Shown here piece by piece: positions 1-64,000 of a stretch of 64,000 nucleotides of DNA. Source of the stretch: an uncultured Verrucomicrobiae bacterium (GTDB lineage: Bacteria > Verrucomicrobiota > Verrucomicrobiia > Chthoniobacterales > UBA10450). Positions within the stretch are counted from its first letter, which is position 1; the number at the start of each line of letters is the position of its first letter. The notes under the pieces were generated by a model. That model worked only from the letters and a program-made list of their open reading frames with translations, searched no databases and was not told the origin of the DNA. The stretch lies in the NCBI GenBank assembly GCA_963742545.1, contig CAVUMF010000008.1, positions 1,085 through 65,084 of the forward strand, written 5' to 3'. Both the position numbers and the translations under genes were made by a program.

Positions 1-115
1 GCGGCGCCCGGTCGCCGAGTTTGGTTGGGAAAAGGAAATTCGGTCTTGCCGTTCCCCGCCTCACTGATCATAACTGCGAGAAACGCTCTCTGAGCAAACC
101 GAAAGGACACCCGCC

Positions 116-646
116 ATGACAGTCAACACCACACCTCAGATAATAGTTGCCCGACGCCGTTTCCACTACTGCCTTGCGGTGATCGCAGCGTGCACGTTGT
201 GTTTTGCCGGATCGAGCCGCGCCCTGGGCGGCGAAGCCAAAGGCAAACTGAACTTCAAAGGCACGACTCTTGTCCTGAAGTTTGCCTATCTCGTCAAAGG
301 CCCGGACGCCGTCGATCCCAGCAACAAGATTCGGCGCCTGATCTTTTCCGGGACCGATCTGGGCCCGAAGCTGAAGGCCTGCACCAAGATGAGCTGTACC
401 GATAGCGCGGTAGCCGAAGGCATGACGGTGGACCTAAACGGCGGACCGCGGATCAACTACTGGGTCGTACTCAAGGGCGGCTTGGTGCAGTATTCCGGCA
501 CCGTCGAGCCTTCAGCTTTGAAAACCAAAGCCGACGAGCCGGCGAAGCTGGCCGGGACCCTGACCATCGACGATGCTGCGGCCCATGGCGCGAAGGTCGA
601 AGTCGAATTCGACGCCGCCCTTCTGAAGGAGTTCACGACCGATTGA
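116..646 (+). CDS. hypothetical secreted protein
   Basis: 176-aa ORF with a hydrophobic signal-like N-terminus (HYCLAVIAACTLCFAGSSRALG). No family recognised. Confidence 0.45.
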   Translation: MTVNTTPQIIVARRRFHYCLAVIAACTLCFAGSSRALGGEAKGKLNFKGTTLVLKFAYLVKGPDAVDPSNKIRRLIFSGTDLGPKLKACTKMSCTDSAVAEGMTVDLNGGPRINYWVVLKGGLVQYSGTVEPSALKTKADEPAKLAGTLTIDDAAAHGAKVEVEFDAALLKEFTTD

Positions 647-756
647 GGATGTGCTCGGGGTGTAGAGCCCCGGGAATACTTAAAGCGGCTGCCAGGCGCC
701 ATGCCGTCAGCGACGTGCTGAAGTTTCGGACTGATATCAAGTAAGGTCGAACGACC

Positions 757-1488
757 ATGAGCCGAAACTTTGAGGAACTCGATTACCGCGAAACGCCGCT
801 TGGCGAACTGATCCTGCGCCGACGGCGGATGCTCTCGTTAGGCGGGATGGAGGTCTACGAGGTCAAGCTGGGCGACGCGTTCCTGATGTCGAGCCTGTTC
901 CATGAAGTGGAAGTGGCGCTCGCACACGTTGGTTTATCGGAGTTGAAAGGCACGTCGTGGGACGTGGTGGTCGGCGGCCTCGGGCTTGGCTACACTGCGA
1001 CGGCGGCCCTCGAGCATCATGAGGTCGCCTCCCTTCTCATCGTGGATGCTCTGTCTCCGGTGATTGAATGGCATCAAAAGGCTCTCGTGCCGCTGGGCGA
1101 GAAGCTTACCGGTGATCCGCGCTGCAGGATGTTGCATGCCGACTTTTTTGCCTGCGCGCGATCCGCGGAAGGATTCGACGCGGCGCAACCGGGCCGGCTC
1201 TTCCACGCCGTGCTGCTGGATATCGATCATTCGCCGCACCATTTCCTTGACCCGAGCAACGCCGCTTTCTACCAACCAGAAGGACTGCGCTCGCTCGCCG
1301 CTCATTTACATCCGGGCGGCGTCTTCGCCCTTTGGTCCGATTACCCGCCGGACGAAGATTTCCTCGGCACGCTCGGCAGCTCTTTCGCGACGGCGCGGGC
1401 GCACATTATAAGTTTTCCCAATCCGCTCCTGGAGGACACATCGGAGAGCACGGTCTATGTCGCCTGCAAGGCCGACGAAGCCGCCTGA
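757..1488 (+). CDS. spermidine synthase-like class I SAM-dependent methyltransferase
   Basis: 243-aa ORF. Glycine-rich motif VVVGGLGLGYTA and acidic LLDIDHSP are typical of Rossmann-fold methyltransferase/spermidine-synthase-like proteins. Confidence 0.55.
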   Translation: MSRNFEELDYRETPLGELILRRRRMLSLGGMEVYEVKLGDAFLMSSLFHEVEVALAHVGLSELKGTSWDVVVGGLGLGYTATAALEHHEVASLLIVDALSPVIEWHQKALVPLGEKLTGDPRCRMLHADFFACARSAEGFDAAQPGRLFHAVLLDIDHSPHHFLDPSNAAFYQPEGLRSLAAHLHPGGVFALWSDYPPDEDFLGTLGSSFATARAHIISFPNPLLEDTSESTVYVACKADEAA

Positions 1489-1489
1489 G

Positions 1490-2626
1490 TTATTGCGACA
1501 ATTTCTGGTTGGCGTCGATCAGAGCGTGGGTGGTGGCTGTGGCTTGGCAGTGAGTTTGTTGACCAATGCGTTGGTCGCTTTTTCCAGGGTGATTCCCCAC
1601 GCGCTCATCACCGAGAGGGTTGCGACGACGATGAGCAGAAAGACCCAGATCGGTAGCTCGCGAATGCGCAATCCGAGCCAGATAACGTAGGGCTGATGGA
1701 CCAGATAGATGCCGTAGGAGAAGGCGCCGACCAGCCCGAAGACCCTGGCCGGGTAGGGGAAGCGCGCGATGATTCCAGCCAGCGCCTGCCAGGACAAGGA
1801 AACAGCAAGCGCCGGTGGCGAAGTCGACAAAGATGTAAGGGACAAGGCCGTGATAGAGCTGGAGCGCTGCGGGATAGAGCAGCACTCCGGTGACCAGCCC
1901 GAAGCCGCCGAGGAGGAATCGTTCGACGCGATCTTGCGATCGGCCGGCCCACATTCCCAGAGCCATGCCGAGGGCGAATTCCGGCAGCCGGCAAATGGCG
2001 CAGCCGCCCAGGACCCACATGCCATTCTGTGGATAGGGGACGAGCATCAGGTAGCGCACGAAAAATCCCACGGCGCACGCGACGAGCAAAAAGGCCGATG
2101 GCCCAAGTTTTCTCGCGCCCCAAAAGAGAATCGGGAAAATCAGATAGAACTGAATGAGCATGGAGAAATACCACCAGGCTGCATTCAGGTAGAAGAAGTT
2201 CATGCTGATATCGATGAAGCGCAGACCGAGGAGGCTGAGCACGATCCGGCTATCGACTTTCTCGAAACGCGCCACGAAAGGCGAAACGAGATAAACCAGG
2301 TGCGCGACCCAATACATCGGGTAAAGGCGGAAAAGCCGCGACCGATACCACGCGCCCCACGACACCGGCCCCGACGCGGCCCGGCGCTCCGTCGATTGCA
2401 TCAGCACCCAGCCGCTCAGGATGATGAACGCCCCGACCGCATGGAAACCGAGTCCGGAGATTTTCACCCAGGCGATACCGAGAAAAGTCATCAGGCCGGT
2501 CGCGAAGCTGCTCCAATCGGCCGGGGGGAGCGACCCATGCTCGAAGTAGGTCATGAAAAAATGAAAATAAACGACCACGAGAATGGCCAGGCCTTTTGAA
2601 ATATCGAGCCAGAGAAGTCGCTTCAC
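1490..2626 (-). CDS. acyltransferase family 3 membrane protein (O-acyltransferase type)
   Basis: 378-aa polytopic ORF. N-terminus RLLWLDISKGLAILVVVYFHF matches the conserved start of acyltransferase_3 proteins. Confidence 0.75.
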   Translation of the reverse strand: MKRLLWLDISKGLAILVVVYFHFFMTYFEHGSLPPADWSSFATGLMTFLGIAWVKISGLGFHAVGAFIILSGWVLMQSTERRAASGPVSWGAWYRSRLFRLYPMYWVAHLVYLVSPFVARFEKVDSRIVLSLLGLRFIDISMNFFYLNAAWWYFSMLIQFYLIFPILFWGARKLGPSAFLLVACAVGFFVRYLMLVPYPQNGMWVLGGCAICRLPEFALGMALGMWAGRSQDRVERFLLGGFGLVTGVLLYPAALQLYHGLVPYIFVDFATGACCFLVLAGAGWNHRALPLPGQGLRAGRRLLLRHLSGPSALRYLARIAHSRATDLGLSAHRRRNPLGDERVGNHPGKSDQRIGQQTHCQATATTHALIDANQKLSQ

Positions 2627-2695
2627 GGTGGTTCGGTTAACAGTGCGAGCGCAAATTAGAAAGGAAGAAGTTAAACGTCCGCGCGGCCTAACGAA

Positions 2696-3544
2696 TCAGA
2701 TCGTGACCCGTCTTTCGACCACGACCAAAGCGATGCCGCCCAGGACGGCGACGGCGGCGAGGACAAATCGCAAGCCAAGGGGCTCGCCGAGCAAAAGAAT
2801 GCCGCCGGTGGCCGCGAGAACCGGGACGCTAAGCTGAACGGTGGCGGCGCTGGCAGCTTTCAGGCCCGGGAGCACGCTGTACCAAATGACGTACCCAACC
2901 CCGGAAGCGATCGCACCGGAGAGGATGGCGTAGACGACTCCGGCGCGATCGACCCGCGCCCAGGGAAAGAAGAAGATGCTGAGCGCGGCAGCGAAGGGGA
3001 CGGCCCGCAGGAAGTTGCCGGTTGTGGCACTGGCCGGACTCTTCTCGCCCTTGCCGCGGAGCGAATAAATACCCCAGGCCACCCCGGCGGCAAGCATCAA
3101 GGTCGAGCCACCTAACGATGGTGACGCGAGACCGGGAAACACGAGCAGAACAAGCCCGCCTGCGGCCAGAGTGAGACCGAGGACCTGGCGTGCATGGAGC
3201 TGTTCTCCTTTGCGCAGACCCCAGAGGATCATCGTGGCCTGGACCGCGCCGAAGAGAAGCAATGCGCCTGTGCCGGCCGCGAGGCTGTTATAGGCAAACG
3301 AAAAGGCAGCCGCATAAACGAAAAGGGCCAGCGCGGAGGGCCAGTTACCGGCGCTCATCGAACTCTTGCGGCGCAGTTTCATGATGAGCCAAAGGGCAAC
3401 GGCGCCGGAAAAGATGCGGATAAAGGTGAAACTGGCCGCGTCGATGCCGGTGTGTTTCAAGGCCGCTCGGCAGAGCAAAGAGTTGCTCGCGAAGGCTATC
3501 ATCGCTGTCAGTGTGAGGATGAAAATCCGCGTCGGTTTCACCAT
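2696..3544 (-). CDS. EamA/DMT family transporter
   Basis: 282-aa ORF with about ten hydrophobic helices arranged as two EamA-like halves. Confidence 0.75.
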   Translation of the reverse strand: MVKPTRIFILTLTAMIAFASNSLLCRAALKHTGIDAASFTFIRIFSGAVALWLIMKLRRKSSMSAGNWPSALALFVYAAAFSFAYNSLAAGTGALLLFGAVQATMILWGLRKGEQLHARQVLGLTLAAGGLVLLVFPGLASPSLGGSTLMLAAGVAWGIYSLRGKGEKSPASATTGNFLRAVPFAAALSIFFFPWARVDRAGVVYAILSGAIASGVGYVIWYSVLPGLKAASAATVQLSVPVLAATGGILLLGEPLGLRFVLAAVAVLGGIALVVVERRVTI

Positions 3545-3683
3545 TATCTTTCGCGAGCCGACACGATGCGAGCCTTGCCTAACGACACATCTTCAATTCC
3601 GGGCGCTCGATTGTCATTTGACGCTCCAAAAGCCAAGGTCGAGCTGCATGATTTTTCCGGTGTCGGTTCGTTCGGCATGAGAT

Positions 3684-3756
3684 CATGAGAAACCACCGGA
3701 AACCCATTGGCAAGTACGCCGTCCACTGTTCGCGAGACGATTGCATCTGCGGTGCC
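3684..3756 (+). repeat. copy A of a ~73-nt imperfect direct repeat (partner at 4651-4723)
   Basis: catgagaaaccaccggaaacccattggcaagtacgcc... aligns to 4651-4723 at roughly 75% identity by eye. Confidence 0.6.
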
Positions 3757-3917
3757 TGGCGGCTCCATTTCGGGAGGCGCAAGAGGCAGAGAACTGGGGA
3801 ATCGTCCCCTAGGGCCGAGTTTACTACCCAGGACCGATCGTCGCAATCCGCAGTAACTTTCCAGATCCGGATACGCAGGACACTAAGACCGGTAGTTGGA
3901 CGCGGTGTCGTTAAGGA

Positions 3918-4493
3918 TTGCCGACTGTGTCTGGAGCATGGCTTGATCTTGACCGAACTAACATATACTATCGCGGCATGACTTCGAGATCTTTTCGTGT
4001 ATTTCTACCGAGAAGCAACTCAAAAGTAATCTTCATCCTGGCGATGTCGTGTTACGCAATTACGCTAACGACAGTTGAAACTCGTTTTGTCCAACTTCTT
4101 CGGACATGGCCGGCAGTCGACAAAAGCATAGAGCATGTAGTTTCCCCAATCGCACCACCTATTAACCAATCCTCAATCGTGGATCTTTTGCTGCTATCAC
4201 CAGCTGGCGAGTCGTTGATAATGATCGGTATTATTGGATTCGTTCGACGAATACGATTGTCTACAGGGATTCAGGTGGTAGTTGCCACGTGCGTGATCTG
4301 TCTCCTCCATTCGCTTCGATATACGCTATGGGGCTTTATTGTTGCACCGGCCTTTTTGATTGATGCTGGTACCTATGTCTATTGGCGACGGCGGGAATCT
4401 GCATGGGTGGGAGCACTAATGATGTTCATCTTGCATGCTTGCTTCAATTCGGTGGCGACCGTTAGCGTCATAACCGCCCGGCTTTACAAATAA
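3918..4493 (+). CDS. membrane protein in a low-GC islet, weakly CPBP/CAAX-protease-like
   Basis: 191-aa hydrophobic ORF in a visibly AT-richer stretch. LLHSLRY and ILHACFNS resemble CPBP motifs 2 and 3, but the EExxxR motif is not clear. The start may instead be the ATG at 3978. Confidence 0.35.
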   Translation: MPTVSGAWLDLDRTNIYYRGMTSRSFRVFLPRSNSKVIFILAMSCYAITLTTVETRFVQLLRTWPAVDKSIEHVVSPIAPPINQSSIVDLLLLSPAGESLIMIGIIGFVRRIRLSTGIQVVVATCVICLLHSLRYTLWGFIVAPAFLIDAGTYVYWRRRESAWVGALMMFILHACFNSVATVSVITARLYK

Positions 4494-4650
4494 GTGAGGG
4501 GTCAGGAATTACGGGGTCATGAGGAAATTAGCAGTCGGATAATATGAAAGGAGTTCTCCTTTTCGCTTTGGCTCGTTTCCCAAACCTCGCGACTCCTCGA
4601 ACTGCTTTCACGTTATCAGACTGTTATCACCTATTCCGGGCTCGCAGGGG

Positions 4651-4723
4651 CATGAGAAACCGGCGGGAACTCATTGGCAAGTATGCTGTGTAACGATGGC
4701 GAGACAATCGCACTGCGCTGCCC
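4651..4723 (+). repeat. copy B of the ~73-nt imperfect direct repeat
   Basis: catgagaaaccggcgggaactcattggcaagtatgct... lies about 70 nt upstream of the ORF starting at 4790. Confidence 0.6.
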
Positions 4724-4789
4724 CATGGAGTTCGGAAAGCGCGAGGCCTGCGCTTTCCTATTAAGGCGACTTCTGCTTAGAATAGCCCC

Positions 4790-5296
4790 ATGAACTCACC
4801 CGGTCCGCTTGCGGTTCAGCCCGGCAGCAATGAGAACGATCATTGGAAGTTTCTGCGCGACGTTCTCGTCTTTCAGCTCAAGATGTTTTTCTCCAATGTA
4901 CGCGACTTCGCGCTTATGCCCGTGTCGCTCATTGTGGCCGTGATTGATTTGATCTTCAAAGGCCGGCGGCAAGGCGCGCTTTTCTATCGCGTGCTGCGAT
5001 GGGCCGCGCACAGCGAGGAGATGATCGATGTCTACAGCGCGATCAAGACGCAGGAAAGACCCGAGGTGAATCCCAAATACACCGTTGATGCCGTGATCGC
5101 GCGGCTGGAGGGCGTGCTGGTGCGGGAGTGCGAGAAGGGCGGAACGGCCGCGAGCGTCAAGACGGCGATGGACCGGGCGATCAATCAGATCCAAACCGAG
5201 GCGAGCAAACCGCGCGACCGGGCGACGCAGGCAGTCGCGCGCGTGACCGACAGGTTGCGCAGCAGTTTCGAAAACAAACCGCGGGACGGAGGTTAG
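4790..5296 (+). CDS. hypothetical protein with one or two N-terminal TM helices
   Basis: 168-aa ORF with high-GC codon usage. No family recognised. Confidence 0.45.
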   Translation: MNSPGPLAVQPGSNENDHWKFLRDVLVFQLKMFFSNVRDFALMPVSLIVAVIDLIFKGRRQGALFYRVLRWAAHSEEMIDVYSAIKTQERPEVNPKYTVDAVIARLEGVLVRECEKGGTAASVKTAMDRAINQIQTEASKPRDRATQAVARVTDRLRSSFENKPRDGG

Positions 5297-5414
5297 AAGC
5301 CATCTCATGAATGGCCGCGCAGATGTAGCCACGGCGCTCTGTTGCCGTGCCACGCCCCGACAGAGCGGGGCGGCTACAGCAGAAGCCGCGGCACGAATAT
5401 TAATGAGATGGCTT
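5297..5414. repeat. 118-nt imperfect palindromic element
   Basis: Perfect 12-bp outer arms AAGCCATCTCAT (5297-5308) and ATGAGATGGCTT (5403-5414). Inner arms tgtagccacggcgctctgt / acagagcggggcggctaca. Starts immediately after the stop codon at 5294-5296. Confidence 0.7.
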
Positions 5415-5466
5415 TCTAGTGCAGTGCATCACTTGAACCGAGACCATCGGCTGCGGGCGCGAGCCT

Positions 5467-5514
5467 GGACGCGCGGAAGCGCGTCCCTCCGGAGGGACAT
5501 GCTTCCGCATGTCC
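5467..5514. terminator. triple-hairpin/cruciform motif between convergent genes (candidate bidirectional terminator)
   Basis: ggacgcgc-ggaa-gcgcgtcc (5467-5486), ccctccggaggg (5485-5496), ggacatgc-ttcc-gcatgtcc (5495-5514). The outer two hairpins have perfect 8-bp stems. No U-tract. Confidence 0.35.
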
Positions 5515-5563
5515 ATGCTCTGCCCTGCCGGTCTCGATTTCTCTGATACACTGCACCAGGTCG

Positions 5564-6355
5564 TTAGGGCAGCAGCTCTACGGCATCGCCTTTACGAATC
5601 ATTCCTTCGGCCAGGACTGCGCCATAGAGGCCGGCGTTTCCGCCATGCTTTTGCGCCACGGCCTTCAACACGGCGGGCGCTTTTTCGCCTGTCTCCGGAT
5701 CGAGCATGATGACCATGCAGCGCGGGTCGCGTTCGACAACGGAGACAACGACTTTTTCTCCGATGCGCAGAGAGCGACCAACGAACCGTTCCTCGGCAAA
5801 ACCTTCCGGGTTCGTTAGGTCGAGGTAAAGGTTGGCCCGGAAGCAAAGCTTGTTGATTTCGATGCCGGTTTCTTCGGCGAGCTTTTTCACCGATTGCAGA
5901 GCGAAGAGCGACAAGGGGCGGCAATCCGTCAGAGCGCGCTCCGAACGCATCAGGGTGATTTCCGGGGCGGGATCGATCCCGGCTCGCAGCAGATCGACCA
6001 ACGCCGGGTCGTCGATCGCGATGGTTTTCCCGGCGGGCGTTTCCACATCAAGCGCCAGGTCCGCCGGATCGGCGTAAAGCGGAGTGGCTCCCGGCGGCAT
6101 TTTTTCGGCCTCGGAAAGGTTAGGCGGCGCAATCGCCTTCGCCGGCTGGCGAAAGCGCGGGCGATAGCGCAGCATTTGGCGCTGATCGCGCGCCGTGAAA
6201 TAAGGAAATCCCCTGGGCGCAGTCGAGCTGCGAAAGGCATAGAGCCGATCGCCATACACTCCGGCGAAGCCGGCGAAGAGTTCGGCCATTTCTTCTCCGC
6301 GCATGCTTTTCACGGGATAGCGCCAAAGGCTTTCGACTCTGCCGATCACGTTCAT
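5564..6355 (-). CDS. MOSC domain-containing protein
   Basis: 263-aa ORF. N-terminus GRVESLWRYPVKSMRGEE is the MOSC N-terminal beta-barrel signature. The C-terminal half is MOSC-like. Confidence 0.8.
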   Translation of the reverse strand: MNVIGRVESLWRYPVKSMRGEEMAELFAGFAGVYGDRLYAFRSSTAPRGFPYFTARDQRQMLRYRPRFRQPAKAIAPPNLSEAEKMPPGATPLYADPADLALDVETPAGKTIAIDDPALVDLLRAGIDPAPEITLMRSERALTDCRPLSLFALQSVKKLAEETGIEINKLCFRANLYLDLTNPEGFAEERFVGRSLRIGEKVVVSVVERDPRCMVIMLDPETGEKAPAVLKAVAQKHGGNAGLYGAVLAEGMIRKGDAVELLP

Positions 6356-6485
6356 TCGCTTCTTTTATCTCTCGTCGAACATGTAAAGCAAACTGAATGA
6401 GCTGGCGACTTCGTCGATGGACAGAAGATCGTGCAATTTTCATTTCTGATTTGCCAGCGGGCGCTGCGAGTCATTTGCTGGCCTC

Positions 6486-7816
6486 ATGTTGCCGAAGACG
6501 AAATACGCGCGCAGTGACGACGTCCGCATCGCCTATCAGGTGAGCGGTGAGGGGCCGGTCGATGTGGTCTGGGCGCCCGGCACCATGTCGCATCTGGATT
6601 TGGATTGGGAAATACCGCAACGCGCGCTTTTCTTCGAGCGGTTCAGCAAATTCTGTCGCCTGATTCGCTTCGACAAACGCGGTACCGGCCTTTCCGATCG
6701 GCCGGTGAAAATGGCGACCCTCGAGGAACGGACGGACGACATTCGCGCCGTGATGGATGATGTCGGGATCGAGAGCGCCAACATCTTTGGCGTTTCCGAG
6801 GGCGGGTCCATGGCCTGCCTTTTCGCCGCAACCTATCCGCAACGGGTGAATTCGCTCATCGTCTGGGGCGCGCAAGCTCGCTGGATCGCTTCCCCCGACC
6901 ATCCGTGGGGACAGACGCAGGAGCAGCACGACGAAATGATTGCGATGATTCAGGACGATTGGCCTTCTCGCGAATACATTACCGGAGCCGGTGCCGGGAT
7001 GGGCCGGGACGCGGCACCGGCTGCGATTGAATCTCTCGCCCGTTATATGCGTGCGGCCGCCAGTCCTTCGGCTGTCCTTGCCTACGAGTTAATGAACGGG
7101 CAGATCGATACCCGCCCAATTCTTCCATCGATCCAGGTGCCCACCCTGGTCATGAACCGCACCGGTGACCCGTGCGCCAATGTGGAAGCCGCCCGGGATA
7201 TGGCCTCGCGAATACCGGGTGCGAAGTTCATCGAATATCCGGGCAACAGTCACACCATGATGCTGGACGACATGGAAAGCGTGCTCTCCGACATCCAGGA
7301 GTTCATCACCGGTGAACGACCGGTCGATTCGATCGATCGCGTTCTGGCCACGGTGCTCTTTCTCGATATCGCGTCCTCCACGGAGCGGGCGGCGGCTTGG
7401 GTGACACGGCCTGGGGTAATCTCCTGAATTCCTACTACGCGATTGTGCGCAAGGAGCTGGCGCGCTTTCGCGGCAGGGAAACCAACACGACTGGCGACGG
7501 CTTTCTTGCGACCTTCGACGGACCGGCACGAGCGGTCCGCTGCGCGCTGGCGATCGCGCTCAATGTCAGGCAGCTTGGGATTGAAGTGCGCGCGGGAGTG
7601 CACACCGGCGAATGCGAATTGATGGGCGACAATGTCGGCGGCATCGCGGTTCACACCGGCGCGCGGATCATGGCAAAAGCCGAGCCGGGCGTCGTGATGG
7701 TTTCCCGGACAGTGAAGGATCTCGTATCAGGCTCGGGGATTATTTTTCAGGAATGCGGGATCCATGAGCTAAAAGGCATTCCCGGCGAATGGCGACTTTT
7801 CTCGGCTCGGTCCTGA
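6486..7816 (+). pseudogene. alpha/beta hydrolase - class III adenylate/guanylate cyclase fusion, interrupted by a 1-nt frameshift near 7395-7399
   Basis: ORF 6486-7427 carries the hydrolase domain (GVSEGG nucleophile elbow) and ends ...VLATVLFLDIASSTERAAAW. The cyclase domain continues in the next frame from 7397 (LGDTAWGNLL...GDGFLATFDGPARAVRCA...VRAGVHTGECE). One extra base in gcggcttgggtgac would join the two. Confidence 0.75.
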
Positions 7817-7822
7817 TTCGCG

Positions 7823-8095
7823 TTAGTATTCCGCGAAGGCCTCATCCGGGAAACAGTAGAGCCAGCGCTCTCCCGGCTGCGCTGAAGCGATAACCGGATG
7901 GCCGAGCGCGCGCGCATGTTTGCTCGCGTGTTGATTAGGCGAACTGTCGCAGCAAAGCGTCGCTCCGCATTCCTGACAGGTCCGCAGGTGGACCCAGGAG
8001 GCCCCTATCTTCACGCATTCCGCGCACTCGCGGCGCTGCGGTTGCTTGACCGAGGTGATCGCATTGATGTGCGGACAACATTCTTCGGGCATCAT
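7823..8095 (-). CDS. UBP-type zinc-finger protein
   Basis: 90-aa ORF rich in Cys/His (CPHI...CAECVKIG..WVHLRTCQECGATLCCDSSPNQHASKHA), matching the zf-UBP pattern. Confidence 0.7.
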   Translation of the reverse strand: MMPEECCPHINAITSVKQPQRRECAECVKIGASWVHLRTCQECGATLCCDSSPNQHASKHARALGHPVIASAQPGERWLYCFPDEAFAEY

Positions 8096-8131
8096 AAGTT
8101 GGTTCCTTTCAGAATTCCCTGACGGTTAAGC

Positions 8132-8496
8132 CTACTCGGCGCTGACGTGTGCGCCTTTTTCGGCGACGGACCGTTTCATGAAAAGCACGAAGATGGCGAG
8201 GGCTGTGGCGAGCGCTCCGAAGACGAGGAAGCTGTCGAAGTAGGAGAGGGTGAGGGCTCGCTGCTGGCGCAAATTGTCCAGGGATTGCAATGCCATTTGG
8301 TGCGCCGTGACCGGATCGCCGTCTGCTGGAGGAACCCGGCCTGGACCTGGTTCAGGTAGGAATGCACCGCGGGATTCAGCGGGCCGAGATTCTCGCCCAG
8401 GCGCACGGTGCGGAACTGGTCACGACGTTGTGGGAACAGGTTTCGAAGGCCGAGGCTGTGCGCTCGGAATCGGTTTCGATTCTTCGGTCGACACAA
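8132..8496 (-). pseudogene. C-terminal remnant of an MFS (EmrB/DHA2-like) transporter, truncated and frameshifted
   Basis: My minus-strand translation ends ...HQMALQSLDNLRQQRALTLSYFDSFLVFGALATALAIFVLFMKRSVAEKGAHVSAE-stop (stop at 8132-8134). The upstream part (RFRAHSLGLRNLFPQRRDQFRTVRLGENLGPLNPAVHSYLNQVQ) lies in another frame. There is no N-terminal body. Confidence 0.45.
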
Positions 8497-8560
8497 CGCG
8501 TTCTTTGCTGATTACACGGCAGTGCCGCAACCCAGGCTTCGATAATGCGACCGGGCACGC

Positions 8561-9397
8561 CTACGCTTTGAAAAACGCGAGCAGGTCGGCGTTGATCGTT
8601 TCTGCCTGCGTCGTGGGCATGCCGTGTGGAAAACCCTTGTAGGTCTTCAGCGTCCCGTTCTTTAGCAGCTTGGCCGAGAGTGGCCCTGCAGCGACGTAGG
8701 GAACGATCTGATCGTCTTCACTGTGCATCACCAGCACCGGCACGGTGATCTTCTTCAGGTCTTCGGTGAAATCGGTCTGTGAGAAGGCGACAATGCCGTC
8801 GTAGTGGGCCTTCGCTCCGCCCATCATGCCCTGCCGCCACCAGTTGTGGATGGTCGCCTCGGAAGACTTCACACCCGCCCGGTCGTAGTTGTAGAAGGGA
8901 CCCGCCGCGACATCCCGATAGAATTGCGAGCGATTGGCCGCGAGCGCCACTTGAAAATCGTCGAATACCTTTTTCGGAAGACCGTTGGGATTGGCCGCTG
9001 TCTTCACCATTAGCGGTGGCACCGCGCTGATGATGGCCGCTTTTGCCACCCGGCTCTCGCCGTGCCGTCCCAGATAATGCACCACCTCGCCCCCGCCGGT
9101 GGAATGACCGACGTGAATGGCGCTCTTCAGGTCGAGATGTGCCGTCACCGCCGCAAGATCGTCGGCATAGTGATCCATGTCGTGGCCGTCGGCCGTTTGG
9201 GTAGAGCGACCGTGGCCGCGGCGGTCATGGGCGATGACGCGATAGCCGTGGTTGAGGAAGAACAGCATCTGCGCATCCCAGTCATCGGCCGACAGCGGCC
9301 AACCGTGGCTGAAGACGATGGGCTGTCCTTTGCCCCAATCCTTATAATAAATGTCGATGTTAGCTCCGTTTTCTTTACCGACGGTAACGTATGGCAT
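8561..9397 (-). CDS. alpha/beta hydrolase, non-heme haloperoxidase/arylesterase type
   Basis: 278-aa [38 protein letters not shown] and GHSTGGGE are typical of this family. Confidence 0.85.
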
Positions 9398-9481
9398 GGT
9401 GGATTCCCTTCTTCACTCTTTCGACTGCGTTTCTGACTCTTCGCTTCTTCAACTGAGCGGTTTAAGTCCGCTGTGAGCGGC

Positions 9482-10021
9482 TTATCGCTGTGAACGGCGC
9501 TTTGTTTCCGATAAGAACCAGGTTCGGCGCTCGGTTTCGTCGATCCAAACCTCGATCAGGCTCGCGGTGGCAAAGTCGCGATGTTCGTCACAAACGTTGT
9601 GCGCTTCACGCAGACGCGCGGCCAGCGTTTGATTGTCCTCCGCCAGCTCTGCGAGCATGTCCGAGGGCTCGACGTAGTCTGCATCGTTATCGAGGACGCG
9701 CTGAAGGCGCGAAATCTGGCCGATCGACTTGAGCGTCGGTCCGCCAAGCTTTCGAATTCGCTCGGCGATTGGATCGGTCATGGCGAAAAGCTGGTCGCCA
9801 TGTTCATCGAGAAGCAAGTGGTAATCGCGAAAATGTGGGCCGCTCATGTGCCAGTGAAAATTTTTCGTTTTCATATAAATCGCGAAAACGTCGGCCAGAA
9901 TAGCGTTCATGGCCCCCGCGATGTCTTTGGTAGCCGAACGCGTCAGATCGGTCGGCGTTGCCAGTGGAGCTTCGCGTCTGCGCAGAAGCTCTAAAGTCTT
10001 TTTTGAATTATTTCTTTTCAT
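9482..10021 (-). CDS. dps: Dps family DNA-binding ferritin-like protein
   Basis: KTKNFHWHMSGPHFRDYHLLLDEH ferroxidase-site motif. The chosen start (ATG at 10021) is preceded by AGGAGA 5 nt upstream; the longer ORF to 10141 is probably an over-extension. Confidence 0.85.
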   Translation of the reverse strand: MKRNNSKKTLELLRRREAPLATPTDLTRSATKDIAGAMNAILADVFAIYMKTKNFHWHMSGPHFRDYHLLLDEHGDQLFAMTDPIAERIRKLGGPTLKSIGQISRLQRVLDNDADYVEPSDMLAELAEDNQTLAARLREAHNVCDEHRDFATASLIEVWIDETERRTWFLSETKRRSQR

Positions 10022-10288
10022 ATTTCTCCTTCGTGCTGCTTGCTGGAAAGAGTGCCCAGTCTCATGGACGGCACGCCTTTCCGTGGCTTTTGTCATGTGA
10101 CATTTCTGCAAAATTTTACCAGCACGAGAGCTTCGTCGCAAGGCGGCGACCAGATTTATCGGGAGGAATATTTGGCTTGCGAGACCGGGCGTTCATCGGT
10201 CGGTCGCGACACCAGATGCAATTCGTTCGCACCGACGAAAACCTCGAAGTTGCGCCGGTGTGGATTCTGCAAATACTCGGAGATATTC

Positions 10289-10684
10289 ATGATGCTGCGT
10301 CAAGGCAATGGGCTTGTCGATACGCCCAGCAGGCACTCGGTGGACGATACCGTCGGCAAACTTGAGACGATTCTCCAAGCCAAGGGGATTTCGCTGTTCG
10401 CGCTGATCGACCATAGCGGAGAAGCAGCAAAAGCTGGAATGACGATGCGTCCCACCAGGCTATTGATTTTCGGAAATCCGAGGGCCGGCACTCCCGTGAT
10501 GCTTGCTGCGCCGAGTAGCGCCATCGACCTGCCTCTAAAGATCCTGGTCTGGGAGGATGCTCAGGGAAAGGTTTGGGTGACCTACAATAGTTCTATCTAT
10601 CTGCAGGAGCGGCATGGTATTCCACCGGAACTGCTGCCCAACATCGCGGTAATCGAGACATTGGCGACGAAAGCCGCGGAATGA
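10289..10684 (+). CDS. DUF302 domain protein
   Basis: LLIFGNPRAGTPVMLAAPSSAIDLPLKILVWEDAQGKVWVTYN is characteristic of DUF302. Start set at the internal ATG-ATG at 10289. Confidence 0.7.
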   Translation: MMLRQGNGLVDTPSRHSVDDTVGKLETILQAKGISLFALIDHSGEAAKAGMTMRPTRLLIFGNPRAGTPVMLAAPSSAIDLPLKILVWEDAQGKVWVTYNSSIYLQERHGIPPELLPNIAVIETLATKAAE

Positions 10685-10783
10685 TAAAACTCTGCGACGT
10701 GGGATAACCAAATCTCGTCAAATCGAAGCGGCTGCACGAGTGCCATGTTCGAAAGAAATCGTATTTATCTCCAAGGAGGTTCC

Positions 10784-11710
10784 ATGAATTGCGTATCCAA
10801 TCTTCGTCTCGTGCCCGCCGTAATCGGGTCGTCCTTCCTATTCGCCTTATCTTTGGCGTCGATTCCCACCGCACTCTCAGACGACAACATTGATTCACGG
10901 ACGGCGGAGGTTGATGGCGTGCAACTGCATTATCTGACCGCCGGTCGCGGTCCGGCGCTCATTCTCCTGCATGGTTATGCAGAAACTTCGCGAATGTGGA
11001 AAGCGATTATCCCCCAACTGGCAGAGAAGTTCACCGTAATCGCGCCCGATTTGCCGGGGATCGGAGATTCCGCGATTCCGGCGAACGGTCTTGATATGAA
11101 GACGTCTGCGATCCGCATTCACGCGCTCGCTCGCAAGCTCGGAGTGGAGAAAGCGAGAGTTGTCGGACACGATATTGGTCTCATGGTGGCCTATGCATAC
11201 GCCGCGCAGTTCCCTGACGAGACGGAGAAGTTGGTGGTGATGGATGCATTCCTGCCCGGCGTGCCCGGATGGGAAACGATCTACAACGATCCAAATATCT
11301 GGCATTTTCGTTTTCACGGCCCAACTCCGGAAGCTTTGGTGAAAGGACGAGAACGGATCTTCTTCGAATACTTCTGGAACGATCTCGCTGCCGACAAGAC
11401 ACGTTCCATTCCGGAAGCCGATCGGAAAGCCTATACCGCGGCTTACTCCCGACCGGGGCGAATGCGCGCCGGTTGGGCTTACTTTGTTTCTTTTCAGCAA
11501 GCCGCGAAGGATTTCGAGCAACTTGCGCAGACCAAGCTGACGATGCCAGTGCTGTCAATCGGCGGGGATAAGTCGCTGGGTATTCAGCTTGCCCAGCAGA
11601 TGAAGCTGGTGGCTTCCAATGTCACCGTTGTCGTGCTGAAGGACACGGGACATTGGGTTTTGGAAGAGCGGCCCAAGGAAACAACCGAGGCGCTTGTAAA
11701 GTTTCTCTGA
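10784..11710 (+). CDS. secreted alpha/beta hydrolase (epoxide hydrolase/haloalkane dehalogenase-like)
   Basis: AAGGAGG lies 4 nt upstream of the ATG at 10784. Has a signal-like N-terminus, HGYAETSRMW, and the GHDIG nucleophile motif. Confidence 0.75.
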   Translation: MNCVSNLRLVPAVIGSSFLFALSLASIPTALSDDNIDSRTAEVDGVQLHYLTAGRGPALILLHGYAETSRMWKAIIPQLAEKFTVIAPDLPGIGDSAIPANGLDMKTSAIRIHALARKLGVEKARVVGHDIGLMVAYAYAAQFPDETEKLVVMDAFLPGVPGWETIYNDPNIWHFRFHGPTPEALVKGRERIFFEYFWNDLAADKTRSIPEADRKAYTAAYSRPGRMRAGWAYFVSFQQAAKDFEQLAQTKLTMPVLSIGGDKSLGIQLAQQMKLVASNVTVVVLKDTGHWVLEERPKETTEALVKFL

Positions 11711-11839
11711 TCGGTCGCGTGTCGCAGGCCGCGTTTTAGATCCGCCCGATGAATCGCGGCGAGGAGTCGATCCATTTTCGCCTGGGGGAGTTTGCGTCCG
11801 GCTTCTGTATGGCCAGCCGATACCGGCGCACGAGGCGTT

Positions 11840-12980
11840 TCAGGGCTTGAGGTGAGGGTTTAGCAGGTGAAGGATGACTTTCTCCATCCCGGCCACGACG
11901 CGTGTCATCGAGTCGTAATCCAGTTTGTCCGGCGTGTCGCCAGCCGAATGGTAGTACGGATACCGAAAAGGTGCCGTGTCCGTCACCATGATACCGGGAT
12001 AACCGCGCTGCCAGAATGACCATTGATCCGACCAGCCGACACCGGGTACCATGGCAGGCAAGGCACCGCCTTCGGACGGAATCTGCGCTTCCCGGCGAAA
12101 ATCGCCGATAACGTTGCGCAGCAAGGATCGCGAACCGACGTTGCTGACAAAGCCAATAAAGTTCTCCGGTTCGCGGATAGATCAGGGCGAGCCCGGGCAC
12201 GGGATATTTTTGCGAACCTGATTGGCTGGAGAAGTAGCCGATCGTTTCGAGGCTGATCATCGCCTCAATCTGGTCGCCATGTTCCCGAGAGCGACTGGCG
12301 TAGACGAAGCTACCCATCTGCGGGGTTTGAAAGTAACCGGGCTCTTCATTGACGAAAGCGACAATGCGCAAGGTCTTCTCGTTAGGCTGGCCGGCCAGGC
12401 GATGCGCGAGGGCGAGGAGCGCCGCGACTCCGCTTCCGTTGTCGTTCGCACCGGGCGAGCCGTAAACCGAGTCGTAGTGGGCGCCAACGAGGATAATCCC
12501 CGGGGAAGCGCCGGCCAATTCCGCCTCGAGGTTGTAACAGCTCTTGCCCTGAACCTCATATCCATCGCGCCGCACCTTCCAGCCGCTCAGCTCGCTTTCG
12601 ATGTAATGAGCCGCTGCCTGGAGCTGTGGGTAATGCGCCAGGTTTCGCTCGCCAATTTCACCGCCCAGCTTTTGCACGTGAGCGATCAGTTCGTCGCGGA
12701 GCTTCTTTTCGTCCGCGGAAAGCGGCGGGGCATGCCCGCGGAAACTCTCTCCCGGCATCCGGATCATGACCAACCATCCTACCATGAGCAGGAGGACAAG
12801 GCCGGACCAAAAGAGGATGCGAATCGATCGAATAATTTTCGAACGACTTCGCCCGCTCATTCTGCTGGATCTACCTTCTCGCATCACGGAAATCAACGCG
12901 GATGGGGGCGACCTGTCGAAATCGTCGCCAGACTTTTCTGAAAAAATTCCATCGACTCTTTTGCCTCGATCCTTTTTCAT
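11840..12980 (-). pseudogene. M28 family aminopeptidase with a 1-nt frameshift near 12160-12170
   Basis: The N-terminal part (GAHYDSVYGSPGANDNGSGVAALLALA, VNEEPG) reads through ...LIYPRTGE and then loses sense. The conserved continuation NFIGFVSNVGSRSLLRNVIGDF...WSDQWSFWQRGYPGIMVTDTAPFRYPYYHSAGD is in another frame (ORF 11840-12124). GGAGG precedes the ATG at 12980. Confidence 0.75.
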
Positions 12981-13025
12981 CGGGCCTCCAACTGAAATGC
13001 CGCACCTTCCTCGGAATCCAAGATC

Positions 13026-13451
13026 ATGACCTCGGACGACGAGCATCTTCGCCTGCTGGCAATTTTCCACTACGTCGTGGGCGGATTGGCGGGTTTGTTT
13101 TCCTTCTTTCCGCTGCTTTATGGGGCGATGGGGCTGATCATTCTGCACGCCCCGGAACATCCCAAGCCGGGCGAGCCGCCGCCCCATTTCCTTGGCTGGT
13201 TCTTCATCGGGTTCGGTTGCTTTTTCTTTTTGCTCGCCCTCGCTTTCGCCGTTTGCGTGGCGTTATCTGGTCGATTCATCCGGAGGCGCCGGCATTATTG
13301 GTTCAGTTTTGTGATGGCGTGTATCGAATGCCTGTTCATTCCGTTTGGTATCGTGCTGGGGGTCTTTACCATTATCGTGCTTTCGCGTCGCTCGGTGAGG
13401 GAGCTGTACGGGATCGAATCGGCGACGCCCTCCATCTCGTCGGGCGTCTAG
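13026..13451 (+). CDS. hypothetical 4-TM membrane protein
   Basis: 141-aa hydrophobic ORF, divergent from the M28 gene. No family recognised. Confidence 0.5.
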   Translation: MTSDDEHLRLLAIFHYVVGGLAGLFSFFPLLYGAMGLIILHAPEHPKPGEPPPHFLGWFFIGFGCFFFLLALAFAVCVALSGRFIRRRRHYWFSFVMACIECLFIPFGIVLGVFTIIVLSRRSVRELYGIESATPSISSGV

Positions 13452-13460
13452 CAACGGGCG

Positions 13461-14606
13461 GTGAATCCTTCATCTGTACCGGGCACCCCGGAGTACAGGC
13501 GCGATTGGAGCAGGGAGTGGATCGCATACCTGCGTCGCTGGGATTGGCCGACGATTGGGCTGATTCTTGGAATAAAGGTACTGGTGCTGACATTCGGCGT
13601 GCAAGCCGTGGCGTCGACGAGTATGTCGCATGCGGGCTGGCTCGAGATCTGGAATCACTGGGACGCAAAACATTATCTCCGTCTCGCGGAAACGGGTTAT
13701 GTGGCGGCGGGAGACAGCCGCGTTTCGCTGGTCTTTTTTCCACTTTATCCGTGGCTGGTGCGTGGAGCGGCATTCTTCGTGCACGATTATATGGCAGCGG
13801 CTTTGGTCGTTTCGGGGGTTGCTTCCATTGCCACGGGCTTGTTGCTGCGACGGCTGGTGCTCTGCGATGAATCCGACGAGGTCGCGCGGAATGCCGTTTG
13901 GTTCCTCTTTATCTTCCCGACGAGCTACTTTCTCCATATCGCTTACACAGAGAGCCTGTTTCTCGCTCTAACTCTCGGTTGTTTCCTCGCGGCGCGAAAG
14001 GAGCGCTGGGCCGCGACCGGCCTGCTCGGCGCGGCGGCCTGCCTTACGCGGATCAATGGGTTGATTCTGATACCGGCGCTGGCGACTGAAGTGGCGCTGC
14101 AATACCGGCGGACGCGCCGGTTCAATTGGCGCTGGTTCTGGATTGGCCTGATCCCGCTGGGTTTTCTCGCCTATCTTTGGCTCAATCACCATGTGACCGG
14201 TGACTTTTTCGCCTTTGCCAGGATCGAGCGAGAGCATTGGAATAAAAGGTTCGCTTGGCCCTGGTTTGGCGTGCACGACGTCTGGCTGCGCACCCTGGGA
14301 CTGAATATTAACGAAGGCCTGAACGAGTTCATCGCCATCATGCTGATCTCGGTCTGCACCATCTGGTCATGGCTGCGGTTACGACCATCTTACTCTGTCT
14401 GGATTACTTTGAACTGGTTGCTGATCAACAGCACTGCCTTTGTCCTGAGCGTGCCACGTTATGCCCTCGCGCTCTTCCCGGTTTTCATCCTCTTCTCGAT
14501 CGCCTGCACGGGGCGGCGCTTTTGGTATGCCCTGCTGACGGTATGGTCGCTGCTTTATCTCGCGCTCTACACCGGCCGTTTTGCCCAGGACTTGTGGGCC
14601 TTTTGA
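13461..14606 (+). CDS. PIG-V-like / GT-C fold mannosyltransferase family membrane protein
   Basis: 381-aa polytopic ORF. WDAKHYLRLAETGY and VFFPLYPWLVR resemble the conserved PIG-V-type motifs. GTG start. Confidence 0.55.
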   Translation: MNPSSVPGTPEYRRDWSREWIAYLRRWDWPTIGLILGIKVLVLTFGVQAVASTSMSHAGWLEIWNHWDAKHYLRLAETGYVAAGDSRVSLVFFPLYPWLVRGAAFFVHDYMAAALVVSGVASIATGLLLRRLVLCDESDEVARNAVWFLFIFPTSYFLHIAYTESLFLALTLGCFLAARKERWAATGLLGAAACLTRINGLILIPALATEVALQYRRTRRFNWRWFWIGLIPLGFLAYLWLNHHVTGDFFAFARIEREHWNKRFAWPWFGVHDVWLRTLGLNINEGLNEFIAIMLISVCTIWSWLRLRPSYSVWITLNWLLINSTAFVLSVPRYALALFPVFILFSIACTGRRFWYALLTVWSLLYLALYTGRFAQDLWAF

Positions 14607-14728
14607 TTCGGCATCGCTCCCAGGCGGGGATTCGTATTCTCATTCGGGCGGCATCCTTGCCTGACAGCGGTTGATCACCTATTTTTTATCCGGCAGTTTT
14701 ATCGAAGCCAAACAATCGAAAAGGAAAA

Positions 14729-15094
14729 ATGAACACTGAAGAAGTAGCGAAGAAGCTGGTCGAGTTGTGCAACAAGGGCGCCTACGAAGAAGCGGTCAAG
14801 ACGCTTTATGGCCAGGATGTCGTGAGCCTGGAGCCGCGGGAGATGGGAGGCATGCCCGCGGAGACGAAGGGTTTTGAAGGCGTCCATGGGAAGACGAAGT
14901 GGTGGATCGATAATCATGAGGTGCATAGCGCGAAGGCGACCGGCCCTTTTGTGGCGCGGGACACCTTTGTGGTGCGTTTTGATATTGACGTGACGGATAA
15001 GAACTCCGGCCAGCGTTTTCAGGCCTCGGAAGTGGGTATTTACAAGGTCAAGGACGGCAAGGTGGTTCGAGAAGAGTTCCTGCCGATGGCCTAA
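14729..15094 (+). CDS. SnoaL-like / NTF2-fold protein
   Basis: 121-aa ORF. The N-terminal helix NTEEVAKKLVELCNKGAYEEAVKTLY and overall pattern fit small NTF2-like proteins. Confidence 0.6.
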   Translation: MNTEEVAKKLVELCNKGAYEEAVKTLYGQDVVSLEPREMGGMPAETKGFEGVHGKTKWWIDNHEVHSAKATGPFVARDTFVVRFDIDVTDKNSGQRFQASEVGIYKVKDGKVVREEFLPMA

Positions 15095-15135
15095 ATCGAG
15101 GCCGTGGAATGGAGCGCTCCCGAGGGAATCAGCGC

Positions 15136-15825
15136 TTACCAATTAATCCGTCTGCCAGACGCGCAAAGGCGCGAACGGGGAACGTGCCCATTCCCTTTGA
15201 CCTTTACCGGCACGGCGTAAAAACGCGCGCCCCGGTCGGGGAGGGCGGCAAGACCGCACAGATGTTCCACGATCGGGATTCCGGCGCGGAGCAGGATCGA
15301 ATGGACCGGGCGTTCGCCATTGTCGGTGCAGTCGATATTAAAGGAATCGATTCCGACCAGTGCGACACGCGCTGCGACGAGCGCTTGGGCGAGTTCGGCC
15401 GTGAGATAAGGATGGCCCTCGAAGTATTGATCGGTCCGCCAATGGACATCCCAGCCGGTGTGGAAAAGGATCGCCGCCCCTTTGGCGTCCGGAAGGCTTA
15501 CGGGGCCGTTGATCGTGCGCTGTGTGCGATCCGTTGCGCGAATCACGACGCAATCAAGATTGGCGAGGCTTTCGAGGGTCAGCTCGGAGAGATCCTTCCC
15601 GTCGGCATAACGGTGAAACGGGCTGTCGAGATAGGTGCCCGTGTTTGCGACCATTTCGATCTTGCCGATCTGGAATTCCGTTCCCGGCGCATAACGGGAG
15701 CGCGAAGCTTCGCGGCTCAGATAGTCGCAGATGATCGGAGCGGGCAGGCCCTTGTAAGTGATCATGCCGTGCTCGACGCAGTGGCTGAGATCGACGAGTT
15801 GGCTGGCGGCGGTAGATGAATTCAT
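15136..15825 (-). CDS. cyclase family protein (kynurenine formamidase-like fold)
   Basis: 229-aa ORF with TGTYLDSPFH, ILFHTGW and LVGIDSFNID motifs. Confidence 0.75.
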   Translation of the reverse strand: MNSSTAASQLVDLSHCVEHGMITYKGLPAPIICDYLSREASRSRYAPGTEFQIGKIEMVANTGTYLDSPFHRYADGKDLSELTLESLANLDCVVIRATDRTQRTINGPVSLPDAKGAAILFHTGWDVHWRTDQYFEGHPYLTAELAQALVAARVALVGIDSFNIDCTDNGERPVHSILLRAGIPIVEHLCGLAALPDRGARFYAVPVKVKGNGHVPRSRLCASGRRINW

Positions 15826-16019
15826 TGCGCGAGCACTTTGTTGTTCCTCTTGTTGACGCGCAACAGCTCACCGTGGTGCTCGGCTCCAGCGGGCGTGTTC
15901 TGCGCCACAATGTGCACAGCTCGAAGGGCAATCTGAAATCCGCTCAGCGGCAGATTGCGAGGACGACTTCACCGAAGTAGCTGGCGCAACGAGATCGAGA
16001 TGGATTTCGATTTCCCCGC

Positions 16020-16439
16020 CTAGGCCGCCGCATTGTTTGCTGCCGCTTCGGTTCCACCGCCCCTGGCGATCGTGCCGGCGTGACGCCGGGATGACGCTTC
16101 ATTCAGTGCCTGCTCGAGTCGCGGCCGGCTGATTGGCTTCTGCAGAACGGCAAGCGCCCCCGAATATTCGGGCGTCAATTCGCTCCGCTCGCTCAGCCCG
16201 GAGAGAAAAAGAATGCAGCCCCCGGGGTCCTCGCTCAGAATGTTGCGACAGGCGGTCAGGCCATTCAGGTGCGCCATCGCGAAGTCCATCAGGACGACAT
16301 CGGGCTTGTTCTGACGGTAGGAGCGGATCGCATCGAGCCCGGAGTGGACGATGCCGACCACCTCGTGCCCGCAGGAGCGAACGAGATCCGCCAGCACGCC
16401 CGAAAACGCCTTTTCGTCGTCAGCGATCAACACGCGCAT
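16020..16439 (-). CDS. stand-alone response regulator receiver domain protein
   Basis: MRVLIADDE..., phospho-acceptor context DVVLMDFAM, conserved K in LQKP. There is no output domain and no kinase next to it. Confidence 0.8.
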   Translation of the reverse strand: MRVLIADDEKAFSGVLADLVRSCGHEVVGIVHSGLDAIRSYRQNKPDVVLMDFAMAHLNGLTACRNILSEDPGGCILFLSGLSERSELTPEYSGALAVLQKPISRPRLEQALNEASSRRHAGTIARGGGTEAAANNAAA

Positions 16440-16502
16440 GCCGAATGGAGCAGAAGTTTTCGTGCCTGCGCAACAAAATTGTTGTCCGCCGGCCTCCTGG
16501 CT

Positions 16503-17084
16503 TCAGCGTGACCTGGTAATCGTCCGCTCAATTCGGGGGTCCGGAACGAGCCAAATCACGGCGACCGCGATGTAAAGCACGCACGAAATCCATGGCTGGA
16601 AGAAGGCCACCGCGACCGCGATCACGTAGAGAACCGGCGAAAGATTCCCTTTCCAGTCGCTCCCGATCGCCCGTGCGAGCAGACAATTCGGACCGCCGCT
16701 TCTGATCAAGGAGCGCTGCAAGAGCCAGTAGGCACAGGCCGCGCAGAGCAGGATCAGCCCGTAAAGGGCCACCGGCGCGGCCGCGAAATGATTTTCGCCC
16801 ATCCAGCCGGTGACGAAAGGAATGAGCGAGAGCCAGAAGAGCAGGTGCAGATTAACCCAGAGATTGCGGCCGGTGATGTGCCCGGCGGCCTGCAACATAT
16901 GGTGGTGGTTGTTCCAATAGATTCCAAGAAAGACGAAGCTGAGCACGTAGCAAAGGAAGATTGGCCAGAGCGTGGCGAGGGCAGCCAGGGCTGGGTCATG
17001 CGGCACTTTCAGCTCCAACACCATGATCGTAATGATGATCGCGAAAACCCCGTCGCTGAATGCTTCGACCCGATTCTTGCCCAT
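16503..17084 (-). CDS. TMEM175 (DUF1211) family potassium channel
   Basis: RVEAFSDGVFAIIITIMVLEL signature helix and 6 TM segments. Start set at MGKNR. Confidence 0.75.
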   Translation of the reverse strand: MGKNRVEAFSDGVFAIIITIMVLELKVPHDPALAALATLWPIFLCYVLSFVFLGIYWNNHHHMLQAAGHITGRNLWVNLHLLFWLSLIPFVTGWMGENHFAAAPVALYGLILLCAACAYWLLQRSLIRSGGPNCLLARAIGSDWKGNLSPVLYVIAVAVAFFQPWISCVLYIAVAVIWLVPDPRIERTITRSR

Positions 17085-17201
17085 GGGCAAAAACGTGGAC
17101 TAACCAGGTGGGAATCAAAAGTCAAAAGCGCCATGGACCTCTCCTCCGCGTCGGCAATATTTCGCTTTGTCGGCTGGACCGTTAAGGACTCATATTCCCC
17201 C

Positions 17202-17387
17202 ATGAAACGATTGCTTCTTGCGGTCAGCTTATGCATTGGCAGCCTCTGTTTCCTCACGAACTGCGCGACAAACGATTCGGATCCGTTTCTGGTCCATCCT
17301 TCGACGGATTCAAGCGCCGACGACACCGTGCCTGGCGCCGGCGCCACGCCGCCGCCACAGAGCTCATCCGCCGGTTGGAAATGGTAG
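17202..17387 (+). CDS. small putative lipoprotein
   Basis: MKRLLLAVSLCIGSLCFLTNC signal plus Cys, followed by a Ser/Pro/Asp-rich tail. 61 aa. Confidence 0.35.
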   Translation: MKRLLLAVSLCIGSLCFLTNCATNDSDPFLVHPSTDSSADDTVPGAGATPPPQSSSAGWKW

Positions 17388-17539
17388 CGGCTTACTGCAG
17401 GCGAGCCTCCCTGCTTCAAGGCCTCCCGTAGGGCGACGCGAGGAATCCTCAGTGCCTTGAGTATCGGGCAAAAACCTCACGCCAGTCTCTTCCAGCTGCT
17501 ACTCATCCCCCAAGCAGCTGGAGCGCGTCGCGACGTTCG

Positions 17540-17953
17540 CTACGGCTTGCGGCCTTCTTCGACGTCGAAGAGGTGGCCAAGCGTCTGAATATCGTCGCGA
17601 TCGGGCAGACCCGCCTCGGCTTTGCACTTCGCCAGGTGATTGGAGGCGAAGTCATTCCAGCCGAGTTTGGAAATGAAGCCGTTCCAGATTTCGATGTCGT
17701 TCTTGTAAAGACGGTGGCCATTGGCGAAGCACCATTCCAAAATCTCCTCGTCCGTGCCGCCCTGGCGGACGCGCGCGCAGAGTTTGTCGTACTCGACGCG
17801 GAGAAACTTGATCAGGCGACGGTCGGCGCCGCGGCCCATATTTTCGTGATATTCCGGATCGAGCTGGCCTTTGGCCTTGAGCCGAATCTTGTCCAGCATA
17901 CGGGGGAAATAACGCAGTCCGTTCGTTTCGTCCTCGGTACTCCTGGGCTTCAT
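17540..17953 (-). CDS. DUF5069 domain protein
   Basis: GLRYFPRMLDKIRLKAKGQLDPEYHENMG and WNDFASNHL resemble DUF5069. Start set at MKPRST. Confidence 0.6.
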   Translation of the reverse strand: MKPRSTEDETNGLRYFPRMLDKIRLKAKGQLDPEYHENMGRGADRRLIKFLRVEYDKLCARVRQGGTDEEILEWCFANGHRLYKNDIEIWNGFISKLGWNDFASNHLAKCKAEAGLPDRDDIQTLGHLFDVEEGRKP

Positions 17954-18103
17954 GGAGAAAGCTTCCGTCGAGCCAGTCGTTGCCGCAAGCCGGCCCGGAC
18001 AGCGCGGAAGGAAGCATCGACGGCACCGCGCAGTTGTGAATAGCGTGACCGGCGGATTTGTGCGATCCGTTGCGCTCTGCGCCATCAATCGGTAAATAAT
18101 CTT

Positions 18104-18784
18104 ATGAAGCTTACCTATTACGGGCATGCCTGTTTCGCCGTCGCGGCGGGCGGCAAGCACCTGCTCTTCGATCCATTCATCAGGCCAAACCCGCTCGCGG
18201 CAAAAATAGATGTGGAAAAAATCGAGGCTGATTTCATCCTCGTCTCACATGGTCACGGAGATCACGTTGCCGACGTGGTCGAAATCGCGCAGCGCACTGG
18301 TGCAACGGTCATTGCGCCTTTCGAAGTGGGTTCCTGGTTTGAAAAAAAGGGAGTCGCGAATGTGCAACCGATGAACCACGGCGGGACGGCGACCCTGCCT
18401 TTCGGACGGGTGAAACTGACCGCCGCGGTCCATAGCAGCTCGATGCCCGACGGGAGCTACGGAGGGAATCCTTGTGGCTTTGTTCTCAAGACGAATGACG
18501 GAAACTTTTATTATTCCGGTGATACCGCCCTCACGACGGAGATGAAACTCATCGGTGAACGAACCAAATTGCGCTTTGCCGTCCTGCCGATTGGCGATTT
18601 CTTTACCATGGGAATCGAGGACGCGGTCCATGCGGCAAACTTTGTCGGAGTAACCAAGATCGTTGGCGTGCATTACGACACGTTCCCGCCGATCAAGCTC
18701 GATCACGCAGCCGCGATCAGGACCGCGCAGGCCGGCGCGAAGGAACTGCTGCTCCCGAAGATTGGGGAGACGATCGATCTATAA
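18104..18784 (+). CDS. metal-dependent hydrolase, MBL fold (UPF0173 type)
   Basis: MKLTYYGHACF..., SHGHGDH metal-binding motif, 226 aa. Confidence 0.8.
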   Translation: MKLTYYGHACFAVAAGGKHLLFDPFIRPNPLAAKIDVEKIEADFILVSHGHGDHVADVVEIAQRTGATVIAPFEVGSWFEKKGVANVQPMNHGGTATLPFGRVKLTAAVHSSSMPDGSYGGNPCGFVLKTNDGNFYYSGDTALTTEMKLIGERTKLRFAVLPIGDFFTMGIEDAVHAANFVGVTKIVGVHYDTFPPIKLDHAAAIRTAQAGAKELLLPKIGETIDL

Positions 18785-18890
18785 TGAACTCTATCCGATG
18801 GGCTCAAAGGTAGTCTTCGCTCGGCGCGGCCAACGGCGGTGCTTTTTCGCTAAGATCTCCAACGGTCGCTTGAGAAAATTCGCAGCTTTG

Positions 18891-20684
18891 CTACTGGACT
18901 GTTAGCGTCAGATCGTTTCCGTCGCCGCCTTCGTAGTTGGCTTTGAAGGTGTTGTTTCCAACTGTGATCGTGCCGCCATCGGGAAGGTTGGCGAAGGTTC
19001 CGCTAATCGGGGTCGTAGAAGTATTGCTGATGACCGTCGCGGTCTTGCGCGCGGGGAGGCTGCGGTTCGGTGCGGTCATGGTGAATTGCGCGCCGCTCAT
19101 GATCGTCACTCCGTTGGCGACGATCTCGGCACTCTTGTTCTTCAAGCCAAAGTTATAGGTTGCATCGGCATTGAAGGTCAGCAGCCCTTGGATGGTGAGA
19201 GTCACCTTCTTGTTTGTGCCAAAGCCGGGCTGCAGGATCGCGCCGCTGTTGCTCCCGGTTCCGACCGTGACTGCGCCAGCGATCGTGCCCCCGCCCCCAA
19301 GGGTGCCTCCATTGACCGCTATGCTCCCAGTGCCCGTCGCCGAGCCGCTGGTGTTGCTCGCGATCAGGGCACCCGCGTTGATCGTCGTTCCCGCCTTGTA
19401 GGTGTTTGCTCCGCTTAAGGTGAGAGTTCCCGTGCCGCTCTTGCTCACTCCACCGCTGTTCTGGATGATGCCGGAGAAACTGGTGCTCATATTATTGCTC
19501 CCGACATCCAGGAGGCGTCTGCTGAGCGACACCGTTCCTTGCCCCGACAGGGAGCCGATTACAGCCGAGGGCTGGCTCAAGCCGGTTAAGTCCATCGTCG
19601 CATTGCCCAAAACTTGGAATTGCACCTGGTCCAAAGTGGTGGGCCGGGAGTTTATCGTAATCATACCGCCCAAGCCGCCATTGGTTCCTCCCTGTGCCAC
19701 GACGACCGTTTCGCTGGAGTCGGCAATGTTATGAATCTCGAGCAGGCCGCCTTGCGCGCCGCTCCCCTGGCCACCGCTGGCGGTGAAGGTCGCATGGCCT
19801 GTCCCGCCGTAGCTATAGACCTGGCCGCCCTGGGCTCCGGCGATGGTCGCCCCGTTGGCGAGGAAGCTGTTCCCGGCACAGATCGCGCCGTCGATCTCCG
19901 TCCAGCCGCCCTCCGCGCCCGTCACCGTCGCTGCATTGCCGATAAAGGTGGCAGTTCCGATGTTGCCGCCGGTGTAGATATAGGTGCTACCGGCTGCCGC
20001 CCCATCCACTTCCCCCGGTTGGTTAATGAATGTGGCGGCTTCCGCGGTCGAATCGCTAAGCACATCGGTCGATGCCCCCCGTCACGGTTCCACTCACCTT
20101 TCCGCCCTCATTAATAATCGTCGCATTGCCAGCGCTGGCAGTGTCGGTAAAGTCAAGGCCAAAATTGGTTGCCCTCCGTAAGCGCCATCACCGATGCTTG
20201 ATCCACTGCCCTGATTGGTAATGACCACATTTTCGCCCGCCGACGCAGAGCTCTGAAAATAAATCGCTGCCGACTGCTGTCCGTCCGGCCCAGGAGCCGC
20301 TTCGGCAATCAAGTTTTGAATTTGCCCGGAGTTATTGACAATGCCGGTGCCGAAGAAAGCAATAATGTCAGAGTAGGTCGTGGCCGTCGAGGGCGTCGAA
20401 ATCAGCGTGTAGGCGCTGGCCCCGGGAGTAAACACAATCTCAGCAACGTCATTGTCCGCATTTTGTATGTCTGTTGCCCCACCGACCATGATGTCAGTGA
20501 CATTCGAGGCGCCAAAGGTCGCAACGTCGGTTTCACTGTTCGGCACGCTCGCGGGAGTCCAATTCTCCGCCGTATTCCAGAGGTTGTCGGTCGGATTCTG
20601 ATTCCAGGTTGCACTCTCAGCAATGACGTGCGGACCCAAAGCGATCGCGCAAAAGGACAGAAGAAAGAGTAGGCTGTTTTTCAT
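18891..20684 (-). pseudogene. autotransporter-associated beta-strand-repeat surface protein, broken by two frameshifts
   Basis: Signal peptide MKNSLLFLLSFCAIALGPHVIA, W-rich N-terminus (ATWNQNPTDNLWNTAENW), G/T/N-rich beta-strand repeats, and the typical C-terminal end NYEGGDGNDLTLTVQ. The frame changes near 20167-20171 and at the C6 run 20075-20080. Confidence 0.75.
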
Positions 20685-21432
20685 AAAAATTGCCCGAAGA
20701 TTACTTAAGGTGGGCGTCCAGATATTCAATCACATCGGTACTGACCAGTGTGCATGATGGGGTGGCCCCTTCGGGATTATCGCAACTCTCCAACAATAGA
20801 AGGAATGTATGAGCGTGCAGGTGTCTGAGGCGTCATGGGTTTGGGTCCTTTTTTGAGTTCTATCCTCCTTAGGAGGCATTTACAGAATCCACATAATTAA
20901 GTAAAGATAATTCGCGTTACATTTTTGCAACCTCACCGAAAAGGTTTGGAAAAAAGTCCCCCGCCCTCTGCCGAGGAGGGTGCCTAATGCAGGCCGAATT
21001 ATGATCGAAGGAGATTTGGCCCATTTTGGTAGCTAGAGGCAATGTTCGGCACGCACCTAATAGGAGAAGTAAGCCAATGAGAACACTAGCGGGGCAGGAG
21101 TAGGCGTCACCCATTAGGGCGTGGGTCAAACGGTAGAAACGTGTCCGTCCCGATTTTTTCTGTCGGTTAGTCTGCTGCGTTTAATGAAAGATCAGTTTTT
21201 GAGGCGAGCCCGCCGTGGCGGGGTGATTCGAACCCGTTATTTCGTTGGCTTGATTTTCGAAGCGCTTGGTTGAGGCGAGCGATCCGTTCAGTCACCATCT
21301 GGGTCTAGCGCCTTGAGTTTTTGAACCGAAGGGACTGCCGAAAACTGGGCAATTCCCTTCGGCCCGATTTGCTTGGAGTCTTACACGCCTTTTACGGCGG
21401 CGGCTCCACACGGTCAAGCGTACCCACCCGAA

Positions 21433-21849
21433 TCATCTCGGGGCCGGAAAACATTCAGCGCACTGCGCCACACTCTGGCGAAAAAGCCGGGCAAAGACCT
21501 CCGCTCCCCAGCGCCGCCGCGCCTTGGAGAGCACGCTGTGATTGGGGATCTCGTCCTCCAGGTTGTAACCCAAAAACCAGAGATAATCGATCCGCAGCGG
21601 GATGATGCGCATCAGTTCCCGCTCGCTCCGCACGTTGTCCCAAAAGAGCAGGAGCATCATCTTCATCACGATCACCGGATCGACCGAGACATTCCACTTG
21701 CGCCCATAGGAGCCAGCCACCTCCTCACGGACGAAATCCAGCTTGAGCGTCTCCCTCAGCTTGCGCAACGGATGATCCGCCGGAATCCGCCGGGCCAGGT
21801 TCACCGGCTCACTCCACAATTCGTTCTGCCTGGCATGCTCTCCCATCAT
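21433..21849 (-). mobile_element. IS5-family transposase N-terminal fragment (DUF772-type domain), 3-prime truncated
   Basis: PVIVMKMMLLLFWDNVRSERELMRIIPLRIDYLWFLGYNLEDEIPNHSVLSKARRRWG matches the transposase InsH-type N-terminal domain. The DDE catalytic part is absent. Confidence 0.7.
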
Positions 21850-22020
21850 GGGAACAGTGCTTTAGCAAATCCCACTTCGCTTGGGTACCTTTATTTTTTG
21901 GCCCCTCCATTTGGGCAACAACCCGTTTAGACGCGACCCCGATAGACTCGCTGCAAAAAGCCTCTCTCGGGCAACAGTCCGTCTTAGCCTGACCCCAATT
22001 TGTCCGTTCGCCGGAACTCA

Positions 22021-22365
22021 CTATCGCAAGCCGTGTGTATCTTTCCATTGGTTCAAGGCAGTTGAACCGCGTTCTGTAAGGGCAAACCAAACTTCTGGAG
22101 AATTGAGTTCAAGAGGGATCGTCGCTACAGCAACGAGATGGCGTTTTGTGCGATCATACACCAAGACATCTATCAATTTGGAACTCGCCAGACGACGAAC
22201 TGCGGCTTCCACATCAGCCTCGGTAAAATCTGATGGCCAGAGCTTCCGCCAACCAAACTCGGGTGTGTTCAGTAACTTCGTTATCGTTTCGATCGATTCG
22301 ATGTCGTCGAGAAGGCAATCCGCAACTGCCATATCCATCGAGCCGCTGGAAACAGGAACAGCCAT
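22021..22365 (-). CDS. putative immunity protein for the upstream RHS-type toxin
   Basis: 114-aa acidic ORF starting 8 nt after the toxin stop, same strand, with lower GC than the surroundings. No family recognised. The assignment rests on position only. Confidence 0.5.
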   Translation of the reverse strand: MAVPVSSGSMDMAVADCLLDDIESIETITKLLNTPEFGWRKLWPSDFTEADVEAAVRRLASSKLIDVLVYDRTKRHLVAVATIPLELNSPEVWFALTERGSTALNQWKDTHGLR

Positions 22366-22372
22366 TATCTGA

Positions 22373-23494
22373 TCACTCTCCAGTCCTCGGCTTATACATT
22401 GGCCGTGGATGTTCTTCTAAGACCTTGCCTGTGTCCGTCACTCGAGTGTGAGTAATGACTTGTTCACCGCTCTTCTTGTTCTCCCAGATCGTTTGAATGC
22501 TCGCGCCTTCGTCTTTCTTTAATGGTTCGGTGTGAGCTGATTTCTGAACCCAATCGGCAGACTTGCTGTTAAAATCCTTCAGTATTTCTCGAAAAGAACG
22601 TCCTGCGGTTTGTTCGGCTTTGACAGCAGTTCCTGCTTCCTTCCCCGCAGTCGACAGCAACTTTTTGCCTATGGCCACTTCGCCTTTTCCATTGAGCATT
22701 CCTACGGCTATACCGCCGAACGATCCAAGCTTATAAGCACTAGAATCCTTGTCGACTGTAGCTGCGTAACCAGGATAGAAATGCTCCACAATCCTTTCGC
22801 CCTGACCGAGTGTCACCATGTCACCTAATCCGGCTATGAAGTCTCGCTCCGGAAATAGTCCCATCGGGTCTGTCAGATCGAGTGGATCATTGGAGCAATA
22901 GCGATAGAGATTGTAATCCCCGGCATCGAAGCCTTTGGGGTCTTCGCTCATGAAGCGCCCAATCGTCGGGTTGTAAGCCCGGGCGCGGTATTCGTAGAAA
23001 CCAAAGGTCGTGTTCCATTCCCGGCCGGTGAAAAGGAAGCGATTGTTGATCGCCGGCTGCCCGGGGCCGACCGTGACCGTTGGCAGTCCAAAGGCGTCGT
23101 AGCGATACGATTCCCGGACCGTGTTCACCCCGTCGGTCACCACGCTGATGTTGCCGTTGCGGTCCGGGAAATACCACCAGCCTTGCCCGTTCACTCCCCG
23201 CTCGATCATTTCGTCCATCTCGCGCCCGTAAATCGCGTTGCTGATATTGGTTCCATTGGCGTCGTATTCCATGATCCAATGTTCCCCGTCATAGAGGTAG
23301 TAATCGGTCACCGCTGTCCCTCCGTTGATCACGGTGGTGCGTTTAACGCAACGCCCGAGCGCGTCGTAAAAGAGGGTGTAGGAATTGTTGCCCGTGGTCG
23401 TGGCCGCTTTCGCCAGGTAGGTGTCCCCGATATACTGATAGTTCGTGCCGTTATAGGAGCTGATTTCGTGCGAAGCACCGTTGGTCACTGCCAT
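22373..23494 (-). CDS. RHS-core C-terminal fragment with unrecognised toxin tip
   Basis: From the ATG at 23494: MAVTNGASHE...YD-type repeats...YRARAYNPTIGRFMSEDPKGFDAGDYNLYRYCSNDPLDLTDPMGL (RHS repeat-associated core with the PxxxxDPxGL boundary), then a 160-aa lower-GC tail (22376-22855). Confidence 0.7.
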   Translation of the reverse strand: MAVTNGASHEISSYNGTNYQYIGDTYLAKAATTTGNNSYTLFYDALGRCVKRTTVINGGTAVTDYYLYDGEHWIMEYDANGTNISNAIYGREMDEMIERGVNGQGWWYFPDRNGNISVVTDGVNTVRESYRYDAFGLPTVTVGPGQPAINNRFLFTGREWNTTFGFYEYRARAYNPTIGRFMSEDPKGFDAGDYNLYRYCSNDPLDLTDPMGLFPERDFIAGLGDMVTLGQGERIVEHFYPGYAATVDKDSSAYKLGSFGGIAVGMLNGKGEVAIGKKLLSTAGKEAGTAVKAEQTAGRSFREILKDFNSKSADWVQKSAHTEPLKKDEGASIQTIWENKKSGEQVITHTRVTDTGKVLEEHPRPMYKPRTGE

Positions 23495-23920
23495 ACCGTG
23501 ACCGTCGGCAACCCAAAGGCGTCGTAGCGATATGATTCCCGGACTGTGTTCACCCCGTCGGTCACCACGCTGATGTTGCCGTTGCGGTCCGGGAAATACC
23601 ACCAGCCTTGCCCGTTCACTCCCCGCTCGATCATTTCGTCCATCTCGCGCCCGTAAATCGCGTTGCCGGTATTGGTTCCATTGGCGTCGTATTCCATGAT
23701 CCAATGTTCCCCGTCAAAGAGGTAGTAATCGGTCACCGCTGTCCCTCCGTTGATCACGGTGGTGCGCTTAACGCAACGCCCGAGCGCGTCGTAAAAGAGG
23801 GTGTAGGAATTGTTGCCCGTGGTCGTGGCCGCTTTCGCCAGGTAGGTGTCCCCGATATACTGATAGTTCGTGCCGTTATAGGAGCTGATTTCGTGCGAAG
23901 CACCGTTGGTCACTGCCATG
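23071..23920. repeat. tandem direct duplication, 2 x 425 bp, about 98% identical
   Basis: Unit 23071-23495 repeats at 23496-23920 with about 10 substitutions and no indels by eye. 425 is not a multiple of 3. Confidence 0.9.
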
Positions 23921-25254
23921 CTGTGGCCGGTGGTGTACTGGTTCAGATTGTTCACCGCGTAGGTCTTGGTGGTCCCCGCATCCACTACCTGCGTCCGGTT
24001 GCCCATCTTGTCCAGGGTGTAATTGACCACCCGGACCGAATCCGCCTGGTTCGTGTGCGAGCGCCCGGACCCGCTCCCTTTTTTGCGTATCGCGCCGTGG
24101 CCCGGATCGGTCCGGTCGAAGAGCGCGCTCGTCATGGCCGAATCGTTGTAGCCGCTCTTGAAGGTAATGGCTTTGAGGGTTGGGGTGGTATTGGCCGCAA
24201 TCACCGTTGTGCCCCCGCTCGCGACCACCGTCCCGTGGGTCGAAGTCGGGGTCGAGCCGTCCTTGGTGAAACTGATCGAGCCACCGCTGGTGGTGGTGGT
24301 CAGGGTCACGGTCATGGGCGTGGCGGGATGTGTCCCCTCGCTGCAACCGGGCGGAGTAAAGACCGGTTGCGCGCAGGTTACCGAGTGATCGACCCGGTCG
24401 AAAATGGCGCTCGTGATGGTTGAATCGTTGTAGGCTGCGCCAAAGGCGATGGCCTTGAGCGTGGACGTGGTGTTGGCGGCAATGGTCGCCGTCCCGCTCG
24501 TCCCATTAATGAGCGTGCCGTAGGTCTCAGTGGGATCAATCCCGCCAGTGGTGTAACGCATCTGCGCGCCAGTCGAACTGGTGCTAATCGTTACGTTCAG
24601 GCTGGTCGCCGGATGGCCGCCCCCGTTGGAGTTGGGCGGAGTAAAGACCGGGGCGGAGGCGAGCGGAGCGTAATCGTGCCGGTCAAAAAGCGCGCTTACC
24701 ACATTGGAGTCAAGGAAGTTTGTTCCATAAGCCATCGCCTTCAGCCAGACGGAGGTACTGGCATAGACGATGATCGTTCCGCTGCTGGCATTAATGAAGT
24801 GGCCGTGTGTTTCCGTCGGAGTAGACCCGTCGTTTGTCCATGAGATCAGGGCAGAGCTCGAGGTCGTTGAGACCGTGACGCTCAAATCCGTCGCGGGATG
24901 GGAACCGGTCGAGTTGGCGGGATTGAAGGTGGGGGTGGCAGCCGTGGGGGTATGATCGGTGCGATCAAAAAGCGCGCTGGCCACGGCGGAAGTCGTATAG
25001 CCAGTCTTGTAAGCGACTGCTTTCAAAGTAATCGAAGAATTGGCCGAAATTGTCACCGGCCCGGTGTAGATTGTCCCGACGGTTGCGGTAGGCGTGGTGT
25101 TATTGGTCGTGTAACGGATGGATGCGCCGGAGGTGCCGGTCGTGATGGTTACGTTTAAGGAGGTGGGCGGGTGGCCGCCGGAGCTGGAATTAGCCGGATT
25201 GAACGCCGGCATGGCTGCTCTCTTTCCTGGCACGCCATCATCGGCAGACGCCAT
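23485..25254 (-). CDS. RHS-type polymorphic toxin, N-terminal part (five chitobiase/hexosaminidase-C-like beta-sandwich repeats plus start of RHS core), truncated by the duplication
   Basis: Five ~85-aa repeats of the pattern FNPANS..HP.T.L.VT..T...A.I.YT.DG.TPT......Y....I......LKA.A...GY..S.V.SALFDR. These are followed by YTLDKMGNRTQVVD...YDALGRCV...WYFPDRNGNISVV...YRYDAFGLPTVTV, then a stop at the repeat junction. Confidence 0.75.
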   Translation of the reverse strand: MASADDGVPGKRAAMPAFNPANSSSGGHPPTSLNVTITTGTSGASIRYTTNNTTPTATVGTIYTGPVTISANSSITLKAVAYKTGYTTSAVASALFDRTDHTPTAATPTFNPANSTGSHPATDLSVTVSTTSSSALISWTNDGSTPTETHGHFINASSGTIIVYASTSVWLKAMAYGTNFLDSNVVSALFDRHDYAPLASAPVFTPPNSNGGGHPATSLNVTISTSSTGAQMRYTTGGIDPTETYGTLINGTSGTATIAANTTSTLKAIAFGAAYNDSTITSAIFDRVDHSVTCAQPVFTPPGCSEGTHPATPMTVTLTTTTSGGSISFTKDGSTPTSTHGTVVASGGTTVIAANTTPTLKAITFKSGYNDSAMTSALFDRTDPGHGAIRKKGSGSGRSHTNQADSVRVVNYTLDKMGNRTQVVDAGTTKTYAVNNLNQYTTGHSMAVTNGASHEISSYNGTNYQYIGDTYLAKAATTTGNNSYTLFYDALGRCVKRTTVINGGTAVTDYYLFDGEHWIMEYDANGTNTGNAIYGREMDEMIERGVNGQGWWYFPDRNGNISVVTDGVNTVRESYRYDAFGLPTVTVWQ

Positions 25255-25409
25255 ACTTCCTTCCAGCCTAACAACTATAAACTGAGTCTACGCAGCCCTG
25301 GCTTTGAGCAACACGCCCTCAAACACTTGACATTTCGATTCGACTCATTCGTTAAGCGTGTCTTGTCGGTCAGTCGCTGCTCCACGAACGGAACGCGCCG
25401 CAGGACGTT

Positions 25410-26299
25410 CTACTTGAATACTGCTGCGATGACTCGTCCTACTTCGGCCATGGCCGCGAGCCGGTCGGTCGGCGATACCGTCGAGTCGACGGAATAGACA
25501 GTGACAAGGATAGGCGCCTGGCCCGGCGGGCGCAGGATGGCGATGTCGTTGGTTGCGCCGTGGGCGCCGCGGCCAGTCTTGTCGCCCACCCGCCAGTCCC
25601 TTGGGACGCCAGCCCGGAGCATTTCGGCTCCGGTCTTGTTTTCTCTCAGCCAGGTTTCGAGCTGTGTGCGCGATGCCGATGACAAGGCATCGCCAAGAAG
25701 AAGCGTCCGCAGGTTGCCGAGCATTGCGGCGGGAGTGGTCGTGTCGCGTTCGTCGCCGGGAATGGCGCTGTTCAAATCGGGCTCGACGCGGTCCAGCCTG
25801 GTCTGTTGGTCGCCGAGCGCGCGCGCATAACGAGTCAAGCCCTCAGGGCCGCCGATCGTCTTGAGGAGGAGGTTGGCGGCGGTGTTGTCGCTTAGCTCAA
25901 GCGCGGCGGCGCAGAGCGCCCCGAGCTTCATCCCACCTTCCTTGACATGCTCCGTCGTCACAGGCGCATACTCGAGCAGGTCCGCTCTTGTGTAAGGAAT
26001 GAAGCGAGTCAGATCTGGTCCTGCTTCTCGTCCACGCGATGGAGCACAGCGGCAACAGCGAGAAACTTAAACGTGCTGCACATCGGGAAGCGCTCGTTCG
26101 CGCGGTGCTCGAGGCGTCGGCCGTTGCCCGTGTCGAGAGCGGCAACGCCCAGACGACCGCCGACACTCTTTTCGATGGCCGCGAGTCGTTTCTCCGCGGT
26201 GTCAGAACCTGAGGCCGGTTCGGTTGCCTGCGCTTTGATCAGGGACGACAAGACGAGTCCGGCAAAGATAAGTCTCAGGACACCTGCCGGCACGCTCAT
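25410..26299 (-). pseudogene. class A beta-lactamase with a 1-nt frameshift near 25985-26010
   Basis: The N-terminal ORF has a signal peptide and the STFK active-site motif ([10 protein letters not shown]). The second ORF has SDN, the E166 context (RVEPDLN) and KTG. The conserved [19 protein letters not shown] is readable only after shifting frame. Confidence 0.8.
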
Positions 26300-26329
26300 T
26301 GGTCAAGACGAAACGCCGTCGCAGATCGA

Positions 26330-26632
26330 TCAAGCCGGAACCATGTCCGGCAGGCCGAGGAACATTTCTTCCTCGGCCGTCTCCTTCGTCGTCTGCAAAG
26401 GCGCAAAACGATCCGCGCGAAAGCCGCGCTCGATGCCATGGGCATTGAGCGGGCCTTTGATCTCGCACAAATAAACGGCGATCTCTCCCTCGTCACCGGT
26501 GAGACCGATCCCCGGGACGATGTCGCGAATGGTGTAGGTCGAGCCTTCCTTCGGCAGCTCATCGTAGAGCTTTTCGATGCCGAGCGGGAAACGGCCGTTT
26601 ACGCAAACGACTTTCTGATTCGGCAGAAACAT
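26330..26632 (-). CDS. hypothetical small protein
   Basis: 100-aa ORF whose ATG lies 5 nt after the Tricorn-like gene stop, suggesting co-transcription. No family recognised. Confidence 0.4.
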   Translation of the reverse strand: MFLPNQKVVCVNGRFPLGIEKLYDELPKEGSTYTIRDIVPGIGLTGDEGEIAVYLCEIKGPLNAHGIERGFRADRFAPLQTTKETAEEEMFLGLPDMVPA

Positions 26633-26636
26633 TCGC

Positions 26637-29600
26637 TTACGGATTCGTGCTACTCGATCCCCCGTTCGCCGGGTTTCGATTCGGGAAGGGTGGGATCGGT
26701 GGCAGGTGATAGCCCTTGGTCTTCATCTCGGTTTGCACTTCTTCAATGGCTCGATCCAATTGCTGGTCTATACCGTGGAATTCCTTCGCCGGATCGTTAT
26801 CGACCACGATGTCTGGATCGACTCCGTGGCTTTCGATGATCCATCCCTTGCCGTCCTTGGAATAAGGAGCGAATTCCGGCTTGAAGAGCTGGCCGCCATC
26901 AATCAATGGCAGCGGGTTGCGAATCCCAATCACTCCGCCCCACGTCCGTTTGCCGATCAGTTTCCCAAGACCAAGAGTCTTGAAGCGATAAGGGAAGATG
27001 TCGCCATCAGACGCGGAAAACTCGTCGATCAGAGTCACCATGGGACCGAGGAAGGTCTGGGGTGGGTTGGGCTGGGGGACGCTGTTGCGCGCCATGTCCA
27101 CCATGACCAGAGCGCGACGCAGTCGTTCGATCACCAGAGGTGAGACAAAGCCGCCGCCATTACCGCGCACGTCCACGATGAGCCCTTCCTTGTGGATCTG
27201 CGGGAAATAACGCTTGGTGAATTCATTCAACCCAGGCTGGCCCATGTCGGGGATATGGAGATAGCCGACCTTGCCGTCGGTTTTCTTATTCACGTAGTCG
27301 ATGTTATGCTGCACCCACTCCAGGTAGTAGAGCGGTGACTCGTCCGCCGTCGGCACCACCGTGACGTCGCGCGCCCCGGCATCCGTCGGCTTGGAGTTGA
27401 CCCGCAGGACGACCTGCTTATCGGCTGTCCCGATGAGCGCGTCGTAGATGTTCGGCAAGCTTGAAACCGCGATGCCGTTGATCGCCAGGATGTAATCGCC
27501 GGCCTTTACATTCAGGCCAATCGCGGTGAGCGGCGAGCGCGTATCCTTGTCCCAGTTTTCGCCGGGAAGAATCTTGTCGATGCGGTAGGCTCGACTGGCG
27601 GGATCACGTGAGAGTTCGGCGCCGAGCAGGCCAAGCGGGATGCGTGGTGTCTCCGGTCGCTCACCGCCGGCGACATACGAGTGACCGTTGTTTAGCTCGC
27701 CGATCAATTCGCCGATCAAGTAAGTCAGATCGTTACGATGATTCACGTAGGGGAGGAGCGCAGCGTATTTGTTGCCCATCGCTTTCCAATCGACGCCGTT
27801 CATCATCGGTGAATAGAAGAAGTCGCGCATCTGGCGCCAGGCTTCCCAGTAGATTTGTTTCCATTCGGCGTGCCGATCCGCGATCACATCGAGGCCCTTC
27901 AACTGGATGTTGTGATCCTTGGTTTCAAGTTTGTCTTTGGGCAGGTCGATGATCGAATAATCCTTGTCGATCTGGACCAGCATCTTCTTTCCGTCGAAGC
28001 TGATTTGGTAGCTATTCACGTCACCGAGGACGGTTTCCTTGCGATCCTCCAGGCTGTAGGAACAAAGATGCCATTTCTGATTGCCGGGACCTTCCTCTTC
28101 CCCGTCGTTGCCGCCTTTATCACCGACCGTCCGGCGGAGATAAAATACCCGGTCATCGACCAGTCGCAGATCCTTGTAATTGCCCGGGTCGATATCGAGC
28201 CCGACAATCCGGTTCTGGATCCCGTCGGTATCCACTTTGACCGTGACCGGCTTCTTGGTCTTATCCCCTTTCTTTCCATCCTTCTCCCCGCTTTCTGATT
28301 TCTCCTTGTCCTTCTTCTCGGCTTTGCCGACTTCGTCACTGCGTGGCGCGAGCGGCGATTCGGTATCCTTGGAGAGCATCACAAGATAGACGCGCTGCAT
28401 GTCGACATAAACGGCTTCGAATTCCTCCTCGCCAAAGCTCGGCTTAAAGTCACGGCTCGAGGAGAGCATGAGATACTTGCCGTCATCGCTAAAGGAGACC
28501 CGGCCGGAGGAATACCAGTCGTCGGTTACGGGAACGGACTTTTTGCTGGCGATGGAGTAGAGATAAGCCCTTGGCTGCTGGTTTAGCTCCGGCTGAGACC
28601 AGGCGATCCACTGGCTGTCGGGCGACCAATCATAAGATTCGATCTCGCCGACCTTATCCTGCGCGACTTCGGTAACGGCTTTGCTCGCGACATCGACATA
28701 TCGCAGGCGCTGCAGCCGGTCGCTCCAGAGCAGCTTCTTGCTATCAGGCGACCAGATCGGTTGATAATAGTAGGTGTCGGCGTGGCTCGTCACCTGTTGT
28801 GGCTGGCCTTTGCCGTCCTGAGATCGGACGTAAAGCTCGTTCTCGCCGGTCACGTCGGAGTTGTAGGCGATCCATTTCCCATCTGGCGACCAGACCGCGT
28901 CGCGCTCGTGCGCATTGGAAGTTTTCGTGAGGGCGCGGGCGGCGCCGTCCTTCATCGGCACGGAGAAAAGATCGCCGCGCGCGACAACGATCGCGCGCTG
29001 ACCATCCGGCGCCAAGTCAACGGATTCAATGTGCTTCGACGCGTCGAGAAAAGCAGCGCGACCGGAAGCGAAATCCTCCTTGATATCGATCGGGACCGGC
29101 GCCGATTTTCCGGTCGCAAGGTCGTAGCGCCAGATGTAGCCGGCTTCTTCGAAGACGATCGAGTTCTTGCCGATCGTGGGAAACTTGATGTCGAAGTCCT
29201 TGAAGGTGGTGAGCTGCTTTGTCTCCTTGGTCGCGAGGTCGACCGAATAGAGATTCATCCGATTATCGCGATCGGAGAGAAAATAAATGTGGTTATCCGG
29301 TCCCCACATCGGGCAAATATCCTGCGCGGGATTGTTCGTCAGGTTCTCGACCGTTTGAGTTTTGAAATCGTAAATCCAGACGTCGTCCGCCATGCCGCCG
29401 CGATAATGCTTCCAGGTGCGGAATTCACGGAAGACGCGGTTGTAGGCCATCTTCGAGTCGTCCGGCGAGAAGGAAGTGAAACCGCCGCGCGGAACGGGCA
29501 GTTGTTTCGGCAAGTCCGCGTCCAAGCCGACGGTTTCCAGATCGCCGATGAATGAATTGAAAGAAGTGCGACGGGAACGAAATACGATCAGCGGTTTGGT

Positions 29601-30053
29601 GTTCTCCCAGCCCATCACGATGTTGTTGGGACCCATGCGATCCGAAATATCGTCGCGGGAAAGAGTCGCGGTGGTCGTGAGGCGTTTTGGCGGGCCGCCT
29701 TCGCCCGGCATGACGTAGACCTCGGTGTTGCCGTCGTAGTGCGAGGTGAAAGCAAGCTGTTTTCCATCGGGCGAAAAGTGCGGAAACGAGGTGTAACCGG
29801 GACCACTCGTCAGGCGCCGGGCCGTCCCGCCTTCGATCGGAACGGTGTAAAGCTCGCCTGCATAGCAAAAGACGATCTGTTGCCCGTTCGTCGTCGGGAA
29901 ACGGAGGAGCCGGGTGGTATCAGGAAGGTTTTGCCCGGACGCGACGCCGATCGGCAGAAAAATGGCGGTGAGCAGACAGAGGACGGTCGAGAGTCGAGAC
30001 GCAGTAGGCATGGTCGTGGTGATGAATGAGTTTCCAAACTGGGCTTTGAACAA
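26637..30053 (-). CDS. Tricorn protease homologue (S41B peptidase with beta-propellers and PDZ)
   Basis: 1138-aa ORF. N-terminus LLRFPTTNGQQIVFCYAGELYTVPIEGG..RLTSGPGYTSFPHFSPDGKQLAF, PDZ region, and a C-terminal S41 catalytic region (DVRGNGGG, SASDGDIF). Lys/Glu-rich insert at residues ~560-600. The start may be the ATG at 30011. Confidence 0.85.
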   Translation of the reverse strand: MFKAQFGNSFITTTMPTASRLSTVLCLLTAIFLPIGVASGQNLPDTTRLLRFPTTNGQQIVFCYAGELYTVPIEGGTARRLTSGPGYTSFPHFSPDGKQLAFTSHYDGNTEVYVMPGEGGPPKRLTTTATLSRDDISDRMGPNNIVMGWENTKPLIVFRSRRTSFNSFIGDLETVGLDADLPKQLPVPRGGFTSFSPDDSKMAYNRVFREFRTWKHYRGGMADDVWIYDFKTQTVENLTNNPAQDICPMWGPDNHIYFLSDRDNRMNLYSVDLATKETKQLTTFKDFDIKFPTIGKNSIVFEEAGYIWRYDLATGKSAPVPIDIKEDFASGRAAFLDASKHIESVDLAPDGQRAIVVARGDLFSVPMKDGAARALTKTSNAHERDAVWSPDGKWIAYNSDVTGENELYVRSQDGKGQPQQVTSHADTYYYQPIWSPDSKKLLWSDRLQRLRYVDVASKAVTEVAQDKVGEIESYDWSPDSQWIAWSQPELNQQPRAYLYSIASKKSVPVTDDWYSSGRVSFSDDGKYLMLSSSRDFKPSFGEEEFEAVYVDMQRVYLVMLSKDTESPLAPRSDEVGKAEKKDKEKSESGEKDGKKGDKTKKPVTVKVDTDGIQNRIVGLDIDPGNYKDLRLVDDRVFYLRRTVGDKGGNDGEEEGPGNQKWHLCSYSLEDRKETVLGDVNSYQISFDGKKMLVQIDKDYSIIDLPKDKLETKDHNIQLKGLDVIADRHAEWKQIYWEAWRQMRDFFYSPMMNGVDWKAMGNKYAALLPYVNHRNDLTYLIGELIGELNNGHSYVAGGERPETPRIPLGLLGAELSRDPASRAYRIDKILPGENWDKDTRSPLTAIGLNVKAGDYILAINGIAVSSLPNIYDALIGTADKQVVLRVNSKPTDAGARDVTVVPTADESPLYYLEWVQHNIDYVNKKTDGKVGYLHIPDMGQPGLNEFTKRYFPQIHKEGLIVDVRGNGGGFVSPLVIERLRRALVMVDMARNSVPQPNPPQTFLGPMVTLIDEFSASDGDIFPYRFKTLGLGKLIGKRTWGGVIGIRNPLPLIDGGQLFKPEFAPYSKDGKGWIIESHGVDPDIVVDNDPAKEFHGIDQQLDRAIEEVQTEMKTKGYHLPPIPPFPNRNPANGGSSSTNP

Positions 30054-30094
30054 ACAGTGCGCAACCGGGATTTTATCTTCGCTGGTTTTCCTCT

Positions 30095-30895
30095 ATGAGA
30101 CGATGCCGAGGGCCGTTTTTGTCTGGGAGCGAGGAACATGTTTCCCCGGAAGAAGTCTCGGCGGAGAGGAGCGTTGGTCGTTTTCGTCACCGACTCGTTA
30201 CATTGACAACGAAAATACCGGATGATAATTTCGCGCCAATTCGGTGGCGCCCATTGTTAGGCCGCACGAAGGAACCTCTGCATACGCTACTTGACAGTCA
30301 GGTCCTGGTTCTCAACCGCCTCTGGCAGGCGGTGAATGTCTGCTCGGCGCGTCGGGCTTTCACTCTCCTTTACCAGGGGCATGCCCAGGTTGTCTGGGCC
30401 GATCAGCAGAATAATTTCGCGACCCATGATTTTGACAGCTGGCGCGACTTTTCGGTCAGCGCGCCGGAATCCGACCACGAAATGGTGACCACGATCTCGT
30501 GGAAAATCCGGGTCCCGCGCGTGATCGTTCTCCTGCTTTTCGATCGGTTGCCGAAAAAGGAAGTGAAGTTCACGCGGCACAACGTCTTCGAGCGCGACAA
30601 CAACACCTGCCAGTATTGCGGAAAAATCTTCGAGCGCCACGAACTGAATCTCGACCACGTTTTGCCGCGGGATAAAGGCGGCCTGACGACTTGGGAAAAC
30701 GTGGTCTGCTCCTGCATCCCGTGCAACACGCGCAAGGGCAACCGCCTCCCGCACCAGGCGCAGATGACGCTCATCCGCAAGCCGAAGCGGCCGAAGTGGC
30801 GACCGTTCGTGCATGTGACCTTTAGCAGCCAGGGGCACGAAAGCTGGCGGCATTTTGTCGACCTCGCGTACTGGAACGTCGAGCTGAGCGACTAG
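30095..30895 (+). CDS. HNH endonuclease domain protein
   Basis: CQYCGK...LNLDHVLPRDKGGLTTWENVVCSCIPCNTRKGNR is the HNH motif. The conserved part begins near VLVLNRLWQ, so the true start is probably downstream of 30095 (for example TTG at 30254). Confidence 0.7.
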   Translation: MRRCRGPFLSGSEEHVSPEEVSAERSVGRFRHRLVTLTTKIPDDNFAPIRWRPLLGRTKEPLHTLLDSQVLVLNRLWQAVNVCSARRAFTLLYQGHAQVVWADQQNNFATHDFDSWRDFSVSAPESDHEMVTTISWKIRVPRVIVLLLFDRLPKKEVKFTRHNVFERDNNTCQYCGKIFERHELNLDHVLPRDKGGLTTWENVVCSCIPCNTRKGNRLPHQAQMTLIRKPKRPKWRPFVHVTFSSQGHESWRHFVDLAYWNVELSD

Positions 30896-31653
30896 GTGAC
30901 GCTTTCGCGCAAGGCGCGGTAGCGCTCCACCCATTCCTCTGTCAGGGCATCGGCCTGGCGGACAGTGCGCGGCGGTCCGAGGTCAAATCGGCGCGGAGGA
31001 CGAATGTGCAGGAAATCGAAAACTCGACTCACCGTTCCCGGATAGTCGGCACAAAGTTGCTCGTAGGTGATCGCAAGCGGATCGAGATCGTTGCGTTGGA
31101 AAAAGTCCGCCCACAGTTCCTCCGCGCGCGCCGCGCTGGCGACACATTGTTCGATTAGCTCGGGATCGAACGTGGCTTCCCCAATCACATTGTGCTCTTT
31201 GCCCGGGACCCAGAGATTTGTTTGCATCGCACGGGCTGTGGAGATCGCCTGCCGGAGCTTATCCTCCCGTGTTAATTGGATGCAACGCAGGCCTGGGAAG
31301 GCAGCATGCAGGAGTTCACGTTCGCTGAGGTCGCTTTCGAACTCTCCCGACTCGCGCAGACGGGAAACCAGTCGTTCCATATCCCACGATTCGATCCGGA
31401 AGCCGAAAACCCCGTTGGCGGTTGAAGCGCTCGTCATGAGACCGCGCAGATACGCGGCAAGATTTTGCGTCGCATCGAGACTGTATCGGGCTGCATATTT
31501 CTGGGCCAGTCGGTCGTGGAAATACTGCAGCGGCCGGCCTGCGAGGTGGGTTGCCTGCAGTGCGCCGGAGAGCAGGTGTGCCCCGGAGCGCGCCACCGCG
31601 CAAAGAGCGTAGCACTGGGTGGGGTGGAAAAGGTGCTGCAGCAGGCCGAACAT
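30892..31653 (-). CDS. Stf0-type sulfotransferase
   Basis: YALCAVARSGAHLLSGALQ (PAPS-binding loop context), GVFGFRI and the overall pattern match the Stf0 sulfotransferase family. Lies 27 nt downstream of nuoN. Confidence 0.65.
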   Translation of the reverse strand: MFGLLQHLFHPTQCYALCAVARSGAHLLSGALQATHLAGRPLQYFHDRLAQKYAARYSLDATQNLAAYLRGLMTSASTANGVFGFRIESWDMERLVSRLRESGEFESDLSERELLHAAFPGLRCIQLTREDKLRQAISTARAMQTNLWVPGKEHNVIGEATFDPELIEQCVASAARAEELWADFFQRNDLDPLAITYEQLCADYPGTVSRVFDFLHIRPPRRFDLGPPRTVRQADALTEEWVERYRALRESVT

Positions 31654-31680
31654 TCCGAACGTTCTCTGATGATTTTCTGC

Positions 31681-33135
31681 CTAACGAGGCTTGGAGATGA
31701 TGGCACGCTCTGCCGGCTGGTCAATCGCATTCAAAATAGGTTGCGGATAAACGCCGAGGACAAAGATGGCCGCGATCAAAATCGACATCGTCAGGCGCGA
31801 GAGCCCGCCCACCGGCACCGGTTCTGTCATTGCCGGCTCCAGCCAGTACATCGCCCGCACCACCTTGAGGTAGTAGTAAAAACCGCAACCGACCGTGATC
31901 ACACCGATCACCACGAGCAGCGTCTGATGTTGGCGGATCGCGGCGTCGAAGATGAAGAATTTTCCGAGAAAGCCGGCCGTGAACGGCACCCCCGCGAGCG
32001 AGATCATTCCGATCAGGAGTGCGAAGGCGAGAAACGGCGAGCGCTTGGCGAGCCCGGCGTAGTCTTCGATTTCATCGCCGGCGCTGTTCCCGACCACAAC
32101 CATCACGGCAAAAGAGAGCAGCGTCATGAGGAGATAGGCAACGAGATAGTATGCCACCGCTGCTCCAGAAAAGGCGACCACGCCGATGAGCAAATAACCC
32201 GCGTGCCCGATGCTCGAGTAGGCGAGCAGCCGTTTCAGGTTCGATTGCGGGAGGGCGGCGAAGTTGCCGTAGATGAGAGTCAGCGCGGCGATGACCATGA
32301 GCAAGCGCCCGACCTGTGGCAGCATGAGAAAGGGAGTGAGCACGCGCAGGAGAACGACGAATCCCGCCGCCTTCGAACCGACGGAGAGGAACGCGGTCAC
32401 GGGCGTCGGCGCACCCTGGTAGACATCCGGCACCCAAATTTGGAACGGGACGGCGGCGATCTTGAAACCAAGCGCGACGAGGACGAGCGCGATGCCAAAG
32501 AGCAGCGGGATCTGGTCGACTGCATGTGTTGTCAACAGCGAGCTGATGCGCGCGAGATTCGTCTCACCGGTCACGCCAAAAATCCAGGTGATGCCGTAAA
32601 CCAGGAAGCCGGTCGAGAGCGCGCTGAGGATCAAATATTTTACCCCGGCCTCGAGGGTCGTGGGGTTCCGTCGGGTGAAACTGACGAGCACATAGAACGA
32701 CATCGTAACGAGCTCGAGCGAGACGAAGATCATGATAAAATCGCTCGCTGACGCCATCCACATCAAGCCCACGCAAGTAAAAAGCGGCAGAATAAAAAAC
32801 TCGCCCAGGCCCGCATGCCGATTCGCCCCCGGCACGCCCATCCGAATGGCCGGCGCGTAATCGATCGCCATAACAAGAACCAGGATGGTCGTCACGAGGG
32901 CGAAACGTTTGAAGAAAATCGCGAGCGGATCAGCGGTGTAAAAACTCCAGAAACCCGTCGCACTCTCGGTTGGCGGCGGCGCGAGGAAGAAACTCGCCGC
33001 CAGGACCACGAGGAGCCCCGCGATTCCAGCGACAGCGAATCCGCGCCGGTCCGATGTGCCAGCGAACGCCTCCGCGAGGAGCAGCACCAGCCCCCAGAGG
33101 AGCAGGGCAATTTCAAGAGCGGGCGCCGGAATCAT
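31681..33135 (-). CDS. nuoN: NADH-quinone oxidoreductase subunit N
   Basis: 484-aa polytopic antiporter-like subunit. Last gene of the nuo cluster, overlapping the nuoM stop by 4 nt. Confidence 0.9.
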   Translation of the reverse strand: MIPAPALEIALLLWGLVLLLAEAFAGTSDRRGFAVAGIAGLLVVLAASFFLAPPPTESATGFWSFYTADPLAIFFKRFALVTTILVLVMAIDYAPAIRMGVPGANRHAGLGEFFILPLFTCVGLMWMASASDFIMIFVSLELVTMSFYVLVSFTRRNPTTLEAGVKYLILSALSTGFLVYGITWIFGVTGETNLARISSLLTTHAVDQIPLLFGIALVLVALGFKIAAVPFQIWVPDVYQGAPTPVTAFLSVGSKAAGFVVLLRVLTPFLMLPQVGRLLMVIAALTLIYGNFAALPQSNLKRLLAYSSIGHAGYLLIGVVAFSGAAVAYYLVAYLLMTLLSFAVMVVVGNSAGDEIEDYAGLAKRSPFLAFALLIGMISLAGVPFTAGFLGKFFIFDAAIRQHQTLLVVIGVITVGCGFYYYLKVVRAMYWLEPAMTEPVPVGGLSRLTMSILIAAIFVLGVYPQPILNAIDQPAERAIISKPR

Positions 33136-34622
33136 CGGTTGGCAGCGACGGGCGCTGAAAAAGTGGGCCGGAGCAATTGCAGGAGAGTGTTGGGAAAAAA
33201 GCCGACGATCATGGTCGCAGCGATGAGCAAAATGACCGGCAGTCGCAGGGTACGCGCAAGATCGGACGGCGCGCTCCGGCCGGGCAAACGTTCGTCGTTA
33301 GGCGTGCCCATGAAGATCGCCCGGTAGGCACGCAGCATGTAAACCGCAGAAATCACGACGCCCCAAAGCGCGAGCGCCGTCGCGACTTGGAAAAGATGAA
33401 AGCCCTCCCAGTCCGCACCGACGCGGAAGGCGCCGAAGAAAACCATGATTTCGCCCGCGAAATTCGCGAAACCCGGGAGCCCGATGGCGGCAAAAGTCGC
33501 AACGCCAAAAGCGAATCCCGCGAACGGCATTAGCTTGCCGAGACCGCCGAGATCGCTGAAGACCAGCGTGCCGGTCCGGCGCCGAATTTCTCCCGCGAGA
33601 GCGAAGAGCAGCGCGATGGAGATGCCGTGGGCAAACATCAGCACGGCAGCGCCGTTCAAGCCGATCAGATTGGCGCTCGCGATCCCGAGAAAGATGTAGC
33701 CCATGTGCATCACGCTCGAATAGCCGAGCATCCAATCGAGCCGTTTTTGCGCGATCGTGGCGAGGCCGACATAAATGATGTTGCCCAGCAGCAGGACGAC
33801 GAGCAGCGACCGCCAATGCTGCGCGCCTTCCGGCAGGAGCGGTAACGCGATCCGCAGCAACCCATAGAGACCGAACTTTTTCAAAACACCGGCGTGCAAC
33901 ATCGCGGCCGGGGCGGGCGCAGAGGCATAGGCTTCCGGCGCCCAGGTATGAAATGGGAAGAGCGAAATCAAAACGCCAAACCCGATGAGGAGGAGAAAGA
34001 AGATTTGATTTTGCGCGGACGCGGCAATGCCGCCATTGGCCGCGACGGCTTGCAGCGCGCGAAGATCAAAGCTGCGCAATGCCGGCGGCACGCTGCGATA
34101 GAGCAGGATCAATCCGAGAAGCAAAACGAAGCTGCCGAGTCCGAGGTAGATTGTCACCTTCCATGCAGCCGCGAAGCGATTTCCCGAGCCCCAGATGCCG
34201 ATGAGGAGAAAAGTCGGAATCAAGGCAAGCTCGTGAAAGGCGTAGAAGAAAAACAGATCGAGCGAAGCGAAGGCGCCAATCGCCCCGCTCGCGAGAAAGA
34301 GGAGACAGGCATAAAATAACCGCTCCGATTTTTCGATCGGCGGCGTAAACCAGACCGCGCAGAGCAGGACGAGCGCGGCGAGGAAAAGCATGATCAGGCT
34401 GAGTCCATCCGCGCCTAACAAAAAATTGAGGCGCCAGCTTTCGCTGATCGGGAAGGACGTGACGAACTGAAACCCGCCCGGGACGGATTGGTAAAGAAAG
34501 AGGGTGACTAAGGTCGCGAGCGCAGTCGCCGCCGCGCCAAGCAGCGCCGTGAAGCGCGCCGGCGTGCCGACCAGAATCAGCAGCGCCGTCAGGAGCGGCG
34601 CGAAAACAATGAAGAGCAGCAT
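33132..34622 (-). CDS. nuoM: NADH-quinone oxidoreductase subunit M
   Basis: 496-aa antiporter-like subunit (HTWAPEAYASAPAPAAMLHAGVLKKFGLYG). Confidence 0.9.
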   Translation of the reverse strand: MLLFIVFAPLLTALLILVGTPARFTALLGAAATALATLVTLFLYQSVPGGFQFVTSFPISESWRLNFLLGADGLSLIMLFLAALVLLCAVWFTPPIEKSERLFYACLLFLASGAIGAFASLDLFFFYAFHELALIPTFLLIGIWGSGNRFAAAWKVTIYLGLGSFVLLLGLILLYRSVPPALRSFDLRALQAVAANGGIAASAQNQIFFLLLIGFGVLISLFPFHTWAPEAYASAPAPAAMLHAGVLKKFGLYGLLRIALPLLPEGAQHWRSLLVVLLLGNIIYVGLATIAQKRLDWMLGYSSVMHMGYIFLGIASANLIGLNGAAVLMFAHGISIALLFALAGEIRRRTGTLVFSDLGGLGKLMPFAGFAFGVATFAAIGLPGFANFAGEIMVFFGAFRVGADWEGFHLFQVATALALWGVVISAVYMLRAYRAIFMGTPNDERLPGRSAPSDLARTLRLPVILLIAATMIVGFFPNTLLQLLRPTFSAPVAANR

Positions 34623-36418
34623 CAGCGGAAAATGGTCAAGTAAATGAGCCCGATGACTCCGAGCCCGAAGAGGAAGGCATAAGCCTGCAGGTTGCCGACC
34701 TGGAGCAAACGAAGGAGGAATCCGCTGCCGAAGGTTCCGCCGCTCAGGCCGCGAACGATCGCGCCATCGAGAATCCAGCGATCAATGAATCCAGAAAGCG
34801 ACGCGAGCAGACCCTGCGTCCAGCGGATCAGCCAGCCGTAAAACTCGTCGATGTAAAAGCGGTTCCGGAAAAGGGCGATGTCGAGCGGTTCGCTCTTCCG
34901 ATTCCGATAGAGCAGAGCGGCGCCGAAGACTCCGAGCAGAACCGAAGCAAAGGCGATCATCGGCACCGCCATGGTCCGCTCTTTTTCGTTAGGCAAGACC
35001 AGGAAACGCGAGGCGAAAAATGCGTAACCGCCGATGGCTGCCGGAACGGCAAGAATCACGAGTGGAATAGTCATGATCGCGGGCGATTCACCGCCATGGG
35101 CCGCGCCCTCGCTCCGCGGCGATCCGAAGAAGGTCACGATCACGAGGCGCGTCATGTAGAACGCGGTCAGGAGCGCGGTGAATGTACCGAGCGCAAAAAT
35201 CGGCAGGCTGCGCTGATAGGCCAGCCCGAGGATCGCGTCCTTGCTGAAGAATCCGCTGAAGCCGGGGAAGCCGATGAGCGCGAGTGTGCCGACGAGGAAG
35301 GTGAGAAAGGTGATTGGCAGGCGCTTGGCCAGCCCGCCCATTCGCCACATGTCCTGCTCGTGATGCAGCATGTAGATGATCGAACCGGAGCCGAGAAAGA
35401 GCAGCGCCTTGAAAGCGGCGTGGGTAAAAAGATGAAACATCGCCGCCCGACCCGAAGCGAGACCAACCGCCATCACCATGTAACCGAGCTGCGAGAGGGT
35501 GGAGTAGGCGAGGACGCGTTTGATGTCGTTCTGCTGCGTCGCCATCAAGGCCGCGAGCAGGGCCGTGATCGTGCCGATCCAGGCGATCACCTCGAGCGCG
35601 CCGCTCGATGCATCGATCAAAAACCCAACCCGGACCAGCATGTAAACGCCCGCCGCTACCATCGTCGCCGCATGGATGAGCGCGGAAACTGGAGTCGGAC
35701 CTTCCATCGCGTCGGGCAGCCAGACGTGGAGTGGAAATTGGGCAGATTTGCCGACCGCGCCGCAAAAGACGAGCAGCGCGGCCGCCGTCAGATAGCCGGG
35801 ATGATGAGCAAATCTCCCCATGCCGTCTGCGATGTCGGCGAAAACAAACGAACCGGTCGCGGTCCAGACCATCAGGATCCCGAGCATGAAACCGAAGTCG
35901 CCGATCCGGTTGGTGATGAATGCCTTCTTCGCGGCCTCGGCCGCGGAGGCGCGTTCGAACCAATGCCCGATGAGCAGATAGGAACTGACTCCGACCAGTT
36001 CCCAAAAAATGAACATCATGACGAAGTTGTTCGCCAGCACGATGCCGATCATCGCGAACATGAAGAGCGAGAGTCCGGCGAAATAACGCGACTTGCCCTC
36101 GTCCTGGCCCATGTAGCCCAACGAATAAATGTGAATGACGGAGCCGACTCCCGTGACCATGAAAAGCATCGAACGGCTCACCGGATCGAGCATGAAACCA
36201 AGCGGGACGGAGAAGAGAGGCGCGAGATTGATCCACGAGACAACCGGCGCGGCAGCGGTTTCCCGGAAGAAGATGAGACAGGCGCAGATGAAACTTCCGA
36301 GCACCGCCGCGACCGAAACAAACGCGCTCAAGGTCCGCATCTGCCGGGTCGCGATCATGATGACGAACACAGCCGCGAGCGGCAGGAGCAGTGCGATCCA
36401 GGGCAGAGCGGAAGTCAT
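34622..36418 (-). CDS. nuoL: NADH-quinone oxidoreductase subunit L
   Basis: 598-aa antiporter-like subunit (WELVGVSSYLLIGHW, LHVWLPDAMEGPTPVSALIHAATMV). Confidence 0.9.
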   Translation of the reverse strand: MTSALPWIALLLPLAAVFVIMIATRQMRTLSAFVSVAAVLGSFICACLIFFRETAAAPVVSWINLAPLFSVPLGFMLDPVSRSMLFMVTGVGSVIHIYSLGYMGQDEGKSRYFAGLSLFMFAMIGIVLANNFVMMFIFWELVGVSSYLLIGHWFERASAAEAAKKAFITNRIGDFGFMLGILMVWTATGSFVFADIADGMGRFAHHPGYLTAAALLVFCGAVGKSAQFPLHVWLPDAMEGPTPVSALIHAATMVAAGVYMLVRVGFLIDASSGALEVIAWIGTITALLAALMATQQNDIKRVLAYSTLSQLGYMVMAVGLASGRAAMFHLFTHAAFKALLFLGSGSIIYMLHHEQDMWRMGGLAKRLPITFLTFLVGTLALIGFPGFSGFFSKDAILGLAYQRSLPIFALGTFTALLTAFYMTRLVIVTFFGSPRSEGAAHGGESPAIMTIPLVILAVPAAIGGYAFFASRFLVLPNEKERTMAVPMIAFASVLLGVFGAALLYRNRKSEPLDIALFRNRFYIDEFYGWLIRWTQGLLASLSGFIDRWILDGAIVRGLSGGTFGSGFLLRLLQVGNLQAYAFLFGLGVIGLIYLTIFR

Positions 36419-36432
36419 CGCGACCCTCCTTT

Positions 36433-36557
36433 TGTCATCCCGATCCGGCGAAGCGCGGAGAGGGACCCTGCAACTGCAGTTTGTGTTTTCTTTGAAGCGG
36501 GGAACGTGGATTGCAGAAGGGAGGTCCCTCCTCGTCCTCCGGCGGCTCGGGATGACA
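36433..36557. repeat. 125-nt imperfect palindrome in the nuoL-nuoK spacer
   Basis: Outer arms tgtcatcccga (36433-36443) and tcgggatgaca (36547-36557). Inner arms ggagagggaccctgcaa / ttgcagaagggaggtccctcc. Confidence 0.7.
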
Positions 36558-36601
36558 GGTCTGGCGGGCGCTCGGAATAACTTCCAGATTTCATTTCCGG
36601 T

Positions 36602-36922
36602 TCAAAACTTCAATGTGTTGATGTCCTCGACATGCGTCGTCCGGCGCGCGCGGTAGAGCGCGACGATGATGGCGAGACCCACCGCCACTTCCGCCGCCGC
36701 GACGGTAATGATGAAGAAAACAAAAACCTGCCCGTGATAGTTGGGCAGGCCTGACGAATCAACCCGGAAACGCGAAAAGGCGACGAGCGAAAGATTGGAC
36801 GCGTTCAGCATCAGCTCGAGCGACATGAAGATGATGATGATATTCCGGCGCAGCAGCACGCCGGCGAAACCAATCGTGAAGAGGAGCCCGCTCACGAAGA
36901 GGTAATCGCCCAGCGTGACCAT
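36602..36922 (-). CDS. nuoK: NADH-quinone oxidoreductase subunit K
   Basis: 106-aa, 3-TM ORF with [10 protein letters not shown] and [11 protein letters not shown] motifs. Confidence 0.9.
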
Positions 36923-36924
36923 CT

Positions 36925-37428
36925 TCAGCGCAGCTCCCGCTTGCTCAGCACAATCACGCCGATGGTCGCAACGAGAATGAGCACGCCGATGATTTGGAAC
37001 GGCAGATTGTAATTTCCGAAGAGAAGAAGACCGACGCTGTGCACGTCATCATGGGATGCTGCCGACAGCGCCGGGAAGGGAAGCTTCGCCTGCCGGAGAT
37101 GTCCAATAACGAGATAAAGCTGCCCGAAAAAAATGACCGCCACGGCGGCGCCGCCGGCGAAGGCGACGAAGTTGATCCGGCGCCGTTCCTCCGCCCGCAG
37201 ATCGAGGAGCATGATGATGAAGAGGAACAGCACCATGACCGCGCCGGCGTAGACCAGCACCTGGATGACGCCGATGAAGAAGGCGTCGAGTGACACGAAG
37301 AGAGCGGCGAGTCCGAGAAAAGAAACGACCAGACTAAGCGCGCTCGCCACCGGGTTGCGGTTGATAATGACCGCTGCGCCGAAAATCAGCATGAGCGCGG
37401 AAGCGATCCAGAAGAAGATGGGCGACAT
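36925..37428 (-). CDS. nuoJ: NADH-quinone oxidoreductase subunit J
   Basis: 167-aa ORF with [17 protein letters not shown] and [14 protein letters not shown] motifs. Confidence 0.85.
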
Positions 37429-37505
37429 GACAATTAAGGTTCAGCCTTCAGTTTCAGAAGTGAGACCTTACGTCGCAGGATGATTCTGAACCCTGAACCC
37501 TTGCC

Positions 37506-38036
37506 TCATTTCCTCTCGTTCCATTTCAAGACCAAGCCGTGCAGGACGCCGCCGATCTCGATCAGCTTCTGCTTGTCATGCACCATTTCCGCGCGAGTGA
37601 AGCCGGTGATGGCGTAATCTTTCCGGAGAAAAATCGCCTGCTCCGGGCAGACCTCTTCGCACATTCCGCAGTAAATGCAGCGGATCATGTCGATGTCGAA
37701 TTCCTCGGGATATTTTTCGACCTTGGCAAAGCGGTCGCCGGCCGGAATCTCTCCCGGCACAATCCTGATCGCGCGCGGCGGACAGATGAACTCACAGAGC
37801 TGACAGGCGACGCAACGGACGCGGTCCTCTTCGTCCTTCACCAGGGCCGGTGCGCCGCGATAATGGTCCGGCAGGTGGCTGTCCCACTTTTGCTCCGGAT
37901 ATTGCATCGTCACATGGGTGCGCCCGGTGAGCATGTTTTTCAGATGCCGAAAGGTGATCGCCATTCCGCTCAGGATGGCCGGGAAGTAGATCTTCTCCGA
38001 CCAGCTCAGGTTTGGACGTCGAACGGTGATGGCCAT
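37506..38036 (-). CDS. nuoI: NADH-quinone oxidoreductase subunit I
   Basis: Two 4Fe-4S motifs, CVACQLCEFICP and CIYCGMCEEVCP. Start set at MAITVRRPN; the upstream part of the ORF covers an intergenic palindrome. Confidence 0.9.
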   Translation of the reverse strand: MAITVRRPNLSWSEKIYFPAILSGMAITFRHLKNMLTGRTHVTMQYPEQKWDSHLPDHYRGAPALVKDEEDRVRCVACQLCEFICPPRAIRIVPGEIPAGDRFAKVEKYPEEFDIDMIRCIYCGMCEEVCPEQAIFLRKDYAITGFTRAEMVHDKQKLIEIGGVLHGLVLKWNERK

Positions 38037-38060
38037 GATCAGATGGAGCGGCTTTTCTGA

Positions 38061-38129
38061 AATGTGGGAGCCGCCTTGGCGCGGCGATCGGCTGCGCGAA
38101 GATCGGGGCGCCAAGGCCCCTCCCACATT
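38061..38129. repeat. 69-nt imperfect palindrome in the nuoH-nuoI spacer
   Basis: Arms aatgtgggagccgccttggcgc (38061-38082) and gcgccaaggcccctcccacatt (38108-38129), with 2 mismatches. Confidence 0.75.
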
Positions 38130-38148
38130 GCAGTTAAGGCACCTTTCT

Positions 38149-39258
38149 TCATTTTGGCATGTAAGCGACGATGATCGCGGCGAGGAAAATGTTGGCGAGC
38201 GCGATTTCGAAAAAGAAGACCCAACCAAGGCGCATCAACTGATCGTAACGGAAGCGCGGCAGGGTCCAGCGCACCCAGATGAAGAAGAGCAGCAGCAGAG
38301 TGACCTTGGCGAAAAAGGTCAGGATGTTGAAGAGCCCGCCGAGCACTCCGCGCCAGCCGCCTAACGAGCCGTCGACCAGCGCCCAGTGCAAGCCCTGGGC
38401 GTGATTCCACCACGGAATCGGCAGATGCCAGCCGCCAAGGAAGAGTGTCACAATGATGGCTGAGCCGGTGATCATGGCGGCGTATTCGCCGAGAAAAAAG
38501 AGGGCGAATTTCATCGAGCTGTATTCGGTATGATAGCCGCCGACCAGTTCCGTTTCGGCCTCGGGGAGATCGAACGGCAGCCGGTTTGTCTCCGCGAAAA
38601 TCGCGATTGTGAAAACGACAAAGGAGATAAACATCGGGATGGCGAGAAGCCATTTCCAACCGTTGGCCCAATCGCCGATGAAAGGCGCGATCATCCAGCC
38701 GTGCTCGATCTGGTACTGGACGATATTCGTCAGGCGAAGCTGCCCGACAAGAAGGAAAATCGGGATCACGGCCAGGCCCAACGACAACTCGTAGGAAATC
38801 ATCTGCGAGCTGGAGCGGACGCCGCCGAGGAACGGATACTTTGAGTTCGACGACCAGCCCGCGATGACAATGCCGTAAACGCCTAACGAGGCGATGGCGA
38901 AAACGTAGAGGACGCCGACGTTGATATCGGCGATCACCATCGGCACGCCCAGGAGGGTGCTCCCGAACGGCACGACCGCGATCGTCATGATGGCTGGCAC
39001 CATTGCGAGGCAGGGGGCCAGCCAGTAGTAGAAAGTATTCACATTGGCCGGCGTAAAATCCTCTTTCAGGATGAACTTCATCGCGTCGGCGATCGGCTGG
39101 AAAAGTCCGGCTGGTCCGACGCGATTCGGTCCGAGCCGATCCTGGATCAACGCGCTCACCCGGCGTTCCGCATAAACGCTGTAAGAGACCATTGGAAGAA
39201 TGATGAGAAAGACGATTCCGATGATCTTTGCCAGTGAGGTGAGGATAAGAAAAGTCAT
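38149..39258 (-). CDS. nuoH: NADH-quinone oxidoreductase subunit H
   Basis: 369-aa ORF with [20 protein letters not shown] and [27 protein letters not shown] motifs. Confidence 0.9.
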
Positions 39259-39281
39259 GTCCAGTCAGCGCGCCGAGTGCA

Positions 39282-39448
39282 AGCTCCGGGGAGCGCATTC
39301 GACTCGCGTGCCCCGTTCGGCGACTCGGCGAACTGCGGTGCGACGGGCGGAACTTTCGCGATCCCGATTCCATTGACGGGAATCCTCTCGGATTATTTTC
39401 GGCGAGTCGCCGGAAACAGCACGCGGGTCGCGTGCGCTCCCCGGAGCT
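39282..39448. repeat. 167-nt imperfect palindrome in the nuoG-nuoH spacer
   Basis: Perfect 16-bp outer arms agctccggggagcgca (39282-39297) and tgcgctccccggagct (39433-39448). Two further inner arm pairs have one mismatch each. Confidence 0.8.
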
Positions 39449-39470
39449 TTCGCCAGAGCCATGGATGCAC

Positions 39471-41189
39471 TCATTGCGGGCTTTTTTCCTTTTCGCGCGG
39501 GCGCACCTTTTTCTCCGCTGAGTCGCCCGGAGGGTTGGGCGATTTGTCCGTATTCAAAATCTGGACACCAAGGTCGCTGATTCGGCTCAACGTCAGGCCA
39601 GCAAACTCTGGTGTCGCCTCGTTCATTTGTCGGAAGACGTCCTCTATTGTGTAGATGCCGTTGCCGCCGGAAACAGCCTGATTCAAATCGCGCAGAATTT
39701 CCCAATCATCCCCGGCGCGCCCGGGTCCGCGTACGGCGCGATTAAGGCGTTGCAGGCGACCTTTTCCGTTGATCATCGAGCCGCGTTTCTCGGCAAAGCC
39801 CAGCGATGGCAGGACGGCGCTGGCGAAGCCGGTTGCTTCATTCGAGAGCAAATCCATCACGACATAAACCGAGAGCCGTTCGAGGTCATCGGTCGTGATC
39901 CCGATCCGAAGCGGATTTTCGCCTAACGAAATCAGAGCGCAGATCTGCCCGGAAGAGATCGCGTCCTTGATTTGTTGCAAGACCGTTCCTCCGTCCGAGG
40001 CGAGACCCAGGAGGCGGGCGCCGTTTGTGTTTGGATTGCGGTCTTCGCTCAGGAGAATGTCGTCGCCCGGCCCGGTGCGCGGGACGATGTCGATGAGGGT
40101 CACGTCCAGCAATTTCGCGAGGCGCGCTGTAAGCCACATCTCCTCGTTTGTCATTCGGCCGGAGGCAAGGATTGCGATTTGCCAGCCGATCAACGGCTTG
40201 AGCTGCGCCGCCACGCTTTCGATCGCGTGTTTCCAGGTCGCTGGTCGCAGCTTGTTTTCTTCGTAGACGAGCGGCTCGAGCAGGCGCCGGTCGCTGTGAA
40301 GATAATCGAAATTGAGCCGGCCGTAGTCGCACATCCAGCAGGAATTGACGGCGTCGTTCTCGCGTGGCGTCTGGCGGTAGATCACATCCTCGCGCGAGCC
40401 GATGATCGTATTGCAGCCGGTCGCGCAGCTTGTGCAAAAGCTCTTCGTTTCTTTCAAGAACCAGACTCTCATCTTGAAACGAAAATCCGAGGAGGTAAGC
40501 GCGCCGACCGGGCAGATGTCGACGGTGTTGAGCGAGTAATTGTTCTCCAACCGTTTGCCCGAATACGCGGTCAGCACGGTATGACTGCCGCGATCGATGA
40601 ACCCGAGGACATCGTCGTGCGCGATCTCGTTGCAAAAGCGAATGCAGCGCGAGCAGAGAATGCAGCGCTCGTCGTCGAGGGTGACGCGCGGACCGAGTTC
40701 GACGTTTTTCGGCTTCTTCACCTTGTTCTCGAGAAAGCGCGAATCCTGACGGCCGTATTCGACGCTGAATTCCTGGAGCCGGCATTCGCCCGCCTGATCA
40801 CAGATCGGGCAATCGAGCGGATGATTGATGAGCAGAAATTCCATCACTCCGCGCCGGCATTCCTCGACCAGCGGCGACAGCGTGCGCACACCGAGCCCTT
40901 CAGAGACATCAGTCGCGCAGGAAATCTGCGGGCGCGGCATCCAATTGATCACGGGTTTGCCATCTTCACCGAGGAGCGGTTTGCGATCGGGTCCCATCTT
41001 CGGCATGCCCATTTCGATCAGGCACATCCGGCAGTTGCCCGGGGAGGAGAGCTTCTTATGATAGCAATAGCGCGGGACGTAGCTGCCTGCCAGTTCGCAG
41101 GCCTCGATCAGGCGCGTGCCTTTGGGAAATTCATACCAGACGCCGTCAATCTGGACGTTGACCATTTGGAGTTGGGACTCGTTAGGCAT
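39471..41189 (-). CDS. nuoG: NADH-quinone oxidoreductase subunit G (short form)
   Basis: 572-aa ORF with 2Fe-2S/4Fe-4S motifs CYHKKLSSPGNCRMCLIE, HPLDCPICDQAGEC and CILCSRCIRFC. Lys/Glu/Pro-rich C-terminal tail. Confidence 0.9.
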   Translation of the reverse strand: MPNESQLQMVNVQIDGVWYEFPKGTRLIEACELAGSYVPRYCYHKKLSSPGNCRMCLIEMGMPKMGPDRKPLLGEDGKPVINWMPRPQISCATDVSEGLGVRTLSPLVEECRRGVMEFLLINHPLDCPICDQAGECRLQEFSVEYGRQDSRFLENKVKKPKNVELGPRVTLDDERCILCSRCIRFCNEIAHDDVLGFIDRGSHTVLTAYSGKRLENNYSLNTVDICPVGALTSSDFRFKMRVWFLKETKSFCTSCATGCNTIIGSREDVIYRQTPRENDAVNSCWMCDYGRLNFDYLHSDRRLLEPLVYEENKLRPATWKHAIESVAAQLKPLIGWQIAILASGRMTNEEMWLTARLAKLLDVTLIDIVPRTGPGDDILLSEDRNPNTNGARLLGLASDGGTVLQQIKDAISSGQICALISLGENPLRIGITTDDLERLSVYVVMDLLSNEATGFASAVLPSLGFAEKRGSMINGKGRLQRLNRAVRGPGRAGDDWEILRDLNQAVSGGNGIYTIEDVFRQMNEATPEFAGLTLSRISDLGVQILNTDKSPNPPGDSAEKKVRPREKEKSPQ

Positions 41190-41216
41190 GAATCTGGAAG
41201 CCAGTAAACCAGGAGG

Positions 41217-41648
41217 TCAAAGGCTGATGTCCTCCGGATTGCGCGGATGATATTCACGGCCGACCCGCTTTACGACCAAGCGCGTAGCCGCAAAATTCAA
41301 AAGCAATCCATCACCCAAGCCGAGGGCCTTGAGATAAGACCGCACGGTGGCGAAGTGAATATTTTCCAAGGCGCTGATTGCTTTCAGTTCGACGACGACC
41401 TGAGATTGGATGAGCAGGTCCACGCGGTGTTCGCCGATTGCCTGTTCGCGGTAAAAAATTGGCACCAGCTTTTGGCGTTCAACGACAAGTCCAAGCAAAC
41501 GCAGCTCTATGGAAAGGGCCTCTTCGTAAATCGACTCGAGAAAGCCGGGACCGAGTTCAGAATGAACGCGCAGCGCTGCGCCGATAATGCGTTCCGTGAG
41601 GGCTCGGTTCCCCAGTTCTTCTCTTGGCTTCTTGGCTTCCAGATTCAT
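41217..41648 (-). CDS. GxxExxY protein (PDDEXK_3 family, PD-(D/E)XK nuclease-like fold)
   Basis: GPGFLESIYEEAL (GxxExxY), HRVDLLI...VVELKA and LLLNF motifs. Its ATG overlaps the nuoEF TGA by one base (TGATG). Confidence 0.8.
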   Translation of the reverse strand: MNLEAKKPREELGNRALTERIIGAALRVHSELGPGFLESIYEEALSIELRLLGLVVERQKLVPIFYREQAIGEHRVDLLIQSQVVVELKAISALENIHFATVRSYLKALGLGDGLLLNFAATRLVVKRVGREYHPRNPEDISL

Positions 41649-43612
41649 CAGACGGTTCCCGGTGCGCCGGCTTTTTCCCAGCCGGGATCGTGGGCGAGGG
41701 GAACGGTTGGGATTTCCTTTTCGGCGATCAACTCCTCGGGGGTGTATTCGGGCGGCAGTGGCGGCGGGACCGGTTTCTGGGCGCGCGTGGCAAAATCCTC
41801 GGGGAACTTGTCGAGGAAACTTTGCGTTGGCCAGGCGCAGGCTTCGCCGAAGGCACAAATGGTGCGGCCTGCAATGTTATCGGCCACGTTCTTGAGCGTC
41901 GCCGGATCCTGGGTGACGCCACCGCCGTCCAGCATGCGCTGGGTGATTTTCTTCATCCAGAGCGAGCCTTCGCGGCAGGGTGTGCACTGGCCACAGCTCT
42001 CGTGGGCGTAGAATTCGTTGATGTTGTTCAGGGCCCAGACCATGTCGCGCGAGTCGTCGAGCACGATCACGCCGCCGGAACCGGCCATCGAGCCGGCCGT
42101 AGCCAGCGAATCGAAATCCATCGGGATGTCTTCGAACGACACTTCGCGGTCTTTCAATTGGTAGCGGTCGCCGGCCCGCAGGACCTTGGCCGAACTGCCG
42201 CCTGGAATAACGGCTCTGATTTTGCGACCGGGCTTTGTGCCGCCCGCCATCTCGTTGATCAACTGACCCATTGTGATCACACCGACTTCGATCTCGAAAT
42301 ATCCCGGCCTCACGACATCGCCGCTCACACAGACGATGCGCGTACCGGTATTGTTAGGCCTGCCGATCCGGGCGTATTCCGCACCGCCCATCGCAATGAT
42401 GTGCTTCACATGGCAGAGCGTTTCGACGTTGTTCACGATCGTCGGGCACATGTAGAGACCGAGGACGGCCGGGAAATAGGGCGGCTTGATCCGCGGATAG
42501 GCGCGCTTGCCTTCGAGCGATTCAATCAAGCCGGTTTCTTCGCCGCAGATATAGGCGCCGGCGCCGCGATGAATGTAAAACTCGACTTCGAAACCAGTAC
42601 CAAGAATGTTTTTCCCGAGAAAATTTTTTGCGCGAGCTTCCTCAATCGCGTGTTTGAGGATCCTGGCGCCTTCGGGAAATTCGCCCCGGATATAGATGTA
42701 GGCAGTGTGAACATTGAGGGCCCAACAGCTGATCAGCATCCCTTCGAGCAACTGATGCGGGTCCTGATGAATAATGTAACGGTCCTTGAAGGTGCCCGGC
42801 TCTGATTCGTCGGCATTGCAGATGAGGTAGACCGGCTTCGGTTCATCCGGCTTGATAAAACTCCACTTCACCCCGCAGGGAAAGCCGGCGCCGCCGCGTC
42901 CGCGGAGTCCGGAGGTTTTAACTTCGTTCACGATCTCGGCGCGGGACATTTTGATCGCGGCTTTGAGCTGCTCGTAGCCGCCGTACCTGAGGTAGCAATC
43001 GATGTCGATCGCGTAGTCTTCGCTTCCGATGTTTTGGAAAATCAAGCGGCGCTCGAGCGGATGGGGCGGAGAAGGGTGCAGCGTGAATCGTGAATCGTGA
43101 GCCGTAAGGATCTCGGGGGCGCGATTTGGTTCGACGTTTTCAAGCAGTTCATCATCGAGCATGCAGACCGGCGCGGTGCCGCAACTGGCAAGGCATTCGA
43201 CGAATTCGATGCTGTATTCGCCGTCGGAACTCACGGAAAAAGCTTCGTGCGTTCCGGCGCCTTGGTGCTCGCGGTCGATCTTTGTGAGGCGGGCGAGGTT
43301 TTCCATCAATGGATACGCACCGGCCATGGCGCAGCTGAGAGTGCGGCAAACCCGGATGTGTTTTCGCCCGGCGGGCGCCTGTCGAAACATCGGGTAGAAG
43401 GTGACCAGTTCGAGAATGTTGATCGGTTCGAGGCCGAGCCTGGCTGCGATCCAGTTCACGCCCTCGTCGCTGATGAAGCCGAAATGTTCCTGCCAAAGAT
43501 GCAGCAGCGGCATGGACGCGCTTCGCCTCTGCTCGGCCGGGTAACGGCCAATTGCTTCATCCATTCTTCGTTCCAGTTTGGCCGGAACGTTTGTCGTCAT
43601 CGTTGCCTCCAC
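41648..43612 (-). CDS. nuoEF: fused NADH-quinone oxidoreductase subunits E and F
   Basis: Single 654-aa ORF. Residues ~1-170 are NuoE-like (CRTLSC...ECLASCGTAP). Residues ~195-654 are NuoF-like (GLRGRGGAGFP FMN site, ESCGQCTPCREG N3 cluster). The linker is TAHDSRFTLHPSPPHPL. Confidence 0.85.
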   Translation of the reverse strand: MEATMTTNVPAKLERRMDEAIGRYPAEQRRSASMPLLHLWQEHFGFISDEGVNWIAARLGLEPINILELVTFYPMFRQAPAGRKHIRVCRTLSCAMAGAYPLMENLARLTKIDREHQGAGTHEAFSVSSDGEYSIEFVECLASCGTAPVCMLDDELLENVEPNRAPEILTAHDSRFTLHPSPPHPLERRLIFQNIGSEDYAIDIDCYLRYGGYEQLKAAIKMSRAEIVNEVKTSGLRGRGGAGFPCGVKWSFIKPDEPKPVYLICNADESEPGTFKDRYIIHQDPHQLLEGMLISCWALNVHTAYIYIRGEFPEGARILKHAIEEARAKNFLGKNILGTGFEVEFYIHRGAGAYICGEETGLIESLEGKRAYPRIKPPYFPAVLGLYMCPTIVNNVETLCHVKHIIAMGGAEYARIGRPNNTGTRIVCVSGDVVRPGYFEIEVGVITMGQLINEMAGGTKPGRKIRAVIPGGSSAKVLRAGDRYQLKDREVSFEDIPMDFDSLATAGSMAGSGGVIVLDDSRDMVWALNNINEFYAHESCGQCTPCREGSLWMKKITQRMLDGGGVTQDPATLKNVADNIAGRTICAFGEACAWPTQSFLDKFPEDFATRAQKPVPPPLPPEYTPEELIAEKEIPTVPLAHDPGWEKAGAPGTV

Positions 43613-43621
43613 AGATGACAG

Positions 43622-43966
43622 TTACTTGCGGAGGTTACTTTCCTTCGACTTCACCTCGTCGTTGAGAAAGACGATTGTGACCGATTCATCTCCCTGCTTG
43701 TAGGTGTAGGTCAGTTTTTTCGCGACCGGCAGGTCGACGTTGTCGATCGAAGTGGGCGGCCCGAGGATCGACTCGACTTGCTTGGGACTCATTCCGTCGG
43801 TGACCTCATCCACGTTCGCTTTCGAGATTCGCCTGCTCTCGCAGCCGCTGCAGGCGAAGGCGATCGCGAGGAGGATGAGTGCGAGATACTTTTTCGTGAC
43901 GACCTGATACAGAGTGGAATGGCGAAGCTCGAGGAGAAGCCGCCGGTATCGGGTTCTGCTTTTCAT
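43622..43966 (-). CDS. small lipoprotein (BamE/SmpA_OmlA-like fold suspected)
   Basis: Lipobox-like LAIAFACSGC and GMSPKQVESILGPP. Packed 7 nt after the nuoD stop and 9 nt before the nuoEF start. Confidence 0.5.
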   Translation of the reverse strand: MKSRTRYRRLLLELRHSTLYQVVTKKYLALILLAIAFACSGCESRRISKANVDEVTDGMSPKQVESILGPPTSIDNVDLPVAKKLTYTYKQGDESVTIVFLNDEVKSKESNLRK

Positions 43967-43973
43967 CGGGTTT

Positions 43974-45230
43974 TCATCTGTCGCATTCTCCCATCACGAA
44001 GTCCAGACTGCCGAGGATCGCGACCACATCACTCATCATTGATCCGGGTAAAAGCTCCGGAAGGATGCTGAGGTTGACAAACGAAGGGGAACGGATCTTA
44101 AGCCGGTGCGGCACGCCGCCGCCCTTGCTGTTGATGTAGAAGCCGAGTTCGCCCTTCGGGTTTTCGGCTCCGAAATAAACTTCGCCGGGGGGCGCATCGA
44201 GACCTTCGGTCACGACGATGAAATGGTGAATCAGCTCCTCCATTTTCGTCATCACGTTCGACTTGGGCGGGAGCATGTTTTTCCAATCGACGACGTTGAT
44301 CGGGCCGGCCGGCAGTTTGTCGATTACCTGCCGCAGGATGCGTTCGCTTTGCCTCATTTCCTCGATCCGAATGAGGTAGCGATCGTAGCAATCGCCCACG
44401 CTGCCGATCGGGATCTCAAAGTCGTACTGCTCGTAATCGAGATAGGGATGCTTCCGGCGCACATCGTGCTCGATGCCGCTTCCGCGCAGGTTCGGGCCAG
44501 AGAGCGCATAAGCGATCGCGCGGTCCTTCGGGATCACCCCGATGTCGCGGGTGCGATCGACGAAAATCTTGTTCCGCGTCAACAGCCGATCGATCTCATC
44601 GAGCTGGGGGATGAAGCCGTCGAGGAACGCCGCCATTTGCGGGATGAACGTCTCCGGCAAGTCGCGAATCTGACCGCCGACTCGCGTGTAAGAAGTGGTG
44701 AAGCGCGCGCCGGTCAGCAATTCAAACAAATTATAGAGCTTCTCGCGCTCGGTGAAGGTGTAGAGGAAAACCGTCATTGCCCCGAGATCGAGCGCCATCG
44801 CTCCCAGGCCCAAAAGGTGGGCGGAGAGCCGGGCCGTTTCGCAGCAGATTACCCGGATGGCCTTGCCGCGCGGTGGAAGTTCCCAGCCCATGAGTTTCTC
44901 GACCGCAAGGGCATAGGCAACGTTGTTCGCCAGCGGGGCGAGATAATCCAGCCGGTCGGTGTAAGGGACAAACTGATTGTATTGCATGTTCTCGGCGATC
45001 TTCTCGTCGCCGCGATGCAGGTAGCCGACATGCGGCGTCGCTTTCGTGACGATCTCCCCATCCAGCTCCAGCTCGAGACGCAGCACGCCGTGCGTTGCAG
45101 GGTGCGACGGGCCCATGTTGAGCACCATCTTTTCGCCGATCTGATCGTGATCAGATGCAGTCCCAGCCTGCGCCTGCATAGTGCGGGCGAGGGGATCAAG
45201 CGCGTTGATTTCGCGGGTGTCGACCGGCAT
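43974..45230 (-). CDS. nuoD: NADH-quinone oxidoreductase subunit D
   Basis: LNMGPSHPATHGVLRL, HVGYLHRGDEK and C-terminal IVAILGSLDFVMGECDR. Start set at MPVDTRE; the longer ORF runs into the intergenic hairpin. Confidence 0.9.
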   Translation of the reverse strand: MPVDTREINALDPLARTMQAQAGTASDHDQIGEKMVLNMGPSHPATHGVLRLELELDGEIVTKATPHVGYLHRGDEKIAENMQYNQFVPYTDRLDYLAPLANNVAYALAVEKLMGWELPPRGKAIRVICCETARLSAHLLGLGAMALDLGAMTVFLYTFTEREKLYNLFELLTGARFTTSYTRVGGQIRDLPETFIPQMAAFLDGFIPQLDEIDRLLTRNKIFVDRTRDIGVIPKDRAIAYALSGPNLRGSGIEHDVRRKHPYLDYEQYDFEIPIGSVGDCYDRYLIRIEEMRQSERILRQVIDKLPAGPINVVDWKNMLPPKSNVMTKMEELIHHFIVVTEGLDAPPGEVYFGAENPKGELGFYINSKGGGVPHRLKIRSPSFVNLSILPELLPGSMMSDVVAILGSLDFVMGECDR

Positions 45231-45310
45231 TCGTGAAGATGAATTGCCAATCGCCAATTGCCAAACAGGAAAGCGAGATATCTCTGGAAAGCAGGAGGAA
45301 GAATTTCTGA

Positions 45311-45377
45311 GGAAAGCAGGAAAGCATGGACTGCGTCTTTTGCAGAATCGAAGGTTTTTCCTGCTTTCTTGCTTTCC
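45311..45377. promoter_or_regulatory. hairpin with GGAAAGCA-repeat arms in the divergent nuoD/fabD control region
   Basis: GGAAAGCAGGAAAGCA (45311-45326) pairs with TTCCTGCTTTCTTGCTTTCC (45358-45377). More GGAAAGC copies lie at ~45267 and ~45286, TTGCCAA/TCGCCAA repeats at 45244-45264, and the AGAGATCTCT palindrome at ~45381. Confidence 0.5.
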
Positions 45378-45404
45378 TGAGAGATCTCTGGTTGATCTCT
45401 GCCT

Positions 45405-46352
45405 ATGAACCGAAAGATCGCACTCCTCTTTGCCGGGCAAGGCGCGCAGGTCGTCGGAATGGGCCGGGACCTCGCGGCGGAGTTTGTTGAAGCGGCCGAC
45501 TTGTTTGAACGGGCGGACGAAGTGCTCGGCCGGAAACTGAGCGAGATCGCATGGCATGGGCCGATCGAGGAACTGACCCGGACTTCCAACTGTCAGCCTG
45601 CTCTCTACATTTACGGACTGGCCTGCCTGAGTGTGCTGCGCGACATCGCGGGCATGTTCCCGGTCACGGCAGCCGCCGGCTTGTCGTTAGGCGAATGGAC
45701 CGCTCATGCCGCCGCCGGCACCTTTTCCTTTGAAGACGGATTGCGCCTCGTCGAGCAGCGCGGCCGTTTCATGGAAGCGGCCTGCGAGGCAACTTCCGGG
45801 GCGATGGCGGCGATGATCGGCGCCGACGAGTCAGCCGTTCGCGCGCTCGCCGCCGACACCGATGTGGACGTTGCGAATCTCAATGCGCCGGGACAAATCG
45901 TGATCTCGGGCGAGCGCGCCAAAGTCGAACTGGCCGTCGGTCTGGCCAAGGAGCATGGCATTCGGCGCGCGACCCTTCTCAATGTCGCCGGCGCCTATCA
46001 CTCGCGGTTGATGGAGAACGCCTATTTGCAGGTCGGCGAAGCGCTCCTCGATGTGACTTTGCAAAAGCCGGGCTTCCCGGTGATCAGCAACGTGACCGGC
46101 GCGGAGGTCGAATCAGCGGCTCAAATCCGTCGCACCTTGCAGGATCAGGTTACCGCCACGGTGCGCTGGACCGATTGCATGGAGCGCATGTTCAAGATGG
46201 ATTGCGATCTTTTTCTCGAGCTTGGGCCCGGTGGCGTCCTCGCTGGCCTCATGCAGCGAACGCGCAAAGGTACCGAAGTCCTGAGCGTGAGCGATGTCGC
46301 TTCGCTCCAAACATGTGCCGCAAAATTGCGGGAAGTGCATCCTGCAGCCTGA
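45405..46352 (+). CDS. fabD: malonyl CoA-acyl carrier protein transacylase
   Basis: ALLFAGQGAQVVGMG, active-site GLSLGEW, AGAYHSRLM; 315 aa. Confidence 0.9.
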   Translation: MNRKIALLFAGQGAQVVGMGRDLAAEFVEAADLFERADEVLGRKLSEIAWHGPIEELTRTSNCQPALYIYGLACLSVLRDIAGMFPVTAAAGLSLGEWTAHAAAGTFSFEDGLRLVEQRGRFMEAACEATSGAMAAMIGADESAVRALAADTDVDVANLNAPGQIVISGERAKVELAVGLAKEHGIRRATLLNVAGAYHSRLMENAYLQVGEALLDVTLQKPGFPVISNVTGAEVESAAQIRRTLQDQVTATVRWTDCMERMFKMDCDLFLELGPGGVLAGLMQRTRKGTEVLSVSDVASLQTCAAKLREVHPAA

Positions 46353-46477
46353 GCGCTCGATCTTTTCCTCCTGCTCCTGTGCGCAATTGGCGCTCCTCGA
46401 TCACGAGGACGAGTGGATGGCTTCGGCCATCCACGCTTGCACTCCCGTTTACTTCTGCTAAGACCGGGACTCCTTTG

Positions 46478-47572
46478 ATGAATTTGCCGCTCCTGACTTC
46501 GCGCTCTCGCGTGATGCTTTTCGCACCGCATCCCGACGATGAATCGCTCGCCAGCGGGGTTTACCTGCAGCGCGCGATCGCGACTGGCGCGGCGGTGCGC
46601 GTTGTCTACGCGACGAATGGCGAGAAAAATTGCTGGCCGCAGCGCCTGCTCGAACGCAAGGTCCGCCTCGACGCAGCGGATCGCCGCCGTTGGGCCGTGC
46701 GCCGGCAGACCGAATCACTTGCCGCCTTGCGGATCCTTGGCATCGAAACCGAAGATGTCGAGTTTCTCTCCCTCCCAGATCAAGGCGTGACCGACCTTTT
46801 GCTCGGTGGTTGCAAGGAAACGTTGCGTCGGCTCGCGCTTGCGATCGCAGTCTGGAGACCGACTCATCTCCTTATCCCTTCCGCGCGCGACACACACCCG
46901 GACCACAGTGGGCTCGCGATCCTGCTCCGCCTGGCGATCAAAGAGTATCTCTCGTCGCAGCTCGAAGTGACGCAGCTCCATTATCTTGTGCATGGTGCGA
47001 GCCAATCGTTTGCCCGGCAGGCCCACGATCTCGCGCACAACCCCGTGGAACGAAAGGCGAAACGGCGCGCCATTCTCTGCCATGCGACGCAGGTCGCCTT
47101 CTCGCGTCGTCGTTTTCTTTCCTACGCGCGGCGTCCGGAGCGGTTCGTCGTGGGAGAGGAAAAAATGGCACCGGTTTGTGACGGCCCGGTTCGTTCTTTC
47201 ACGCGCGCCGGCAGCCAGCTGCGGCTACGCGTTGCCTTTACCCTTAAGCCGCTCCGCGCGGAAGAGACCTCGCTCTACGTTCTTGGTCGTGATTCGAGCG
47301 GCCGCCTGCGTTGCCTGCGCACAACGCTTCCCGGGCGAAGCGCACGGCTCGACCTGATCGACCGGGCGACTGGCGCGATAGCACATATCGGGCGCTACCG
47401 TGGTGACGCCTTCCAGGCTGAGATCTCGCTCCCGCTGATCGGATTCGCGGTCAACCAGCCGATTTTTATGAAACTCGATCGCCGGGTTTGGTTTTTCGAC
47501 GAGGCCGGATGGCTAGAAATTCCCTCGATCTCTGAAGTGGAGACGCCCATCCCGCAGCTGGCCGTCGCCTGA
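46478..47572 (+). CDS. PIG-L/LmbE family deacetylase with C-terminal extension
   Basis: VMLFAPHPDDESL motif and HPDH. Start set at MNLPLL (46478). The C-terminal ~150 aa are unrecognised. Confidence 0.7.
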   Translation: MNLPLLTSRSRVMLFAPHPDDESLASGVYLQRAIATGAAVRVVYATNGEKNCWPQRLLERKVRLDAADRRRWAVRRQTESLAALRILGIETEDVEFLSLPDQGVTDLLLGGCKETLRRLALAIAVWRPTHLLIPSARDTHPDHSGLAILLRLAIKEYLSSQLEVTQLHYLVHGASQSFARQAHDLAHNPVERKAKRRAILCHATQVAFSRRRFLSYARRPERFVVGEEKMAPVCDGPVRSFTRAGSQLRLRVAFTLKPLRAEETSLYVLGRDSSGRLRCLRTTLPGRSARLDLIDRATGAIAHIGRYRGDAFQAEISLPLIGFAVNQPIFMKLDRRVWFFDEAGWLEIPSISEVETPIPQLAVA

Positions 47573-47593
47573 GGAATTCCATTCGTTTATATC

Positions 47594-48046
47594 ATGACAC
47601 TTGCCCAAAGAATCGATTCCGACCTGAAAGACGCGATGCGTGCCAGAGACAGCGCGAGGCTCGGGGTCCTGCGGATGTTGAAATCGGCGCTCAAATATGC
47701 CGCGATCGAGAAGTCCGGTGCGGAGGGCGAGCTGGACGACGCCGAGTCGACGCAGGTCATCCGCAAACAGGTCAGACAACGGCAGGATTCGATCGAGAGT
47801 TTTGAAAAAGGCGGGCGACCCGAGCTGGCGGAAAAGGAAAAGAGCGAGCTCGCGATTTTGAATTCCTACCTCCCAGCCGCGATGAGCGCGGATGAAATCG
47901 CGCGATTAGTGAAGGAGACGATCGCCGAAGTCGGCGCCACCTCGCGCGCGCAGATGGGCGCAGTAATGAAAGCGCTTGGACCGAAGGTCGCGGGTCGCGC
48001 GGATGGCAAGACGCTCAGCCAGGAAGTGCAGCGGCAGTTGGGATGA
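47594..48046 (+). CDS. GatB/YqeY domain protein
   Basis: IDSDLKDAMRARDSARLGVLRMLKSALK and EKSELAILNSYLP are typical of YqeY. Confidence 0.8.
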   Translation: MTLAQRIDSDLKDAMRARDSARLGVLRMLKSALKYAAIEKSGAEGELDDAESTQVIRKQVRQRQDSIESFEKGGRPELAEKEKSELAILNSYLPAAMSADEIARLVKETIAEVGATSRAQMGAVMKALGPKVAGRADGKTLSQEVQRQLG

Positions 48047-48048
48047 AG

Positions 48049-48159
48049 AAAACGTTCAACGTTCAACGTTCAACGCTCAACGCTCAACGAAGAGTCGGTG
48101 ACGCGAAGCTCTTCTCCCGTTTGAACGTTGAACGTTGGATGTTGAGCGTTGAACGTTTT
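48049..48159. repeat. hairpin whose arms are tandem heptamers (ACGTTCA)n / (GTTGAAC)n
   Basis: Left arm aaaacgttcaacgttcaacgttcaacgctcaacgctcaacg, right arm cgtttgaacgttgaacgttggatgttgagcgttgaacgtttt, with an inner gaagag/ctcttc stem. Lies between the yqeY-like stop and the ispD start. Confidence 0.8.
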
Positions 48160-48178
48160 CCCCGCTCGTAGGGCTCTC

Positions 48179-48856
48179 ATGCTCACCGCCATTATCGTTG
48201 CCGGTGGCAGCAGCCAGCGCATGGGCTTCGACAAGCTCCTCGCGCCGCTCGCTGGCAAACCGGTCGTCGCGCATTCCATCGCCGCCTTCGAGCAAACGGA
48301 GTCCGTGAGTGGGATCGTGCTTGTGGCGCACGCCGAGCATCTCTCCCAGTACGAACAAGTGGTTCGAAGCCAGGGTCTCCAGAAAGTGATGGCCGTCATC
48401 CCAGGCGGCCTGCGCCGGCAGGATTCCGTCCTGCGTGGTCTCGAGCAAGCGGGCGCCGCGTCCGAGTTTGTCGCCGTGCATGACGCCGCCCGGCCGCTCG
48501 TGAGGCCGGATTTGATCGAACGGATTTTCGAGTTGGCGCGCAGGCATGGCGGGGCCGCTAGCGCAGCGCCGGTGATCGATACGCTAAAGCGCGTCGACGG
48601 CGACAACGTCGTGACTAGCGGCGTGGAGCGGGCGAACCTGTTTGCTGTGCAGACCCCGCAGATTTTCCGCCGGGAGCTGTTGGAAAAGGCTTATCGCGTC
48701 GTTTTCGACGCAGCGATTGAGATCACCGACGAGATCTCCGCGGTCGAGCGGGTCGGGGGCAAGGTGGTTCTCGTGCCCAACGACGAGCCGAACTTCAAGA
48801 TGACCTATCCCTCCGATCTTCCTTTAGCTGAGTTCATCCTCCGCCAGCGGCGCTAG
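48179..48856 (+). CDS. ispD: 2-C-methyl-D-erythritol 4-phosphate cytidylyltransferase
   Basis: AIIVAGGSSQRMG..DKLL, VAVHDAARP, DTLK and QTPQIF motifs. Start set at ATG 48179. Confidence 0.85.
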   Translation: MLTAIIVAGGSSQRMGFDKLLAPLAGKPVVAHSIAAFEQTESVSGIVLVAHAEHLSQYEQVVRSQGLQKVMAVIPGGLRRQDSVLRGLEQAGAASEFVAVHDAARPLVRPDLIERIFELARRHGGAASAAPVIDTLKRVDGDNVVTSGVERANLFAVQTPQIFRRELLEKAYRVVFDAAIEITDEISAVERVGGKVVLVPNDEPNFKMTYPSDLPLAEFILRQRR

Positions 48857-48996
48857 GATCCGCTTTCGGAGGGAAGCGCGCTGGTCGCTCTCCGAATGAC
48901 GTGTCTCTGTCCATAGGAGAGCGGGAAGCCTCTCGGGAAAAGCAAAAGCGGCTGCTCGACGAACAGCCGCTTGCAATCAGACTTTCGAAACAAAAG

Positions 48997-49551
48997 TTAG
49001 GCGAAAACGAAACGCCGGAGCAAGGCGACGCCGGTCAGCGCAATTCCCATCAGCATCACAGTCGCGCCACCTTCTGGAACGGGGGTGTTGGAACCGACAA
49101 AGAGACGTATGGACGAAAGACCACCAAAACCGTTTGGTCCGAGGCCATTGGCTGGGAATGTGTAGTTTCCTGTCATGCCATTAAGATAATAAAATACGAT
49201 TCCACCGCCGTTATCCGCGCCGCCGTTTCCTTTGCCGTAGTGGAGAACGGCGTAATCGAAACCGGTCAAAGATACAGTTCCTGGCGCATAGTCCCCGTAC
49301 CCCGCGGAAACAGCACTAGGATGGCTCGTTGAGGTGAAAGTCGCGTACCTGCCGATGTCGGAGACCAGGCCATTGAAGTTCGTAGTGGGATTGTTATTAC
49401 CGAAGGCCGTGAAGGGGAGGTCTCCAACCAGAGCACTACTAGTAAAGTTGGTGGAAATATTGATCACGGTCGCTTTGGAAAGCGCCGGAAACACGAAACA
49501 AGCGGCAGCGACGAGAACGAGCAGACCGAAATAAGATTTTAGGTTCTTCAC
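48997..49551 (-). CDS. PEP-CTERM sorting domain protein
   Basis: Signal peptide, then a C-terminal VPEGGATVMLMGIALTGVALLRRF (PEP motif, TM helix, basic tail). Confidence 0.75.
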   Translation of the reverse strand: MKNLKSYFGLLVLVAAACFVFPALSKATVINISTNFTSSALVGDLPFTAFGNNNPTTNFNGLVSDIGRYATFTSTSHPSAVSAGYGDYAPGTVSLTGFDYAVLHYGKGNGGADNGGGIVFYYLNGMTGNYTFPANGLGPNGFGGLSSIRLFVGSNTPVPEGGATVMLMGIALTGVALLRRFVFA

Positions 49552-49824
49552 AAATTAATTTTCAATCAGACTTAGCAGGTTCGGTGCCACGCCCAAAATT
49601 CACTTGTATTCAGCGTCAGGACCCAAAGAGAAATAGTTGATACATTGATGTTTAAAAATATTGGGCCAGAAGCCCCATACTCATTTGATCGGACCAATCG
49701 AACTGAGAAAACGTAAGATCCTCCGACGAACTTGACAATCGACCCGTCGAAAGCTTTAAAGGGCGATTGGCGAACACGAAAGGCACCAAGCAATGTCAAC
49801 AGTGATACCTGACCTTCCCCGGTC

Positions 49825-50478
49825 CTAATCGGCGGCAGCGTACTTCGGATCTTTCACTTGCTTGCGCACGACCTCGAAGACCTTGCGGATGCTGACCTGG
49901 CTAAAATGATTCGCGAGGAAGACTGGGACTTTGCCCGCGCTGTCGCTGCAAACCGAGTAGGTGGCCTTCGTTGTCACGGGGCTGGAAGGTTCCAGCAGCC
50001 AGCTTCCCTCACAGACCTTTACCCGAATCACGCCCGGCTTTACCGGGGGACCAAGTTCGTTCGCAATCTGCCATTGGTTCAAGAACGTCAATCCATCGGG
50101 GCTCGCCCAGGATTTTTCCCTTATGCGCAACGTGTAGTCGCGATCGCAAACAATCCTGGGAGAGATGCGCTGGTAGGTCAAAATCGAATCTTCATCGCGC
50201 TTCAGGAGCAGGCACTGGGTCACGTAGGGCATGAAGTCGGGGTAGCTGGCAACATCATCGATGACGGCATGCACTTCGCGGCTGCGAGCCTCGATTTCGC
50301 CAACGGCCCGGAATTCCTCTACCGGGCTGTTCGGATGTGCCCGGCTGTAGATTTTGATGCCGTCGCCTTCACTCGATAATTTCCAACCGTCGGACGCGGC
50401 CACCGAACCGAGTTGATCGGCCATCGCGGGAAGCGCGAGAGCGAACGAAAGGAGGATCAAAGCGGGCCGGCGGCGCAT
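49825..50478 (-). CDS. START/SRPBCC lipid-binding domain protein, secreted
   Basis: Start set at MRRRPALILLSFALALPAMA. W.L....GI.IY....... pattern, DYTLRI and KATYSVCSDSAGKVPVFLAN resemble START-like domains. Confidence 0.55.
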   Translation of the reverse strand: MRRRPALILLSFALALPAMADQLGSVAASDGWKLSSEGDGIKIYSRAHPNSPVEEFRAVGEIEARSREVHAVIDDVASYPDFMPYVTQCLLLKRDEDSILTYQRISPRIVCDRDYTLRIREKSWASPDGLTFLNQWQIANELGPPVKPGVIRVKVCEGSWLLEPSSPVTTKATYSVCSDSAGKVPVFLANHFSQVSIRKVFEVVRKQVKDPKYAAAD

Positions 50479-50610
50479 GGAGCGTTGCAGTCTGCACCAA
50501 AATGCGGACGAATCACGAAGAAGTTTGCGGGGAAAATAGGCCAGGGCACGAACTCTGGGGCTCCTGCCGGCGCGGCCCTCGCCGCAAATTTTCTGTGAGG
50601 CTGGTGCCAC

Positions 50611-51327
50611 TTGAGCTATCGGTGGGCGGTGAAAAGTTGGTGCTATTTTGCGACGCGGAAGTCCCTGCAGGTGTTTTCGTGTTCGTTCGTGCGCTTGCAA
50701 ATCTGGCCCGCCCCGGGCGCCGCGGAACCTATCGGTGCCGCCGTTTTGGTCGCCAATCATATTTCGCATTTTGATCCTCTCTATCTCGCGTTCGCCTTCA
50801 GGCGGGTAATTGACTGGATGACGACCGCGGAATTCTACGCCAACCCATTGACGGGGGCCTGGCTTCGCGCAGTTAATACCTTCCCCGTCGATCGTTCGCG
50901 GCCGGACCGCCGCGCGTTGCGTGTCGGGGTGGAACGGCTGCGTGCCGGGCGGATGGTGGGGATGTTTCCAGAAGGCGGCATTCGGGCAGGCGCTTGCTCC
51001 ATGCTGGAAGGGGCCGCACCGAAGAGCGGCGCGACGGCTCTGGCGAGATTGGCGGGCGCTCCGATCATTCCGTGTATTGTGCTCGGTACCGACCGCCTTT
51101 ACGCGAAGCGCAGTTGGCGGCCCGGTCCTCCGCGCACTCCGGTCTGGGTGACGGTCGGTGCGCCGTTCTCGGTGACGGGTTTGAAGAGCGACGAAGCGGA
51201 TGCGCGCATGGCAGACATTGTGCGGGATTTATACACGTCGACCATCGCCCACTTTTCGCTCGGGCCCGATGATCTGCCGACGACGCCCCAAAAACGCAAG
51301 GGACGGGACGCAAAAGCGCCTGGCTAA
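50611..51327 (+). CDS. lysophospholipid (1-acyl-sn-glycerol-3-phosphate) acyltransferase
   Basis: ANHISHFD (HxxxxD) and MFPEGG motifs. TTG start. Confidence 0.75.
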   Translation: MSYRWAVKSWCYFATRKSLQVFSCSFVRLQIWPAPGAAEPIGAAVLVANHISHFDPLYLAFAFRRVIDWMTTAEFYANPLTGAWLRAVNTFPVDRSRPDRRALRVGVERLRAGRMVGMFPEGGIRAGACSMLEGAAPKSGATALARLAGAPIIPCIVLGTDRLYAKRSWRPGPPRTPVWVTVGAPFSVTGLKSDEADARMADIVRDLYTSTIAHFSLGPDDLPTTPQKRKGRDAKAPG

Positions 51328-51333
51328 ACGAAT

Positions 51334-52323
51334 ATGAAATCGTTCCTTCATCGCAGTCTCGGGCTGGCGGTCGATCAAGTGTTGTGCGGCACCCTGGCCC
51401 TGCTCCACCGCCGACATGCCGGCCGCGTCTCGACCCGCGATGCGGCCGAAAAATACTTTGCCGCCTGCGAACGACAGACGCGAGCCGAGTATTTCGCGCT
51501 GCCGTCGGCGATGGAGGACCTTCGCGAGCTCGCGCCTGACATCATTACCTGGCGGAGTCCGGCTGCATCGGTCGCCGAATTTCCCGTCAATGGGCGCGCG
51601 CGCGTCGTCCTTTATCGGGTGCGCCCAGATGCGCCGACCGTCATTATGTTGCACGCCTTGATGTCAGTCTCGGATGCCGGCTACGTCCGCTGGGCGCAGC
51701 GCTTCAACGCGGCCGGTTGGAATGCCGCATTTGTGCATCTCCCGTTTCATTATTCACGCCGGCCGCGGGGACATCTCAATGGCGAGCTGTGCTTCACGGC
51801 CGATCTCGGCCTGATCGGCGATACGATGCGACAGGCGGTGGTGGAGATTCGGCAGCTCCTGACGTGGTTGCGCGCGCAAGGCACGAAGGAGTTTGGGTTG
51901 CTTGGAACCAGCTATGGCGGCTGGATTGCCGCTCTGCTCGCGTCGCTCGAGCCGGATCTAAGGTTTCTCGGGCTGCTCGCCCCGATGGTAAACATCGGCC
52001 ATGCGTTGTTTGAGGGTCCGACCAGTTGGGCGCTGCGCGCGCATCTGGCGCGGGCCGGTCTTGACCGGGCACTGGTAGATCGCCACGCACACCTCTCCTC
52101 GCCGCTGCGAGCACGTCCCGCGGGCGACGTCGCAGAGCGAACGGTCATTATCGGTGGCGCCTTCGATCGCATTGCGCGGTTGAGCGATCTCGCGATGTTG
52201 CGCGATGCCTGGCCGGGCTCGGAGCTGGTCACCGTGCCGCATGCACATTTCGGCTACGGCATGATCCCGCTGGCGTTGGAGTGGTTGGAAACGCGCGGTC
52301 TGGTAGTGCGTGCCAGCAATTAA
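51334..52323 (+). CDS. alpha/beta hydrolase
   Basis: GTSYGGW nucleophile elbow. 329 aa. Confidence 0.6.
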   Translation: MKSFLHRSLGLAVDQVLCGTLALLHRRHAGRVSTRDAAEKYFAACERQTRAEYFALPSAMEDLRELAPDIITWRSPAASVAEFPVNGRARVVLYRVRPDAPTVIMLHALMSVSDAGYVRWAQRFNAAGWNAAFVHLPFHYSRRPRGHLNGELCFTADLGLIGDTMRQAVVEIRQLLTWLRAQGTKEFGLLGTSYGGWIAALLASLEPDLRFLGLLAPMVNIGHALFEGPTSWALRAHLARAGLDRALVDRHAHLSSPLRARPAGDVAERTVIIGGAFDRIARLSDLAMLRDAWPGSELVTVPHAHFGYGMIPLALEWLETRGLVVRASN

Positions 52324-52358
52324 TCGGGCCGACAGGGCGAATGCAGAAGCGGCCGATT

Positions 52359-53369
52359 TCAAACACTCCGCGATTTCATCTGGCTTGGCTGATCGCCCCA
52401 CTCGCTTTGAATCAAAGGGAGGAGGCCCTCTACGTCTGCGGGCTTGAATAAACGGCTCTTGCTGCGTCTGGCGGGCGCGGTGAGATCGCGCACCCGCAGA
52501 ATCTCTCCGTTTTTCCAGACCCAGGCGTCTTCGTTGTATGGGCCGACTTTGCGTGGATCGCTCCAGGTGTGGATTGAGACCAGCCGATCGGTCAGCGCAG
52601 CAGCGATGTGCATGGGGCCGCTATCGACGCTGATCGTGAAACGCGCCCGGCGGATCAGCCAGACGAGTTGCAGGACGGTGGTGTGATTGAGCAGGTTGAC
52701 GCAGTTATCCGGCATCGCGATTTCGCGCTTCTTCAGCCCGACGAGTACGACACGATGCGGGGCGAGCGCGTGGCAGAATTCTTCCACCGCCAGTCGGCTG
52801 AGCGATTTGCGCCGCCCGCGAGCGAAAGGATGGAGCAGGACAAAAGGCGTGTCCTCATCGAAGCGCGCAATGGAATCACCGCTTGGCAACGGAAAGCAGA
52901 GCGGACGCGTCACTGGCACACCGAAAACCTCGACAAGCTTGAGGTAGCGTTCGACAGCGTGCACGTCGCGGTCGACCTGCGCGGTGTGCTGATAGAAAAG
53001 ATGCGCGCCTTCCCGGGCATCGCTCATGCCGTAGAACTCGCGCGGATGACTCATCTTCCCGATGAGCGCACTCCGGAGCAGGCCTTGAAAATCGAGCGCC
53101 ACGTCCGGTTGCAGCCGCGCGGTCTGCCGCAGCCAGGGGAGAAGATGCTTCGACATCCCAAAGCCGCCGAGGTCGCCCCGGGGGAAAATGTGGACATGGT
53201 CGACACTTCGGTTGCCGCGCAGAAGGGGCGCCCATTCCGGGTTGATGACCCAGGTGATCTCAGCCTCGGGATACGCGTCGCGGATCAACGCCGCCGACGG
53301 CAGGGTATGGACAATATCGCCTAACGAACTCGGCTTGATAATGAGGATGGAGGAAATTACCGATTTCAA
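52359..53369 (-). CDS. glycosyltransferase family 9 (heptosyltransferase-like)
   Basis: ILIIKPSSLGDIVHTLP, VDSGPMHIAAAL. 336 aa. Confidence 0.8.
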   Translation of the reverse strand: MKSVISSILIIKPSSLGDIVHTLPSAALIRDAYPEAEITWVINPEWAPLLRGNRSVDHVHIFPRGDLGGFGMSKHLLPWLRQTARLQPDVALDFQGLLRSALIGKMSHPREFYGMSDAREGAHLFYQHTAQVDRDVHAVERYLKLVEVFGVPVTRPLCFPLPSGDSIARFDEDTPFVLLHPFARGRRKSLSRLAVEEFCHALAPHRVVLVGLKKREIAMPDNCVNLLNHTTVLQLVWLIRRARFTISVDSGPMHIAAALTDRLVSIHTWSDPRKVGPYNEDAWVWKNGEILRVRDLTAPARRSKSRLFKPADVEGLLPLIQSEWGDQPSQMKSRSV

Positions 53370-53464
53370 GTCAGACAGGATTTCAGGATTGTCGCGATTC
53401 GAATCAGATACGGGCTCGGTTCAATTTCTGACCCGGCAGATCCTGTTAATCATGTCTCATCCTT

Positions 53465-54187
53465 CTAACGTCCCACGGCGAGGCGGGCGGCGAGGCGATC
53501 GGGCAGGCCGGCTGCGAGAATTTTTCGCTGCGCGGTCTCGAGATCGTATTTCACCCGGCGTTGCTCAACGACCTGGCGTTCGACGTCGTAGATGCCGTAG
53601 GCGGCGCGCCAATCGCGGTCGCGCGGCTGGCCGATGCTGCCGGGGTTAATGAAATATTTCTTCCCCGCGTCGAGCACGATCTGCCCGACGGTGATGCGAT
53701 GCACGTTATCGTCACACACAAAGGCGGTCGGCCAATGGGTATGACCGAAAAAGCAGAGCGGCGTGTGCTGGCAGGTGAAGCTCGCGATGGCATCGAGATC
53801 GTTGAAGACATAGCCCCATCGCTCCGGCGTATCGAGAGTTGCGTGCACGATGGTGAAGTCACCCACCAGTCTCGTCAGGCGCAACTCGGATAGCCAGGCC
53901 TTGTCGTCGGCGGAAAGATGTTCGCGCGTCCAATCGATCGCCTCCTCGGCCAATTCGTTGAAGCTCTCGGTCGGGGCAACAATCGAGGCCTGCTCATCGT
54001 GATTTCCCTTCACCACCGGGCAATCGAGTTCACGGATGCGCTGCACGCATTCGCTTGGATTGGCGTTATAGCCGACGACGTCGCCAAGGCAGACGAAATG
54101 CGTGCAGGACTGGGCGCGCGCGTCTGCCAGCACGGCATCGAGCGCTTCGAGGTTTGCGTGGATGTCACTGAGGATGGCGTACCGCAT
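53465..54187 (-). CDS. metallophosphoesterase family protein
   Basis: SDIHAN, GDVVGYN, GNHD and FGHTH motifs. Confidence 0.8.
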   Translation of the reverse strand: MRYAILSDIHANLEALDAVLADARAQSCTHFVCLGDVVGYNANPSECVQRIRELDCPVVKGNHDEQASIVAPTESFNELAEEAIDWTREHLSADDKAWLSELRLTRLVGDFTIVHATLDTPERWGYVFNDLDAIASFTCQHTPLCFFGHTHWPTAFVCDDNVHRITVGQIVLDAGKKYFINPGSIGQPRDRDWRAAYGIYDVERQVVEQRRVKYDLETAQRKILAAGLPDRLAARLAVGR

Positions 54188-54198
54188 CGATCGAAAGG

Positions 54199-54957
54199 TT
54201 ACATTTGTCTATCGGGAATGCGTTCTTGCAACGGGATATCGAGTTTTTCTTCGAGAAATTCCAGGCGTTTGAGCAGGGTCGGCAGGCGCTCGCGCTCGCC
54301 CCGGTCGTAGAGCTCGCGGAGAGCCTCGTAGGCCTTGCGCTCGCGTCCCGGCACATAGGAAAGCTCGTAGGCTGCGAAGCGTTTGTCATATTCCGGCGCG
54401 CCGGGGAGTGATGCCGCCTGTGCGTAGTAATGAGCAGCGGCCGCGTGATCGTTGAGTTTCTCCCGGCAGAGGCGGGCGAGTGATTCGTAGAGCTGCGGGC
54501 GGTCAGGGTTGTTCTGAATTCCGCGTTCAAGGAAATCTTTTCCGAGGGCAAGATACCCGCGCTGCGCCTCGCGGCGCAGGGCCTCGTTAGGCTTGGAAGG
54601 ATCACTCATTGCGGCCGCGCTCGCATTCCAGGCCATGTGCCAGGCGGCCATGTCCCAGAAGAGGATGGAGCGCGGCTGGAGCGTTGTCGCTTCACGAAAG
54701 AGGAGAAGCACGCGGCCCCACTGCGTCCGTTCCCAGGCGACATGCGCCTGAATGAAAACGAAATCCGCGACTACTGACCGAAAGCCGCTCAAGGCCGCGA
54801 GAAAACCGAGCTGTCCAAGTTGCTCGCGCAGATCGAGGCCAAGCTGCGCCTGGTGGAAATAGGCCCTCCGATGGTCGGCGGTCAGAGCCGACTCGATCGG
54901 CAGGCGGAGGGCGCCGAAGGCAAGGACAAGAAAGGCGACGATAGCTCCGCGAATCAT
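54199..54957 (-). CDS. TPR-like membrane-anchored protein
   Basis: N-terminal TM helix followed by helical repeats (YYAQAASLPGAPEY...). Start set at the ATG abutting the upstream permease stop. Confidence 0.45.
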   Translation of the reverse strand: MIRGAIVAFLVLAFGALRLPIESALTADHRRAYFHQAQLGLDLREQLGQLGFLAALSGFRSVVADFVFIQAHVAWERTQWGRVLLLFREATTLQPRSILFWDMAAWHMAWNASAAAMSDPSKPNEALRREAQRGYLALGKDFLERGIQNNPDRPQLYESLARLCREKLNDHAAAAHYYAQAASLPGAPEYDKRFAAYELSYVPGRERKAYEALRELYDRGERERLPTLLKRLEFLEEKLDIPLQERIPDRQM

Positions 54958-55868
54958 AATTCTCTTCCGTGAAAAGCGACCCAGGCAAAGAAAAGATAGA
55001 CCGAAACGTAGATGCAACCCAGCACCGCCGTCTGGGCGAAAAGCGCCATCGGGATCGGAACGCCGGCGACGATGCCGTCGATGAGATTGAAGAGTTGCAG
55101 ATCAGGGAAGACGAGAGCGGCAAAACCAAGAGAGATGTGCGCGAGCCAGCCGCCGCTTTGTGCCTGCAGCCAATAAGCACGCGCCGTTGCCTGAAGATGT
55201 CCGATGAAATATACGAAAACCATCACCACGATGGTGAAGATGTTTGAGGTTGCGAAGGTGGAGACGAAAAGGGTGAGCGAAGCGAGCAGCGCGGCCTTGA
55301 GATAGATCAGCACAATGCCCGGGAGCAGGTTGGCGTTGAAAGCAGAAGCCTTCAGACTGCGGATCGCGGCCTCGACCTGCCCGGGAGAAAGCGCGGCGCC
55401 GGAGCGCAGCGTCTCACCCAGGAGGATTTGCTCCCTAACGAAAAGCAGGCCGAGAAAAAGCGCGCTCATTGCGAGGACGCTGAACGCGAGAAGGAGAAGC
55501 ACGCCGGCCAGCTTGCCGATGAGATATTCGTAACGCGGGACTGGTTTGGCGAGAATGGTGTAGATAGTACGCTCCTCGAGGTCGCGCGGAATGAGCTGGG
55601 CCGTGGCTGCGATCGCGAGGAGCGAGCTGAAGATGCTCATCGCGCCTAACGAAACGTCCTTCAGGATTTGAAATTCTTCCTGGAAAGCAAGCCGCGCCAT
55701 GAAAGCTGAGCTGCCGATCAGGAGGAGGCCGAAGAGGAGCAGGAAATAAAAGAGCTTTAGCCTGACGAGTCCGGTAAAGGTGTTGCCGGTGAGAGCCGCG
55801 ACCCGGGCGACGGAAAACGAACGGTGTTTCACTTCAGGCTGGAAGAGGCGGGTTGCAGCGGATCTCAT
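54954..55868 (-). CDS. ABC-2 type transporter permease
   Basis: 304-aa, 6-TM ORF immediately downstream of an ABC ATPase, with a 4-nt overlap. Confidence 0.65.
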   Translation of the reverse strand: MRSAATRLFQPEVKHRSFSVARVAALTGNTFTGLVRLKLFYFLLLFGLLLIGSSAFMARLAFQEEFQILKDVSLGAMSIFSSLLAIAATAQLIPRDLEERTIYTILAKPVPRYEYLIGKLAGVLLLLAFSVLAMSALFLGLLFVREQILLGETLRSGAALSPGQVEAAIRSLKASAFNANLLPGIVLIYLKAALLASLTLFVSTFATSNIFTIVVMVFVYFIGHLQATARAYWLQAQSGGWLAHISLGFAALVFPDLQLFNLIDGIVAGVPIPMALFAQTAVLGCIYVSVYLFFAWVAFHGREL

Positions 55869-56719
55869 TTCTCTTCGGCGGATCTGGTCGCTTCCAGGAA
55901 CAGTTCCTCGAGCGTGGCCCGGGACTGGCGCTGCGCCACGAGGCGGGCGCTGGATTTGGCAAGGAGCGCTCCAATTTTGGCCAGAACCTCCGGGGTGGTG
56001 TTTTCCAGGATCAGCTCGGTTTGGTTTTCGATCGCGAGCAACTCATCCACCGATCCCTCCTTGACGAGAACGCCCTGCGCCAGGATACCGACGCGATCGC
56101 AGACTTCCTGTACCTGAGCGAGGAGATGAGAGGAAAGCAGCACAGTGATACCGCAGTTTTTCAGGTCGAGGATCAGGTCGCGAATTTCGGCCGAGCCCTC
56201 GGGATCGACGCCCGCGGTCGGCTCGTCCAGCACGATGAGTCTCGGTTCCTGGATGAGCGCCTGCGCGAGGCCGATCCGCTGCAGCATCCCCTTGGAATAA
56301 GTGCCGAGCCGGCGGTCCCGCGCGTCCTCCAGCCTAACGAGAGCGAGTAACTCGTTGGTGCGCGCTCGCAAATGCTGCCCGCCCAAGCCGCAGAGTTTTC
56401 CGTAGAAATGAAGCGTCTCTGTGCCGGTGAGGTATTTGTAAAAATAAGGACTCTCCGGCAGGAAACCGACCGCTTCGCGACTGCTCACTTCCCGGCTGTC
56501 GCGGCCGAAAATCCTGGTCGTGCCGGCGGTCGGCGAGACGAGGCCGAGGATGATCTTGAGAGTCGTGCTTTTGCCCGATCCGTTAGGGCCGAGCAGGCCG
56601 TAAACCTGGCCGGACGCCACCTCCAGGTTCAGCCCGCGGAGCGCGACTACTCCGGCCCGGCGAAACGGGATCGGGAAAACCTTCCTGAGTCCGCGGACCG
56701 CAACCGCCGGCTCAATCAT
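55865..56719 (-). CDS. ABC transporter ATP-binding protein
   Basis: Walker A GPNGSGKST, signature YSKGMLQR, Walker B LIVLDEPTAG. Start set at MIEPAV. Confidence 0.85.
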   Translation of the reverse strand: MIEPAVAVRGLRKVFPIPFRRAGVVALRGLNLEVASGQVYGLLGPNGSGKSTTLKIILGLVSPTAGTTRIFGRDSREVSSREAVGFLPESPYFYKYLTGTETLHFYGKLCGLGGQHLRARTNELLALVRLEDARDRRLGTYSKGMLQRIGLAQALIQEPRLIVLDEPTAGVDPEGSAEIRDLILDLKNCGITVLLSSHLLAQVQEVCDRVGILAQGVLVKEGSVDELLAIENQTELILENTTPEVLAKIGALLAKSSARLVAQRQSRATLEELFLEATRSAEEK

Positions 56720-56987
56720 GGCGAATCGCGAATCCGTGCGCTTGCGGCGGTTGAGGGAGGAGCGACTCCGTTTGTTTGCGAATGTGTGCGCGCAGTCCGC
56801 TCTGCCCGATCGCGTCAACGAAGGCGCGGACTTCGCTTTCCTCGCCCGTCGTCTGCATTTCGACTCGACCGTCCGGCAGGTTGCGCACCCAGCCGGTGAC
56901 GTCGAAGCCCTTGGCCACATGTTTGACCGACCAGCGAAAGCCAACACCCTGAACGCTGCCTTCAAAGAGAATCTGGAGCGAAAACAT
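56712..56987 (-). CDS. acylphosphatase
   Basis: GSVQGVGFRWSV...TGWVRNLPDGRVE signature. The start could also be the ATG at 57029. Confidence 0.75.
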   Translation of the reverse strand: MFSLQILFEGSVQGVGFRWSVKHVAKGFDVTGWVRNLPDGRVEMQTTGEESEVRAFVDAIGQSGLRAHIRKQTESLLPQPPQAHGFAIRHD

Positions 56988-57025
56988 AGGCCGGTCCGGC
57001 AATCGTAAGCGCCCCCGCTGCTTTG

Positions 57026-57540
57026 TCATCCGTGGAATGAGCGGATGGTCGCTTTAGGTTGGGCAACGTTTTCGCCTAACGAGATGCCTGGGTCGGCCCG
57101 CTCCTGGCAATAGAAAATCGGCGTCGGACTCGCATCCGACAACGGCTCGGTGGGCGCGATGAGGCGCGGATCATTCGAGTCGAGCTGGAATTCTTCAGAA
57201 TGGCTGGCGAGGACGGGCGGCGCCGATGGTGGCGCCAGCTTCTCAGCGACCAGGGTGGCCGCGGTCGGCGGGATATCTTCATTCGCTACGTAGTCGCTCT
57301 CGCCATCCCACCGTTGCACTTTCATGTAGCCGAAGGAAGGCCGGATGACTTTCATGATCGAATCCCTCGGCAATTGGGAGTTGGGTCCGTTGCCCTGTTG
57401 CGGACCGTAGTGGCAAAACGGGTTTGCGGAGTTACGACAGAATACCAGCCGCCGGTCTTGCCGGAGAATACGCCAGTCTTGCCTGACGAAGCGCAGCCGA
57501 ATGCGAGGAGCGCCATGGCCGCAAAGAGAGGGAAGGAGAG
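57026..57540 (-). CDS. hypothetical protein with SH3-like segment; start or frame uncertain
   Basis: FCHYGPQQGNGPNSQLPRDSIMKVIRPSFGYMKVQRWDGESDYVANEDI looks like a bacterial SH3-type segment. A lipoprotein-like signal (LLAFGCASSGK) sits upstream in a different frame. Confidence 0.35.
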
Positions 57541-57545
57541 AAGTG

Positions 57546-57986
57546 CTACTTGTAGCTATAAACGAAACACATTCCTGCCGCCTCGCCCTCGCCCAGGCGG
57601 ACACGGATGAAGTATTCGCCGCTGCTGGTCACCGAAAGACCAGCCGCCACTTTTGTGCCGGAGTCATATTTTTCTGCCGCTACCGGCGCCCCAGTCTCGT
57701 CGAAAACCGCGATTGAAACCTTTTTCGCCTTGTCGGTTGCGCCGGCGCAAAACCAGTACTGGTTTCCGGAATAAAGGTTGACCGCGATCAGCTTGCTCTC
57801 GTTAGGCGCGAGGGTCCCCGCCCAGTGTCCGTCCCGCAGCTTGAAGCCATCGTTGGAAAACGCGCCCGCCAGATCGAGCGCCACCTCGCGCGCAGCAACT
57901 TCCTGGTTGGTCTCGGCCAGCACCGGACAGGCGAGGGTCAGCGCGATGAGAGTTGTCAGGCAATAACGTGACCAGCGCGGCATCAT
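57546..57986 (-). CDS. hypothetical secreted protein
   Basis: 146-aa ORF with signal peptide CLTTLIALTLACPVLA. No family recognised. Confidence 0.5.
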   Translation of the reverse strand: MMPRWSRYCLTTLIALTLACPVLAETNQEVAAREVALDLAGAFSNDGFKLRDGHWAGTLAPNESKLIAVNLYSGNQYWFCAGATDKAKKVSIAVFDETGAPVAAEKYDSGTKVAAGLSVTSSGEYFIRVRLGEGEAAGMCFVYSYK

Positions 57987-58810
57987 TGATCTTTCTTTTG
58001 GATTTCTCGCATCAGCTTATTCACGCTCTGGTTCAGCTTGGTCACCTCGGCGAGCGAGAGGCTTTGGCCGAAGGGTTTGGCCACGAGCTGTTCGATCTCG
58101 CCGAGTTGGGCATCCACGCTTTTCACGAGCGGATCGTTCTGCATCTCGGGGGAAATCTGCCCGATCTTCGCACGCATGAAGCGGAGCAGTTCCGGCTGAC
58201 GCAGGATCTGTCCGAGCTTCTCGTCATAGTTTTTCTCGATCAGGCCCCCCACCACCTGCGTGCCGCGGATCCAACCGCCCAGACTAACGAGGATCACGAG
58301 ATCCTGATCGCGGTGCGATTGCATCGAGGCTTTGACCTCGTTTTGGGTCGCCTCGAGTTCCTCCTGGAGGGTCGCCCATTCGTTATTCTCCGCGAATTGA
58401 TTGATGCTGCTCCCGCGCGCCAGGATGTTTTCGCTCACGCCGAGGGCTTTCGCCATTTTCATAACGTCGCCGCCGATGTTTTTTACCTGTTGCGTATCCT
58501 GGGCCTCAACCGCGATAAAGCCGTCGGCGATCAAGCCGCCAAGGTTGAGCGCGATCTGCGCGCGGGTCTTGTAGTTCATCGCGATCGGTCCGCGATAACG
58601 CGAGGCCCAATCCGGTGGCGCCGGTTTGGCGAGCGCGGCGAAAAGCTCACCTGGTGTCGGGATGGTCACTTCGTCTGTCTTAACCGCCTGCGACATCTGC
58701 TCGGCAGAAAGACTCGCCGGAGTCGGCGATGGAGTGGCCGTGGGCGCGGCAAAGGCCGCGCCGCTCAGCAACTGCAACAGGATGATCCCAGCCCCGGTCC
58801 GCACGAACAT
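57983..58810 (-). CDS. hypothetical secreted protein
   Basis: 275-aa ORF with signal peptide IILLQLLSGAAFA, mostly helical. Overlaps the next gene by 4 nt. Confidence 0.5.
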   Translation of the reverse strand: MFVRTGAGIILLQLLSGAAFAAPTATPSPTPASLSAEQMSQAVKTDEVTIPTPGELFAALAKPAPPDWASRYRGPIAMNYKTRAQIALNLGGLIADGFIAVEAQDTQQVKNIGGDVMKMAKALGVSENILARGSSINQFAENNEWATLQEELEATQNEVKASMQSHRDQDLVILVSLGGWIRGTQVVGGLIEKNYDEKLGQILRQPELLRFMRAKIGQISPEMQNDPLVKSVDAQLGEIEQLVAKPFGQSLSLAEVTKLNQSVNKLMREIQKKDQ

Positions 58811-59055
58811 GCCCGCAGATTAACCACGCCGCAGGGCAATGCCAGCGGGAAATCCAATCCACCGCAGCCAGCTACGGCGCCACTGCACGCACTGACTGGA
58901 ACGAGTTGGCTACCGGGACGGGTTCGATCATTTGTAGCCTGGCCGCGAGGGAGCGTATCCTTCCGGAGAGACTCACCACGGCGAATTCAGTCTGTTCGCC
59001 AAGAGCTCGCCCGGAGCGAGAAAGAGGCGTTGCGCCGTGTGCAAATCGCGACTAA

Positions 59056-60350
<1,295 letters not shown>

Positions 60351-60351
<1 letters not shown>

Positions 60352-60716
60352 TGGACGCCACCGGCTACGGCGATTTTCGCGCGCGACGCGAGGCCACCAT
60401 CTGGCAGCGGATGAATCACGTTTTGCGCGTGCTTCTTTTCCTTGCGATCTGGCTGCTCATTATCAGCTTCTTCCTCCCTCCCTACAAAAAACTGAATCAA
60501 AGCCGGGCCGAGATTGAGCAATTGCAGGCCCAATTGACCGAGCAAAAAACACTCCTCGCGCGCCAGACCAAAGAGGTCACGCTCCTGAAATCGGATCCGA
60601 CCTATTTGGAAACGATCGCGCGCGACAAGCTCGATTTGATGAAGGAAGGCGAAACCATCTTTCGCCTCGAAGCACGGCGGTCTGACGCACAACCTCCCGC
60701 GAAGCCGCAGCCGTGA
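60351..60716 (+). CDS. ftsB: FtsB/DivIC family septum formation initiator
   Basis: Single TM helix followed by a coiled coil, and DPTYLETIARDKLDLMKEGETIF. GTG start overlapping the eno stop. Confidence 0.7.
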
Positions 60717-60877
60717 GGTGGACGTTGCGCGCAGGGTAGCGCAAGCTTCCAGCTTGCCAGTTAACGTTTCCGCGCGAGCGGGGAAACTCGCGCGACCCCG
60801 TTTGTCGTTACGGGCGACAGTCAGGGATGGGCTGACACGCACACCTACGACGGAGAACGGCCGGGCAAGCAGGCGCT

Positions 60878-61723
60878 TTATTCGGAGAGATCGACCTTCA
60901 ATCCGTCGTAGGCAAGGCCGACGTACGGTGGCAGCTCACTCTCCGCGCTCTGCGGCAGCTCGTGGCAAATATGGGTGAAAAGAGTCCGGGTCGGCCGCAC
61001 GCGCCCTGCGACCTCGAGCGCTTGGTCAACGCTCAAGTGGGTCGGATGCGGCTTGTGCCTCAGGGCATCGACCACGAGCAGCTGCACGCCTTCAATCTGG
61101 CGCGCGATGTGGTCTGGCACGGCGCTGCAATCGCTCAGGTAGGCGAGGAGTCTGCGGCCGTCGCGGGCAAAGAGGTAACCGTAGGTTTCGGAGCTTCCAT
61201 GTGGCACGGGAAGCGGCGTGACGTGGGTGTCGCCTAACGAAAATGGCCCGGAAATAATGTGCGGCTCCGGTTTCAAATATCCCGGCCAGGGGCTCGGTGT
61301 TTTGAAGGCGAATTCGTAGACGCGTTCCAAGTTCGCCATCGTTTCGGCCGAGGCGTAGACCGGCATCCGCCCGTCGCGTGGCGCGGCGAATCGCCGCAAG
61401 TCGTCGAAACCCATGACGTGATCGGTATGTGCGTGGGTCATGATCGCGGCGTCGACCTGCCAGATGTTTTCACGCAGGCATTGGGTGCGAAAGTCCGTTC
61501 CCGTATCGACGACATATGCGCCTTCGGGTGTTTCGAGGTAGATCGAAGCACGGGTGCGATTGTCGCGCGGATCGGTCGAATGGCAGACCGGGCAGTTGCA
61601 ACGAATCATCGGCACGCCCTGCGAGGTCCCGGTCCCGAGAAAGGTCAGGCGAAGCTGCGAATTCGCGGCCAGTTGAGAGTTGGGGGTTGAGAGTTGAGAG
61701 TCGGAGGCGTTCAGAGACTCCAT
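60878..61723 (-). CDS. MBL-fold metallo-hydrolase (PhnP-like)
   Basis: LTFLGTGTSQGVP..C.C..C and HAHTDH motifs. The first ~24 codons are encoded by a heptamer-repeat hairpin arm. Confidence 0.75.
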   Translation of the reverse strand: MESLNASDSQLSTPNSQLAANSQLRLTFLGTGTSQGVPMIRCNCPVCHSTDPRDNRTRASIYLETPEGAYVVDTGTDFRTQCLRENIWQVDAAIMTHAHTDHVMGFDDLRRFAAPRDGRMPVYASAETMANLERVYEFAFKTPSPWPGYLKPEPHIISGPFSLGDTHVTPLPVPHGSSETYGYLFARDGRRLLAYLSDCSAVPDHIARQIEGVQLLVVDALRHKPHPTHLSVDQALEVAGRVRPTRTLFTHICHELPQSAESELPPYVGLAYDGLKVDLSE

Positions 61724-61752
61724 CTCTCAACTCTCAACCCTCAAGTCTCAAC
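61672..61752. repeat. hairpin whose arms are tandem heptamers (GTTGAGA)n / (TCTCAAC)n
   Basis: Left arm gttgagagttgggggttgagagttgagag (61672-61700), right arm ctctcaactctcaaccctcaagtctcaac (61724-61752). The loop contains the ATG of the minus-strand MBL gene. Confidence 0.8.
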
Positions 61753-61756
61753 TCCT

Positions 61757-63409
61757 GTGTTGCTCAGTTTGCTCCGAATCAAGAACCTCGCTTTGGTCGA
61801 GGATCTGGAGTGGGAGCTGACGGCCGGCTTCACCGCCATCACGGGAGAAACCGGAGCCGGCAAATCGATCATCATCGGCGCGCTCAAGTTGCTGCTCGGC
61901 GAGCGGGCGGATAAATCGCTCATTCGCACCGGAGCAGAGTCATGCACGGTCGAAGCCATTTTTGTGGCCGAGGATTTTTCCGGACTCAACCGGTGTCTCG
62001 CGGAAGGGGGCGTAGAACCGGCGGAGGGCGAGCTGATCTTGAAGCGCAGCTTTTCGTTAGGCGGAAGCAACCGGCAGTTTGTCAACGGTTCGCCCACGAC
62101 GCTCGCATTTCTGAAAATGATCGGCGACGAGCTGGTCGATCTGCACGGACCGCACGATCATCAATCCCTCCTCTCGCCGGAGCGGCAGCTGGATTTGCTC
62201 GATGGCTTCGCCCATGCAGAAAGGGAACGGCGGGAGTACCAGCAAGCCTACCGGCGTTTGCAAACTCTGGTGGCGGAGGAAGCGGCGCTGAGCGCGGCGG
62301 AATCAGCCCGCGAACAGGAACTCGACCTGTTGCGCCACCAGGCGACTGAAATTGCCGCGGCCAAACTTCAGCCTAACGAGGAGGAAGAGATCGTAGCGCG
62401 CTACAAACTGGCGAGCAACAGCCGGCGCCTGATCGAGCTGGCGACAACGATTTCACGGCAACTTTCCGAAGTGGAGAACGCAGTGCTAAACCAGCTCGCG
62501 GAGACCCAGCGGCTCTTCCGGGAGTTGGAGAAGATCGACTCCGGCCTGGCGGAAACTTCCGCTGCTCATGCCGGCGCGGTCGTCGAATTGACGGAAGTGG
62601 CGCGAACCCTCGATCGTTATGCCGAACGGCTCGATCTTGATCCGGAGCAGCTCGCGCAACTCGAGCAGCGGATCACTTTGCTCGAAACGCTCAAGCGCAA
62701 ATACGGCGCGACCATTCCGGAGGTGATCGACTTCAGCGAGCGGATCGCGGAACGGATGCGCAAGATCGAGGGACGCGACACCGAGTTGAAACGGCTGGGT
62801 GCCGAGATCAGCCAGACACACGCTACGCTCGAACGGACAGCGACGGCGTTGCGCAGAGCGCGCACGAAAGTGGCGCCCAAACTGGCCGCGACCGTCGGGC
62901 GAAACCTGGCGGACCTCGGATTTCGCCAGGCGAAGTTTGAAGCCAGCCTAACGCCTAACGACGAGCCTCGACCTCTCGGGACTGATTCGCTTGAGCTGCT
63001 CTTCTCGCCTAATCCCGGGGAGCCGCTCAAGCCGCTGCGCCAAATTGCTTCGAGCGGCGAAATCTCGCGCCTGATGCTCGCGATCAAATCGGCGCTCGCC
63101 GCGCAGGACGCGATTCCGCTTCTCGTCTTCGACGAAATCGACGCCAACGTCGGAGGCGAGATCGCGAATGCGGTGGGAGCGAAGATGCGGACACTGGCGG
63201 AGAAACATCAGGTAATCTGCATCACGCACCTGCCACAGGTGGCCGCGGGCGCGACGACGCAATTTGTCGTCACGAAAGAAGTGGCGAGCGGCCGCACGTT
63301 TTCCGAACTCCGTGAGGTGAAAGGCAAAACGCGCCAGGAAGAAATCGCGCGGATGCTCGGCGGCCAGAGCGAATCGGCACTCAAACACGCCGCGACGTTG
63401 CTCCAGTAA
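61757..63409 (+). CDS. recN: DNA repair protein RecN
   Basis: LLSLLRIKNLALVEDLEW start, Walker A GETGAGKS, long coiled coil, C-terminal SGGEISRLMLA and LVFDEIDANVGG. GTG start chosen at 61757. Confidence 0.9.
   Translation: MLLSLLRIKNLALVEDLEWELTAGFTAITGETGAGKSIIIGALKLLLGERADKSLIRTGAESCTVEAIFVAEDFSGLNRCLAEGGVEPAEGELILKRSFSLGGSNRQFVNGSPTTLAFLKMIGDELVDLHGPHDHQSLLSPERQLDLLDGFAHAERERREYQQAYRRLQTLVAEEAALSAAESAREQELDLLRHQATEIAAAKLQPNEEEEIVARYKLASNSRRLIELATTISRQLSEVENAVLNQLAETQRLFRELEKIDSGLAETSAAHAGAVVELTEVARTLDRYAERLDLDPEQLAQLEQRITLLETLKRKYGATIPEVIDFSERIAERMRKIEGRDTELKRLGAEISQTHATLERTATALRRARTKVAPKLAATVGRNLADLGFRQAKFEASLTPNDEPRPLGTDSLELLFSPNPGEPLKPLRQIASSGEISRLMLAIKSALAAQDAIPLLVFDEIDANVGGEIANAVGAKMRTLAEKHQVICITHLPQVAAGATTQFVVTKEVASGRTFSELREVKGKTRQEEIARMLGGQSESALKHAATLLQ
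62946..62960 (+). repeat. two overlapping copies of the over-represented word GCCTAACG
   Basis: GCCTAACGCCTAACGA inside recN, encoding S-L-T-P-N-D. Confidence 0.9.
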
Positions 63410-63491
63410 AGCCGTTGGAAACCAGGGGTTTCCCGGGAGGAATGGAACAGGCCCTGCTTGAAGAAGAGCGCAATCCCGCACTGCGTCTTGG

Positions 63492-64000
63492 ATGAAAAGC
63501 AAATTTACGCCAATAACTAGCGCAATAGGGATTAGGAGCGCCGATTGGTGCACGAATTTCGATAACAGGCCGCTGTCAGCTGATCGGGCGGATGAATTGT
63601 TCCTGCAACGGCAGGAGGAAGTGTACCGCGAGACGGATCAGATTTTCGTCCGCCTCCTGCTTCTGGAGTGGATTGTCCTGGTGATCGCCGCGCTGGTCGT
63701 CGCACCGGGAAACTGGGGCGCTCAGGCCGATCGCATCGATTTGCAGGCTTGGGTGGCGATCATTTTAGCTGGAACGGTCACGTTGGCGTCGGTGGCCTTG
63801 GCGCGGCTCCGGCCTGGGGCCGCCATCACTCGTTACACCATTGCGGGAGCTCAGATGCTGCTCTCGGGTTTGCTCGTCAAGCTGAGCGGCGGTCAACCGG
63901 AAACCCGCTTTGACGTCTTCTGCTCGCTTATCATTCTCTCGTTTTACCGTGACTGGCGGGTGCTGGTGCTGGCCACACTGGTCGGAGCGATGGATCACTT
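63492..64000 (+). CDS. membrane sensor protein, N-terminal part (probable histidine kinase; runs off the window)
   Basis: My translation from ATG 63492: MKSKFTPITSAIG...QIFVRLLLLEWIVLVIAALVV...FDVFCSLIILSFYRDWRVLVLATLVGAMDH. It has several TM helices and no stop before 64000. It is absent from the ORF track because it is open-ended. Confidence 0.5.
   Translation, partial: MKSKFTPITSAIGIRSADWCTNFDNRPLSADRADELFLQRQEEVYRETDQIFVRLLLLEWIVLVIAALVVAPGNWGAQADRIDLQAWVAIILAGTVTLASVALARLRPGAAITRYTIAGAQMLLSGLLVKLSGGQPETRFDVFCSLIILSFYRDWRVLVLATLVGAMDH

Follow-up and report, generated by a model that had tools for sequence, protein, structure and literature searches.

An iterated 9-mer resembling DNA uptake sequences in a soil clade of Chthoniobacterales (Verrucomicrobiota)

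Introduction

To our knowledge, the DNA uptake sequences known from Neisseria and Haemophilus have so far been reported from two proteobacterial families only. The receptor of the DUS of the Neisseriaceae (GCCGTCTGAA and its dialects) is the minor pilin ComP, while the USS of the Pasteurellaceae are of the Hin-type, AAGTGCGGT, or the Apl-type, ACAAGCGGT, with ComN/PpdA as the predicted receptor. In both families, about half of the copies (DUES) are found in terminators, often as inverted pairs. Uptake sequences are 9-10 nt long, are present in hundreds to thousands of copies, avoid stop frames when intragenic, are enriched in the core genome and occur as clade-specific variants (bioRxiv 10.1101/2025.10.24.684340).

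Other abundant words and repeats include HIP1 (GCGATCGC) of cyanobacteria, the function of which is putative, Chi (GCTGGTGG in E. coli), the KOPS/AIMS motifs, and the NTS/dRS3 repeats of Neisseria, which the Ssn ssDNA nuclease recognises and which have been linked to transformation. Here, a 64,000-nt contig piece (the window) from an uncultured soil Chthoniobacterales bacterium was analysed for the 9-mer GCCTAACGA (word A), which includes the 8-mer GCCTAACG. An earlier note on the window had proposed that the 8-mer is an uptake-like or protein-recognition word.

Results and discussion

Copy number and location

Perfect copies of GCCTAACGA occur 23 times in the window, about 70 times above chance, as dinucleotide shuffles of the window give an expectation of 0.33 and a maximum of 2. 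It ranks first among all 9-mers of the window, as does CCTAACGA among all 8-mers, and a 4th-order Markov model likewise leaves it as the most extreme outlier (23 vs 1.84). Recounting GCCTAACG gave the 24 copies noted previously (14 on the + strand and 10 on the - strand; 1.45 expected and a maximum of 5 in dinucleotide shuffles), and all of the coordinates in the earlier note were correct. The next base is A in 23 of the 24, again as noted, and the sole exception, at 62946, overlaps the perfect copy at 62953. When synonymous codons were permuted 2000 times per gene, retaining the proteins and the codon usage of each gene, the mean was 1.02 and the maximum 6, compared to 19 coding copies observed (~19-fold). 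Hence, the enrichment is extreme, and neither codon usage nor protein sequence accounts for it. One-mismatch variants are only ~2.8-fold enriched (31 vs about 11 expected), so that the enrichment peaks sharply at the exact word.

All five CCTAACGA sites that were said to have a different first base (3111, 5562, 5813, 55434 and 59059) are present. They correspond to the one-mismatch words ACCTAACGA at 3110..3118(+) and 5812..5820(-), the latter within the MOSC gene (5564-6355(-)), and CCCTAACGA at 5561..5569(-), 55433..55441(+) and 59058..59066(+), the last being directly upstream of the enolase start codon.

The gene names used previously (nuoH, nuoG, nuoL/M/N, fabD, MOSC, GT9, enolase and RecN) agree with Pfam, and the overlaps claimed with the nuoG start, the nuoN stop, the MOSC stop and intergenic DNA were all found, though at the MOSC stop (5561..5569) the copy has one mismatch. 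The two intergenic copies flank the EamA transporter gene (2696-3544(-)). One, at 2686..2694(+), is 1 nt beyond the stop of this gene in the 69-nt spacer preceding an acyltransferase gene (1490-2626(-)), and the other, at 3577..3585(+), is in intergenic or leader DNA 33 nt upstream of the EamA ATG (3544). The copy at 31679..31687(+) overlaps the TAG stop codon of nuoN (31681-33135(-)).

The distribution is uneven, with 19 copies in 31.6-64 kb vs 4 in 0-31.6 kb. Core genes (nuo, fabD, eno and recN) are dense in the word, and recN includes three perfect copies and one partial copy. A 19.3-kb stretch, 12388..31678, has none (P=0.007 for a gap of this length). It includes a DUF772 transposase fragment, genes for RHS, PATR and CHB_HEX surface proteins, a beta-lactamase, an HNH endonuclease and a tricorn-type protease, and part of it is lower in G+C (0.54).

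Anatomy and strand

Across 53 independent sites, 9 bp and no more are conserved, with weak flanks (5' pyrimidine and 3' purine/A; consensus tyyc-GCCTAACGA-raa). No inverted partners, hairpins or extra folding energy were found at GCCTAACGA sites (inverted pairs, 0 of 83), no phased AT-rich flanks were detected around them, and an Rfam search found nothing. Approximately 87 % of the 83 sites are intragenic, compared to about 34 % for the DUS of N. meningitidis. The NTS/dRS3 repeats share abundance with GCCTAACGA but are oriented hairpin repeats of ~30 bp, only 2 % of them intragenic, and not a bare, mostly intragenic 9-mer.

The two strands are used symmetrically. The split is 13 (+) to 10 (-) in the window, where GC skew is monotonic, and 44:34 between the G-rich and C-rich strands across the clade (p=0.31), in agreement with the earlier claim that there is no skew of the Chi or KOPS type. 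A Chi-like hotspot read by RecBCD or AddAB, or a polar motif of the KOPS/AIMS type, would share with GCCTAACGA short length, over-representation, taxon specificity and enrichment in core DNA. However, the orientation of Chi and KOPS strongly follows replication, with a strong leading-strand skew, and the window lies on one replichore, where 13 or fewer of 23 would have a probability of 0.04 if 75 % were co-oriented. As the 9-bp length and the ~70-fold enrichment also exceed those of known Chi sites, this explanation is already disfavoured and we consider it very unlikely.

Reading frames and protein changes

Intragenic copies are confined to stop-free frames, mainly TCG TTA GGC (S-L-G) and CCT AAC GAr (P-N-E/D). 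The 11 S-L-G readings reported previously were recovered, while P-N-E/D is found 8 times rather than about 9, and the remainder of the 23 comprise one L-V-R-L, the nuoN stop overlap and the two intergenic copies. Among the relatives, all four stop-free frames are used. TTA is indeed rare, accounting for 42 of 1933 leucine codons (2 %), and 10 of these 42 are inside the word. S-L-G and P-N-E/D tripeptides are over-represented 2-3 times, and TCGTTAGGC encodes 10 of the 19 S-L-G tripeptides.

The S-L-G copies are at 835..843(-) in an ORF with no Pfam match (757-1488(+)), antisense in nuoH (38149-39258(-)) at 38359..38367(+) and 38881..38889(+) and in nuoG (39471-41189(-)) at 39921..39929(+), and at 57074..57082(+) in a hypothetical gene (57026-57355(-)), in addition to those compared with outgroups below. 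P-N-E/D is read as Q-P-N-E (CAG CCT AAC GAG) at 12379..12387(-) in an M28 peptidase gene (11736-13187(-)), where the word is also at the orthologous site of relative L083, as T-P-N-D at 33295..33303(-) in nuoM (33132-34622(-)), as L-P-N-E at 34986..34994(-) in nuoL (34622-36418(-)) and as M-P-N-E at the nuoG start (41179..41187(-), ATG CCT AAC GAG).

Of the 11 comparable sites, 8 differ in amino acids from word-less relatives or outgroups, and here the protein sequence has been altered to create the word. In enolase (59068-60351(+)), the copy at 59767..59775(-) is read as Y-S-L-G-E. Each of the 11 relatives in the comparison has Y-K-[LF]-G, and Ser has thus taken the place of a conserved Lys. 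The three sites in recN (61757-63409(+)) are S-L-G at 62054..62062(-) (outgroups S-A/S-S/T), Q-P-N-E at 62371..62379(+) (outgroups V-A/G-x-E) and T-P-N-D (outgroups A-L-D) at an overlapping double copy, GCCTAACGCCTAACGA, at 62946..62961(+), made up of the partial 8-mer at 62946 and the perfect word at 62953. Other replacements are K-P-N-E for Q-P-R-L at 54584..54592(-) in a hypothetical gene (about 54199-54957(-)), A-P-N-E for K-P-Q/H-E/D at 57799..57807(-) in another (57546-57983(-)), S-L-G for E/K-L-G at 61232..61240(+) in a metallo-beta-lactamase-fold gene (60878-61723(-)), and, in the third open frame, L-V-R-L for L-V-G-L at 56332..56340(+) in an ABC ATPase gene (55865-56719(-)). In the ABC-2 permease gene (54954-55868(-)), S-L-G at 55644..55652(+) aligns with S/A-L-G.

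At the other 3 of the 11 sites, S-L-G is already present in outgroups. The copy at 45684..45692(-) in fabD (45405-46352(+)) is in the active-site motif G-L-S-L-G-E; the peptide pre-exists in an outgroup (L010) and the rare TTA codon creates the word. In the GT9 glycosyltransferase gene (52359-53369(-)), the S-L-G at 53319..53327(+) is conserved in outgroups and the word is, therefore, a synonymous gain.

These three sites, and the functional requirement for S-L-G in fabD (GxSxG active site), are what could be said for an artefact or by-product, whether of chance, of codon usage, of a recurrent peptide motif, of repetition of one gene family, or of a small mobile element (a REP/MITE or a hairpin repeat of the NTS type). 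Against this, the counts are 12- to 70-fold above all three nulls (dinucleotide, 4th-order Markov and synonymous-codon), the two strands yield two unrelated peptides, the copies are spread over ~17 unrelated genes and intergenic DNA and are not in one repeated gene family or mobile element, the flanks lack conserved sequence, and independent ENA and JGI assemblies both contain the word. We regard such an origin as refuted and give it practically no weight. The excess over the codon null, the use of four frames in relatives and the protein changes at 8 of 11 sites show that the DNA word, rather than the peptide, is under selection, as the earlier note had suggested.

Relatives and a second word

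The RecN clade that includes the window is monophyletic and is represented by eight contigs (L082-L089) from 7 different metagenomes, all of which contain GCCTAACGA, at 0.6-1.75 per kb. Most of these copies are non-orthologous and lie in genes that have no synteny with the window, and at orthologous sites both gain and loss were seen. The recN site at 62054 is conserved throughout, and the site at 61232 is perfect in L082, L083 and L085-L088 but is ACCTAACGA in L084. The recN site at 62371 is perfect in L082 and L088, GCCTGACGA in L084-L087 and L089, and GCCTGAGGA in L083, indicating site turnover.

The sister clade lacks GCCTAACGA and instead carries an unrelated word, AAGATCGACA (word B), in several frames and with no strand skew; in L135, there are 13 copies vs 1.45 under codon shuffling. 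GCCTAACGA recurs sparsely (0.14-0.23 per kb) in two contigs, L160 and L133, both nested in the word-B clade, and several related lineages have no clear over-represented word.

These findings bear on whether the word is the binding motif of an abundant chromosomal protein (a nucleoid-associated, condensin-loading or segregation factor) kept by selection for chromosome organisation. High density, independence of orientation and a sharply defined word would fit, and the uneven density could reflect domain structure. However, known organiser sites, for example parS, matS, NBS and SBS, are palindromes of which a genome has tens, and they do not recur every 1-3 kb or so within essential genes whose conserved residues are sacrificed to them. 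Rapid turnover between close relatives and a wholly different word in a closely related clade are more easily explained by drive than by positional selection, and we consider a chromosomal protein motif improbable.

A candidate uptake sequence

Judged by sequence, GCCTAACGA is neither a DUS nor a USS, and both are from a different phylum (for DUS, Betaproteobacteria vs Verrucomicrobiota). DUS nevertheless resemble it in being non-palindromic, 9-10 nt long, present in either orientation with a density of about 0.4-1.7 per kb and intragenic in stop-free frames only, in being enriched in core and genome-maintenance genes (here recN) and absent from apparently acquired DNA, and in their clade-to-clade variation and weakly conserved extra flanking bases. 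USS share a 9-bp core with weaker flanks, a mostly intragenic location with strong reading-frame preference, the amino-acid costs that molecular drive predicts and an excess of one-mismatch variants, but no phased AT-rich flanks were detected at GCCTAACGA.

On balance, GCCTAACGA is probably a DNA-uptake-enhancing sequence, functionally like DUS and USS, of one soil Chthoniobacterales clade, spread by biased uptake and recombination. In this scenario, competence or type IV filament machinery would include a DNA receptor at the cell surface that binds dsDNA containing the 9-mer in either orientation, and word-bearing fragments would be preferentially taken up and then recombined into the chromosome. 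Together, biased uptake and homologous recombination would constitute a molecular drive, fixing new copies at near-matches where no stop codon arises and tolerating costs in rare codons or amino-acid replacements. The exact-word peak, the anatomy, the strand symmetry, the DNA-level drive, the distribution, the second word and the uneven density all count for this reading, and uptake sequences are the sole characterised class that combines such a length and copy number with intragenic avoidance of stop frames, enrichment in the core genome and clade-specific variants (bioRxiv 10.1101/2025.10.24.684340). The pattern, including the rewritten conserved proteins, is the hallmark of uptake sequences as known from Neisseria and Haemophilus, here in a verrucomicrobium.

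Counting against uptake are the lack of terminator pairs (0 of 83 sites vs about half of DUES in terminators), the patchy distribution (L160, L133 and the lineages with no clear word) and the sister-clade word, which differs completely when DUS/USS dialects differ by 1-3 bases. No competence, pilus or DNA-receptor genes were found in the window or the clade contigs, but as <130 kb of genome is visible their absence is uninformative. In the literature searched, neither natural transformation nor uptake sequences had been reported for Verrucomicrobia.

The same signatures (override of codons and amino acids, no skew, clade specificity) and depletion in recently acquired DNA would also be expected of an intracellular sequence-directed repair or gene-conversion drive, like that proposed for HIP1 or Vsr-type very-short-patch repair, in which a clade-specific enzyme would correct near-matches toward GCCTAACGA and the word would accumulate in the absence of DNA uptake. 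HIP1 is likewise a genome-wide, lineage-specific iterated word, intragenic with frame bias, and other kinds of iterated words exist in the phylum: another Verrucomicrobial MAG (L063) has a HIP1-like palindrome, CTTGGCCAAG, at ~1-2 per kb, a separate case. However, HIP1 (8 bp) and methyltransferase-linked words are short palindromes, while GCCTAACGA is non-palindromic and, at 9 bp, longer than the sites that methyltransferases typically recognise, and Vsr-type effects shift word frequencies modestly, not ~70-fold. The CpG position of the word is not obviously protected, as GCCTAACAA, the CpG-deamination product of GCCTAACGA, is common (5 copies). Repair drive is thus possible but unlikely.

Enrichment of the word against null models

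The earlier note listed 24 copies of the 8-mer GCCTAACG in the window and proposed that selection acts on a DNA word resembling an uptake sequence. A recount returned the same number with all of the listed positions correct, where dinucleotide-preserving shuffles predict 1.45. The next base is A in 23 of the 24 copies, the lone exception (at 62946) overlapping a perfect copy at 62953, and the five sites described as retaining CCTAACGA behind another first base are also present. The resulting 9-mer GCCTAACGA, here word A, occurs 23 times (13 on the forward and 10 on the reverse strand) vs 0.33 expected from the same shuffles, and none of the shuffled sequences came near the observed count for either the 8-mer or the 9-mer. 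Word A ranks first among the 9-mers of the window, as CCTAACGA does among the 8-mers, and it is still the top outlier under a fourth-order Markov model (23 observed, 1.84 expected). One-mismatch variants of word A number 31 where about 11 are expected, so that the excess falls off steeply away from the exact word.

For a codon-aware null, genes were called by third-position G+C and synonymous codons were permuted within each gene 2000 times, a procedure that preserves every protein and the codon usage of each gene. Against this null, which was the comparison on which the earlier note had staked its claim, the 19 coding copies stand far above both the mean (1.02) and the maximum (6) of the permutations. 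Since the rare TTA and CCT codons contributed by the word are retained in the permutations, this null errs on the conservative side.

Anatomy and location of the copies

When 53 non-orthologous sites from the window and close relatives were pooled, the nine bases were fixed and nothing else was. Information in the flanks is below 0.3 bit at each position, a run of pyrimidines being weakly favoured on the 5′ side and purine/A on the 3′ side (tyyc-GCCTAACGA-raa). Word A is not a palindrome, differing from its reverse complement TCGTTAGGC, and iterated palindromes of the HIP1 type were ruled out as a class on this ground. No genuine inverted partner lies within 70 nt at any of 83 sites, the folding energy around the sites matches that at random positions with no hairpin seen, and a scan of the window at Rfam gathering thresholds gave zero matches.

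About 20 of the 23 copies (about 87 %) are intragenic and 2–3 are intergenic. The intragenic copies are spread over about 17 unrelated genes, which include nuoN, nuoM, nuoL, nuoH and nuoG, fabD, a GT9 glycosyltransferase gene, ABC transporter genes, the enolase gene, a metallo-beta-lactamase-fold gene, recN, an M28 peptidase gene and genes for hypothetical proteins; within its 1.65 kb, recN alone has three perfect copies plus a partial one. Given this range of genes and the unconserved flanks, the copies do not derive from one repeated gene family or mobile element, an origin that the earlier note had regarded as fatal to its proposal. Repeats of the REP, MITE or NTS type were ruled out on the uninformative flanks, the lack of a hairpin and the largely intragenic location. 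An NTS/Ssn system was likewise rejected on anatomy, as NTS are hairpins of about 30 bp with 2 % inside genes.

Reading frames and cost to proteins

Stop codons (TAA or TAG) occur in two of the six frames of word A. In the window, the word is read as TCG TTA GGC (S-L-G) 11 times and as CCT AAC GAr (P-N-E/D) eight times, with GTT AGG used once and TAG serving once as the nuoN stop codon, and in the relatives all four open frames (S-L-G, P-N-E, L-T and V-R) are in use. Eight genic copies have the sense orientation relative to transcription, and 12 the antisense one. Though TTA makes up only 42 of the 1933 leucine codons in the window, TCGTTAGGC encodes 10 of the 19 S-L-G tripeptides. Eight of the nine P-N-[ED] tripeptides are encoded by GCCTAACGA, and both kinds of tripeptide are 2–3 times commoner than amino-acid composition predicts.

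Enolase has Y-K-[LF]-G-E in all 11 relatives compared and Y-S-L-G-E, via TCG TTA GGC, in the window. Outgroups could be aligned at 11 sites. At three of these, among them the GxSxG active site of fabD, an S-L-G that already existed was recoded synonymously. At the other eight, amino acids have been replaced, examples (outgroup to window) being QPRL to KPNE, KPQE to APNE, LVGL to LVRL, S-A-S to S-L-G and A-L-D to P-N-D. These replacements, together with the excess over the codon null and the use of four open frames, bear out the view that selection is on the DNA word: it acts at the DNA level and overrides the proteins. An artefact, a peptide motif or a mobile element is refuted as the source of the copies by the null models, the frames and the unconserved flanks, and retains practically no probability.

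The pattern of codons and residues is what would be produced by a molecular drive that turns near-matches into word A. One such drive could act within the cell, by repair or gene conversion of the HIP1/Vsr kind; this we regard as unlikely, and word A does not have the palindromic form of HIP1.

Strand symmetry and spread within the window

GC skew is positive over nearly the whole window, which therefore lies on one replichore. The 13 : 10 split of word A between strands fits 50 : 50 (p=0.68), in agreement with the statement in the earlier note that a strand skew of the Chi or KOPS type is missing, and would be improbable (P=0.04) if 75 % of copies were co-oriented in the manner of Chi. When the whole clade is counted, the G-rich strand carries 44 copies and the C-rich strand 34 (p=0.31), and the split for the dispersed word of the sister clade (word B, below) is 22 : 19. 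A Chi-like site would, like KOPS, entail strong co-orientation with replication; word A does not exhibit this, and the missing skew makes such a site very unlikely.

The density of word A is uneven, with 19 copies in 31.6–64 kb and four in 0–31.6 kb; in this one window, copies are dense in the nuo genes, eno and recN. A 19.3 kb stretch (12388–31678) is free of copies, and a gap of that length has P=0.007 under uniform placement. Within it are a fragment of a DUF772 transposase, surface-protein genes of the RHS, PATR and CHB_HEX types and genes for an HNH endonuclease and a beta-lactamase; G+C is lower over part of the stretch. Depletion of word A in acquired DNA is suggestive only, because the stretch also includes ordinary-looking genes. 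Within the RHS-repeat/CHB_HEX surface-protein genes, a 425 bp unit is present as a tandem duplicate (23070–23919; 97 % identical), and the transposase fragment (21433–21849) and a dip in G+C to 0.54 adjoin this duplication.

Distribution among relatives

The enolase of the window is also encoded on an ENA metagenome contig, L001 (ERZ25039562 contig_75405). Over 14.9 kb, this contig shows 42 differences from window positions 49068–64000 (99.7 % identity) and, thus, represents an assembled second strain of the same species; all 11 copies of word A in the overlap are kept in both. Among GTDB species representatives, the nearest enolases (84–85 % identity) belong to Chthoniobacterales/'Spartobacteria' MAGs, and nearly all of the roughly 25 matches that follow are to Verrucomicrobiota. 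Three of the four nearest representatives are without word A, and the remaining one, L004, has three copies in 19 kb.

Eight contigs from seven different JGI metagenomes (L082–L089; RecN 78–82 % identity, 57–60 % G+C) form one clade with the window. Word A is present in all eight, at 0.6–1.75 copies per kb compared with 0.36 per kb in the window. Most of these copies are in genes that are not syntenic with the window, and hence the word is not limited to one syntenic region. The site at 62054 has word A in all eight contigs, and that at 61232 has it in six of the seven clade contigs that cover the site. At 62371, the window, L082 and L088 have a perfect copy, and GCCTGACGA or GCCTGAGGA takes its place in the six others, so copies undergo turnover.

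A large sister clade (RecN about 70 %, 55 % G+C) is without word A and has a dispersed, strand-symmetric word of its own, AAGATCGACA (word B), in the context aAGATCGACAa/t and at 0.2–0.84 copies per kb. Carriers are L135, L092, L091, L138, L161, L153, L128 and other sister-clade loci. In L135, word B occurs 13 times, in both orientations, vs 1.45 under codon shuffling and is read as K-I-D, V-D-L or S-I. The window contains no copy of word B, which is unrelated in sequence to word A and not a dialect of it. Two loci nested in the word B clade, L160 and L133 (RecN about 70 % identical to that of the window), carry GCCTAACGA at 0.14–0.23 copies per kb, with five copies in L160 vs 0.22 under codon shuffling. 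Either word A is older than the clade of the window or it arose or spread twice.

Relationship to DNA-uptake-enhancing sequences

Sequence-specific DNA uptake has been described only in the Neisseriaceae and the Pasteurellaceae, according to a 2025 survey (bioRxiv 10.1101/2025.10.24.684340). The DNA-uptake-enhancing sequences (DUES), namely the DUS of the former and the USS of the latter, are summarised there as non-palindromic 9–10-mers in hundreds to thousands of copies, with strand symmetry, stop-free intragenic frames used at the expense of proteins, core-gene enrichment and clade-specific variants. Terminator-type inverted pairs account for about half of the DUES in both families.

The yardstick used here for the class was a non-palindromic word of about 9–12 nt at roughly 0.1–1.5 copies per kb. 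Word A agrees with DUES in length and density, in enrichment beyond the null models, in orientation symmetry and in the use of stop-free frames with a protein cost. It differs from them in having no inverted-repeat terminator copies, there being no true inverted pair among the 83 sites. As for clade dialects, word A is clade-specific, but it is also found sparsely in L160 and L133 and the word of the sister clade is unrelated. Membership of the DUS or USS family itself was rejected, as word A is unrelated to the GCCGTCTGAA and AAGTGCGGT/ACAAGCGGT consensus sequences and its host belongs to the Chthoniobacterales. Word A would work like DUS and USS, yet lies outside both sequence families.

Apart from DUES, we know of no experimentally characterised class of element in which the properties listed in the survey are combined, and for this reason we lean towards the proposal that a DNA-uptake receptor recognises GCCTAACGA, which would have spread by biased uptake and homologous recombination. 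The enrichment, the drive at the DNA level, the distribution among clades and the turnover of copies are direct findings; uptake, a receptor and competence we infer from this likeness. An abundant chromosomal protein could instead bind the word, which we consider improbable. The points against the uptake reading are the lack of terminator pairs, the unrelatedness of words A and B and the fact that no report of natural transformation in Verrucomicrobia was found in the literature searched. Nor did it yield anything linking uptake sequences or iterated palindromes with Verrucomicrobia, and among the matches listed GCCTAACGA appeared in unrelated contexts only. Competence or pilus genes (ComEC, ComEA, DprA, type IV filament) were not seen in the roughly 70 kb of genome visible, which is uninformative, and a regular expression for prepilin N-termini had no match in the window or the word A contigs.

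The wider proposition that soil Chthoniobacterales have sequence-specific DNA uptake, with sister clades relying on unrelated words (GCCTAACGA and AAGATCGACA) and a receptor of a new class, is more tentative, and we hold it to be possible rather than probable. If true, it would be the first uptake-sequence system outside the Proteobacteria, and a highly abundant uncultured soil lineage would be naturally transformable and would police gene flow by recognition of self-DNA. A convergent system in the Verrucomicrobiota would show pre-uptake recognition of self-DNA to be a recurrent solution. It would also mean that a soil lineage that is dominant but hard to cultivate undergoes natural transformation, and it would point to a new receptor. 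What is new here is a convergent uptake-sequence-like word in another phylum and an unrelated second word in a sister clade. As a genetic tool, word A in constructs could open a route to transforming such bacteria, and in genome analysis it is a lineage marker for binning whose local absence can flag acquired DNA. Even without uptake, a 9-mer that overrides conserved enolase and RecN residues and is swapped in a sister clade amounts to a strong, unexplained molecular drive.

Other iterated sequences and features of the window

Further candidate words were the top word per locus in other Verrucomicrobial loci, namely TCCGGCAAA in L004 (seven copies), GATACCGGC in L015 (eight copies), ACCTGCTCG in L022 (12 copies) and CATCGAGCA in L029 (nine copies). 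They are 2- to 10-fold above the codon-shuffle null, statistics that are weak given how the words were picked, and may be further lineage-specific iterated words in Verrucomicrobial MAGs. In L063 (Verrucomicrobiae MAG CB6_Bottom.37, CAUZVJ010000021.1, 15.4 kb), the palindrome (C)TTGGCCAA(G) is highly iterated, with 29 copies of CTTGGCCAA and 16 of TTGGCCAA, and 25 coding copies compare with 1.96 under codon shuffling. This palindrome in a Verrucomicrobium resembles HIP1 of cyanobacteria.

A third clade-specific word, GAATGACGAA, was considered and rejected, as it represents local tandem heptamer arrays and is not dispersed. The window has two inverted arrays of tandem heptamers, each of which could fold into a long hairpin with heptamers as its units. 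One, between yqeY and ispD (48051–48157), has (AACGTTC)x5.6 facing (TTGAACG)x5.3, and the other, between the metallo-beta-lactamase-fold gene and recN (61671–61754), has (AGTTGAG)x4.4 facing (CTCTCAA)x4.4. Forward-then-reverse arrays are also found in the relatives, in L124 (8339–8457 and 19121–19160), L146 (957–1074) and L144 (4455–4566). The relatives use other heptamers, such as (AATGACG)n, and arrays of ACTCTCAAC occur in L084, L121 and L109. The arrays look like a family-wide class of element with a varying unit sequence.

Genes for complex I at 41648–43612 and 43974–45557 of the window are apparently fused. One ORF combines a NuoE-type (2Fe-2S thioredoxin-like) domain with a NuoF domain. 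In a 527 aa ORF, the NuoD (49 kDa) domain is confined to the C-terminal half, and this ORF may therefore be a NuoCD fusion.

Follow-up and report, generated by a model that had tools for sequence, protein, structure and literature searches.

Two overlapping open reading frames (ORFs) on the minus strand of the window, that is, the whole 64,000-nucleotide stretch of DNA analysed here, divide between them the parts of a single RHS-type toxin gene. A small ORF and a transposase fragment follow. These features are set out below together with their counterparts on L001, a 14,178-nt ENA metagenome contig of a sister strain in which a protein search revealed a 99%-identical, intact relative of 834 aa. 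The coordinates of the core domain were calculated by placing residue 446 of the repaired protein at the ATG at 23494.

24105..25180, minus strand: four internal repeats of about 94 aa with a period of 282-285 nt, seen as direct repeats and matching in four stretches the CHB_HEX_C_1/Fn3_assoc domains of Pfam
23485..25254, minus strand: upstream ORF of 589 aa, the 5' part of the main toxin gene (ORF list, Pfam), equivalent to L001 1-1881 (gene 1)
23495..23919, minus strand: repeat unit copy 1, main-gene type (YYLF..TNTGN), 100% identical to L001 1457-1881, within gene 1
23494..23495, no strand: blunt junction at which the main gene, ...GTCACGGT, is joined to the orphan, ATGGCAG... (three-way breakpoint comparison)
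23070..23494, minus strand: repeat unit copy 2, orphan type (YYLY..TNISN), 100% identical to L001 6760-7184, within gene 3
22373..23494, minus strand: downstream, orphan-derived ORF of 373 aa, with a YD segment, the Rhs-associated core and C-terminal toxin 3
22856..23101, minus strand: RHS repeat-associated core domain ending in DPMGL (TIGR03696, residues 577-658 of the repaired protein)
22373..22855, minus strand: variable C-terminal domain, putative toxin 3, 160 aa plus stop, entirely different from the C-termini of L001 genes 1 and 2
22021..22365, minus strand: candidate immunity gene 3, 114 aa, starting 8 nt past the toxin stop with GGAGAG upstream
21433..21849, minus strand: IS5-type transposase fragment (DUF772; Pfam E=1.1e-15), which closes the array and has the same position as L001 8405-8821

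The surroundings of this locus are those of an ordinary chromosome, with complex I genes, an enolase and a tricorn-like protease, and housekeeping genes in its other parts are undamaged. Window-wide frameshifting, as might be produced by an error-prone assembly, was considered and set aside, the five suspect pairs of overlapping ORFs being unrelated intact genes (enolase, NuoF, FabD and others). The 114-aa ORF, to which an immunity function is assigned from its position only, has no family match in profile searches; an identical copy follows the orphan in L001, and the protein is also found in three Logan short-read assemblies.

The 589-aa ORF encodes the four CHB_HEX_C_1/Fn3_assoc domains, a linker and YD repeats; its N-terminus, MASADDGVPGKRAAMPAF.., has no signal peptide that is evident by eye. 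The 373-aa ORF corresponds to a called gene of the source record (P0123, 100% identity over 373 aa), and the proteins that carry the junction occur on one contig only (343,642 nt), which is present in both NCBI and ENA. Removal of either copy of the repeat yields, as had been claimed, 2457 nt and one 818-codon ORF from 25254 to 22373. The protein repaired in this way has the four CHB_HEX_C_1/Fn3_assoc domains, one Pfam RHS repeat, the TIGR03696 core and the 160-aa C-terminal domain. The RHS-type assignment of the original prediction is borne out by both profiles: PF05593 matches residues 556-587 of the repaired protein with 25.0 bits against a cut-off of 22, and TIGR03696 (Rhs_assc_core) matches residues 577-658 over its full length (1-76/76) with 69.9 bits against a cut-off of 32.5. 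The PxxxxDPxGL motif that ends the core can moreover be read directly in the sequence (..SNDPLDLTDPMGL). The protein is nonetheless a short "RHS-core" polymorphic toxin rather than a full-shell Rhs, since its sequence matches among PDB structures (Rhs, TcC/YenC2 and teneurin-like) are confined to the last ~100-240 residues of the shells, up to DPxGL; those of the 373-aa ORF take in ~180 residues at the end of such shells. A large YD-repeat shell of ~1000 aa or more is absent, only about 250 aa separating the last Fn3_assoc domain from DPMGL. No PAAR, VgrG, T6SS or other secretion-linked domain was found in the protein or in the approximately 20 neighbouring ORFs scanned.

What divides this gene is a repeat of 425 nt. 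The original prediction of a head-to-tail repeat without indels is upheld: there are 10 mismatches in the 23071/23496 register and 9 when the register is moved by one base, so that in the best register the pair 23070-23494 and 23495-23919 consists of 425 nt each with 9 substitutions and 0 indels. Tandem Repeats Finder reports the same array (23070-23919; period 425, 2.0 copies, 97% matches, 0% indels, score 1637), which is the sole large tandem repeat of the 64-kb window, and neither blastn nor tblastn found a further copy of the unit there beyond these two. A scan of JGI metagenomes with the first 39 nt of the unit as query gave 0 matches. Read in the frame of the gene on the minus strand, six of the nine differences between the copies are synonymous and three are non-synonymous (F/Y, T/I and G/S); the peptide variants quoted earlier, YYLF..TNTGN for copy 1 and YYLY..TNISN for copy 2, are correct. 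A ratio of 6:3 has a probability of P=0.006 if substitutions are random, as in neutral decay, and the bias is accounted for if both copies evolved inside working genes. Because 425 is 2 modulo 3, the fused gene is frameshifted, and the upstream ORF, running from 25254 to 23485, does indeed stop two codons beyond the junction (..LPTVTVWQ*).

The origin of both copies is revealed by the sister strain. L001 contains a complete tandem array in the order gene 1 (851 aa), an ORF of 139 aa, gene 2 (834 aa), an ORF of 168 aa, gene 3, an ORF of 114 aa and an IS5 fragment. Gene 3, of 481 aa, is an orphan comprising no more than the last part of the fourth CHB domain followed by the core and a toxin. The three genes have a common core and unrelated C-termini after DPMGL, the mismatches among them numbering 0-7 per 50 nt and climbing to 31-36 past that motif. 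Each toxin is followed by one of the small ORFs (139, 168 and 114 aa), which have no family match and are candidate immunity genes. Likewise, the C-terminal domains CT1 and CT3 and the immunity candidates I1, I2 and I3 belong to no Pfam or NCBIfam family, toxin 3 remaining without a Pfam match even at E<=1; CT2 gives a weak hint of an HExxH metallopeptidase (Peptidase_M91, E=0.003, below the cut-off).

In BLASTN comparisons, the window from 25375 to 23495 corresponds to L001 1-1881, and the window from 23504 to 20807 to L001 6750-9449, both at 99.5% identity. There are 2 mismatches to L001 upstream of the junction, if the noisy first 38 nt of L001 are excluded, and 0 downstream of it over 1,716 nt (L001 6760-8475). 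The intervening segment of L001, 1882-6759 (4,878 bp), has no counterpart in the window; it contains the last part of gene 1, toxin 1 included, then I1, the whole of gene 2, I2 and the beginning of the orphan, and T1, I1, T2 and I2 (L001 2096-6175) have no tblastn match anywhere in the 64 kb. Aligned in this manner, the window locus reads as the L001 array minus 4,878 bp. The two copies of the repeat match different L001 paralogues at 9/9 variable sites and their flanks agree, the source segments being 5.3 kb apart on L001. The 425 nt are present twice because, in homologous coordinates, the left breakpoint falls 425 nt past the right one, and the differences are concentrated near the unit's 3' end because the similarity of the paralogues declines there. 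The repeat is thus the overlap produced by an out-of-register join between main gene and orphan, with nothing duplicated. Of the earlier proposal that diverged rhs paralogues lay behind the two copies, the paralogues stand, each copy being 100% identical to one of them, and the duplication does not, 4,878 bp being missing instead. A fresh slippage event, which the original prediction had already doubted, is ruled out, since the two copies correspond, at 100% identity each, to separate paralogues of the sister-strain array; the collapsed allelic polymorphism that it offered as a source of the variants also fails, both variants being paralogues on one contig.

The junction itself was examined by a three-way comparison. 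At the breakpoint gene 1 reads ...GTCACGGT followed by GGGCGCC, the orphan reads ...GGCCACAGC followed by ATGGCAG, and the window reads ...GTCACGGT followed by ATGGCAG. The two sides have 0 bases in common at the join; there is only an imperfect match, cgg.cac.g. (7/10), upstream of it. Microhomology slippage was accordingly rejected, there being no shared base at the join, and programmed frameshifting across the junction was dropped, a supporting signal being absent. Homologous crossover, which as unequal crossover had been among the explanations first put forward, is excluded by the blunt join, without microhomology at the breakpoint and out of both register and frame; a crossover product would be in register and in frame. 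Both breakpoints lie inside a block of about 860 bp that main gene and orphan have in common. The left one marks the onset of falling similarity between the two, and the right one, at the start of the unit, corresponds to no similarity boundary, the preceding 224 nt having at most 1 mismatch between the paralogues. Since both breakpoints are in the shared block and the left one is where similarity falls, homology probably played some part in the join, either in the cell (for example, by an illegitimate end-join beside a homologous anchor) or in the assembler.

From these comparisons we infer a deletion in the organism rather than in the assembly, its mechanism and an ensuing loss of function. 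The locus would be the remnant of a tandem RHS-type polymorphic toxin array, in which a deletion of 4,878 bp cut the main gene where its resemblance to the orphan begins to fall and linked it to a point in the homologous segment of the orphan 425 nt further upstream. As the join is blunt, it would have been made by illegitimate (non-homologous) recombination and not by a RecA-type crossover. The consequences for the locus would be considerable: the delivery half (589 aa) would end without core or toxin, the half with the core and toxin 3 (373 aa) would be deprived of its own translation signals, and toxins 1 and 2 would be lost together with putative immunity genes 1 and 2. Most likely the toxin gene is now a pseudogene beside an intact putative immunity gene 3. 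We would put the chance that such a deletion really occurred in the organism at about even. In its favour are other lesions that distinguish the window from L001 across 18.9-26.3 kb, namely a second clean deletion, of 1,026 bp at about 20807, that removes the gene of a 402-aa hydrolase, paired -1/+1 indels that split a PATR gene, and a 1-nt frameshift at about 26010 in the gene of a class A beta-lactamase, with indels located at 20171 and 20072. These speak for a real lesion at the junction also, as does the intact state of the housekeeping genes in the rest of the window.

The most serious competitor, and a real possibility though one that we place somewhat short of even, is that the organism has the full three-gene array (or an in-register variant of it) and that its main gene was wrongly joined to the orphan during assembly. 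The 4.9 kb would then have been dropped and the 425-nt overlap left unmerged; the paralogue origin of the copies would be unchanged and the junction would be present in no cell. The window very probably comes from a metagenome-assembled genome (MAG) of a soil community rich in strains, and all of its close public relatives are MAGs or metagenome contigs. The sister contigs bear metaFlye-style names, from which a similar pipeline may be presumed for the window; long-read soil MAG pipelines have used Flye --meta with one round of Medaka (PMC12313526). At least two array-bearing strains (L001 and L002) are present in one sample, which would make assembly graphs hard to resolve, and the sequence on either side of the join is identical to L001. 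The placement of the breakpoints in the paralogue homology block, the left one at the similarity boundary, suggests an alignment-dependent process, such as an assembler also employs. The indel-type damage in the neighbouring genes may itself consist of consensus or polishing errors in a strain-heterogeneous region, and the junction is found on a single contig only. Finally, the loss of immunity genes 1 and 2 should be costly to a cell living beside siblings that have toxins 1 and 2, an argument that follows from the Salmonella work (PMC3967940). Against all this, a mis-join through a read overlap, a shared k-mer or a de Bruijn graph would be expected in register and not offset by 425 nt, and would leave one chimeric unit rather than two. 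Nor does the right breakpoint fall at a similarity boundary; a random chimeric read would almost never link homologous genes of the same orientation 4.9 kb apart, and the remainder of the window looks well assembled. False assembly duplications that result from unmerged overlaps or haplotypes resemble the window in their adjacent, near-identical copies with few SNPs and in their background of strain or paralogue heterogeneity. They differ in that the window copies are paralogous segments and not two alleles of one site, and a simple unmerged overlap is insufficient since 4.9 kb is missing as well.

If the deletion is real, its product could conceivably still function, either by translational coupling of the overlapping ORFs or by production of the 373-aa core-plus-toxin from internal signals, the latter forming with immunity protein 3 a toxin-antitoxin-like pair in the cell, or the whole acting as a split toxin. 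The start of the 373-aa ORF precedes the stop of the 589-aa ORF by 7 nt, an overlap (ATGGCAGTGA) that fits termination-reinitiation, candidate immunity gene 3 is intact, and in Salmonella Rhs toxins are documented to be expressed internally as TA-like modules (PMC7043789). The internal ATG at 23494 to which the original prediction drew attention does open this 373-aa ORF; it has no Shine-Dalgarno sequence, whereas the start of the main gene has a strong one (GGAAGGAAG). This ATG moreover recurs in every paralogue as an ordinary internal Met codon, and a promoter scan of 21800-25600 gave no sigma-70-like promoter. We therefore regard a functional product as improbable. Similarly doubtful, and to much the same degree, is the wider proposition that a real blunt out-of-register join captures the acquisition of an orphan toxin by homology-facilitated illegitimate recombination, or a split toxin of which both halves are made, the 373-aa one by translational coupling. 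That a single-copy gene underwent a true 425-bp tandem duplication in situ, with later divergence of the copies or gene conversion, would be the simplest reading of the window alone, with its perfect head-to-tail copies free of indels. It is scarcely credible when the copies belong to different paralogues at all nine variable sites and the flanks assign likewise, when the synonymous bias (P=0.006) is not what a dead gene would be expected to accumulate, and when the junction has no microhomology.

Rhs-type toxin arrays with orphan modules are a known kind of locus, and one named for its rearrangements. The array described here resembles the rhs loci of E. coli and Salmonella (Poole et al. 2011, PMC3150448; Koskiniemi et al. 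2014, PMC3967940) in its conserved upstream part, in the DPxGL end of its core, in its variable C-terminal toxins, each of which is followed by a small ORF, and in the downstream orphans which keep their homology to the core. It differs from them in that the window protein has four CHB_HEX_C_1/Fn3_assoc domains and a YD/core region of only ~250 aa compared to a shell of >1000 aa. In Salmonella, a main gene has been fused to an orphan by a homologous in-register crossover within 522 bp of 95% identity, which generated a working chimera and followed a duplication of the locus that preserves immunity (PMC3967940). In both cases a main gene is joined to an orphan with breakpoints within shared homology, and the intervening toxin and immunity genes are lost. 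However, the join in the window is blunt and displaced from register by 425 nt, and it shifts the frame, with a stop two codons on, and, unlike in Salmonella, the immunity genes I1 and I2 are not retained within the 64-kb window (tblastn). A further parallel is provided by the T7SS esaG/tsaI arrays, where partly identical tandem paralogues at an antagonism locus also yield deletions and chimeras (PMC9484751). The exchange there is homologous, in register and among immunity genes, as opposed to the out-of-register, blunt join of toxin genes in the window. The distinctive features of the present case are this non-homologous out-of-register join, the short CHB_HEX_C-headed architecture and the uncultured Verrucomicrobiota lineage in which they are found.

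These observations bear chiefly on quality control and annotation: both ORFs belong in a single entry for a disrupted RHS-type toxin gene (main plus orphan), and neither two separate genes nor a duplication should be recorded. If the junction is true, the Rhs-type arrays of uncultured soil Chthoniobacterales would lose toxin/immunity cassettes by non-homologous deletion in addition to the known in-register exchange; if it is false, it provides a useful example of a mis-join in a paralogue array within an otherwise clean-looking long contig. Were the reading as a split toxin or as an illegitimate acquisition to prove correct, it would, taken with the unusual short RHS-core architecture (a CHB_HEX_C/Fn3_assoc head, no long shell and no recognisable secretion signal), point to a little-studied route by which polymorphic toxins are built and reshuffled in soil Verrucomicrobiota. 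With either outcome for the junction, no long-standing question is opened.

Arrays of this sort are not peculiar to L001. The multi-gene array is confirmed by L002, a contig of a second strain in the sample that gave L001, on which a full-length gene combines an orphan-type unit with a mosaic core end, a mosaicism that indicates in-register exchange among paralogues. One other relative, L018, was considered as a recurrent out-of-register join on account of its overlapping HSPs and was rejected, being a simple frameshift without repeated DNA. A scan of GTDB genomes with the core protein gave a best match of 80% amino acid identity, the nearest representatives being Chthoniobacterales MAGs. Among the related loci in MAGs of the Chthoniobacterales and Verrucomicrobiota, 2-4 copies of the core and orphans that start at varied core positions are common.

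Two contigs from one metagenome assembly (ENA ERZ25039463), L001 (1-14178), from the near-identical sister strain with the full three-gene array, and L002 (1-5668), have the toxin array in common at 96.7% identity, and at least two strains therefore coexist. The first gene of L002 contains several frame breaks; its second is full-length and combines a 425-nt unit of the orphan type with a core end that is a mosaic. The 114-aa candidate immunity protein encoded in the window at 22021-22365 (minus strand) recurs with an identical sequence on Logan contigs of ~1 kb from three sequencing runs (ERR12040025, ERR12036782 and ERR11523651). In the contig from ERR11523651 (L040), the one read as DNA, the contig sequence starts within the conserved core end, and the contigs from the other two runs have the same gene layout. 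The recurrence may mean that the samples concerned contain several paralogues or several strains.

Two features of the array, one at its downstream end and one in the N-terminal part of the toxin gene, were delimited as follows.

21433-21849, minus strand: IS5-type transposase N-terminal fragment (DUF772), at the end of the toxin array in the window and L001 alike
24105-25180, minus strand: four diverged CHB_HEX_C_1/Fn3_assoc repeats of ~94 aa each, which together make up the toxin gene's N-terminal half

In the 2.6 kb that follow the junction on its downstream side, the window and L001 differ by 9 mismatches, all 9 of which fall within 21563-21778, in the IS5-type fragment, a clustering that is as expected of a multi-copy element. 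The N-terminal repeats have a period of 282-285 nt and are 62-83% identical to one another in DNA; neither a signal peptide nor a known secretion-targeting domain was recognised.

In L018, a related Verrucomicrobiae long-read MAG, the homologous RHS-core gene (10040-11366) is broken by a simple frameshift near ..VRESYRYDAFG.., and the DNA at this break is not repeated. Elsewhere on L018 (12173-12560) there is a tandem duplication of 201 bp (1.9 copies, 86% matches), which repeats the beginning of a transposase-like ORF, with MARAPRIEFEGAVYHVTARGNERRRIY.. present twice.

Next to the toxin gene, directly on its upstream side, a gene for a class A beta-lactamase (25410-26299, minus strand) is split by a 1-nt frameshift near 26010 into ORFs of 96 aa, which carries the STFK motif, and 183 aa; the reading across the break is ..DQI and a stop, then TRFIPYTRADLLEYAPVTTEH.. 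in another frame. A second large structural difference between the window and L001 lies 2.7 kb from the toxin junction: a clean deletion at ~20807 of 1,026 bp (L001 9450-10475), with 1 nt common to both sides at the join, has cut a 402-aa Abhydrolase_3/Peptidase_S9 gene down to its first ~25 and last ~35 codons, so that almost the whole gene is missing. A PATR-repeat gene (18891-20729, minus strand), unbroken in L001 (597 aa), is divided in the window into ORFs of 211 and 390 aa by two indels separated by 99 nt, one of -1 in an A-run at 20171 and the other of +1 at 20072.
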